DNA of 49,152 nt from Macrostomum lignano (GCA_002269645.1 NIVC01004351.1:1-49152), one strand, 5' to 3'. Numbered from the stretch's first letter, positions 1-49,152 are shown. The notes: generated by a model from the sequence alone, not told the origin. A program made the numbers and translations.

Positions 1-66
1 AAACAGATGAAGATGCGCTGTAGCGGTGAATTGAATGAAAAACCGATTGGGGACTGAGAATTGAGC

Positions 67-73
<7 letters not shown>

Positions 74-124
<51 letters not shown>
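74..124. repeat. (GA)n microsatellite
   Basis: Pure GA dinucleotide run seen directly. Confidence 0.95.
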
Positions 125-128
<4 letters not shown>

Positions 129-1807
129 AGAGGAGGTGGGTGTTGCATGGTTGATGAGGAAGCCCAGGAAGCTTCCGGTTCACTGGTCACTACTTCTCTG
201 TTCTTCCTAGCGTCCCAGCAACCGCCGCTGTTGTCCCATTTGCGATCCCGACTCACCCAGTGAAAAAGGCCCCGCCCAGCGGCCTTGGGCGCCTCCCCTT
301 CCTTCCTTCCTACTACGTGGCAATACGCGGCGCAATTCCCAAAGTTTAGGCTGACGAAAGAACCAGTGTAGTAGCTATTGTATCCGCATAGCAAGGGCAG
401 ATAGAATGTCTGACGGCAGGATTGTCCACTCGGCCAAACGGTTGTGTGCTCAGAGTCTATATAGAATGCCCTAAATGCCTTGAGCAGGCCTTTCTTTCTA
501 ACCATCTCGTGCAACCGCGCACCACAAAGGCGCACGCAGAATTTTATATAAATAGTAAAATATATTCACAGTGAAGCTATATATCCCAAGTGATTTTTTA
601 TGCACAGCTTACGTCCTCTCTCGGTTGCCAACCCATCGGCCATCATTACCATCCAACTCCCCTGGATGATGGTTTGCGTGAATTTCAACTCTGAGCCATG
701 CAGCTTAAAGCTTGGGTCTCAACTGATGACACTGCAATCGTCTCTAAAGTCCTGCGATAGCGAATAAGCTTAGTTTAGGATGCAGAGCACGACATCTCCG
801 TATATATATATATAGTCAGCCCCCAGCATTGAGCTGTTGCTTATGTATTATGTATCACTGTGAGGAATCCAAGCTTCAATCCTTTCCATTCTAGAAGTTC
901 CCATGGCCTACCTTTTTATTTGCTAAAGTTGGGAACTCACTCTTTTGAACTATTTATTTTTTTCATCGGGGATAGAAGCTGGGAAGGTATCCAGCCGAGA
1001 ATTATCGAGCTAGCTGTCAATCAAAAACTATAGTAAAAGTCCGGCTTAGTGTTGCCAGCAGTCGCGGCGAGATACAACGCATAGGATACTTAAATTCCTC
1101 AAGTATTTCTGCATTCTTGCGACAGCACAGTAATCCCATATCTTTTCTGTTTTTCCACAGTCAGCTTTTGACATTTTAGAACTTTCACACGTTACCCCGT
1201 TGTCCAGCAGGCTGTGAGAAAAAATTGTGAAAGTCAAGTGAAAGCAAGCCTCGCTGATATCGATGAGGAAATTTGCATCGAAATTCCATATGAAGATGAG
1301 TCCATAACTTTCCAAGTCAAAAGTCTAAGTTCCTATTGTACTACTATTAGTAGAAAGGAGAGTGTACATGCAGGACGATTAGAAAGTCAGGCTCGCTGTA
1401 CACTCCGTGTGAGCGGGCAGAATTGCATCAGCGCTCTGCTTTTGAGACGATTTTGTCGAAGGCGTTACGCCGGAATACCCACAGCACTCCTTCAATTATT
1501 GTCAAGAGGTCAATACGACGTAAAGATATGAGAGAACAGTTTTATTGGGCAAATGGTTAAACAACAGTGCAAAGTGCAGTTCAAACCGATTGAAGCTAAA
1601 TATATTACAGAGTTGACACAATATTCGTAGATAGTTTCGGTTTATATAAGACTTTGACTATGTTAGGACTGTTGTAAATAGGAACATTTAACATAGAGCT
1701 TAAAATTTGCAGGGCTGTCAATGGGATGTCAACCGAGGCTTCAAGAATGCAGTCCGAGGTGAAGCTACCGCGACCAATCAAATTCGGGGCGATAGAGCGT
1801 GACGTCC

Positions 1808-4241
1808 TCAGAGCATCTTCAGCTGCCAAGTTCTTATAACTCCGTCGTCATCGTGCGCTGTTCGGCCAGCCGACCTGAAGAAGCGCAGCAGAAACGGATA
1901 GAGTCTCACAGCTCGGAAACCGCGATCCAAAGCGATCAAGGGGTACAGGGTGTCGAATTTGTTCGACACGTCGTTGAAAGCGTTAGATATAAACGCAATA
2001 ACGAAGTTGGCAATGTTGATGCTGACAGCCATGACGAAAATTGTGTGCAGCACACAGACTGACGGCTTATGCGTTAGGTTAGCTACGTTAATCAAGACTT
2101 TTAACGGCGAATAGAGTACATCTCGCGGATTTTTGAACTCTTGGCCGGAGAAATCGGCCAGGTAGAAAATTGAGCCAAGGATCAGGTAGCCCCAGCCAAA
2201 GAGCAACGGCAGCACTAACAGAAATTTGGACAACATCTTGCGAAAGCAGACAGCCAGAAAGGCGAAAGGTTTAGAAACTAACTCGTACGATTCGATCACT
2301 GACAGAATGTCAAAGAAGGCGTAAAGCACCGCAGCGCACTCTGCCACGTTGGCCAGGCCTGACAAGCGCAAATTCTCATTGGTGACACCCAGAACAAAGT
2401 CGGAGCAGTCTAAACTGCCCCTGATTTGTGACGACACAGCGCAGTAGACTAGGCCGAAGCAGAAGCTGAGAAAATAAGCTCCAAGGTAAAAATTTGAGTG
2501 CACCAGAAACTTTTTTCTAGTGGGCATCCATTTCCTAGAAAAGAACTGTCGATCTTTGATAAAATTGTAGAAGATCACCAGCAGTTGGGTGCACAGGCAG
2601 AAGTACATAATGGGCAAGGCAATGTCCATCCTTTCAATAATTTCCCTGCGTCTAACAATCTGGAAAGACAGTGGCGACTGGTATGCCACAATCATATTCT
2701 TCGGATTCTCTTTATCCAGCAGGTAATGGAGCACATTGTCTGCTGAGCAGTTCTTGGGCACCTCCGAAACGAGGGCTTCCGTGCCATTAGCTGTGCTATT
2801 GTTCAATAGTATCGACTTCAGTAGGTTGCCGTATTCGTAAAATCCCGTCTCCAGGTGGTAGCTTGACTGTATGATCGATACTGAAAATGTGGTTGTAAGC
2901 GAGTATGTGCCGATAAGGTTTCCCATGGCTGGTTGGAAACTGCAGAGGAGTGGAATAATGCTGGCCACTTCTTTAGCGAGGGTTTCAGTCCATTTTTTAA
3001 TGACCGGGGACTCTAGGAAAGCTGACCTGGCCAGAGGATCCGCCTGCTCCGTTGTGACCAGAGTCAGCATGAGCATGGGATGCTTGTCCCTTCGCTCTCC
3101 GGTCAACAGATCGTAATCCTGCACGTTGAAGGTGCTGCGAACTCGAACGCCGTGGCTCACCTGCTTGGTGAGAATGTATCCCTCCACGTGTATGATGAGG
3201 TTGAACGTGGAATAAGCTCCAATTAGGATAGAATACTCCAGCGGCCTCAGTCCGTCAGAGTTTTCCATTAGGCAGAGTGACTGAAGCATGTTTGACGTCG
3301 ATCTGCAATGAATAGGATTTGCGACTCAGCTAAAAAGCTCAGTAACGATATGGAGAAGCAAAGAAGCGTTACCATATAAAAGCTGAGTTATTGCGTGGTT
3401 AATTAGTTGATTAAGTCAACGGAGTCACGACCAGGACTTTATAGACATCGTTTCGCAATGTATAACAACGTATGCTAGCTTTATTAATGGCGTGATACAG
3501 GAGCAATAGGGACTAGAATCAATCATTTTTATGAGATCAGTAATCTCCTCGTACAAGCTGCAGACTGCTCAGAAAGTCAGAAAAATATCGTATAGTCCCT
3601 GTCCTTTCCAGGCACAGAGTCCTCAAAAAGATTGTCCATTGCGATAGCTTAACTCACCGCTGCTCCGAACTGGGACTTTCGAGTGTACATGTACTGCTCA
3701 GAATGGAGAACACCCGAGTTTGAAAATCGTCATATTCTCTAGCAAGCCGATAGTCCCCGTCTTTTGTCGAAATTGTCAGCAGCGCCTTTGCTTTAGCCAT
3801 GCAGTGCAACAGGCCGGAGCCAGAGTCGTCCTGCATCATCAGCAGGTTCGGATGCTGAGCCGCTATGAACTTCAACACCTGACTGCTCTGCGTCAGCGTG
3901 CACAGGTGAGCGATTCTACTAAAACTAACTTCATCAGATGATGAAGTTACTAGACTGGAAGAAGATCGGTTCAAGCAGCGAACTGCAAATTGTTGTTCAT
4001 TGCTAACTGACAGGTGACCGCTAAGGTGCTTGCTGCCAAGCCCAGCGTCGTAGAGTACCTCAAGCATTTGGTGTGCATCGTCGGACTTGAGGCAGTCAGT
4101 CAGCAGAGTTGACAGCTGTGGCTCGAACCGGAACTCGGTCTCATAGAAGTGCGGAATCATTGCTATTCTCGCTTTCTGCCTCGCTAGCAGGAGCAGAAAA
4201 TGTTTCCAATTTGCTTCTATTATATTCCCCAACACCCAAGC
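1808..4241 (-). CDS. Divergent TRP/Ion_trans-like multi-pass cation channel, 2 exons (about 4241..3658 and 3302..1808)
   Basis: ORF 3654..4235 ends at a perfect donor CG|GTGAGT (3658/3657). It joins in frame to acceptor CATTGCAG|A (3303/3302), giving ...EQR-STSN-MLQSL... Exon 2 has 5-6 hydrophobic segments, an S4-S5-linker-like KPFAFLAVCFRKMLSKFLLV, a pore-like FKNPRDVLYSPLKVLIN and an S6-like IANFVIAFISNAFNDVS (compare TRP LLNLLIAMMxxTY). Exon 1 has an ankyrin-like QDDSGSGLLHCMAK. The 5' start is uncertain; the first in-frame ATG is MIPHF, near 4160. Confidence 0.6.
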
Positions 4242-5017
4242 CTAACCCCAACTGCTATTGGCTGCATAGTTTGTGGATCTACTAATTATTAACGACGAAA
4301 TCTCGTAATCACAGAGATCCTGAGTCTATTTGTCTACCTGACAGTTGCGCTCTCTATATAGTAAAAAGCTCGTGTTCCCCATTACAAGCAGGCATGCAGT
4401 CAGATGGCTAGCTGAGCCTTGTGCATATGGTTTCCAAAGCAACGCATAGATCAAGTGCAAACAATCGCAGTCGATGAATCGGACTTCTTGCCATAATATG
4501 CGCACTAAGCCAAAGCAAATACAGAAGCTGGTGATCGGGAAAAAGAGTTCATTTCGTTATTTTATTACTTTCATTATCAGTCTCAGCTTACCACTACATG
4601 CGAATAGAAACCCTATAGAACTTAAGAAAATGTAAGAAAAAATTAGCCTAGCGATATGACCGATTAAATGTTGAAATAATGATTTAATATAACAGTTATA
4701 TAATTGTTTAGCTAAAATTTCAACACACATGGACAGTTGAGGCAGAATAAAGCTACAATTCGAATTTCTTAGAAACAAATTCAATTTCTCGAGCTGATTT
4801 CTAAGAAACTCAAGCGCAGCGTTCTTCAACTTCAGCTGTCCATGTGTACACACTACTAAATACGAATTGCAAAACGCACAGCAAAATTACTATAGCTAAT
4901 TTCTAGTCATGCAACTGTACGGAAAAAAAAACTATTGAAACAATTCAGCAAAAGATTTCACCAATGCCAAAACAAAGAACAAGTTGAGGTCTCTAACAAC
5001 GAAGCGTCCACAAACTG

Positions 5018-8000
5018 TTAAATCATCGCTTTCTTCACAGCAGCCCGGCTCGCCTCTGTCGGCCTGTTGATGTACGGGTTGCACTTGGGATCATTGTCCG
5101 GGCACACGCACTCGACGCCCTGATTGGGCGCAGCCAAACAGATGTACTTGCAGTCGCCGTAGCCGCGACTGTCAGCGCAGGGATGCTCGCCGCTGGAGAC
5201 CTGCTGGCCAGAGGCGGGACAGGCGGCGCTGTCCACAGCGACGCCCAACAGCAGGTTCTCCAAGCTGCCAAACGGTCCGCGAACGAACGTTCGATTCAGG
5301 TTGACATTGTGACCGACAATTTTATTCGTTAACCAATTGGTCCAGTAGAAGTCACCGCCTTCGGCGTACGCCATGCCGAACGGTTCGCCCGACCAGGCGA
5401 TGCGGATCGGTCTGGATCGCTCCACGTAGGCGGCGTCGGGCACCGGGCGCCAGAGGCACTGGACGGCTACTTGTGTCGACGAAGAATTACGACGAGCCGC
5501 TGACAAGTTCTGGAGCGAACTGTTCGGCGGTAAATCGGCCATGCTGTAACAGACCTCTTCGTTGCGACTGTCGAACCGTCTGATCACGTCGTTGGGCAGA
5601 GGGCCGCCAGTGCTGACCAGCTTGACGTGATTGGCACCGTTCATGCTGGCCATCATCACCCGCGGATCCGTGCGGTCCCAGTCCGCGTAGTAAATTTTTC
5701 TGCAAGAAATACAGACTCAGATGGCTCAGGAAGATTTCATATTAACTGTGAGTCTGTTATCTTAATAGGTCAGGTCACTCACCCGAGAAACGGATCTACT
5801 GCGATCCCGCGCGGTCTAACAACGCCGTCCTTTGGTCCCCGAAACAGCACCTTCTTATAAGCGACTCCCTGTCTGTAGGCGATCACGCCGATCTCTCCAA
5901 ACCTGGCTCCCCTAGTCGCTTCATCCTTGCTGACATACTGAGCCGTGTAATAGACATTGTCAGTCTGCCAGTCAACCGCCAGGCCTTCTACTTTCTCCAG
6001 GCCTTCGCCGAACGGCACCCAGGTGCTGCTGACGGGCCCGCCTGCGCCAGAATCGGCTGTGCTGGCAGCGTACAATCTGGGATGGCCGTACACTGACCAC
6101 ACCAGCTGCTTTCTGTTGCAATTGTAGTCCATAGCGACCACAGGAGAGCCGGGCCTGGGTGCTCCGGGCCCCGACGCGGCCGCCGAAGCCGACGACATTG
6201 CGATGAACAGTCGACGAACGGTTGACGAATCGCTCTGAGAATCGTCAGCCGGCATCTGGAAGATGGCGTCGCCCTGGGCTACGTAGAGAGTCCGACCGAT
6301 TTGAGCTCGGGTTCGGCACACAGTCGCTCCGGAGCTAGTTAGGACCTCCATCCTGCCAGGTGGACAGCGGCAGACCCTCAGCTGAACCTGCTCCACCCTG
6401 CCGTCGAGTCTTCGATGCTCCACCGTCTCCTGCTCGCAGGTACCGGCGTTCAATCGACAGGTATCGCAGGAGACTGACGCTCTGCAAGAAGTGTCACCTT
6501 GGCCAAAGTAGCCGCTGGCGCAGACGCATCGGTACTTGTTGTCCAACTCGCTGTACTTGCACTCCGAGTTCTGTGGTAAGGACAAAATGATTGACTGCTT
6601 TAGAGTAATTGTCATTGTGTATGATGTAGCTTGTAGAAAAACTCAACCAAAAATGTCTTACCTTAACACATCGATTGTAGAAGTTACAGCCGGGCCCGTC
6701 TCTTTCGCACCTGAGCTTGCCGTCGCCGCTGAAGCCTTCCCGACAGCGGCACTGCCGGCGACCGTCGACCAGAGCGCATTCGGCGTTCGCGTGACAGCCG
6801 GTGGTCTCAGTACAGGCCTCTTGGCGGCGCTGGCACCGGCCCTAAGTTGTCACGGAGGTTTCAGACTGATTTTAGATTCCGCAACAGTCTTAAAGTACTT
6901 TCGTGGGTAAAAATGTGAGCAAATGAACAGAGAAGCCTCGTCAGCTAATTAGTCAGTTTCTATTGTAGATTTTCGACTGTATTGAGACGGTTATCCAGGG
7001 TTATTTGGAGGTTTTTTGATTTTACGTATTACTATAGAATAGTACTAGTAGTTTTAGCTAATCTATAAAACTAAACTTGAACCAAGCTACACCATTTTAA
7101 CCATTTTGTCTTCAATGAACCCCTAGGGCAGGTGTCGGCAAAAATTTTTACTTCAACGATCAGATTGAAGAATCCAGCTCGTGGCTAGGGGCGAGATAAG
7201 AGAGAAGACAAGAGGAGAAAAGAAGGGAGAGACGAGAGAAGGGAGAGGAGAGATGAGAGAGGAGAGAGGGGAGAGGGGGAGAGGGAGAGAGGAGACAGAG
7301 AGAGGGAGAGAGAGAGGAGATAGTGAGAGAGGGAGAGAGGAGAGAGGAGAGAAGAGAGAGGAGAGAGGAGAGAGGGAGAGAGGGGAGAGAGGGGAGAGAG
7401 GGGAGAGAGGGGAGAGAGGGGAGAGGAGACACAAAAATTGAGCGGGACAGGTTACTATTTAAAAGTTTTAAAGGGCCCGAGGGCCGGATTTTCCTGATCC
7501 TTGCCTAGGGCGACACCATAGAAGTTATGAGCCCCAAAAAGAGGTTATGTATATACTAAATGAGTGGAACTCCTCCTTCGGAGGAGGAAGGAGAAGAACT
7601 CCCATCGCACCTTAACTATATACAAGCTATAGCTAAGGTACACAGAATCCCCTTTGACTTTTTTTGCAAAACAATTCCCCAGGCCAATTTTCGCGCATGA
7701 GCATTAAGACCTCACCTGTACCCGTTCCATTCCAGGCGCGCACTCGCAGGTGTACTGGCCAGTGTCCCGATTAAACAAGCAGAGCTCAGTGTCCGGATCG
7801 CACAGCTGCTGCTCAATACAGCTGGCCCTGTCGCACCTGTTGACCCCGTCGCCTGAGTAGCCGCGGCTGCACTGACATCCCGGCCGACTATAATTGCAGA
7901 ACGCCTGAGCGTGGCACTGGCGACACGGATTGTCCAGCACCGTAATATTGACGCTCAGACTGGCGCCGTCCTCTCCAGCAACGCTCGGAAAGCAGTGATA

Positions 8001-11000
8001 CTCTTTGGCGTCTGATTTCACTACGCGACTGAACCGAAGCACCTTGCGATCGTTCAGTACAAACTGCACCAGACGGTCTGTGCCCTCGTCAATCGGCATT
8101 GGCACGCCTTTGATTGCCGTCCAGATCAGATCTTTGGTTCGAACTGGGCCGCGGATAACTCGACAGAACATCTCCATTTCTGTTTGGCCTTCGTATAGAG
8201 TGATCTGGAAGTTGAATAAAATTATTTTTTATTGTTTTGCCATATTGGTAGACACCTTGCCTTACCAACAATCACCAAGGTCACATTGCCTTACCAACAA
8301 TCAACAAGGTCACCTTGCCTTATAAACAATCACCAAGGTCACCTTGCCTTATAAACAATCACCAAGGTCTCCTTGCCTTACAAACAATCACCAAGGTCAC
8401 CTTGCCTTATAAACAATCCCCAAGGTCTCCTTGCCTTATAAACAATCACCAAGGTCACCTTGCCTTACAAACAATCACCAAGGTCACCTTGCCTTATAAA
8501 CAATCACCAAGGTCACCTTGCCTTACAAACAATCACCAAGGTCACCTTGCCTTATAAACAATCACCAAGGTCACCTTGCCTTACAAACAATCACCAAGGT
8601 CACCTTGCCTTACCGACAATCACCAAGGTCACCTTGCCTTACAAACAATCACCAAGGTCACCTTGCCTTACCGACAATCACCAAGGTCACCTTGCCTTAT
8701 AAACAATCACCAAGGTCACCTTGCCTTACCAAAAATCACCAAGGTCACCTTGCCTTATAAACAATCACCAAGGTCACCTTGCCTTACCGACAATCACCAA
8801 GGTCAGCCTTACCAACAATCACCAAGGTCACCTTGCCTTACCAACAACCACCAAGGTCACTTTACCTGAGTCCCGTTGCTGAGCATCAGTAGCGTGTCTT
8901 CTTTGACGCATCCTTGATCCTGCAACAACAGTTTAAAGTACATGTGTATCAGAAAAACAGAAAAAATGTGTGGGCTCTCACTAATATAGTTCTAATAAAC
9001 TATTATTCTTTACATTCTTTTCTTGCTACTTTTCAGTAGGCGATCTCTTATCAAATGCTTCCTATCAAATGAAATGGTGCCCTCTCTCAAATGAAATGGC
9101 GCCCCTCTCTCTCAAATGAAATGGCGCCCCTCTCTCTCAAATGAAATGGCGCCCCTCTCTCAAATGAAATGGCGCCCCTCTCTCTCAAATGAAATGGCGC
9201 CTCTCTCTCAAATGAAATGGCGCCCCCTCTCTCAAATGAAATGGCGCCCCTCTCTCAAATGAAATGGCGCCCCTCTCTCAAATGAAATGACGCCTCTCTC
9301 TCAAATGAAATGGCGCCTCTCTCTCAAATGAAATGGCGCCCCTCTCTCTCAAATGAAATGGCGCCCCTCTCTCAAATGAAATGGCGCCCCTTTCTCAAAT
9401 GAAATGGCGCCTCTCTCTCAAATGAAATGGCGCCCCTCTCTCAAATGAAATGGCGCCCCTCTCTCTCAAATGAAATGGCGCCCCTCTCTCAAATGAAATG
9501 GCGCCCCTCTCTCTCTCAAATGAAATGGCGCCCCTCTCTCTCAAATGAAATGGCGCCGCTCTCTCTCTCAAATAAAATGGCGCCTCTCTCTCTCTCTCAA
9601 ATGAAATGGCGCCTCTCTCTCTCTCAAATGAAGTGGCGCCTCTCTCTCTCTCTCCCAAATGAAGTGGCGCCCCTCTCTCTCAAATGAAATGGCACCCCTC
9701 TCTCTCAAATGGAATGGCGCCTCTCACTCTCTCAAATCGAATGGCGCCTCTCACTGTCTCAAATGGAATGGCGCCTCTCACTCTCTCAAATCGAATGGCG
9801 CCTCTCACTGTCTCAAATGGAATGGCGCCTCTCACTCTCTCAAATCGAATGGCGCCTCTCACTGTCTCAAATGGAATGGCGCCTCTCACTCTCTCAAATC
9901 AATCGAATGGCGCCTCTCACTGTCTCAAATGGAATGGCGCCTCTCTCAAATGGAATGGCGCCCCTCTCTAACATAAATAGCGCCTCTCCTAAACAAATTG
10001 GTGCCTCTCTCTTAAACGAAAACGGCCCCAACAACCAAAGCACACCAGACTTCGCAGCCCATACCTTCGGGTTCTCCGACTTGTAGCCGTACCGGCACCG
10101 ACAAGTTCGCCCACCAGGCCGACTCTCGCACTTGGCGTTGGTGCCGCAGGCCAATGGCGACGAGCCAGTCTGACCCGGCTGGCACTCGTCGCACGCCGAC
10201 TTCCCGTCGCCAACTTTGCCCGGCGGACACTTGCACAGCCGGACACCGGACAGGCGGACGTCTGTCTGGCAGGTGGCGCCGCGCAGGCACATGGAGTCCG
10301 AGTCGCAGTTGGTGCAAGTCAAGGTCAAGGAGGTCGCGTCCTGCCTGTCCACTGTGTAGCCCGGCCGACATTCGCAGACACCAGACATGCAGCCCATTGT
10401 GGCGTTTAGTATTTCCAAATCGTTGGGAAGCACATCCTTGTTGCAGTCCTGTAAATGTTTTGATCACGTTTCGTAGGGGTGGTGGAGCCGTAAGGTGCAC
10501 AAAAAGAGGCACTTTAGTGGCCTATTTCGTGTATGCTTTCGAAATGCAAAAAAGAGGCATGAAAGGTGTACAATCGGTGAAGTGGTCAGGCATTTGGGGA
10601 ATGGTCCGTTTTGATTGGTTGCGGTGGTAGGGGCAGTAAAGGTACGTAAGGTGTACATGATGTACAGCGTAAGCAGGTGCATTTCCAAAACATGCACGAA
10701 ACAGGCCACTAAAATGCCTCTTTTGTGCACCGATCGCTCACCTTTTATGCCTACGCAGCTGCATAACTTTTCTAACGGGAATTAGTAATAAAAATTATAA
10801 CTGAGAGTTGCATAGTGAGTTTTGCATTAGTAAGGAAAAGTTTCGAATCTTTTTAAAGAATAGTGAGGAAAAGTAGCAAAGTTGGAACGCCCCTTGCATT
10901 GCTTCTACGCCTGGAGTGCCCACTGTGCACCTTTTGTTCCCCTTTTGTGCCTCCAATGCACACTGTGCACCTTTAATGCACCCAACTCCCCTATGACACC

Positions 11001-14000
11001 TGTGGCCCTACCGCCTATTTTGTGCCTTAAATTCACCTTTTGACCCTGCAGGGGCACTCAGGTGAATACGCGGTGCACAAGTGGAGCAAAATAGGCAAAA
11101 GAAACACTCGCTTTAATTTTCACCTGCACAGTTCGGCAAGCGATGCTGCACCCGCCCAGCCGGTTAGCAGCGAATCCGGGCTTGCAAACGCACGCGTTGC
11201 TAACGGGGTCGCACTGGGCATTCTCCATGCAGTCGCTCGGCTGGCAAGGCCGGGAGAGGCACCTGCCCGCGGCGATGCTCTTGGGCGGAGGGCAGGTGTC
11301 GCACAGGCGGCTGGCGTTGCAGAATGCGTAGGCACCGGCGTCAGAGCAAGTGGCGTTGTCGGCGCACAGCTCTGGGAGGCAGACTCGACCGTCACCCTTA
11401 AAGCCTTCGTGCGAGTTCGAAGTGGTGTGGCAATATAAATGTACATGTACAGGCGTACCTTAGAGCTTAAATCACAGGTGTATCTTGGAGCTTAAACCCC
11501 AGGTGTATCTTAGAGCTTAAACCCCAGGTGTGTCTTAGAGCTTAAACCCCAGGTGTGTCTTAGAGCTTAAACTCCAGGTGTGTCTTGGAGCTTAAACACC
11601 AGGTGTGTCTTAGAGCTTAAACCCCAGGTGTGTCTTGGAGCTTAAACCCCAGGTGTGTCTTAGAGCTTAAACCCCAGGTGTGTCTTTGAGCTTAAACTCC
11701 AGGTGTGTCTTGGAGCTTAAAAGCTTAAATCCCAGGTGTGTCTTGGAGCTTAAACCCCAGGTGTGTCTTAGAGCTTAAACCCCAGGTGTGTCTTAGAGCT
11801 TAATCCCCAGGTGTGTCTTGGAGCTTAAACCCCAGGTGTGTCTTGGAGCTTAAACCCCAGGTGTGTCTTGGAGCTTAAACCCCAGGTGTGTCTTTGAGCT
11901 TAAACCCCAGGTGTGTCTTAGAGCTTAAACCCCAGGTGTGTCTTGGAGCTTAAACACCAGGTGTGTCTTAGAGCTTAAACCCCAGGTGTGTCTTTGAGCT
12001 TAATCCCCAGGTGTGTCTTGGAGCTTAAAAGCTTAAACCCCAGGTGTGTCTTGGAGCTTAAACCCCAGGTGTGTCTTTGAGCTTAAACCCCAGGTGTGTC
12101 TTTGAGCTTAAACCCCAGTTGTGTCTTGGAGCTTAATCCCCAGGTGTGTCTTAGAGCTTAAACCTCAGGTGTATCTTGGAGCTTAAACCTCAGGTGTATC
12201 TTGGAGCTTAAACCTCAGGTGTGTCTTTGAGCTTAAACCCCAGGTGTCTTGGAGCCTAAACCTCAGGTGTGTCTTGGAGCTTAAACCCCAGGTGTGTCTT
12301 TGAGCTTAAACCCCAGTTGTGTCTTTGAGCTTAAACCAGGCTGGGCCTCACCTTGACGACACACGCAGGTGCTGGGACCGCCGTTGGCTCCCGGCAGGCA
12401 GTTGGCGAATTGACTGCAGCCGGCTTGCTGTCGGCAGGCGGCGTCCGCCTCGCGGATGCACTTGCTGCTGCCGCACTGGCAGCGGTACTCAATGCCGCTG
12501 CGAGTAGCCTGCTGCATGCAGGCGAAGCCGTCCTCAGGACGACAGGCGGCCTGGGGAGCGGCGGGAATGTCAGGAGAGTGCAGGGATGTCAGAAGAATGT
12601 CAGGAGAATGTCAGCGTGGATGTCAGGAGAATGTCAGCAGTGATGTCAGGAGAATGTCAGCAGTGATGTCAGGAGAATGTCAGCAATGATGTCAGGAGAA
12701 TGTCAGCGTGGATGTCAGGAGAATGTCAGCGTGGATGTCAGGAGAATGTCAGCAGTGATGTCAGGAGAATGTCAGCAGTGATGTCAGGAGAATGTCAGCA
12801 GTGACGTCAGGAGAATGTCAACAGTGATGTCAGGAGAATGTCAGCAGTGATGTCAGGAGAATGTCAGCAGTGATGTCAGGAGAATGTCAGCAGTGACGTC
12901 AGGAGAATGTCAACAGTGATGTCAGGAGAATGTCAGCAGTGATGTCAGGAGAATGTCAGCAGTGATGTCAGGAGAATGTCAGCAGTGATGTCAGGAGAGT
13001 GTCAGCAGTGATGTCAGGAGAATGTCAGCAGTGATGTCAGGAGTGATGTCAGGAGTGATGTCAGGATACTGTGTACAGAGCACCGTGCTCACCAACCTGA
13101 GCAAGCCGGCAGTCCCTGTCATCAGCCTGACACACCAGCCCGTCACCAGAGTAGCCAGAGGCGCAGATGCACTTGTTGATCAGGCACTCGGCGTTGACGT
13201 CGCACAAATTCGGGCCGCAGACAGCCCGGCAGGCGCCAGCGCCGGACTCAACGTAGCCAGGAAGGCAGCGACATTGAGCCTGACCAACCGGGCCTTCCAC
13301 GACGCACTGGGAGCCGGGCCCGCAGGTCAGGTCGCGACAGGTTCTTAACCTGGTCACGTTGCCAACCAATCTGGTGAAGTGAAAGCCTTCGGGCATGTCC
13401 AGCTGATTGTAATCCCGTTCAAGTAGCAGTTTACCAACCCTAGTCTCAACTTGACAGCTCGGCGAAAGGTCCCAGGTGTCCGTGAAATCGATTCGGAGCG
13501 TTGGCAACGACTTGGTGAAGTCAATTGGAATCGGTGTTACTGTGAAGTTGGTGGGCGGACGCGACTCCAGAGTGAGCCAGTTGCGCTGCACTCTGGTGAA
13601 CTCGTACTGGGTTGCCCTCTGGTCCTGATTTAAGAGAGCCACTGCGAGGCCGCTTGAAAGCGCATCGCTGATGGAGTCAATCTGCGTGATGGAGCATCAT
13701 GTTGGGAGTTTTCTCTCGCTAACTGACTACTGGCAATCGGCTATGCGAGTAGTGTGAATAAAGTTTTCAATGAAGTTAAGCTAAGTTATTGGGTAATCTG
13801 GATGCCATCTTGACATCGGCCCAGCAACTGAGGATTTGGGAGGCTGGTGGCCCAGCAGCTGAGGATCTGGGAGGCTGGCCTAGCAACTGAGGATCTGGGA
13901 GGCTGGTAGTCCAGCAACTGAGGATGTGGGAGGCTGGCCCAGCAACTAAAGATCTGGGAGGACTCAAACAACACGTTTAACTTAGGTAAAAGTCACACTG

Positions 14001-17000
14001 CCTATTTACAGAATAATTCACTAAACTCACCTTAATTGTGGTGTTGGTAGCCTTGAACAGCACCTGATTCCAGATGGTCTGCTCAATAGTCCAAGAAGCG
14101 TATGTGGTTGTCTTCCTTTCGTCCATAGCCGTTAGCTGCATCCTGCGCCTGATGACGTTGCTAAGCGCGAACAGATTCTGGATAGAATCGCTTTTAGAAG
14201 CAGCAGTAAGCAAAGCTATGTTGGCCAAAACTGGCTCAGACAGTTTAATCAGAGCTGTCAGCTGCCTCTGAGTCGGACTGGGCGATGAGGAATCCATTGG
14301 TCGAAAGAAAATGTCAAGATTGCCTTGAACGAAGGTGGCGTTGCCTTCGACGTTGGAGTTGGCGGAGCTATCGGAGGGCAGGCTCGGAAAGAACACGGGC
14401 AGCGGAGTTCCCGTGTCCGCGCACTCGTACCCGTTGCCAAGGTAACTGTTTAAGCCCTGGCGGAGGGAGTCAATGGATTAGGTCAGAGGATTATTTTCTT
14501 GAGAACTTTTAACTGTAGATTATTGTGTATTATCTAATGTAGCCTCATCTGAGACTGTGGATTATCTGATGTAGCTTAATCTGAGACTGAGGATTATCTG
14601 ATGTAGCCTCATCTGAAACTGTGGATTATCTGATGTAGCCTCATCTAAGACTGAGGATTATCTGATGTAGCCTCGTCTGAGACTGTGGATTATCTAATGT
14701 AGCCTCATCTGAGACTGTGGATTATCTGATGTAGCTTAATCTGAGACTGAGGATTATCTGATGTAGCCTCATCTGAAACTGTGGATTATCTGATGTAGCC
14801 TCATCTGAGACTGTGGATTATCTGATGTAGCCTCATCTGAGACTGAGGATTATCTGATGTAGCTTAATCTGAGACTGAGGATTATCTGATGTAGCCTCAT
14901 CTGAAACTGTGGATTATCTGATGTAGCCTCATCTAAGACTGAGGATTATCTGATGTAGCCTCGTCTGAGACTGTGGATTATCTAATGTAGCCTCATCTGA
15001 GACTGTGGATTATCTGATGTAGCTTAATCTGAGACTGAGGATTATCTGATGTAGCCTCATCTGAAACTGTGGATTATCTGATGTAGCCTCATCTGAGACT
15101 GTGGATTATCTGATGTAGCCTCATCTGAGACTGAGGATTATCTGATGTAGCTTAATCTGAGACTGAGGATTATCTGATGTAGCCTCATCTGAAACTGTGG
15201 ATTATCTGATGTAGCTTAATCTGAGACTGAGGATTATCTGATGTAGCCTCATCTGAAACTGTGGATTATCTGATGTAGCCTCATCTGAAACTGTGGATTA
15301 TCTAATGTAGCCTCATCTGAGACTGTGGATTATCTGATGTAGCCTCGTCTGAGACTGTGGATTATCTAATGTAGCCTCATCTGACACTGTGGATTATCTG
15401 ATGTAGCCTCATCTGAGACTGAGGATTATCTGATGTAGCCTCATCTGAAACTGAGGATTATCTGATGTAGCCTCATCTGAAACTGTGGATTATCTAATGT
15501 AGCCTCATCTAAGACTGAGGATTATCTGATGTAGCCTCATCTGAGACTGTGGATTATCTAATGTAGCCTCATCTGACACTGTGGATTATCTGATGTAGCC
15601 TCATCTGAGACTGAGGATTATCTGATGTAGCCTCATCTGAAACTGAGGATTATCTGATGTAGCCTCATCTGAAACTGTGGATTATCTGATGTAGCCTCAT
15701 CTGAGACTGTGAATTATCTGATGTAGCTTAATCTGAGACTGAGGATTATCTGATGTAGCCTCATCTGAGACTGTGAATTATCTGATGTAGCTTAATCTGA
15801 GACTGAGGATTATCTGATGTAGCTTAATCTGAGACTGAGGATTATCTGATGTAGCCTCATCTGAAACTGTGGATTATCTGATGTAGCCTCATCTGAGACT
15901 GTGAATTATCTGATGTAGCCTCATCTGAGACTGTGGATTATCTGATGTAGCCTCATCTGAGACTGAGGATTATCTGATGTAGCCTCATCTGAGACTGTGG
16001 ATTATCTGATGTAGCCTCATCTGAGACTGTGGATTATCTGATGTAGCCTCGTCTGAGACTGTGGATTATCTGCATCTGAGACTGTGGATTATCAGCATCT
16101 GAGACTGTGGATTATCTGATGTAGCCTCATCTGAGACTGTGGATTATCTGCATCTGAGACTGTGGATTATCTGCATCTGAGACTGTGGATTATCTGCATC
16201 TGAGACTGTGGATTATCTGATGTAGCCTCATCTGAGACTGTGGATTATCTGCATCTGAGACTGTGGATTATCTGATGTAGCCTCATCTGAGACTGTGGAT
16301 TATCTGATGTAGCCTCATCTGAGACTGTGGATTATCTGATGTAGCCTCATCTGAGACTGTGGATTATCTGATGTAGCCTCATCTGAGACTGTGGATTATC
16401 TGATGTAGCCTCATCTGAGACTGTGGATTATCTGATGTAGCCTCATCTGAGACTGTGGATTATCTGATGTAGCCTCATCTGAGACTGTGGATTATCTGAT
16501 GTAGCCTCATCTGAGACTGTGGATTATCTGATGTAGCCTCCTCTGAGGCTGGATTATCTAAGGTGTCAGGGGCTTAACGACAGTTAAAAAATTTAACTTT
16601 TACCTGACACCTGCAGCACTTAGCGAACCCGTCAATAACTCTCATAGTCTCGGATGCGATGTTCAAGCACTTGGCCCGACTGTTGCACAGGCTGCACGGA
16701 CAGCCCAGCAGTCTGTCAGACAGAAAGCCCTGAGTCTGGGCGGTCATGTCGAGAATGCGACGCAAGGATTGGTCGACATTGGCGGAGGCCACTCCGGTGG
16801 GGTGGGAGAGGCGGAATGCCCAGCTGCCTGGAGGGAGTGAAGGTGCAGGGTGCGCTTTTGAACATTCTGTATAATTGCCTAGATTAGCAATCCATATTCT
16901 GTTCCTATAAATCATCTGTGATTGGCTAGATTAGCCATCCATATTCTATTCCTATTAATCACCTGTGATTGGCTAGATTAGCAATCCATCTAGCCATCTA

Positions 17001-19096
17001 GTCTCATCTGTGATTGGCTAGATTAGCAATCCATATTCTATTCCTATTAATCACCCGTGATTGGCTAGATTAGCAATCCATATTCTATTCCTATTAATCA
17101 TATCTGTGATTGGCTAGATTAGCAATCCATATTCTATTCCTATTAATCACCCGTGATTGGCTAGATTAGCAATCCATATTCTATTCCTATTAATCATATC
17201 TGTGATTGGCTAGATTAGCAATCCATATTCTATTCCTATTAATCATATCTGTGATTGGCTAGATTAGCAATCCATATTCTATTCCTATTAATCATATCTG
17301 TGATTGGCTAGATTAGCAATCCATATTCTATTCCTAATAATCACCCGTGATTGGCCAGATTAGCTGTCTATGGCATCTCACCTGACTCAGCCATGTTGGA
17401 CTCCTCAGTAAACCTGGGCGGCAGAGCCAAGGACCCCGAGCTTCCTGCTCCTACATCGTAGAATCCCGCAGCATGCAGATCAGAAGCCGGCACGCCGCCG
17501 TAGGTGACAAAGGCCACAGTGTCAACCCCGCTATTGACGAACACGATCTCAGCCAGACTGCCAACAGCTTGTCCAGCTGGCCGACGGAATGTCACGGCGG
17601 TGATTGACTGCGGCGAGAAGTAGCCGGTGTCCGAGTAGGTGAACACCTGATTGGCCGTGTCTTTGAACAGGTTGGCAAATTTTCTGTCAACACAATTGGC
17701 TGTCGCACTGATTCTGATTGAACGAACAAAGAAGTCCACCTTGTTCTGGCTGCGATCGCGGAACTCGTTGAGTACCTGAAGAGGTGAGCTCGGGTAGTTC
17801 AGTAAAATAGACGATACCGTCAACTACATGTAATCAGGCGCTAAATATTAACCAGAATGGCGCCCAATTCGATAAGAATGGCGCCAAATTTGATTAGACT
17901 GGCGCCCAGTTTGATTAAGATGGCGCCCAATTAGATAAGAATGGCGCACAAGTTGATTGGAATGGCGCTAAATTCGACCAATATGGCGCCCATTTTGATT
18001 AGAATGGCGCTCAATTGAATTAGAATGGCGCCTAATTCAATTAGAATGGCGCCCAATTCAATTAGAATGGCGCCGAATTCAATTAAAATGGTGCCCAATT
18101 AAATTAGAATTGCGTCCAATTTAATTAGAATGGCGTCCAATTCAATTAGAATGGCGTCCAATTTGATTAGAATGGCGCCCAATTTGATTAGAATGGCGTC
18201 CAATTCAATTAGAATGGCGCCCAATTTGATTAGAATGGCGCCCAATTCAATTAGAATGGCACCCAATTAAAAAATGGCACCTAATTTTATGGAATGGCGC
18301 TCAGAATGATTAGAATAGCGCCCAATTCAATTAGAATGGCGCCCAATTCAACTAGAATGGCGCCTAATTCACTTAGAATGGCGTCCAGTTCAATTAGAAT
18401 AGCGCCCAATTCAATTAGAATGGCGCCCAATTCAATCACAATAGCGCCCAATTCAATCAGAATAGCGCCCAATTCAATCAGAATAGCGCCCAATTCAATT
18501 AGAATGGCGCCCAATTCAATTAGAATGGCGCCGAATTCAATTAAAATGGTGCCCAATTCAATTAGAATGGCGTCCAATTCAATTAGAATGGCGTCCAGTT
18601 CAATTAGAATGGCGCCCAATTCAATTAGAATGGCGCCTAATTCAATTAGAATGGCGCCCAATTCAATTAGAATGGCGCCCAATTCAATTAGAATGGCGCC
18701 CAAATTCAATTAGAATGGCGCCCAATTCAATTAGAATAGCGCCCAATTCAATTAGAAACCAACCTTGACATAGGGCTTCGGGTACAACGCTTCAATATCC
18801 GGCGGCACATTTGGATTCCTGAAGAACACAAAGCCGGGTATCTGCTTGTGCAGAAACATCTCATGATAGGCCGTCCGAGTCGCCCCGAAAATCACCGGAT
18901 GTGGCAGGGCAATCCGACGAATCGTTGAGTCAACAAAGTTGACCTCGGCTCCGCCCGGATACCGAACCAGCGGATTAGTGAAGAACTTGTGAATTGGCTG
19001 GCCGTAGCGCTGGCTAACGGATGGCTGGTAGAGACAGGCCAGCAAAAGCAGCACAGTTGCTGGCCAAAATGGCTGCGAAGCCTTCGCAGAAGACAT
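5018..19096 (-). CDS. NID: Nidogen/entactin-like basement membrane protein (signal peptide-NIDO-EGF-G2F-EGF rod with Ig domain-YWTD beta-propeller-EGF), 13 exons, about 1689 aa
   Basis: Exons: 19096-18764, 17775-17382, 16878-16604, 14456-14031, 13681-13097, 12550-12352, 11404-11124, 10448-10065, 8919-8866, 8204-7716, 6841-6662, 6570-5783, 5699-5018. All junctions are GT-AG with matching phase, totalling 5070 nt. Motifs: signal peptide ATVLLLLACLYQPSVS; NIDO-like AAGFYDVGAGSSGSLALP...SN...PGSWAFRL; many CxCxxGYxGDG EGF ends; Ig-like FCRV...LIW...KEYHCF; YWTD-type VEGLAVDWQTDNVYYT, PRGIAVDPFLGKIYYADW and GDFYWTNW. Confidence 0.9.
7195..7430. repeat. Purine-only (GA/GGAGA) low-complexity tract in nidogen intron 10
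   Basis: About 235 nt made almost entirely of G and A. Confidence 0.9.
8253..8862. repeat. 29-bp minisatellite (ACCAAGGTCACCTTGCCTTACAAACAATC), about 21 units, nidogen intron 9
   Basis: Unit counted directly. It contains the palindrome AAGGT-C-ACCTT. Confidence 0.95.
9062..9990. repeat. 21-29-bp minisatellite (CTCTCTCAAATGAAATGGCGCCC) with a 54-bp higher-order dimer in its second half, nidogen intron 8
   Basis: Direct inspection; unit length varies with the CT run. Confidence 0.95.
10495..10730. mobile_element. About 55-bp imperfect inverted repeat pair (MITE-like) in nidogen intron 7
   Basis: GTGCACAAAAAGAGGCACTTTAGTGGCCTATTTCGTGTATGCTTTCGAAATGCA (from 10495) matches the reverse complement of about 10678-10730 with a few mismatches. 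TSD not identified. Confidence 0.6.
11460..12336. repeat. 25-bp minisatellite (TTAAACCCCAGGTGTGTCTTGGAGC), about 35 units, nidogen intron 6
   Basis: Direct inspection. Confidence 0.95.
12566..13065. repeat. 23-bp minisatellite (ATGTCAGGAGAATGTCAGCAGTG), nidogen intron 5
   Basis: Direct inspection; the unit is a dimer of an ATGTCAG core. Confidence 0.95.
13820..13963. repeat. 28-bp dispersed minisatellite family (GAGGATCTGGGAGGCTGGCCCAGCAACT), copy A, nidogen intron 4
   Basis: Same unit as the arrays at 29690-30259 and 41250-41506. Confidence 0.9.
14515..16560. repeat. 32-bp minisatellite (TGTGGATTATCTGATGTAGCCTCATCTGAGAC), about 64 units, nidogen intron 3
   Basis: Direct inspection; includes an internal 288-bp block duplication. 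Confidence 0.95.
16879..17362. repeat. 47-49-bp minisatellite (CTAGATTAGCAATCCATATTCTATTCCTATTAATCAYCTGTGATTGG), about 10 units, nidogen intron 2
   Basis: Direct inspection; the terminal unit supplies the exon 3 acceptor TAG. Confidence 0.95.
17853..18757. repeat. 21-bp minisatellite (TTAGAATGGCGCCCAATTCAA), about 43 units, nidogen intron 1
   Basis: Direct inspection; the 7-aa period in the spurious ORFs agrees. Confidence 0.95.
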
Positions 19097-19416
19097 TGCG
19101 GTATAGCTGCTATGAGAGAGCCTTGTGTGGTGCGGAGTGGGAGGCTGTTGCTAAGGTTTTATAGACCCAAAATCTTCCACATCCCCCCCCCGAAAAAAAG
19201 ATTTTCTATCCCCAAGAAGGAATGCACACAGAGGTATCTGTACAGTTTAACCTCGAGCCACCAACCCACCAATACACACCCACCACAAACAAGGCAGTGA
19301 TGGGTGCCCAGTTAGAAGATAATCAATAATTAAGACTTCTGATCAGCCATGGAGTCCCAGACCGAGTCAGATGGATTTTACAGTCGCTACAGCTTAACAA
19401 CCGAAAACAGACTTGG

Positions 19417-20246
19417 GTGTGGCGCTTAAATGATTTTACTTGTGGCGCTAAAATGAGTTCCGTTGAAGCACTAAAATGAGTTTCCTTGTGGCGCTAAAAT
19501 GAGTTCCCTTATGGCGCTAAAATGAGTTTCCCCTTGGGGCTAAAATGAGAGTTCCCTTGTGGCGCTAAAATGAGTTTCCTTGTGGCGCTAAAATGAGTTT
19601 CCTTGTGGCGATAAAATGAGCTCCCTTGTAGCACTAAAATGAGTTTCCTTGTGGCGATAAAATGAGCTCCCTTGTAGCACTAAAATGAGTTTCCTTGTGG
19701 CGATAAAATGAGCTCCCTTGTAGCACTAAAATGAGTTTCCTTGTGGCGATAAAATGAGCTCCCTTGTAGCACTAAAATGAGTTTCCTTGTGGCGATAAAA
19801 TGAGCTCCCTTGTAGCACTAAAATGAGTTTCCTTGTGGCGCTAAAATGAGTTTCCTTGTGGCGCTAAAATGAATTTCCTTGTGGCGCTAAAATGAGTTCC
19901 CTTATGGCACTAAAATGAGTTTCCCCTTGGGGCTAAAATGAGCTTCCTTGTGGCGCTAAAATGAGAGTTCCCTTGTGGCGCTAAAATGAGAGTTCCCTTG
20001 TGGCGCTGAAATGAGTTTCCTTGTGGCGCTAAAATGAGAGTTCCCTTGTGGCGCTGAAATGAGTTTCCTTGTGGCGCTAAAATGAGAGTTCCCTCGTGGC
20101 GCTGAAATGAGTTTCCTTGTGGCGCTGAAATGAACTCCCTTGTGGCGCTAAAATGAGAGCTTCCTTGTGGCGCTAAATGAGAGTTCCCTTGTGGCGCTAA
20201 AATGAGTTTCATGTGGCGCTAAAATAAGTTCCCAGTGGCGCTAAAT
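19417..20246. repeat. 23-25-bp minisatellite (GTGGCGCTAAAATGAGTTTCCTT) with a 46-bp dimer core, intergenic
   Basis: Direct inspection. Confidence 0.9.
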
Positions 20247-20789
20247 AAGGAGAATGAAACTTATTTTTAAAGTGTATAGACAGGAAAACTGAACTCCGAA
20301 TATTGTACACCATAGAAAAATCGCATGGACCTTTTATTAAGACATCTGGATTTGAAACCTACTAATAATTTTTTTCTCCAAGAAGTGGAACAAATTTAGA
20401 GAAACACGTCACTCTTAAAGAAAATTCCGCAATTCTGTTGCATTCTCCCATCTTATACCTAGAGGCCTTAATTAAGAGCCTAAAAAGCGGACCAAAAAGC
20501 GCACAATTTGGTTCTTACCTTGCTTAGTTCCTCGCGATTACTGAACGTATTTTAGGGGCAAACTCTCGAAATGGAATCTAGCTATATGGTAGCACTGACA
20601 AACTGCCTTATCAGCAAAATTGTGTACAAGATCGTGCAGTTTTAATACTAAAACTTGTTCAAAAGGTCGCAGGAGGACCAGGGACGCTGAAAGTAAGAGA
20701 TCTGGACTGGGTTGTCATTTCTTTTTAACTTTTTTCAGGGCCAATGAAAATCCTTCCAAACTACACATAAAATGGATTGTTTATAATAG

Positions 20790-21855
20790 TTGCTGAGATG
20801 CCAAGGCTCTATTATGGAATTCCTGAAATGCCAATGGGCTCGATGGGGGGGATTTTTGAGATGCCAAGGCTCAATTATGGAATTGCTGAGATGCCAAGGC
20901 TCAATTAGGGAATTGCTGAGATGCCAATATAGGCTCATTTATGGAATTGCTGAAATTCCAATTGGCTCAATTAGGGAATTGCTGAAATGCCAATTGGCTC
21001 AATTATGGAATTGCTGAGATGCCAATTGGCTCAATTAGAGAATTGCTGAGATGCCAATTGGCTCAATTAGGGAATTGCTGAGATGCCAATTGGCTAAATT
21101 AGGGAATTGCTGAGATGCCAATTGGCTCAATTAGGGAATTGCTGAGATGCCAATTGGCTCAATTAGAGAGTTGCTGAGATGCCAATTGGCTCAATTAGGG
21201 AATTGCTGAGATGCCAATTGGCTAAATTAGGGAATTGCTGAGATGCCAATTGGCTCAATTAGGGAATTGCTGAGATGCCAATTGGCTCAATTAGGGAATT
21301 TCTGAGATGCCAATTGGCTCAATTAGGGAATTGCTGAGATGCCAATTGGCTCAATTAGGGAATTGCTGAGATGCCAATTGGCTCAATTAGGGAATTGCTG
21401 AGATGCCAATTGGCTCAATTAGGGAATTGCTGAGATGCCAATTGGCTCAATTAGAGAGTTGCTGAGATGCCAATTGGCTCAATTAGGGAATTGCTGAGAT
21501 GCCAATTGGCTAAATTAGGGAATTGCTGAGATGCCAATTGGCTCAATTAGGGAATTGCTGAGATGCCAATTGGCTCAATTAGGGAATTTCTGAGATGCCA
21601 ATTGGCTCAATTAGGGAATTGCTGAGATGCCAATTGGCTCAATTAGGGAATTGCTGAGATGCCAATTGGCTCAATTAGGGAATTGCTGAGATGCCAATTG
21701 GCTCAATTAGGGAATTGCTGAGATGCCAATTGGCTCAATTAGGGAATTGCTGAGATGCCAATTGGCTCAATTAGGGAATTGCTGAGATGCCAATTGGCTC
21801 AATTAGGGAGTTGCTGAGATGCCAATCGGCTCAATGGGGGGAATCGCTGCTGAGA
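20790..21855. repeat. 32-bp minisatellite (GAGATGCCAATTGGCTCAATTAGGGAATTGCT), intergenic
   Basis: Direct inspection; includes an internal 288-bp block duplication. Confidence 0.95.
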
Positions 21856-22146
21856 TGCCAATTAATATTTTAATAGCAAATAGCAAAATAGAGAATCTCA
21901 GGCTAGAACTCCAGATAACCTGTCTAGGTCTCCCCGTCTCACTCAGCGACCAGCAATTCTTATCTTCCATTTGCTGCTTTCGCATTTGCAAGTCACAGGT
22001 AGTCAATTATAATAGTTTTACCTATTATTCGACAAGTTGATAAATCTCTAACCAGCTAGCTGTGTCTGCCTATCTATCTAGGCCTTGAAAAGTTGAGATA
22101 ACATATACATAAATACATGCACATTCATTCATAGCTGATAATACAA

Positions 22147-22147
22147 A

Positions 22148-22184
<37 letters not shown>
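22147..22184. repeat. (CA)n microsatellite
   Basis: Direct inspection. Confidence 0.95.
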
Positions 22185-22186
<2 letters not shown>

Positions 22187-22544
22187 TGTCTGCATGTGTT
22201 TAGTTTTTAAGAATTAATATACATTAGAAATTACTCAGTACTATATCAAACAAGGCAATTACAAATTACTTATTAAGAAAAAATTATATAAAATTTGTCG
22301 CTTATATTTTGTTCTGCCATCAAAATGCAGACGAAAGAAAACAAAATATGAACGCACAGCTGTTAATAGTTTTACGTGGAATTAGATAGCAAAAATTATA
22401 TTATAAAAATAATTACACAGATATCAGTCGATTACCAGCGACTCACTTTATTAAGACAGATAATTTATTTTTTACTGTAGAAGTAGATGGCTAGCATCCG
22501 ATTACAGATGGTACTGAAAGTTTAAAAATATATAGAATTATATC

Positions 22545-23593
22545 TTGGAGACACTGGTGAGATGTAGAGGGAGATTACGGTAAGATGTAGAGGGAGACTG
22601 GGGTAAGATATAGAGGCAGACAGGGGTGAGAGGGAGACAGGTGTAAGCGGGAGACAGGTGTAAGAGGGAGACAGGTGTAAGAGGGAGACAGGGGTGAGAG
22701 GGAGACAGGTGTAAGAGGGAGACAGAAGTGAGAGGCAGACAGGGGTGAGAGAGAGACAGGTGTAAGAGGGAGACAGGTGTAAGAGGGAGACAGAAGTGAG
22801 AGGCAGACAGGGGTGAGAGAGAGACAGGGGTGAGAGGGAGACAGAGGTGAGAGGCAGACAGGGGTGAGAGAGAGACAGAAGTGAGAGGGAGACAGGGGTT
22901 AGAGGGAGACAGAGGTGAGAGGCAGACAGGGGTGAGAGAGAGACAGAAGTGAGAGGGAGACAGGGGTGAGAGGGAGACAGAGGTGAGAGGGAGACAGGGG
23001 TGAGAGGGAGACAGAGGTGAGAGAGAGACAGAGGTGAGAGGAAGACAGAAGTGACAGGGAGACAGGGGTGAGAGAGAGACAGAGGTGAGAGGAAGACAGA
23101 GGTGAGAGGGAGACAGAAGTGAGAGGGAGACAGAGGTGAGAGGGAGACAGAAGTGAGAGGGAGACAGAGGTGAGAGGGAGACAGAAGTGAGAGGGAGACA
23201 GAGGTGAGAGGGAGACAGAAGTGAGAGGGAGACAGGGGTGAGAGAGAGACAGAAGTGAGAGGGAGACAGGGGTGAGAGGGAGACAGAGGTGAGAGGGAGA
23301 CAGAAGTGAGAGGGAGACAGGGGTGAGAGGGAGACAGGGGTGAGAGGGAGACAGAGGTGAGAGGGAGACAGAAGTGAGAGGGAGACAGAGGTGAGAGGGA
23401 GACAGAAGTGAGAGGGAGACAGGGGTGAGAGAGAGACAGAAGTGAGAGGGAGACAGGGGTGAGAGGGAGACAGAGGTGAGAGGGAGACAGAAGTGAGAGG
23501 GAGACAGAGGTGAGAGAGAGACAGAAGTGAGAGGGAGACAGGGGTGAGAGGGAGACAGAGGTGAGAGGGAGACAGAAGTGACAGGGAGACAGG
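22545..23593. repeat. 17-bp purine-rich minisatellite (AGGGAGACAGAGGTGAG), downstream of the TUBGCP4 stop
   Basis: Period of 17 nt counted; the 17-aa (51 nt) period in the spurious ORFs agrees. Confidence 0.95.
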
Positions 23594-23705
23594 TCATCAC
23601 AAGCACAGATAGGCATAACTATGAGTATAAAAATAGCACCCAGCAAGATCAGCAGCAACGGGAAAGTGAATAATAGCATATACAGACAGTCACAATCGCT
23701 ACTAT

Positions 23706-26700
23706 CTAGGTGGCATCAGTCTGCCTCAGATGGGGCGGCAGCGGTATCAAAGCGGCCGGCTTAGCGGTAGAGAAGAAGCGATTAAAATCCAATCTCAGCA
23801 ACAGCTGATTCAGATAGGTAGTAGACTGAGCCTGCAGCCCGGTTAGCATGCCCAACAGGTGCCAGGTTTGCCGGTGAAAATCCTGACCCAGAGCCGTCAT
23901 ACGCTGCAGCAGGGAGTCTAAATCGACCCTCTGACTGTCCAAAGAGTTACGCAACAGGCCGGCGAATTCCAGGCAGCTGTGCAGCAGCTGGGTGACGCAG
24001 GCTCTCACTGGCCGGTTATGTAGGAAAGACTGGGCTGTGAGGGCGGTGACGAACTGGTCGTGCGATACCTGGGGAGATTTTTTTGGAGGGCACAGGGAGG
24101 GGAAAATGGGATTTTTCGTCTTATAATGTATATAGCTATTGCTAGAGTGAGACTGCTAGGATGAGACTAGATGAGATTGCTAGAGTGACACTGATAGGAT
24201 GAGACTAGATGATATTGCTAGAGTGAGACTGCTAGGATGAGACTAGATGGGACTGCTAGAGTGAGACTGCTAGGATGAGACTAGATGAGATTGCTCGAGA
24301 GAGATGAGATGGGATTGCTAGAGTGAGACTAGATGAGATCGGTAGAGTGAGACTAGATGAGGTTTCTAAGATGAGACTACATGAGATTGCTAGGAAGAAA
24401 CTAGATGAGACTGCTAGAGTGGGACGAGATGAGATTGCTAGGATGAGACTAGATGAGACTGCTAGGATGAGAGTAGATGATATTGCTAGAGTGAGACTGC
24501 TAGGATGAGACTAGATGAGATTGCTCGAGAGAGATGAGATGGGATTGCTAGAGTGAGACTAGATGAGATCGGTAGAGTGAGACTAGATGAGCTTTCTAAG
24601 ATGAGACTACATGAGATTGCTAGGATGGGACTAGATGAGACTGCTAGGATGAGACTAGATGAAATTGCTAGGATGGGACTAGATGAGATTGCTAAAGTAA
24701 GACTAGATGAGATTGCTAAAGTGAGACTAGATGAGATTGCTAGAGTGAGACTAGATGAGCTTTCTAAGATGAGACTACATGAGATTGCTAGGATGGGACT
24801 ACATGAGACTGCTAGAGTGAGACTAGATGAGACTGCTAGGATGAGACTAGATGAGATTGCTAAAGTAAGACTAGATGAGATTGCTAAAGTGAGACTAGAT
24901 GAGATTGCTAGAGTGAGACTAGACGAGACTGCTAGGATGAGACTAGATGAGACTGCTAGAGTGAGACTAGATGAGATGAGAAAAACATTTGACAATTAAA
25001 ACAAACCTGCAGTTGTTCCACATCTCGCTGAGTCCTAGCAGCGGTTATCAAAGCGTTAAACCGACTATCAATAACGTCTACCTGCAGATAGTAGACCAGA
25101 TTATCAACTGCGTGCTGCATTCGACTGCGCTGTAGAAAATGCGGCTCCAACTTGCTCAAAGCGGCCGAGTTGACACGGGAATTGCGACAGCCCCGTTTGG
25201 CGATCATCTGGGCTGCCCAGGAGCGTTGCAGAGTGAGCTGGACTCGCTTCACAATGAGTAGGAAGCGGAACACTTGGCAGTATCTGCGGGGTTTGGTTGG
25301 AGCGATTCTTAGTGCTGGTTAAGAGTCATACAAGTATTCAAAGACAGTTTAGGGTCATATTCCATGACAGTTTAGGGTCATATTCAATGACATTTTAGGG
25401 TCATATTCAATGACAGTTTAGGGTCATATTCAATGACAGTTTAGGGTCATATTCAATGACAGTTTAGGATCATATTCAATGACAGTTTAGGGTCATATTC
25501 AATGACAGTTTAGGGTCATATTCAATGACAGTTTAGGGTCATATTCAATGACAGTTTAGGGTCATATTCAATGACATTTTAGGGTCATATTCCATGACAG
25601 TTTAGGGTCATATTCAATGACAGTTTAGGGTCATATTCAATGACAGTTTAGGGTCATATTCAATGACAGTTTAGGGTCATATTCAATGACAGTTTAGGGT
25701 CATATTCCATGACAGTTTAGGGTCATATTCAATGACAGTTTAGGGTCATATTCAATGACAGTTTAGGGTTAAGTTAAATTCTTCACAAGCCTTACCTAGC
25801 CAGAATATCATCATTGAACAGCAAATGGAACGGCCAGCCGTGCTTGAACTTCAACCCAACCCGAGACCAGGAGTCGGCGTCTGAAGCGCTGCCACCAGCA
25901 CCAGCGGCGGCTGCCTGACTGTCATCAAACCAAACGTCGAACTGTTTCAATGCCTGATCATCTTCCAGACCAACAGCTCTTGCGGCGCGTTCGAAGCAGG
26001 CTCGCAACTGCTGGCCCAGCATCCGATGAGGCGGCTTGTCTAGCAATGGTCCGGCTAGATCGATGAATGCCAGATAGAATTCGCCTCTGCCCATCAGGTA
26101 GAAATCTTTGACGGCTTGCAGTTGCTGTTCGAGGCTGTAGTCTTCCATCAGGAGGCGCCACAGCTGCTCTGTGACGTGCGAGCGAACCTGGGATTGTTAG
26201 TGAATGATGAATGAATCATAAAAAATCCGGTACATGTAAAAATCATACATGTAAAAACTACCGGTTGCAATTATGAAGAATCATGAAAACTACCGGTTGC
26301 AATTATGAAGAATCATGAAAACTACCGGTTGCAATTATGAAGAATCATGAAAACTATTGGTTGCAATTATGAAGAATCATGAAAAATATTGGTTGCAATT
26401 ATGAAGAATCATGAAAACTATTGGCTGCAATTATGAAGAATCATGAAAACTATTGGTTGCAATTATGAAGAATCATGAAAACTACCGGTTGCAATTATGA
26501 AGAATCATGAAAACTACCGGTTGCAATTATGAAGAATCATGAAAACTACCGGTTGCAATTATGAAGAATCATGAAAACTATTGGTTGCAATTATGAAGAA
26601 TCATGAAAAATATTGGTTGCAATTATGAAGAATCATGAAAACTATTGGCTGCAATTATGAAGAATCATGAAAACTATTGGTTGCAATTATGAAGAATCAT

Positions 26701-29513
26701 GAAAACTATTGGTTGCAATTATGAAGAATCATGAAAAATATTGGTTGCAATTATGAAGAATCATGAAAACTATTGGTTGCAATTATGAAGAATCATGAAA
26801 AATATTGGTTGCAATTATGAAGAATCATGAAAACTATTGGCTGCAATTATGAAGAATCATGAAAAATATTGGTTGCAATTATGAAGAATCATGAAAACTA
26901 TTGGTTGCAATTATGAAGAATCATGAAAAATATTGGTTGCAATTATGAAGAATCATGAAAACTATTGGTTGCAATTATGAAGAATCATGAAAACTATTGG
27001 CTGCAATCATGAATAATCATGAAAACTATTGGTTGCAATTATGAAGAATCATGAAAACTACCGGTTGCAATTCTGAAGAATCATGAAAACTATTGGCTGC
27101 AATTATGAATAATCATGAAAACTACCGGTTGCAATTCTGAAGAATCATGAAAACTATTGGCTGCAATTATGAAGAATCATGAAAACTATTGGTTGCAATT
27201 ATGAAGAATCATGAAAACTATTGGTTGCAATTATGAAGAATCATGAAAAATATTGGTTGCAATTATGAAGAATCATGAAAACTATTGGTTGCAATTATGA
27301 AGAATCATGAAAAATATTGGTTGCAATTATGAATAATCATGAAAACTATTGGCTGCAATCATGAAGAATCATGAAAACTATTGGCTGCAATTATGAAGAA
27401 TCATGAAAACTATTGGCTGCAATCATGAATAATCATGAAAACTATTGGTTGCAATTATGAAGAATCATGAAAACTACCGGTTGCAATTATGAAGAATCAT
27501 GAAAACTACCGGTTGCAATTATGAGGGAGCATGAAAACTACCGGTTGCAATTATGAATAATCATGAAAACTACCGGTTGCAATTATGAAGAATCATGAAG
27601 AGAACTTACATCGGCAACAAACTCCTCCAAAGCCAGCAGATCAAACTGACTAGCATCAGCCAGTGTCTCCAATCTGGGCAAAAACAGTCGCTCCAACTCG
27701 GCCAGGAAAGCAGAGGATCGGGATTCATTTAAACCAAAACAACGAACCGCTTCACCAACAAATAGAATTCGCTGGGCCAAGGTTAACGGCAGATAGGCTG
27801 GCAGTAGTGAGAATTGCAATTCAGCTTTCTGAGCACCAGTGCTCACAATTATACTGCTGGTATCAGCTGCTGCTGTTGTTGCATTTGGGGCGCCTGGTAC
27901 AGCAGCTGTTGGTTTCTTCTGTTGTTCTTGCTGTTGTTGCTTTTGGTCGACAAGCCGAACAAAAAACTCCGAATAAGGATCGTCCAAAGTGCCCTACAAG
28001 GGTTTTAGATTAGTTCATTTCAGTGCATCCGCTACAGTAGTGCGAATGTAAACTTGGTAATTCTTTAATCAATGAGGCATTAGCAGGAGGCTTGGGGGAA
28101 ACCTGGCGTTACACAACCAGTGCTGAGTAAGAGACAATTCTGCCCGTTCCGCTGACTCATGAGCAAATGTACTCAGCAACATCGAAAAGCCGCCATCACA
28201 GAACATTCCATCTGTGCTCGCCACTTTTGAGAGTCCAGGCAAAGTCTCTCAATCTTTGCGAGTGACGCAAATTAGCGTACGTCACGCGGCAGATTTGAAT
28301 TGAGGAATGAAGTGGGGGAGCGGTGTGCGAGGGTTGGACGGATTAAAGCTACCCCGATCAGTTTACTCGTATCTTTTAGTTCAGAACAGTCCAAGAGAAA
28401 TTGATCACTGGCGCATAGAGTGGCGACTTTTCCATGTTGCTGAGTACATACAAGCGCGCCAGTACTGTACGCAGGCACGCACTCGTACACACGCTCGATC
28501 ACACAGGGTGTACATGTACAGCGGTCATTTTGAATTTCTAATCCTCAGGAATGTACACTCTCAGCGCCTTGATGGCTGGCCCGCATGGCTGTGAATTTCA
28601 CGACAACCCCCGGACGTAGGGGCGGCCGCAGCCCAGTGGTCTAACGCGGCGCTCTGATGTGCCAGCGGCCCAGGCTCGATTTCAAGTGCCAGTCACATTA
28701 ATTTGAGGCTAAATTGGAATCTCCGCTTTATAGGTCTACTCATGACCCAAGGCACAGTGAATTGTTACATGCCAAACGATAAATCAAGTTATTGCCGCTG
28801 TACACTCCTGTGTGAGTGTATGTCTGAGCGTATGACTGCTCAGGGGAGTCAGGCGAAACGGGCAGTAATGCCTCTCGTCGGTTGTTGTGACAATGTCGCT
28901 TAAAGTGCCCCAGGGTATTCAGAGCCTTTGATTATTGGTCGTATGCACTACAAAACCACACCTGCAGCATCCAGTCGCCAATCTGTCGATAAGCCAATCG
29001 ATTGCATCGCTGCAACAGAGCATCAAAAGCCGACTGAGCGGAAGGCAGACCGCAAGGCATCCTATGCACAATCTTCTCCATTAGCTGGGTACCTCGAGCG
29101 TTACTACGTTCAATAGATTCTAACAGATCAGACAGTGCCGGAAATAGCAATTGAAATTCTTCCAATCGGCACTGGACATAGTTCAAGGACAGATAAGGAT
29201 CTGCTATCAGTTCAGATTCCAAATCGACAAGTCTGGCGCGATAAGTTTCAAGACAATTGTCCAATGCATCGCTAAATACTTTAGCGTAGAGACCGGCTGT
29301 TTGCTTATCCGAATCAAGATAACTGGAACGTTCAGCTATAAAGTCTTGAAATCGAATGTAGTGAGCGCCTAGTTGGCATAGACGATTAATCAGAGGCACT
29401 TCGGATGGGCTGATGAATGGCAGATTGTCGATAAGTCGAAGGCTACCCGACTGAGTCTGTTGAATGACAGATCCTGGGCAGCCGTACAAGGCTAGTAGTA
29501 GTTCGTGCAGCAT
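23706..29513 (-). CDS. TUBGCP4: Gamma-tubulin complex component 4 (GCP4), 5 exons, about 655 aa
   Basis: Exons 29513-28962, 27993-27610, 26187-25796, 25283-25007, 24068-23706; all GT-AG and in frame (1968 nt). Recognised GCP4 motifs: MLHELLLALYGCPGS, RLCQLG.HYIRFQDFI, QLLFPAL, LLPAYLPLTLAQRILFVGEAV, KDFYLMGRGEFY, LLRLDFNRFFS. Confidence 0.95.
24138..24980. repeat. 24-bp minisatellite (GAGATTGCTAGAGTGAGACTAGAT), TUBGCP4 intron 4
   Basis: Direct inspection; 8-aa period in the spurious ORFs. Confidence 0.95.
25340..25770. repeat. 23-bp minisatellite (TTTAGGGTCATATTCAATGACAG), TUBGCP4 intron 3
   Basis: Direct inspection; the unit has a GTCAT...ATGAC mini inverted repeat. Confidence 0.95.
26255..27598. 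repeat. 32-bp minisatellite (AATTATGAAGAATCATGAAAACTATTGGTTGC), about 42 units, TUBGCP4 intron 2
   Basis: Direct inspection. Confidence 0.95.
28172..28444. mobile_element. MITE with about 25-bp TIRs (CTCAGCAACATCGAAAAGCCGCCA) and TA TSD, Tc1/mariner-like, copy 1
   Basis: Ends TA|CTCAGCAACATCGAAAAGCCGCCA ... TGGCGACTTTTCCATGTTGCTGAG|TA. A second copy lies at 38276-38552. Confidence 0.8.
28619..28955 (+). mobile_element. Putative tRNA-derived SINE in TUBGCP4 intron 1
   Basis: tRNA-like head GGGGCGGCCGCAGCCCAGTGGTCTAACGCGG with an A-box-like segment and B-box-like GGCTCGATTTC (about 28673). The 3' end AAAGTGCCCCAGGG...GTATGCACTACAAAA resembles L2/CR1-type SINE tails (from memory, not searched). 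Confidence 0.45.
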
Positions 29514-29689
29514 GTGACTGCAGCTGAATTAAATCTGATTTTTTTAATCTGTCTTTTTGATTCTTTCAAATATTTCAATGCTTCAAATGACAATAATCTG
29601 TAATCAAAGTATGCGATTTTTAGTTTTAGCAACGGCATTCAAATTGAAAAAGAGCGAATTATAAGAACAAATTTTTTGGATGCTCCGAA

Positions 29690-30259
29690 ACTGAGGATCT
29701 GGGAGGCTGGCCCAGCAACTGAGGATCTGGGAGGCTGGCCCAGCAACTGAGGATCTGGGAGGCTGGCCCAGCAACTGAGGATCTGGGAGGCTGTCACAGC
29801 AACTGAGGATCTGGGAGGCTGGCACAGCAACTGAGGATCTGGGAGGCTGGCCCAGCAACTGAGGATCTGGGAGGCTGGCACTGCAACTGAGGATCTGGGA
29901 GGCTGTCACAGCAACTGAGGATCTGGGAGGCTGGCACAGCAACTGAGGATCTGGGAGGCTGGCCCAGCAACTGAGGATCTGGGAGGCTGGCCCAGCAACT
30001 GAGGATCTGGGAGGCTGGCCCAGCAACTGAGGATCTGGAAGGCTGGCCCAGCGACTGAGGACCTGGGAGGCTGGCCCAGCAACTGAGGATCTGGGAGGCT
30101 GGCCCAGCAACTGAGGATCTGGGAGGCTGGCCCAGCAACTGAGGATCTGGGAGGCTGGCCCAGCAACTGAGGATCTGGAAGGCTGGCCCAGCGACTGAGG
30201 ACCCGGGAGGCTGGCCCAGCAACTGAGGATCTGGGAGGCTGGCCCAGCAACTGAGGATC
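29690..30259. repeat. 28-bp dispersed minisatellite family, copy B (about 20 units), upstream of TUBGCP4
   Basis: Same unit as copies A and C. Confidence 0.95.
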
Positions 30260-30534
30260 CTAGATAAAATAAACAGTTTGTGTAGCTGCTAACGCACATT
30301 TAAAGCTTGTAAAAAATTGAAGTATTAAAAAAGAAATAAAAACTAATTTATCGTTTGCATTGCGTACGAAAAATATATTTCACTGCAAATGCCTAAAAAT
30401 AGTCGTAGGAATGTGCAATATATATATAATGTACTATAAGAATTCGAGACATTATTCTGAAAAATAACGGCTAAAAATACCAGTACACAAATCACAGCCT
30501 CGAATATTATTTTTTGTTAAAACAGACGAACATA

Positions 30535-30927
30535 CGAACGGAGCGTGTGTACATTGGGGGTAGACTTTCTATCCTTGACTGGAGCATGTGTACATTGATG
30601 GGGGTAGATTTTCTAGCCTTGACCGGGGCGTGTGTACATTGGGGGTAGACTTTCTAGGCTTGACCGGAGCGTGTGTACATTGGGGGTAGACTTTCTAGGC
30701 TTGACCGGAGCGTGTGTACATTGGGGTAGACTTTCTAGGCTTGACCGGAGTGTGTGTACATTGGGGGTAGACTTTCTAGGCTTGACCGGAGCGTGTGTAC
30801 ATTGGGGGTAGACTTTCTAGGCTTGACCGGAGCGTGTGTACATTGGGGTAGACTTTCTAGGCTTGACCGGAGTGTGTGTACATTGGGGGTAGACTTTCCA
30901 GGCTTGACCGGAACGTGTGTACATTAG
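30535..30927. repeat. 41-bp minisatellite (CATTGGGGGTAGACTTTCTAGGCTTGACCGGAGCGTGTGTA), about 9 units, intergenic
   Basis: Direct inspection. Confidence 0.95.
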
Positions 30928-31020
30928 CGGGGGGTGAAATTAGTAGATCATTTAGGAGATCAGTTAAGTGATATTGTATTACGTTTTTAAGCGGACTTTA
31001 GAATAACGAATATGACCTCC

Positions 31021-32378
31021 CTATCTTGTCACTGGCTGAGCCAGACAGGCCCCACCGCCACCCAGCGGCACACTGTGCAGCACAACAAAAGGCACATCTG
31101 GTCCAGTTCGATGTATAAACTCCACCGAACTAGCTAGAAATTCAACTTGACTTGGTTCGCTAGACGGCCAATCTTTCGAGAGAGCTCTTTTTAACTCTTC
31201 GACAGCAGTGACTGAAGCGCATTGAGCCATAGTTAGATGAGGCCGGAAACCGCCTTTGGACTGCAAATCTAAACAGTCAGGAAACACGCTCGCTAACACA
31301 GACTGTAGCTTCATCAAATTAGGACATCGGCTATTATTATTAGACAGATCGCGATCAGGTTCTACAGGGTCTAGCCAAACTGTTGCACTTTTACCGCCGT
31401 GAGAGAAATGACCGAATTCTGCTAGACGAACGCGAAACGGTGACAAATTGGAGAGATGAGGTGTCAGTTTGGCTACCGCAGAGTCCATCTGATCTGGTTC
31501 GTAGAATGGATAACTGAGATTGATGTGCGGCATCCAGCGATGGAATTGGCGATCGTGTTGTCTGCAATTTTAGTATACGCATTTAGGGTAAGGTAGGAGA
31601 CAAGACTCGAGACAAGCAGGTCAAATAGGGGAAATGAAGGTCAAATGGGAGAAATAAAGCAGGTCAAATGGAAGAAATAAAGGTCAAATGGAAGAAATGA
31701 AGGTCATATGGAAGAAATAAAGGTCAAATGGAAGAAATGAAGGTCAAATGAAAGAAATAAAGGTCAAATGGAAGAAATAAAGGTCAAATGGAAGAAAGAA
31801 AGATCAAATGGAAGAAATAAAGGTCATATGGAAGAAATAAAGGTCAAATGGAAGAAATAAAGGTCAAATGGAAGAAATAAAGGTCAAATAGAAGAAATAA
31901 AGGTCTAATGGAAGAAATAAAGGTCAAATGGGAGAAATGAAGGTCAAAATGGAGAGATGAAGGTCAAATGGAAGAAATAAAGGTCTAATAGAAGAAATGA
32001 AGATCAAATAGAAGAAATGAAGGTCAAATAGGGGAAATAATTATCAACTTGGAGAAATGAGAGTCAAATGGGAGAAATAAATATCAGATGGGAGAAATGA
32101 AGATCATAAAAGAGAAATAAAACGAAGATGTGGCGATTAAGGTCCAGAGGCAGAAATAAAAACCGTAAAGTAGATATGAATATTGATAGTGATAAAGAAA
32201 GATGAGAATGGGGGAAATGAATATTGAAAAAAATGTCACGAAGTATTCACATGATATTTTACTTAAATTTTTAAGTAGCATGTTGCACATACCTGCGCAC
32301 ATCCTGCACAGCTTGGTACACAGATGTGTCAGCTGGTGGCATCAATACGATGGCAGATTGGTGAGTTTTCTTGCTCAT
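31021..32378 (-). CDS. 2H phosphoesterase / 2'-5' RNA ligase-superfamily protein, LENG9-like, 2 exons (32378-32293, 31561-31021), about 208 aa
   Basis: Junction AG|GTATGT ... TTGCAG|A gives SAIVLMPP...AVQDVRRQHDRQFHRWMPHINLSYPF, with a second motif FRPHLTMAQ. These are typical of the LENG9/AKAP7-like 2H domain. Confidence 0.8.
31612..32120. repeat. 20-bp minisatellite (AGGTCAAATGGAAGAAATAA) in the LENG9-like intron
   Basis: Direct inspection; it degenerates toward 32120. Confidence 0.9.
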
Positions 32379-32408
32379 AATGTTTGCTACGACAATACGA
32401 TTAAAAAG

Positions 32409-32435
32409 CTGAAAATGCAAGTTAGATGAAAAAAG
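32409..32435 (-). promoter_or_regulatory. Candidate unpaired 3' splice acceptor (TTTTTTCATCTAACTTGCATTTTCAG) 30 nt upstream of the LENG9-like ATG
   Basis: Branch-point-like CTAAC, a pyrimidine tract and TTTTCAG. Confidence 0.55.
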
Positions 32436-32584
32436 AAGTCTGGACTCAAGTTTAGTGTCTACAGCTAACTTCAAAGACTTAACCGTAACAATATCAAAAT
32501 ATTAAGTAAACTACTTAGTTACTATAAGTACTATATATTTAGATAAATGAATGAGACCAAAAATTCTAAAATCTCGCCGGGGAA

Positions 32585-33335
32585 GCTTCACAAGCGCTAA
32601 TTTTCATAAGCGCTAACTCACCTACTTTCACAAACGCTAAATTTCACAAGCGCTAAACTTCAGAATAGCGAAACCACCTACTTTCACAAGCGCTAAACTT
32701 CACATTAGCTACAAATTCGTCACCTACTTTCACAAACGCTAAATTTCACAAGCGCTAAACTTCAGAATAGCTACAAATTCGTCACCTACTTTCACAAACG
32801 CTAAACTTCACAAGCGCTAAACTTCACAAACGCTAAACTTCACAACCGCTAAAACACAAATGTCGGCTACTTTCACAAGCGCTAAACTTCACAAGCGCTT
32901 AACTTCAGAATAGCGAAACCACCTACTTTCTCAAGCGCTAAACTTCACAATGTCAAAGTAGACAGGGAAATTATTATAGTATATTAACATTTTAGCGCTT
33001 GTAAAAGAAGCCGACATTCGTGTTTTGGGGATTGTAAAGGTTAGCGTTTGTGAAAGTAGGCGACATTTGTGTTTTAGCGGTTGTGAAGTTTAGCGTTTGT
33101 GAAGTTTAGCGCTTGTGAAGTTCAGCGCTTGTGAAGTTCAGCGCTTGTGAAGTTCAGCGCTTGTGAAAGTAGGTGGTTTCGCTATTCTGAAGTTTAGCGC
33201 TTGTGAAAGTAGTGAGTTAGTGGTTATGAAGTTTAGCGCTTGTGAAAGTAGTGAGTTAGCGGTTATGAAGTTTAGCACTTGTGAAGTTCAGCGCTTGTGA
33301 AGTTCAGCGCTTGTGAAAGTAGGTGGTTTCGCTAT
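32585..33335. mobile_element. Modular foldback-like long inverted repeat built from TTCACAAGCGCTAAAC subrepeats
   Basis: Left arm about 32585-32955 and right arm about 32990-33335 are reverse complements module by module. For example 32811-32885 pairs with about 33040-33120. Confidence 0.75.
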
Positions 33336-33966
33336 TATCTCTCGCCCTAGAGATTTTATAGTCAGAAAATCTCCCATTTAAGATTAGACATTTGAAAATC
33401 TTACCCTAGAGATTAGATATTTAGCTATTATTACCACAAGGTTTAGGACATTAAGAGAATAATAAACAAAAACAGTTAAGTACATAACCATCATTACCGG
33501 AATAACTTGATCAGTACAGTAATCTATCAAACAAATTTATTTATCCATGCAATTATATGCTTTCAGTATAAACAGAATTCAATTTAAGTTTATTCCATAT
33601 TCCACATCAGCAACAGCAATTGCAATAAATAATGCCAGAATGTAAACAAATAAACAAATAAAAAAGAGCTTTCACAGTACATCAAATAAGTGCCCCTTCA
33701 GTTGAAACTAGCTTTTTTAAATATATAAGTAAATCCATTTACCAATATTGGTTTGCTTACTATACTACTGATGTAGGCAGAAAGCAAATAAACAAAACAA
33801 TGTCAAAAAACAAGATTCAACAAATCTGATCGAGAACTATTTAAATTCAGGACAAAAAGGAATGTTTTAAATTGTAACAAATAGGTTTGGTATTTAATTA
33901 ATTGGTGAAATTCTTTTATATTATTTGACGAATTCAGAAACAGACACGACATATAGCTACTATTAG

Positions 33967-34806
33967 CAGTGTTGGGCACTTCCGTTACCGAGTAACTTGC
34001 AAATGGTAACGCAAGTTACTTTTTCGTAAAGCGTTCCTTACGCAAGTTACTTTTTTATTTTAGTAACGGAGTAACGGTAAGTTACTCAAATTTCAGAAGT
34101 CCGTTACAGTTACTTTGCAACAATCGCAATATTTAAATTTAAAACTGAAATGCTTAGCTATTACGCCGGTTGTCACATGTTTTTGCATTTTTCATTCCTA
34201 AATTCAAAATTAAATGAATAGTATCATATGGTATTGCGCTTAATTAATGAAGAAATACTTGAAACATGTTTTACTTTGTTAATTTCGGTAAAATATTTTC
34301 GCCTTTCATTTTCAAGTTACTAAAAATTTTCAAGTTTGATTCAAACAAACAACCAAACAAAGAAATTCATCTGTAGCCTCCACAAGTCCCTCCACTGGCA
34401 CTGCAGTACACTACACCATTTTATACAGTTCTATTTATTTTACTCTATTGAATTATTGATATTCGTTCATTTTATCATTTATAATTTTAATTATTGATTG
34501 CCATTGCCCATTGGTCCTTCTACTTGCCTCACATTGTGTCGCCAATTCCTGTCTCTGTCTGGTAATCGGTTAATCCCAATGCCCAATGGCAAATTTCGGT
34601 AACAACAATGTGAAAAATGTGCAATGTGAAAAAAAACAGAAAATTTTGTTAATAACATGGGTAACGGAAGTGAGTAACGGACAATAACTTAAAAGTTACC
34701 AGGTTTTTGTCTAAAGTTACTAGGCTAACATAAGTTACTTTTTAAAAATTGGTAACTTAAGTTACAGTAACGCAAGTTACTTTTTTGAGTAACTTGCCCA
34801 ACACTG
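33967..34806. mobile_element. Non-autonomous hAT-type element (840 bp), TIR CAGTGTTGGGCA, 8-bp TSD ACTATTAG, copy 1
   Basis: ACTATTAG|CAGTGTTGGGCA ... TGCCCAACACTG|ACTATTAG seen directly, with GTAAC/GTTAC subterminal repeats. Second copy at 47304-48062. Confidence 0.92.
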
Positions 34807-35240
34807 ACTATTAGTATTAGTAGCTTGAAAGAAAACCCTAAAGGTTTTGGCCATAGACTAAATAGCTTCGCGGAAATCAATAAACATCTCCAATTTAGAT
34901 TGACTTTAAAAAAAGGAATTATTTTGTTACGTGCATATTTATAAGGAAAAAAACTCTAAACAGACGCTCAATAAGTAATAGGTAAGCAGTTACGATTTTT
35001 AAAACTGACCCATCTACGTGATGTTGTGTACGAGATAGTAATCTGTGCAAAACAAATATTTAGACACTGTGTTCTCAAGTCTATATTTTATAAATATATA
35101 TACTCTATGGGGTACACGAGTTTTGGCCATAGACATTTTGAGAAATTTTAGTTCTGAAAAATCTATAAATACTACTTGAAGTACTATAAGTATTAACATT
35201 GAAATTCTTGGAATTTTAAACAGGTATAAACGACCTTGAC

Positions 35241-35545
35241 GGAGGGTTATAGCCCAGTGGTCAGAGCGTCGGACTCAAGACTGAAAGGTCGGGGGTTCGA
35301 TTCACGACCCACCCGGAATAATTTGTGTCCTTGAGCAAAAGACACTAACTCTGCATTGTTTCAGTTCACCCAGCTGTAAAATGGGTACCACCAGCATTAG
35401 CTGGAGTAATTGAGGCTGTGTGTGGCGACCCCTCCGCCCCTCCCAGTCCTTGGACTGAACAGCCGTACGCAGCCTTCAGATGCACCGCGCAATAGCTGCG
35501 GCTGAGCAGTCGGTTGCACATCTGGCCTAATTAGGGCAGGTGTAA
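35241..35545 (+). mobile_element. tRNA-derived SINE with a CORE (MIR-like) domain
   Basis: A box TAGCCCAGTGG (35250), B box GGTTCGATTC (35294), then GTGTCCTTGAGCAAAAGACACTAACTCTGCATTGTTTCAGTTCACCCAGCTGTAAAATGGG. This resembles the MIR CORE GTGACCTTGGGCAAGTTACTTAAC...CTCATCTGTAAAATGGG. The 3' boundary is approximate. Confidence 0.7.
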
Positions 35546-35832
35546 TCAATTATTAACCTTGAACTCCTTAGCCTAAAGATAGTTACACTACGGAAGACAA
35601 AAGATTATAACTTAAAGCTTAGGAGGTTGGGAAATACTCGTAGATAGGTGTCGTGTCTTACAAAGTGCATCAGACTAGTATAAAGATTCATTTAAACAAA
35701 CGGACAATAGATGACAGATGAAGGTTAACATATACAGTAAGCCATCCCCCCAGAACAAAGAGTACATTTATAAATACGTAAATAACGTAAGATAAACAAG
35801 TTACAGTTTTAGTAAATTGATAAGTTACTTAT

Positions 35833-36338
35833 TCAACGATTGGAGCCAGCTTGTCCAGCCGCAGGTGCTCCAGCCGCTGGCACAGGAAAATCTGGATTGG
35901 AGCCTTGGCCCTGTTGTCCTTGTCCTTGCTGCTGTTGTTGCTGCTGATTGCCGCCAGAGAATGAGCTGAACACGGCCGACAGAGCCTGTCTGCCTAGAAA
36001 CTCCTTAGCAACGCTTGATAGCTCTTTCTTGGCGCCGTATCTGCATCGAATATAGCCGTATAGATTGGCGCCATTCATCACAAATGCCACTATGACTGCC
36101 ATTATCCAGCGAATATTGAGGGTAATCAAAGCCACTATGAACATTAGCGACCACACTAGCTGGGTGCCGACCAGACTGAACCAGAATAGGCGGGACTCGG
36201 CTCGAGAAACCAGCTGTTCTGCACCGCGGCTTCGAGACTCGTACACCCAGTGACTCTTGCCCGACTCGTCTACGTAGTTCCACCAGCGCAGGCCTACAAG
36301 CTTGCGGCCCGTGATGTTCTTAACCTGCAATGGATAGA

Positions 36339-36375
<37 letters not shown>

Positions 36376-36395
36376 TGAAGGACAGACAGACTGAC

Positions 36396-36426
<31 letters not shown>

Positions 36427-36430
36427 CACT

Positions 36431-36482
<52 letters not shown>

Positions 36483-36486
36483 CACT

Positions 36487-36573
<87 letters not shown>

Positions 36574-36721
36574 GGACAGAGACAGACAGACAGACAGACG
36601 GACAGAGACAGACAGACAGACAGACGGACAGAGACAGACAGACAGACAGACGGACAGAGACAGACAGACAGACAGACAGACGGACAGAGACAGACAGACA
36701 GACAGACAGACAGAGACAGGC

Positions 36722-36753
<32 letters not shown>

Positions 36754-36827
36754 GGACAGAGACAGACAGACAGACAGACAGACGGACAGAGACAGACAGA
36801 CAGACAGAGACAGACAGACAGACGGAC

Positions 36828-36881
<54 letters not shown>

Positions 36882-37207
36882 GGACAGAGACAGACACCAA
36901 GACACTAAGACAGATAGACAGAATCGGATAGAGAATGACAGGATATAAAAAACACACAGATAGAGAAACTCACAGTCCAAAAATCCAAGGACAGCAGTAT
37001 GAGCACAAAGACAAAAGCTGTGATGAAGGAGTCTGTAAACAGCGAGCTGAGCAGGTAGAGCAGAAACGCTATCAGGCGGAACAGCAGGTGAGCACCGGCT
37101 GCCATGGGGTGGGGAAATCGCTTCGGATGCGGCGTCGGGTCGCCGAAAACGCCGCCCCCGGTGCCGTCGTCCATGGTCAGGGGAACCGAATCGCCGCTGG
37201 TCATCAT
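35833..37207 (-). CDS. TVP23: Golgi apparatus membrane protein TVP23 homolog, 2 exons (37207-36974, 36324-35833), about 241 aa
   Basis: Junction ACT|GTGAGT ... TTGCAG|GTT gives HLLFR...[38 protein letters not shown]...NGANLYGYIRC, diagnostic of TVP23/FAM18. Confidence 0.95.
36333..36920. repeat. (GACA)n/(GATA)n microsatellite filling the TVP23 intron
   Basis: Direct inspection. Confidence 0.95.
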
Positions 37208-38275
37208 GGCTGGCTCTGTGTGAACTCCGGATATGTGGAGCTGCTATTGCATGAAAAATCATAATTATTTTTTCTTCGTGATTCAACGCGATTTGCGACT
37301 CAAATTTTCTGTTTCAGCTTAAGATCTGGGATCTGGGACCAACAAAGTGGCCAAGAAGTATGAATAACTAAGGGTGATAATCTCGTAATGGTTGGCCTAA
37401 TAAGCAACTGATAGCCCAGACGTTTGTCGTGTATAAACCATTGTAAAAAGGAAGTAGGCAAAGACTTTTAGAGTTGCTTAAGCGATCAAATTTGGCACCA
37501 GAGTATGCCAAGAAATATAAGATAAATAGATTGTTAATTTTAAAAACTTTGACACAATTTGACACAAGCCAAACAGTTAAAAGGCAAAAAAGTTAGGAAA
37601 ATTGTATAGGTTCCGATCTAGAACTCTTCGCATTAACATTTTTATATTTGCTAAGCTAGATAAATAGTTTTAACCACAGCTGCTGCAACTGAGCTACATC
37701 TACACAACAGTGAGCACACAAAGGAATGGCTTTCATCTCTCTCTCATCTTTGTACACACGCCTGCATTTACATCACTGGTGCAAAGCTCAGCAGGTATTA
37801 CTTCGAGCTGCCAGGAAGCGCGGAGCTCACATTACGAGAACAGCTTCAGCAGAACAACGAAAGCTGCGACGCCTGTTATTCGCTAAAGTATAGGTTGCCT
37901 TTTGTTTGAGGCTTAAACTGCTGCTCATACTGCTGTTTTTAAACTGTTCTAGTTTGCGTTGAATGTTCACAATTAATATCAACATTTTCATGTTGCTACA
38001 GCTGCAAATATACAATCGGGACCTTCTGTCCATAAAAATATTTCCCCTCGAATAAACGTACAAAAAGGTGACTACTTCTCAAATTTCAGTTCTTCTTATC
38101 TCTTCTTCACCTCAGTAGTGTCTATGGTTTTATATTTTGGCTTTCGATTTGGAAGCTGATTGAGCATTCTGGTGTATTCTGTGGTTTTAACTAGGAAATA
38201 AATGGCAGTGCACTACGTCATTGACTAATGCTCTTAGCCTCTATTAATGGTAGATTAATATATAAGCAAATATAT

Positions 38276-38552
38276 CTCAGCAACATCGAAAAGGCGCCAT
38301 CACAGAACATTCCATCGGTGGTCGCCACTTCTGAGAGTGCAGGCAAAGTCTCTCAATCTTTGCGAGTGACGCAACTTAGCTACGCCACGCGACAGACTGG
38401 AGTTGAGGAATGAAAGTGGGGGGAGCGGTGTGCGAGGGTTAGATGGATTAATAAAGCTACCCCAATCAGTTTTATCGTATTCTTTATTTCAGAACAGTCC
38501 AAGAGAAATTGCTCACTGGCGCATAGAGTGGCGACTTTTCCATGTTGCTGAG
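38276..38552. mobile_element. TA-flanked MITE, copy 2 of the 28172-28444 family
   Basis: Same TIRs and colinear internal sequence; the left flank reads TATAT rather than a clean TA. Confidence 0.8.
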
Positions 38553-39443
38553 TATAAGTACATTGCATAGGTGTAACACGCAGGTAGTGCAAGAATAAAC
38601 GAAGGCCCCATGAGGCAGTTCGTGCTTTATTAATGCAGGTTAAAGTTGAATCAGCGATGTACATAGAGAGGGTGAACGTACATCAATTAAAAGCGATACA
38701 ATTATTCAGCAAAATATCGGTAATAGTTCAATGCTACTAGTTCATTAACTGTCACTAAGGCAATGAATAAAACTATCACATAAAGTACATTGGCAACCGT
38801 TTTAAGCCTCTCACTTGCTCATTAAACAGAAGTGGCCGTACATGTAGACTATAGGACTGAGGAGCAGAAAAGCTAGAATATGGATGATCCCTAGAAGATA
38901 GGGATGGCTTGGGCCATAGCCTTTAGAACTGAGGAGCAGAAGAGCCTGAGAATAGGGGCTGATTTAGGGACTCGAAAATAGCTGAATCAAAGCTGCTAAG
39001 AGTTCCCACATTCCCAGCATTCCCAGCATTCCTAAAGTTATGCGTAGCCCCCCTCCCAAGCGATAGAAACAAATTTGTCTAATGACTCAAAGCGAGGAAA
39101 ACCGCTGTTTGATGAGCGTTGGCAAAATAAATTATTAGTAATCCATAATTCAGAATGGTAATATTTGAGTAAATACTAAAATTTTTTAACTAGACTACAG
39201 CAAAATTGCAAAAAATCACTTAGCTTTTTTGGAGCTGAGCAAAATGTGAGTAACGGCACCGTTTCTTAAAATTTGATCTAAATAACATTTAAAACATTGG
39301 TTAAAACAGGTTCATGCTTTTCAAATAGGAAACAATCATTTATAATAATAAATTTACAATAAATAACAAACAATAACAATAAATTTTTAATCAAAAGTAA
39401 TGATTTTAATAAAAAGTCAAAACAAGTCAAATCGAATTCAAAG

Positions 39444-41024
39444 TCAATGTTTCATCTGCATTTTAGCCAGAGCACTTGCAACATCCAAGACAGGTTTTGT
39501 CTGCTGCTCTATATGCTTCTGTGGGATCTCCATGGTAAATTTCGGACGAAAATTTGGTCGATCTTCGAACAAACCATTAAACTTGGATTCGCATTTTTTG
39601 ATATTGTCATAGCACCATTGATGCACAGATGTTTCATTCGTATCTTGCTGTTTAATACGAATTTCTAGATCAATTTCTTCCGCGTTTAGTTCTATTAGGC
39701 TAAATTGAAGACTCGCTGTGCAAGGTTGTCCGGTTTGAGTGGCAAGTGTGTTTAGGTCGTGCAGATGACACTCAATGGTACTCCGTAGATTACGCATATT
39801 AGCGTCGTTAAATTCCGTTCCAGTAATTTTAAAGAAAATTGCAGGATCGGTACGCGGGATGCTACGGCCGATAGAAGGATCTTCTGAGACTGTAGGCACG
39901 GCAGGAGGAATGTCGGGTCGGGCCTCATTATTTGCAGCAACCGGACGCCGAGGAACATTCGGTCCATATAAGGGTTCCCAATCTTGAATATTCATGTCAT
40001 TCAGAATGCCTTTCAGTTCTTCATTAGCTTTCTGGGCACTGATTCTCTCTGAGGGACCCTTCGTCAACAATTTTTCAAGCAGGCTCCTAGTTCTCCGCCG
40101 ACATTCTTCATTAAATGCATCAGAGCCTTCAAATGTGCACATATTTAGATATAGCACTTTCCAACCCTCACTGAAGAATTCCAATTTAGTCTCAACCGAT
40201 TCATCACTCTCTGTAGGATCTTCGACGTCGTCAGATCTTCCAATTTTATTAGGATGAGATCGAAACAGTGACTCAATGCAGACCATACCAAAGGAATAAC
40301 AGTCCGCAGCAGTAGTGTAATCTTCACCGTTGGCAACTTCTGGAGCTCTCCAATAAGGAGTTCCGACGCCCCTGGTCATTGGCTGTTCTACTGGCTTGCT
40401 GATACCAAAGTCTGAAAGCTTGCAGTTTCTTCCTTCATCAAACAGCAAAATGTTACAGCCTTTTAGGTCCCTATGAATGATATTATGCATTTTGCCTTCG
40501 AATTGAATTCCGCCGTGCAGGTAAGCCAACGCATCAGCGATTTGTTGCATGAAACGAATAAAATGGCCAAAGGAGTAGGGGCCTTCAGGTACAGTGGCAA
40601 CACTTGTGTCTAACAATAAATTATAAAGGTTGCGGTCGGCAAGCTCCATCAGAAACAGCGGTGTGTAAGATTCAAGTTCATCGGAATATCCCATAAACTT
40701 CCAAGCAGAGACAATTCTCTTGTGCGCTTCATTAGTTTGGGGGGACTTGTGCGCTTCATTAGTTTGGGGGGACTTGTGCGCTTCATTAGTTTTGGGGGAT
40801 TTAAAACTGCTCAGAAGCTTGTATTCGCGACGGAATATTTGTAAGTCTTTAGCTACATCACTAGCTGATCTAATTTGATTTTTTGCGAACGACTTTATAG
40901 CCAATTTGATTGTTTCACGAGAACCATTATTATTATATTTTACGAAGCAAGAGAATACTCCGTGACGTGTGTTGATAGGTTCGATCGTTTCTTTTAAAAC
41001 GTCGATGTCGGAATTCGACCCCAT
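39444..41024 (-). CDS. Intronless Ser/Thr or TKL-like protein kinase with an unrecognised C-terminal domain, about 526 aa
   Basis: Motifs LAIK, RREYKLL, HRDLKGCNILL, DFGIS, GTPYWRAPEV, DCYSFG and RISA. The first ATG (MGSNSD) is at 41024; the ORF track starts 9 codons earlier at TTG. Confidence 0.85.
   Translation of the reverse strand: MGSNSDIDVLKETIEPINTRHGVFSCFVKYNNNGSRETIKLAIKSFAKNQIRSASDVAKDLQIFRREYKLLSSFKSPKTNEAHKSPQTNEAHKSPQTNEAHKRIVSAWKFMGYSDELESYTPLFLMELADRNLYNLLLDTSVATVPEGPYSFGHFIRFMQQIADALAYLHGGIQFEGKMHNIIHRDLKGCNILLFDEGRNCKLSDFGISKPVEQPMTRGVGTPYWRAPEVANGEDYTTAADCYSFGMVCIESLFRSHPNKIGRSDDVEDPTESDESVETKLEFFSEGWKVLYLNMCTFEGSDAFNEECRRRTRSLLEKLLTKGPSERISAQKANEELKGILNDMNIQDWEPLYGPNVPRRPVAANNEARPDIPPAVPTVSEDPSIGRSIPRTDPAIFFKITGTEFNDANMRNLRSTIECHLHDLNTLATQTGQPCTASLQFSLIELNAEEIDLEIRIKQQDTNETSVHQWCYDNIKKCESKFNGLFEDRPNFRPKFTMEIPQKHIEQQTKPVLDVASALAKMQMKH
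40719..40799 (-). repeat. 27-bp in-frame triplication (TNEAHKSPQ) inside the kinase N-lobe
   Basis: CTTGTGCGCTTCATTAGTTTGGGGGGA x3 seen directly. Confidence 0.9.
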
Positions 41025-41249
41025 TGTAACTGCAGTTTTAAACTTGTTCAATAGAGTGCTTCGAAATTTTAAATCTTCGAGATTCTCATGGGAGCAAAAG
41101 GTTCAGTTATTTATTTAATTAAAAAAACTAGACCTATCTTTAAAAAACTAGTGAACTATTCGATGAAAAATATATGTATCGGTAAAAAAGGATGATATAT
41201 TAAAATAATACGATGACATTCAAAACTTTGGGGAAAAGTTATCTGCGCG

Positions 41250-41506
41250 GATCTGGGAGGCTGGCCCAGCAACTGAGGATCTGGGAGGCTGGCTCAGCAA
41301 CTGAGGATCTGGGAGGCTGGCACAGCGACTGAGGATCTGGGAGGCTGGCTCAGCAACTGAGGATCTGGGAGGCTGGCACAGCAACTGAGGATCTGGGAGG
41401 CTGGCTCAGCAACTGAGGATCTGGGAGGCTGGCCCAGCAACTGAGGATCTGGGAGGCTGGCCCAGCAACTGAGGATCTGGGAGGCTGTCCGAGCAACTGA
41501 GGATCT
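41250..41506. repeat. 28-bp dispersed minisatellite family, copy C (about 9 units)
   Basis: Same unit as copies A and B. Confidence 0.95.
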
Positions 41507-41789
41507 CGGAAGCGGTAGCCTGGTAACTGGGAATCTGATAGGAAAACCCATAAACTTGTAGATTTTAATAACTACACTGGCTAGTAATAGAATCTCCTAA
41601 AAAAGCACCGAAGAAACAAGTAATTATAGAGAAATTCTTAATCTTACTTGCATTTATATTATTGATAAAATAACCCTTACAACCTTAAATTATCTTGCAA
41701 CTATGATTTAAATAAATCGTACGTACAAGTCGGAGGTAAAAGAAATGACAATAATCGTGACGTATTCTAAGAAACACTGCATCATTTTA

Positions 41790-43902
41790 TCAATTATTCT
41801 GGTGATCAGCAGATGAGGCTGGCGACGGAGTGGCAGAGTATTGCACCAGACAGCCACCAAAGGCATCGTCTTCACCGGCAGCTTGGGCATTTCTGACGAC
41901 CGGCGCAGTCGGCGAAGCATTCATCATCGAGGATATCGCCAAAGCATCCGCCGTCAAGGATGTCGCCGAAGCACCCACCGTCGAGGATGTCGCCGAAGCA
42001 CCCACCATCGAGGATGTCGCCGAAGCACCCACCGTCGAGGATGTCGCCGAAGCACCCACCATCGAGGATGTCGCCGAAGCACCCACCGTCGAGGATGTCG
42101 CCGAAACATCAACTATCGAGGACATCGCCGAAGCATTCACCTTCGAGGACGTCGCCGAAGCATCCATCTTTGAGGACGTCGCCGAAGCATCCACTGTCGA
42201 TGCCGAGGCATCCGCCGTCGAGGACGCCGCCGAAGCATCCACATCCACCTTCCAGGACGTCACCGAAGCATCATCACGTGACCTGTTTCGCCGAAAAGTA
42301 CCTCCAACAACGACGCCCATCATTCGCCGATTCTGACCAGTCCGTCGTTTCAACTCCTCCGGCTCCGCAGCCCTAGCCGACTTAAACGCCGAACAACCCG
42401 ACTTTTTGTACTCTTCCTCCGAATTGGCATCGGCACTAGCGACTCGTTTAGTCGGTCTGACAGCATCAACTGGAGCAACACCGCCCATCCGCAGCAGTTG
42501 AGCTCCGACTTCATCAGCCGACGATTCGGGCAACAATTCCAACGAGCCGCCAGTCAGCGAGTGTCTGGCAAGCAACTCTGCATCGCTGGCAGACTGGGCG
42601 GCCAGTCGCTTGCGTTCCTGGCGTAGGCCGGCTCGGACCAGACGATTCAACTGGATGTCAGCGGCGCCGCGAGCACCCGCATCGACGGCTAAAGCGGCGA
42701 GTCGAGGCGCGCTTTCTTCTCCGCGCTGTTCGTCGGATTTACCGTGCTCTAGTTTGTACATAGCATCGGTTGCTAAGCGACGCTTTGTCTCGCCGTCCTC
42801 CGGCGCGATTTGACCATTCTCTGTTGGATCCCAGCGTTGCTCTTTTCGGCGAGCCCCGGATACGATGACGTAATCAAAGTTGGCGGGATCTGTGCGGATC
42901 AGATACCTAGAATGATGAGTGTGGGTCAGTCAGGTTATAAACACTACTGATCTCTACTTTGATTAAATGGGGACAACATAATTGACCCCTGTCTGTGATT
43001 AAATTTTGACCCCCTACTGTGATTAAATGGGAACAATTGATACCCTCCTGTGATCGATTGGGGACAATTGAACCCCCCCCGCTACTGTGAAAAAATGAGG
43101 ACAATTGACCCCCACTACTGTGATTAAATAGGGACGATTGACCCTCCCAGCTAGTGATTAAATGGGAACAATTGACCCCTACAGTGATTAAATGGGGACA
43201 ATTGACCCCCAATAGTGAAAAATGGGGATAATTGACCCCCACTACTGTGACTAGATTGCAACAATTGACATCCTTCTGCGGTCGATTGGGGACAACTGAC
43301 CCCTGTCTGTGATTAAATTTTGACCCCCTACTGTGATTAAATGAGGGCAATCGACCCCTAATGTGATTAAATGGGGACAACTGACCCCCAATAGTGAAAA
43401 AATGGGGATAATTGACCCCATTACTGTGATTAAATCGGAACAATTGACCCCCACTACTGTGATCAAGTGGGGACAGTTGAACCCACTACTGTGATCAAGT
43501 GGGGACAATTGACCCCCTACTGAGATCAAACAGGGACAACTGACTCCCTCGAAATAAATGCAGTTAACTAAAATCTCTTAAGCAATAAAAAGCAAATTAA
43601 CCAATAACAAACCTCTGATCGCACAGGTGACACTTCATATTAAACTCGTACACAGGTGTACTATAGTACATGCCGACCTTTTTCTTCTCGGCATTGTACC
43701 TGACACCCATAGCAACGTGTCTACCGCAGCCGCCGCACCAGATATTATAGGGCATCTCGAACCGGATAACAATAACGCCTTGACCGATCTTCTTAGCTCG
43801 TTCGCGCAGAGCGTGAGTGCCATGATATGCGTCTAAGCTGCGATGCACCCGAGGATCAAAGTCTGGCGGATAATATTTGTTTGTACCTTTGCGTTCTCCC
43901 AT
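41790..43902 (-). CDS. CCDC130: Splicing factor CCDC130/YJU2B (CWC16 family), 2 exons (43902-43613, 42906-41790), about 468 aa
   Basis: MGERKGTNKYYPPDFDP...IRFEMPYNIWCGGC...MGVRYNAEKKKVG.YY.TPVY.F.MKCHLC. Junction AG|GTTTGT ... TTCTAG|G gives CDQRYLIRTDPANFDYVIVSGARRKEQRWD...TDAMYKLEHG. Confidence 0.95.
41935..42260 (-). repeat. 27-bp coding minisatellite (ATSSTVGAS/ATSSMVGAS) in the CCDC130 C-terminal region
   Basis: Unit GAGGATGTCGCCGAAGCACCCACCGTC on the plus strand, in frame within exon 2. Confidence 0.9.
42945..43545. repeat. About 33-bp degenerate minisatellite (CTGTGATTAAATGGGGACAATTGACCCCCACTA) in the CCDC130 intron
   Basis: Direct inspection. Confidence 0.9.
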
Positions 43903-43966
43903 GGTAACTATATATCAGCGAATTCCACGACCGATTTAGTGCCCTCTCGCTGTTCAGGCAGGTACG

Positions 43967-43990
43967 CTGAAAAAGTAAAAAACTAATAAT
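43967..43990 (-). promoter_or_regulatory. Candidate unpaired 3' splice acceptor (TTTTACTTTTTCAG) 64 nt upstream of the CCDC130 ATG
   Basis: U-rich tract plus CAG, with no upstream exon evident in the 540-nt gap to the NOC4L stop. Confidence 0.5.
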
Positions 43991-44039
43991 TAATTTTTTT
44001 GTAGAAAAATTGGCTCTATTTGAATTTCACACCTTAATA

Positions 44040-44300
44040 ATCTTTATCGCTAATTATTTACACCTGTAGTTGTTTTTATCGCCAATTATTCTCACCTCAG
44101 CCCTCTTTATCGCTGATTATTCACACCTTTTGTCATATTTATCGCTAATTATTCCCACCTTTAGTCATCTTTATCGCTAATTATTCTCATTTTTAGTCAT
44201 ATTTATCGCTAATTATTTTCACCTTAGCCATCTTTATCGCTAATTATTTACATATTTAGTCATCTTTATCGCTAAGTATTCACACCTTAGTCATCCTTAT
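44040..44300. repeat. About 33-bp degenerate minisatellite (TTTATCGCTAATTATTCACACCTTAGTCATC) between NOC4L and CCDC130
   Basis: Direct inspection. Confidence 0.85.
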
Positions 44301-44505
44301 TACAAATTATCCAAACTTAATTAGTGAACCAATTAAACAATTACCAAATCAGAACGGTTTTGTCCACAAATTCTAAACCAGTTGAAAATTAGCAGTTGGA
44401 AAAATTGGAAAATGCACGAATAAATGTATTTTGCAAACAAATTTATTCTGAAATAGTCACGATCAGTAAGAGCACAGAAACTGAGACAGACTCTCGGTGA
44501 TACAG

Positions 44506-46501
44506 TTAACACCATCCATCCAGTTGCTTCAACAGCTCGTCTCCGTCAACAGCTGGGTCGACTTCTTCGTCGCTAGCGTAGCCAGATTCTTTCAAAGCTT
44601 CCGCCTGTTTCAGACAGTCAGGCAGAAGATCCTCGCACACCTGGTCCCAGTCGCGTTCGACCACCTGTGGGACGAGAGAGAGAGTGAAGTTTAAACTCTA
44701 CTTGCGCATCGATTATGAAATTTTCGTGTTATTTTTGGTGTCAAACAATTGAAGCCATTACAGAAAATCTTTCAAGACTTTCTAAATCCCTTTAGGCTCT
44801 TTCCGAATCCCATTAGGCTTTTCTAGAATCCAATTAGGCTCCTTCCGAATCCCTTTAGGCTCTTTTCAAATCTCATTAGGCTCTTTCTGAATCCCTTTAG
44901 GCTCTTTTCAAATCTCATTAGGCTCTTTCCGAATCCCTTTAGGCTCTTTTCAAATCTCATTAGGCTCTTTCCGAATCCCTTTAGGCTTTTTCCGAATCCC
45001 AATGGCTCTTTCCGAATCTCAATAAACTCTTTCCGAATCCCATTAGGCTCTTTCCAAATCCCCTTAAGCTCTTTCCTAATCCAATTCAAAGGCTCTTTCC
45101 GAGTTCAATTAGGCTCTTTCGGAATCTAATTAGGCTTTTTTCGGAATTCCATTAGGCTCTTTTTGAATCCAACTAGACTATTTCCTAGTTCAATTAGGCT
45201 CTTTCCGAATCCCACTAAGCTCTTTCCAAATTCCCTGACGCTCATTCCGAATCCCATTAAAGACTCTTTCCGAATATCTTCAACTCTAAAGTTTAAACTG
45301 TTTCCAATAACCTCACCAAAAATCTCACCTGTTTGTCGCAAAAATCTTCCACAACAGACAGAGCCCTATTGATCTTTTTAGCCATCTGTCCAACCGACAG
45401 TTCCCAATGCCGCTGCAGAACTCTCAGCTCCCATAGCGAATATCCAGGCGAAGCGGCTTCAGCTTCGGTCAGACTGATTGACATGCTAAACTCATTTGAA
45501 CCGCCTGAACCATTCAGCTTCTCGTTAGCCTCTTTAACGTCCTCATCGTCTTCAGCCTGCCTATGCACCAGATACTGACACTTCTTATGACGTCGGAGCA
45601 GGTTCAACACTAGGCCAATCAGCATTGGCTGACAATAACACGGCGCCAACAGGCACAGACTCGCTAGTCTCTTAGCAAACGCGGCAATTCTAGCCGTGGA
45701 AATATTCGTAGCCGTCAAGATAAGATCTAACTGACGATAGAATCGGCCACGATAAGGCGACATCAAGCCGCTTAACGACACCAGCTGGTACAGTCGATCA
45801 AACAGAGGACCATAATCTAGAGAATAGTTGAACACCAGATGAAATACGCAAGGAGTTGCGGCCATGCCAACTTCAACGTTGTTGCTTTCGAAAGCGGACA
45901 TAATGAAGTCGGCTAGTTGCATAGCATTAGTCAGCAGGCCTAATACACGATCATTTAGCAGCACTAGCAGACTGCATAACTGCTTGCTCTTATTGCTAAC
46001 TGGCAGTGGACAATCTAGATAGCGACGCCACAATTTGCCGTACTGTTTACGCAACTGACTAATAGACATTAGTTTCTTCTGCAATTGACTATAGAATTCC
46101 GATTGTTTCGACCAGAAACTGTGACAGCGACTGTCCGATTCTGGTTGAGTCTTCTGCAATAGCAGACGATCCTGCCGAGTTAGCCGTTTAGGAAAATTGA
46201 ACGCAAGTAGGAGACGCTCAATATTGGCGTGACGAATTCTGTAGTTAATACTTTCTAACTTATTACTACTAGTAGCTAGCTTTCTTAATTCCGCGTCAAG
46301 AACTTGCATGCACATTAGGGAGACGTCTGAATAAGCCAGATACGGCTGTAGCTCAGATACCAATGCAGTCTGTTCTTCCTCATCTTGACAGCTGATTAAC
46401 CAGCCTATAGGATCTTCGAAATCGGCTCGTCTTGGAACTGACTGCTGAATCTGTTGCCAGTTCAACAAGTTGGAAGGATTTTTAGTTGACGATAATGACG
46501 C
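44506..46501 (-). CDS. NOC4L: Nucleolar complex protein 4 homolog (CBF/Mak21 domain); exons about 46501-45329 and 44664-44506; no ATG at the 5' end
   Basis: LDYGPLFDRLYQL...YRGRFY...AAFAKRLASLCL.AP...NLLRRH..C..LVHR...SLWELRVLQRH matches NOC4. The last exon (not in the ORF track) follows CAG|GTGAGA ... CCCACAG|GTG and reads VVERDWDQVCEDLLP...LDGWC*. The 5' boundary is inferred from an in-frame CTGCAG acceptor. Confidence 0.88.
44780..45255. repeat. 21-bp minisatellite (CCGAATCCCTTTAGGCTCTTT) with a 42-bp dimer, NOC4L intron
   Basis: Direct inspection. Confidence 0.9.
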
Positions 46502-46804
46502 CTGCAGTGTTGAATTTGTAACTTGATTTATTGCCTGTGCAGTTGCTACAATAACTCAGCAGTACAATTTTGTATATAACATTCAAGGTGTTTCTTTTAT
46601 GAGTAGTATAGATAAAGTAGCATTGGCTATTTTAGTATTGTTAGGCCTATAAGATCTCTTAGAAAAACAAAACATTAGTATTCATAATATGACTTATAAT
46701 ATCACTATCTAGTGTATTTCGTTATCACCCCATTGACATCATCCCCTAGGCAGAATTTCTTCCCTCTTAGTGTACCTTTGTGAGCCCGCCTTATGAAATG
46801 TTTC

Positions 46805-48733
46805 CAGTGATGGGCATAGCGGGCACTAAATTTGAAATTTGCTATGGTGCCACTACAATTTTTGAAATTTGCTAATATTGCTAAATTGAAATTTGACTTA
46901 GCGTATGCTACAAAAGTGCCACTACATTTTGCTCAAATTTGCTAAAAATTGAAATTTGCTAAATTTTAGGCAACTAATTTTCTTTTATATCGTTTTTTAG
47001 GGTTTTCAGTCTTGTAAACAATATTGTTTTACTGATTTTATTTTTTTTAATATTTTTTAATGTACATAACGCAACAGTATTTAGAATTTATAATCAAGTC
47101 ATGTATATTGTACTGATATTGTCATACTGATACTGGTAGGGATAGAAATAAAATAAATTGATAGTCAGTCATATTCATAGTCATAGGACTCATAGATAGA
47201 TCATAGACTGATGCTGATGTCTAATAGACAATAGTGATAACTGATAACTGATGACTGATGAGTTTAATTTTTCTTTTTTCTTTTTGTTACTTGTCCTGTT
47301 TTTCAGTGTTGGGCAATTCCGTTACCGAGTAACTTGCAAATGGTAACGCAAGAAGTCCATTACAGTTACTTTGCAACAATCACAATATTTAAATTTAAAA
47401 CTGAAATGCTTAGCTATTACGCCGGTTGTCACATGTTTTTGCATTTTTCATTCCTAAATTCAAAATTAAATGAATAGTATCATATGGTATTGCGCTTAAT
47501 TAATGAAGAAATACTTGAAACATGTTTTACTTTGTTAATTTCGGTAAAATATTTTCGCCTTTCATTTTCGTTACTAAAAATTTTCAAGTTTGATTCAAAC
47601 AAACAACCAAAGAAAGAAATTCATCTGTAGTCTCCACAAGTCCCTCCACTGGCACTGCAGTACACTGCACCATTTTATACAGTTCTATTTATTTTACTCT
47701 ATTGAATTATTGATATTCGTTCATTTTATCATTTATAATTTTAATTATTGATTGCCATTGCCCATTGGTCCTTCTACTTGCCTCACATTGTGTCGCCAAT
47801 TCCTGTCTCTGTCTGGTAATCGGTTAATCCCAATGCCCAATGGCAAATTTCGGTAACAACAATGTGAAAAATGTGCAATGTGAAAAAAAAACAGAAAATT
47901 TTGTTAATAACATGGGTAACGGAAGTGAGTAACGGACAGTAACTTAAAAGTTACCAGGTTTTTGTCTAAAGTTACTAGGCTAACATAAGTTACTTTTTAA
48001 AAATTGGTAACTTAAGTTACAGTAACGCAAGTTACTTTTTTTAAGTAACTTGCCCAACACTGCTGTTTTTTGCTACTGTTGTTCTTGCTGTTTGTTTTTT
48101 GTCTAAATAATTATTTTATCTCCTAAATAAGTCTATAAATGTTCATTTTAATTTTTAATTTATTCAATTTCTTCAATTGCGAATGCCATAAGTATAATAC
48201 AATTCCATAAATCAGTAATTCAATCAATTCTAATAGTAGAATTTAAATAGTCACGTCAATTACTATCACTGACTACTGACTAGCAATGGTGACCAACTTG
48301 GCAACTGGCAATGGCAGTGGCAACTTATTAAGTAAAGTTACTAAACTTACTATGGTACTACTGTCTGTTAGTATTAGTGTTACTATACTGGTTACCTTAC
48401 CTTATCCTTTGGCTTTGCACAGTATAAGTACAATTAACTTTTTTTAATTTGACAAATTTTTAACTAATTTGCGTTTTATTTTAATAAATATAAAGTAAAA
48501 TCTTTCTAATATTCACAAGCTTAAACTAAAGAAAAGAAAAGGTAAATATGAATATTTTTTTCATGTTTTTAGGAAAATTTAAGTTTCAGCAAATTTTATA
48601 TTTAGTGGCACTATAAATTTGCTAATTTTGAAACTAAAATAGCAGCCACTATATAGCGCTAACTTTTTTTAAATTTGATAGTGGAAATGCTATATAGTGG
48701 CACTACAAAAATATTTAGTGGTGCCCATCATTG
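46805..48733. mobile_element. Non-autonomous hAT-type element, TIR CA(G/A)TGATGGGCA, 8-bp TSD AATGTTTC; hosts a nested second hAT element
   Basis: AATGTTTC|CAGTGATGGGCA ... TGCCCATCATTG|AATGTTTC seen directly, with GCACTA/AAATTTGCT subterminal repeats at both ends. Confidence 0.88.
47304..48062. mobile_element. hAT-type element copy 2 (759 bp), TSD CTGTTTTT, nested
   Basis: CTGTTTTT|CAGTGTTGGGCA ... TGCCCAACACTG|CTGTTTTT. Near-identical to 33967-34806 apart from an approximately 80-bp deletion near the left end. Confidence 0.92.
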
Positions 48734-49152
48734 AATGTTTCTTGCATTATTGTTTTAAATAGGGTATACCTAGTGTTAATTATTTCTACCGAGTGTATCA
48801 ATTCTTGCTCATTACATGTAACCCTCTATCCTACCTAGGGTGACCTTTTTCTTTCTGATAGCTTATGAGATCATATTTAAGAGTCTGCATCCCTTTTTCC
48901 CACTAGACTCTCAATTGAGCTCATCCGCTTCCTAGATTCCAAGTTCCAAATATTTAAGTGGACCCTAAGTGTAAGCCCAATTTTTCAGACCCAACTAGCT
49001 ACTCTCCCAATTAGCCATCTAATTAATTTGCTCCATGCTAATAACTATTTCTTGTTTACATCTTTAGCCATTTAAATAGTAATAACTATCTAGTTTAGTG
49101 TTGCAATAAATTACAAAGCAGTTAAATTGTGTGTTAAATGGTGTCTTAAACT

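What the first reader, a model, noticed from the sequence alone, without database searches (positions are those of the whole stretch)
1808..46501. Eight of eight genes are co-oriented, several with unpaired acceptors just upstream of the ATG: candidate trans-spliced or operon-like cluster
Seen: NOC4L, CCDC130, kinase, TVP23, LENG9-like, TUBGCP4, nidogen and the TRP-like gene are all on the minus strand. Some gaps are short (NOC4L stop to CCDC130 ATG about 600 nt; CCDC130 to kinase about 765 nt; nidogen to TRP-like about 780 nt), and most longer gaps are largely repeats or TEs. Acceptor-like sites sit just before the start codons: TTTTTCAG (CCDC130, -64), CTGCAG (kinase, -5), TAGCAG (TVP23, -36/-33), CTAAC...TTTTCAG (LENG9-like, -30), and ATTCAG/CTGCAG (TUBGCP4, -10/-4). 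Known: flatworms, nematodes and tunicates resolve polycistronic pre-mRNAs by SL trans-splicing at such sites, with housekeeping genes enriched. Inference: part of this cluster is a polycistronic unit that includes three RNA-processing genes. Chance co-orientation of 8 genes has probability 1/128, and ordinary 5' UTR introns are an alternative.
Basis: partly seen in the sequence, partly recalled or inferred. Interest (0 to 1): 0.7.

Follow-up and report, generated by a model that had tools for sequence, protein, structure and literature searches.

The report
Known flatworm trans-spliced gene cluster
This stretch of the flatworm Macrostomum lignano genome holds five neighbouring genes whose messages receive the species' spliced leader, and the first three or four look co-transcribed as an operon; both features are already published and annotated for this species.

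Summary
The window is contig NIVC01004351.1 of the published Macrostomum lignano Mlig_3_7 assembly. Seven co-oriented minus-strand genes are confirmed by the GenBank annotation. The eighth ("TRP-like") rests on an ORF model only.

M. lignano is known to trans-splice about 30% of its genes to one 35-nt leader ending in AUG, and to hold about 15% of genes in operons.

The published annotation gives NOC4L, CCDC130, the kinase and TVP23 one transcriptional-unit name (Mlig014239 g8-g12), and NOC4L is flagged TRANSSPLICED. The 2H-phosphoesterase (LENG9-like) and GCP4 genes have separate unit names.

New evidence: the assembly was polished with RNA-seq. In some of six assembly copies the last 3-5 bases before an acceptor are overwritten by the leader's 3' end (..GCATG). 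These footprints mark trans-splice sites at 43966 (CCDC130), 41086 (kinase), 37249 (TVP23) and 32408 (LENG9-like).

Its kinase and TVP23 sites are wrong, because the window is corrupted at the true acceptors. GCP4 has no support, and the nidogen-like gene has a candidate TATA box.

Verdict: a real trans-spliced cluster with a probable 3-4-gene operon, not an eight-gene unit. Already known biology.

The parts
44506..46503 (-). NOC4L (CBF/Mak21) gene, BOX15_Mlig014239g8. Acceptor AG at 46503-46502 (ctgcag|G). Exon 1 is 46501-45329. The intron holds a 21-nt minisatellite. Exon 2 is 44664-44506. The gene has no ATG of its own; the frame is open from 46501 and in phase with the SL's terminal AUG.
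   Evidence: Pfam. 100% identity to M. lignano A0A1I8HQ60. NCBI models are 5'-partial. Mlig014239.g8 is listed as {Length 1468}{TRANSSPLICED}. Model and length check. In-frame 3-nt indel just after the acceptor in L009.
41790..43968 (-). CCDC130 (Saf4/Yju2) gene, Mlig014239g9. Trans-splice acceptor tttttcag| with AG at 43968-43967. Exon start 43966, ATG 43902. Exon 1 ends at 43613; exon 2 is 42906-41790.
   Evidence: The exact 468-aa model is in NCBI as PAA47735. NIVC01000031 carries 'actttGCATG|CGTACC' where four other copies have 'ttcag|'.
39444..41090 (-). Protein kinase gene (paralogous copies are named Mlig014239g6 and g16). The true trans-splice exon starts at 41086, 62 nt before ATG 41024. 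Window bases 41090-41087 read CATG where five other copies read TCAG, which is an SL footprint in the window itself.
   Evidence: The annotated 5'-partial CDS starts at 41078 here. In NIVC01000031 it starts at the first in-frame codon after ctcctcag|. Names.
35833..37253 (-). TVP23 (DUF846) gene, Mlig014239g12. Inferred trans-splice exon start 37249 (CAATAGCAGC...), 42 nt before ATG 37207. Bases 37253-37250 read CATG. Exon 1 runs to about 36974. The intron is a 587-nt (AGAC)n array. Exon 2 is about 36323-35833.
   Evidence: The exact 241-aa model is PAA47733. All four copies differ only in the 3-5 bases before CAATAG, and all end in ATG: tttttCATG, tttttttATG, ttttGCATG, tttttGCATG.
31021..32410 (-). 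2H phosphoesterase (LENG9-like) gene, Mlig019835g1. Acceptor cattttcag| with AG at 32410-32409. Exon start 32408, own ATG 32378 (in phase with the SL AUG). Exon 1 ends at 32293; exon 2 is 31561-31021.
   Evidence: The annotated 5'-partial CDS of 218 aa starts exactly at 32408. NIVC01000031 has 'gcatttCATG|CTTTTT'. Pfam 2_5_RNA_ligase2.
23706..29513 (-). TUBGCP4 gene, Mlig033622g1, five exons.
   Evidence: My 655-aa model equals PAA47731. The upstream sequence aattcagctgcagtcacATG is identical in three copies, with no footprint.
5018..19163 (-). EGF-repeat extracellular protein ('nidogen-like', 1672 aa), ATG at 19096. TATAAAA at 19163-19157, 67 nt upstream, is a candidate promoter element of its own.
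   Evidence: Annotation. Pfam gives EGF-type hits only. Sequence.
1808..4160 (-). Multi-pass membrane protein ORF ('TRP-like'). This is my two-exon model, 4160-3658 and 3302-1808, 665 aa. Neither its identity nor its annotation is confirmed.
   Evidence: No Pfam hit. No exact or homologous database entry found.
43969..44505 (-). NOC4L-CCDC130 spacer, 539 nt from stop to acceptor. AATAAA at 44447-44442. 275 nt is a 32-nt minisatellite (44026-44300), which leaves 264 nt including the 3' UTR.
41091..41789 (-). CCDC130-kinase spacer, 703 nt from stop to acceptor. 262 nt is a 28-nt minisatellite (41249-41510), which leaves 441 nt including the 3' UTR.

Best explanation
The window is a published, annotated piece of the Macrostomum lignano genome. 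Five consecutive co-oriented genes (NOC4L, CCDC130, a kinase, TVP23 and a 2H phosphoesterase) are matured by trans-splicing of the species' single 35-nt spliced leader, which ends in AUG. The leader is joined at acceptors 30 to 64 nt upstream of their start codons. For NOC4L it is joined directly onto the reading frame.

The first three genes, and probably TVP23 as well, are transcribed as one polycistronic precursor. That precursor is cut into mRNAs by 3'-end formation plus SL trans-splicing, which is the ordinary M. lignano operon. Its spacers are inflated by minisatellites.

Shown here:
- species identity and gene models;
- the trans-splice positions, from assembly footprints and annotated 5' ends;
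- the shared transcriptional-unit name.

Inferred:
- co-transcription from one promoter;
- the SL AUG acting as the initiator for NOC4L (no ATG of its own) and possibly extending the 2H protein by 11 residues. For the kinase, TVP23 and CCDC130 the SL AUG would instead open uORFs of 6, 2 and 37 codons.

GCP4, the nidogen-like gene and the TRP-like ORF are most likely separate units that happen to face the same way.
For: Species and contig: 100% identity to M. lignano NOC4L; NIVC01004351.1.

Known biology:
- PMC8629364 gives the SL sequence CGGTCTCTTACTGCGAAGACTCAATTTATTGCATG. It reports 30% of genes trans-spliced and 15% in operons.
- Its operon rule is a repeat-subtracted distance below 1 kb between co-oriented trans-spliced genes, with a mode near 100 bp. 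Repeats inflate operon spacers, and the largest operons have nine genes.
- PMC5730564 states that transcriptional units with several trans-splice sites are precursor mRNAs, and that clustered units share a name prefix.

Locus-specific evidence:
- Mlig014239.g8 (NOC4L) is listed as TRANSSPLICED with length 1468. That length fits an mRNA starting at 46501.
- NOC4L is g8, CCDC130 is g9 and TVP23 is g12 of Mlig014239. The kinase paralogues are g6 and g16.

SL footprints:
- Methods of PMC5730564 say Pilon polishing used RNA-seq.
- YAG is replaced by (G)CATG exactly at 43966, 41086 and 32408. At 37249 all four copies end in ATG.
- Between the window and L001 there are 171 differences in 12,807 non-repeat columns. 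Only two clusters have at least 3 mismatches in 5 bases, and one of them is the kinase acceptor.
- Annotated 5'-partial CDSs start at the first in-frame codon after the acceptor for the 2H gene here and for the kinase in NIVC01000031.

Spacers, stop to next acceptor minus tandem repeats: 264 and 441 nt for the first two junctions.
Against: - No read-level data could be examined. Co-transcription rests on a naming convention and a distance rule, not on a transcript seen here.
- A shared prefix proves only that some assembled unit, in at least one of the six or more assembly copies, spans these genes. Such units can also arise from read-through or from long outrons that overlap the upstream 3' UTR.
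- The kinase-to-TVP23 spacer is 2.2 kb. Only 293 nt of it is recognisably repetitive with the data at hand, so it exceeds the 1-kb rule.
- About 60% of trans-spliced M. lignano genes are not in operons.
- Each spacer keeps 180-300 nt of unique sequence, which could hold a promoter.
- NOC4L shows no footprint in five copies. Annotated 5' ends for NOC4L and the kinase in this contig lie 6-9 nt downstream of the acceptor, and this offset is unexplained.
Confidence: 0.65

Rival explanations
1. Each of the five genes is trans-spliced but has its own promoter and outron (monocistronic trans-splicing). The shared transcriptional-unit name reflects read-through or overlapping outron and 3' UTR coverage. 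Co-orientation is chance or the residue of an older operon.
For: About 60% of trans-spliced genes in this species are outside operons. Unique sequence of about 180-300 nt remains in the two short spacers, and more than 1.5 kb in the kinase-TVP23 and TVP23-2H spacers. The 2H and GCP4 genes already carry separate unit names.
Against: The first two junctions meet the published operon criterion even before repeats are subtracted. Four unrelated genes share one unit prefix with consecutive gene numbers on this contig. Order and orientation are kept in all six copies examined.
Confidence: 0.27
2. All eight genes form one very large operon, as the title of the finding suggests.
For: Eight of eight are co-oriented. 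The published maximum operon size is nine genes, and repeats are known to split assembled units. Much of each long spacer is tandem repeat, up to about 64%.
Against: - No trans-splice evidence exists for GCP4, the nidogen-like gene or the TRP-like ORF.
- There is a TATAAAA 67 nt before the nidogen-like ATG.
- The 4.6-kb GCP4-nidogen spacer takes a further 9-kb insertion in NIVC01000031.
- Three different unit names occur across the six genes whose names could be read; the nidogen-like and TRP-like names could not be read.
- The non-repeat spacers of 2.7 kb and 1.7 kb exceed the 1-kb rule.
Confidence: 0.04
3. The upstream acceptors belong to ordinary cis-spliced 5'-UTR introns whose first exons lie further upstream.
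For: An acceptor without context cannot distinguish cis- from trans-splicing.
Against: The bases written over the acceptors are the SL's own 3' end (GCATG), not an upstream exon. NOC4L is flagged TRANSSPLICED. Annotated mRNAs begin at the acceptors.
Confidence: 0.03

Closest known systems
Macrostomum lignano operons and SL trans-splicing (Wudarski et al. 2017, PMC5730564; Ustyantsev & Berezikov 2021, PMC8629364)
   Same: Same species and same assembly. A single 35-nt SL ending in AUG. Pyrimidine-rich CAG acceptors. Co-oriented conserved housekeeping and neoblast-enriched genes. Spacers of a few hundred nt inflated by repeats. The locus already carries TU-based gene names.
   Different: Nothing essential. 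This particular four-gene unit is not discussed in the papers. The kinase-TVP23 spacer exceeds their 1-kb criterion as far as I could measure it.
Schistosoma mansoni and other parasitic-flatworm operons, and the flatworm SL 3'-terminal AUG used as initiator (PMC12582326, which cites Cheng et al. 2006)
   Same: The SL ends in AUG. There is an intercistronic spacer between the poly(A) site and the acceptor (S. mansoni median 99 bp, mean 233 bp). The NOC4L case, with no ATG of its own, fits SL-donated initiation.
   Different: Free-living macrostomid. Far more genes are trans-spliced or in operons than the few reported for S. mansoni. Conservation of this gene pair in parasites was not found in the supplements searched.
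Caenorhabditis elegans SL2-type operons
   Same: Polycistronic precursor. Downstream genes resolved by SL trans-splicing about 100 nt or more after the upstream poly(A) site. Enrichment for housekeeping genes.
   Different: C. elegans uses a dedicated SL2 for downstream genes. M. lignano has one SL. Spacers here carry minisatellites.
Ciona and Oikopleura operons
   Same: A single SL class resolves polycistrons of housekeeping genes.
   Different: Tunicate operons have little or no intercistronic sequence. Here the spacers are 0.4-2 kb.

Membership tests
SL trans-spliced gene of M. lignano | The organism possesses the SL RNA and trans-splices a large share of its mRNAs | tested here: met
   Window identified as M. 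lignano NIVC01004351.1. SL and its prevalence come from PMC8629364 and PMC5730564. No SL RNA gene lies in the window itself.
SL trans-spliced gene of M. lignano | A 3' splice acceptor upstream of the coding start with no paired cis donor (an outron) | tested here: met
   Intact acceptors in the window at 46502, 43967 and 32409. In paralogues, ctcctcag| for the kinase. The TVP23 acceptor is overwritten in all four copies, so its original bases are not seen.
SL trans-spliced gene of M. lignano | SL sequence joined to the exon at that acceptor in mature mRNA | tested here: met
   Indirect. (G)CATG footprints from RNA-seq polishing lie exactly at 43966, 41086, 37249 and 32408. NOC4L has a published TRANSSPLICED flag. 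Reads themselves were not available. No such evidence exists for GCP4, the nidogen-like gene or the TRP-like ORF.
M. lignano operon (criteria of Ustyantsev & Berezikov 2021) | Adjacent genes on the same strand, not interrupted by an opposite-strand gene | tested here: met
   Annotation shows only minus-strand genes from 13706 to 49152.
M. lignano operon (criteria of Ustyantsev & Berezikov 2021) | The downstream gene of each pair is SL trans-spliced | tested here: met
   Met for CCDC130, kinase, TVP23 and the 2H gene. Not shown for GCP4, nidogen-like or TRP-like.
M. lignano operon (criteria of Ustyantsev & Berezikov 2021) | Repeat-subtracted intergenic distance below 1 kb | tested here: inconclusive
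   Met for NOC4L-CCDC130 (264 nt) and CCDC130-kinase (441 nt), measured from the stop codon. Kinase-TVP23 is 2194 nt with only 293 nt of detectable repeat. TVP23-2H is about 1.7-2.7 kb. No genome-wide repeat library was available, so the long spacers cannot be judged properly.
M. lignano operon (criteria of Ustyantsev & Berezikov 2021) | One primary transcript spanning the genes | not testable with these tools
   Only indirect: the shared TU prefix Mlig014239 for four unrelated genes. No transcript or read data could be reached.
C. elegans-type SL2 operon | A specialised second SL is used for downstream genes | tested here: not met
   The literature reports a single SL in M. lignano. All footprints end in the same GCATG. 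The cluster works like such an operon but is not a member of that type.

The most novel reading that the evidence does not exclude
The Mlig_3_7 reference assembly is systematically corrupted at trans-splice acceptors. RNA-seq-based Pilon polishing replaced the last 3-5 outron bases by the SL's 3' end at 7 of 23 copy-sites examined here. If this holds genome-wide, there are three consequences.

1. Trans-splice sites can be read from the assembly alone, as (G)CATG-versus-YAG differences between copies.
2. It could partly explain why the published acceptor motif was found at only 9,551 of 21,754 sites.
3. It could mislead acceptor-motif, outron and gene-start analyses.

A second, smaller point is that NOC4L appears to depend wholly on the SL's AUG for translation initiation.
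Probability: 0.5. Interest if true: 0.3.

Novelty: already known. Interest (0 to 1): 0.2.

Why it matters
For biology it matters little. SL trans-splicing, operons with repeat-inflated spacers, and enrichment for conserved or neoblast genes are all published for M. lignano, and this locus is already annotated that way.

There is practical value for users of the Mlig_3_7 assembly. True acceptors can be masked by SL-derived CATG, as happens in this window at the kinase and TVP23 genes. Sequence-only prediction of trans-splice sites, acceptor motifs and start codons can therefore be misled.

NOC4L is also a clean candidate for SL-AUG-initiated translation in a flatworm with working transgenesis.

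Tried and rejected
- A concatenated query of four proteins returned only foreign fusion proteins and missed M. lignano entries that do exist. Negative results from that word-index search are therefore not evidence of absence. The same applies to the TRP-like search.
- Exact look-ups failed for the ATG-start kinase, the 208-aa 2H model, the 665-aa TRP-like model and its 493-aa terminal ORF. For the kinase and the 2H gene this is because the deposited models are 5'-partial and start upstream of the ATG.
- Rfam at gathering thresholds, ARAGORN, and a search for the SL with up to 3 mismatches found nothing in the window. There is no SL RNA gene here.
- Supplements of PMC5730564, PMC8629364, PMC12582326 and PMC7336406 held no rows for the other genes.
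- I first thought the SL AUG was in frame for the kinase and TVP23, based on the annotated 5'-partial ORFs. With the footprint-defined exon starts it gives 6- and 2-codon uORFs instead.
- The PDB sequence search aligns NOC4L only from residue 117 on. It neither proves nor disproves that the first 60 codons are translated.
- The bacterial promoter/terminator scanner was not used, because it does not apply to a metazoan.

Full report
**What the window is.** The 402-codon open frame at 46501-45296 (minus strand) is 100% identical to a Macrostomum lignano CBF-domain protein. Exact-sequence look-ups place my gene models on GenBank contig NIVC01004351.1 of assembly GCA_002269645.1, which is Mlig_3_7. 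The sequence is about 45% G+C and is packed with minisatellites of 20-34 nt period in introns and spacers.

**Check of the observation.** Pfam confirms CBF/NOC4L, Saf4/Yju2 (CCDC130), a protein kinase, DUF846/TVP23, a 2H phosphoesterase (the 'LENG9-like' gene) and GCP4. My spliced models for CCDC130 (468 aa), TVP23 (241 aa) and GCP4 (655 aa) are identical to deposited proteins.

The deposited annotation lists only minus-strand genes between 13706 and 49152, including a 1672-aa EGF protein that starts at 19096. 'Nidogen' is not confirmed beyond EGF modules. 'TRP-like' has no Pfam hit and no database match, and is only an ORF model at 4160-1808.

The stated gaps and acceptor strings are present. 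Alone they are weak evidence. CAG occurs in 56% of random 64-nt windows of this sequence, and the published trans-splice motif [T/C]TNCAG in 13%. Co-orientation of eight genes, 1 in 128 under independence counting either strand, is unremarkable for one window picked from a large scan.

**What is already known for this species.**
- M. lignano trans-splices one 35-nt leader, CGGTCTCTTACTGCGAAGACTCAATTTATTGCATG, onto about 30% of its genes.
- About 15% of genes are assigned to operons of up to nine genes.
- Operons are defined as co-oriented trans-spliced neighbours less than 1 kb apart after repeats are subtracted. The modal distance is about 100 bp, and repeats visibly inflate operon spacers.
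- Trans-spliced genes are enriched for conserved and neoblast genes (PMC8629364).
- The genome paper states that assembled 'transcriptional units' with several trans-splice sites are precursor mRNAs. A pipeline cuts them into genes, and clustered units share a name prefix (PMC5730564).

**What the public annotation says about this locus.** On this contig NOC4L is BOX15_Mlig014239g8, CCDC130 is g9 and TVP23 is g12. The kinase's paralogous copies are Mlig014239g6 and g16. The name of the window's own copy is hidden by the tool, but its accession falls between the others.

Four unrelated genes can share a prefix only if at least one assembled unit spans them. A published table lists Mlig014239.g8 as NOC4L, {Length: 1468}, {TRANSSPLICED}, neoblast-enriched. 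An mRNA running from 46501 to a poly(A) site shortly after AATAAA (44447-44442) would be about 1410-1420 nt. An annotated 3' end near 44362 would give 1468 nt. Either way there is no room for a further upstream coding exon. The 2H gene is Mlig019835g1 and GCP4 is Mlig033622g1, so both belong to separate units.

**New evidence: leader footprints in the assembly.** I fetched five other assembly copies of the locus: NIVC01005085, NIVC01004318, NIVC01000031, NIVC01000367 and NIVC01003511. They are 93-98% identical to the window and have the same gene order. Aligning the sequences upstream of each start codon gave four results.

- *CCDC130.* Four copies read 'ac[t/c]tttcag|CGTACC'. NIVC01000031 reads 'actttGCATG|CGTACC'.
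- *2H gene.* Two copies read 'gcattttcag|CTTTTT'. NIVC01000031 reads 'gcatttCATG|CTTTTT'.
- *Kinase.* Five copies read 'gctcctcag|AGAATCTCG'. The window itself reads 'gctcccATG|AGAATCTCG'.
- *TVP23.* All four copies differ only in the bases just before CAATAGCAGC, and all end in ATG: tttttCATG, tttttttATG, ttttGCATG and tttttGCATG.

[quoted passage not shown] The Methods of the genome paper explain why: the Canu assembly was polished with Pilon using Illumina DNA and also RNA-seq mapped with STAR. Leader-bearing reads evidently overwrote the last 3-5 outron bases.

A systematic scan for AG-to-ATG replacements found only these sites outside tandem repeats, plus one single-base coding SNP. Between the window and NIVC01005085 there are 171 differences in 12,807 non-repeat columns. 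Only two clusters have at least 3 mismatches in 5 bases, and one of them is the kinase acceptor.

The footprints are therefore nucleotide-exact marks of trans-splicing at exon starts 43966, 41086, 37249 and 32408. The annotation agrees. The 2H CDS is 5'-partial and starts exactly at 32408. The kinase CDS in NIVC01000031 starts at the first in-frame codon after ctcctcag|. NOC4L (46501) shows no footprint in five copies, but it carries the published flag. GCP4 shows neither.

CCDC130 (-64), the 2H gene (-30) and the NOC4L frame start are right. The kinase site is at -62, not -5. The TVP23 site is at -42, not -36 or -33. At both true sites the window is corrupted, so they were invisible to a sequence-only reader.

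**The leader's AUG.**

| Gene | Leader length to own ATG | Effect of the SL AUG |
|---|---|---|
| NOC4L | no ATG of its own; about 61 codons before the first internal Met | in phase with the open frame from 46501 |
| 2H gene | 30 nt | in phase; would add 11 residues |
| Kinase | 62 nt | 6-codon uORF |
| TVP23 | 42 nt | 2-codon uORF |
| CCDC130 | 64 nt | 37-codon uORF overlapping the start |

For NOC4L, one copy carries an in-frame 3-nt deletion immediately after the acceptor. SL-AUG initiation is a known flatworm mechanism (Cheng et al. 2006, as cited in PMC12582326). Here it is inferred, not shown. PDB homologues align only from residue 117.

**Operon or not.** Distances from each stop codon to the next 5' site:

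| Junction | Raw (nt) | Minus tandem repeats (nt) |
|---|---|---|
| NOC4L to CCDC130 | 539 | 264 |
| CCDC130 to kinase | 703 | 441 |
| Kinase to TVP23 | 2194 | 2194 |
| TVP23 to 2H | 3424 | 2728 |
| 2H to GCP4 | 1507 | 549 |
| GCP4 to nidogen-like | 4609 | 1726 |
| Nidogen-like to TRP-like | 857 | 857 |

- The first two junctions include the 3' UTRs and still meet the published operon rule.
- In the kinase-to-TVP23 spacer only 293 nt is recognisably repetitive.
- Subtracting a window-specific MITE and a SINE brings the TVP23-to-2H spacer to about 1.7 kb.
- GCP4 has no trans-splice evidence despite its short non-repeat spacer.
- The GCP4-to-nidogen spacer holds a further 9-kb insertion in NIVC01000031.
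- The nidogen-like gene has TATAAAA 67 nt before its ATG.

I conclude that NOC4L-CCDC130-kinase, probably with TVP23, is an ordinary M. lignano operon. The 2H gene is trans-spliced but probably a separate unit. The remaining three genes are separate. Co-transcription itself was not observed, and independent promoters with trans-splicing remain a serious rival.

**Novelty.** The biology and the annotation of this locus are published, so the finding is already known. The by-product is a technical caution rather than new biology: 7 of 23 copy-sites have acceptors overwritten by the leader. It may be worth checking genome-wide, because the published motif was recovered at only 9,551 of 21,754 sites.

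Noticed in passing
window 41090-41087 and 37253-37250; L007 12652-12656 region; L008 about 7547-7551: The assembly carries the spliced leader's 3' end (..GCATG, CATG or ATG) in place of the natural ..YAG at trans-splice acceptors. This occurs at 7 of 23 copy-sites across six assembly copies. It is best explained by Pilon polishing with RNA-seq reads.
   Followed up: yes
window 33970-34816 and 47304-48062: Two copies of an 0.8-kb MITE-like element with terminal inverted repeats (CAGTGTTGGGCAAGTTACT...). Both are absent from the corresponding positions in paralogous copies, so they are recent insertions. One lies in the TVP23-2H spacer and one upstream of NOC4L.
   Followed up: partly
window about 35240-35500: A tRNA-derived SINE-like element in the TVP23-2H spacer, in plus-strand orientation. 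ARAGORN and Rfam do not call it.
   Followed up: no
window 13818-13961, 29689-30259, 41249-41510: The same 28-nt minisatellite unit (GGATCTGGGAGGCTGGCCCAGCAACTGA) occurs at three separate places: a nidogen-like intron, the 2H-GCP4 spacer and the CCDC130-kinase spacer. This suggests a dispersed, possibly element-borne repeat family.
   Followed up: no
window 19163-19157: TATAAAA 67 nt upstream of the nidogen-like start codon is a candidate promoter element for a gene with no trans-splice evidence. No paralogue was available for comparison.
   Followed up: partly
window 40743-38651 versus L007 15736-17823: The kinase gene of the NIVC01000031 copy is only about 85% identical to the window, while the flanking genes are about 95% identical. 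The kinase diverges faster, or it was exchanged between copies.
   Followed up: no
window 40719-40799 and 41908-42242: In-frame 27-nt tandem repeats lie inside coding sequence: KSPQTNEAH x3 in the kinase and an (A/S/T)-rich repeat in the CCDC130 tail.
   Followed up: no
L008 18359-27353 (NIVC01000031): A 9-kb insertion, relative to the window, lies in the spacer between GCP4 and the nidogen-like gene. Its content was not examined.
   Followed up: no
window 46492 and 41078 (annotated CDS starts): In this contig the deposited 5'-partial CDSs of NOC4L and the kinase begin 6-9 nt downstream of the acceptor rather than at it. In other copies, and for the 2H gene, the start is exact. The cause of the offset is unexplained.
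   Followed up: partly
window 4263-4253: Upstream of the TRP-like ORF the sequence reads 'aaactATGCAGCCAATAGCAG'. Whether this ATG is another overwritten acceptor could not be tested, because no second copy was available.
   Followed up: no
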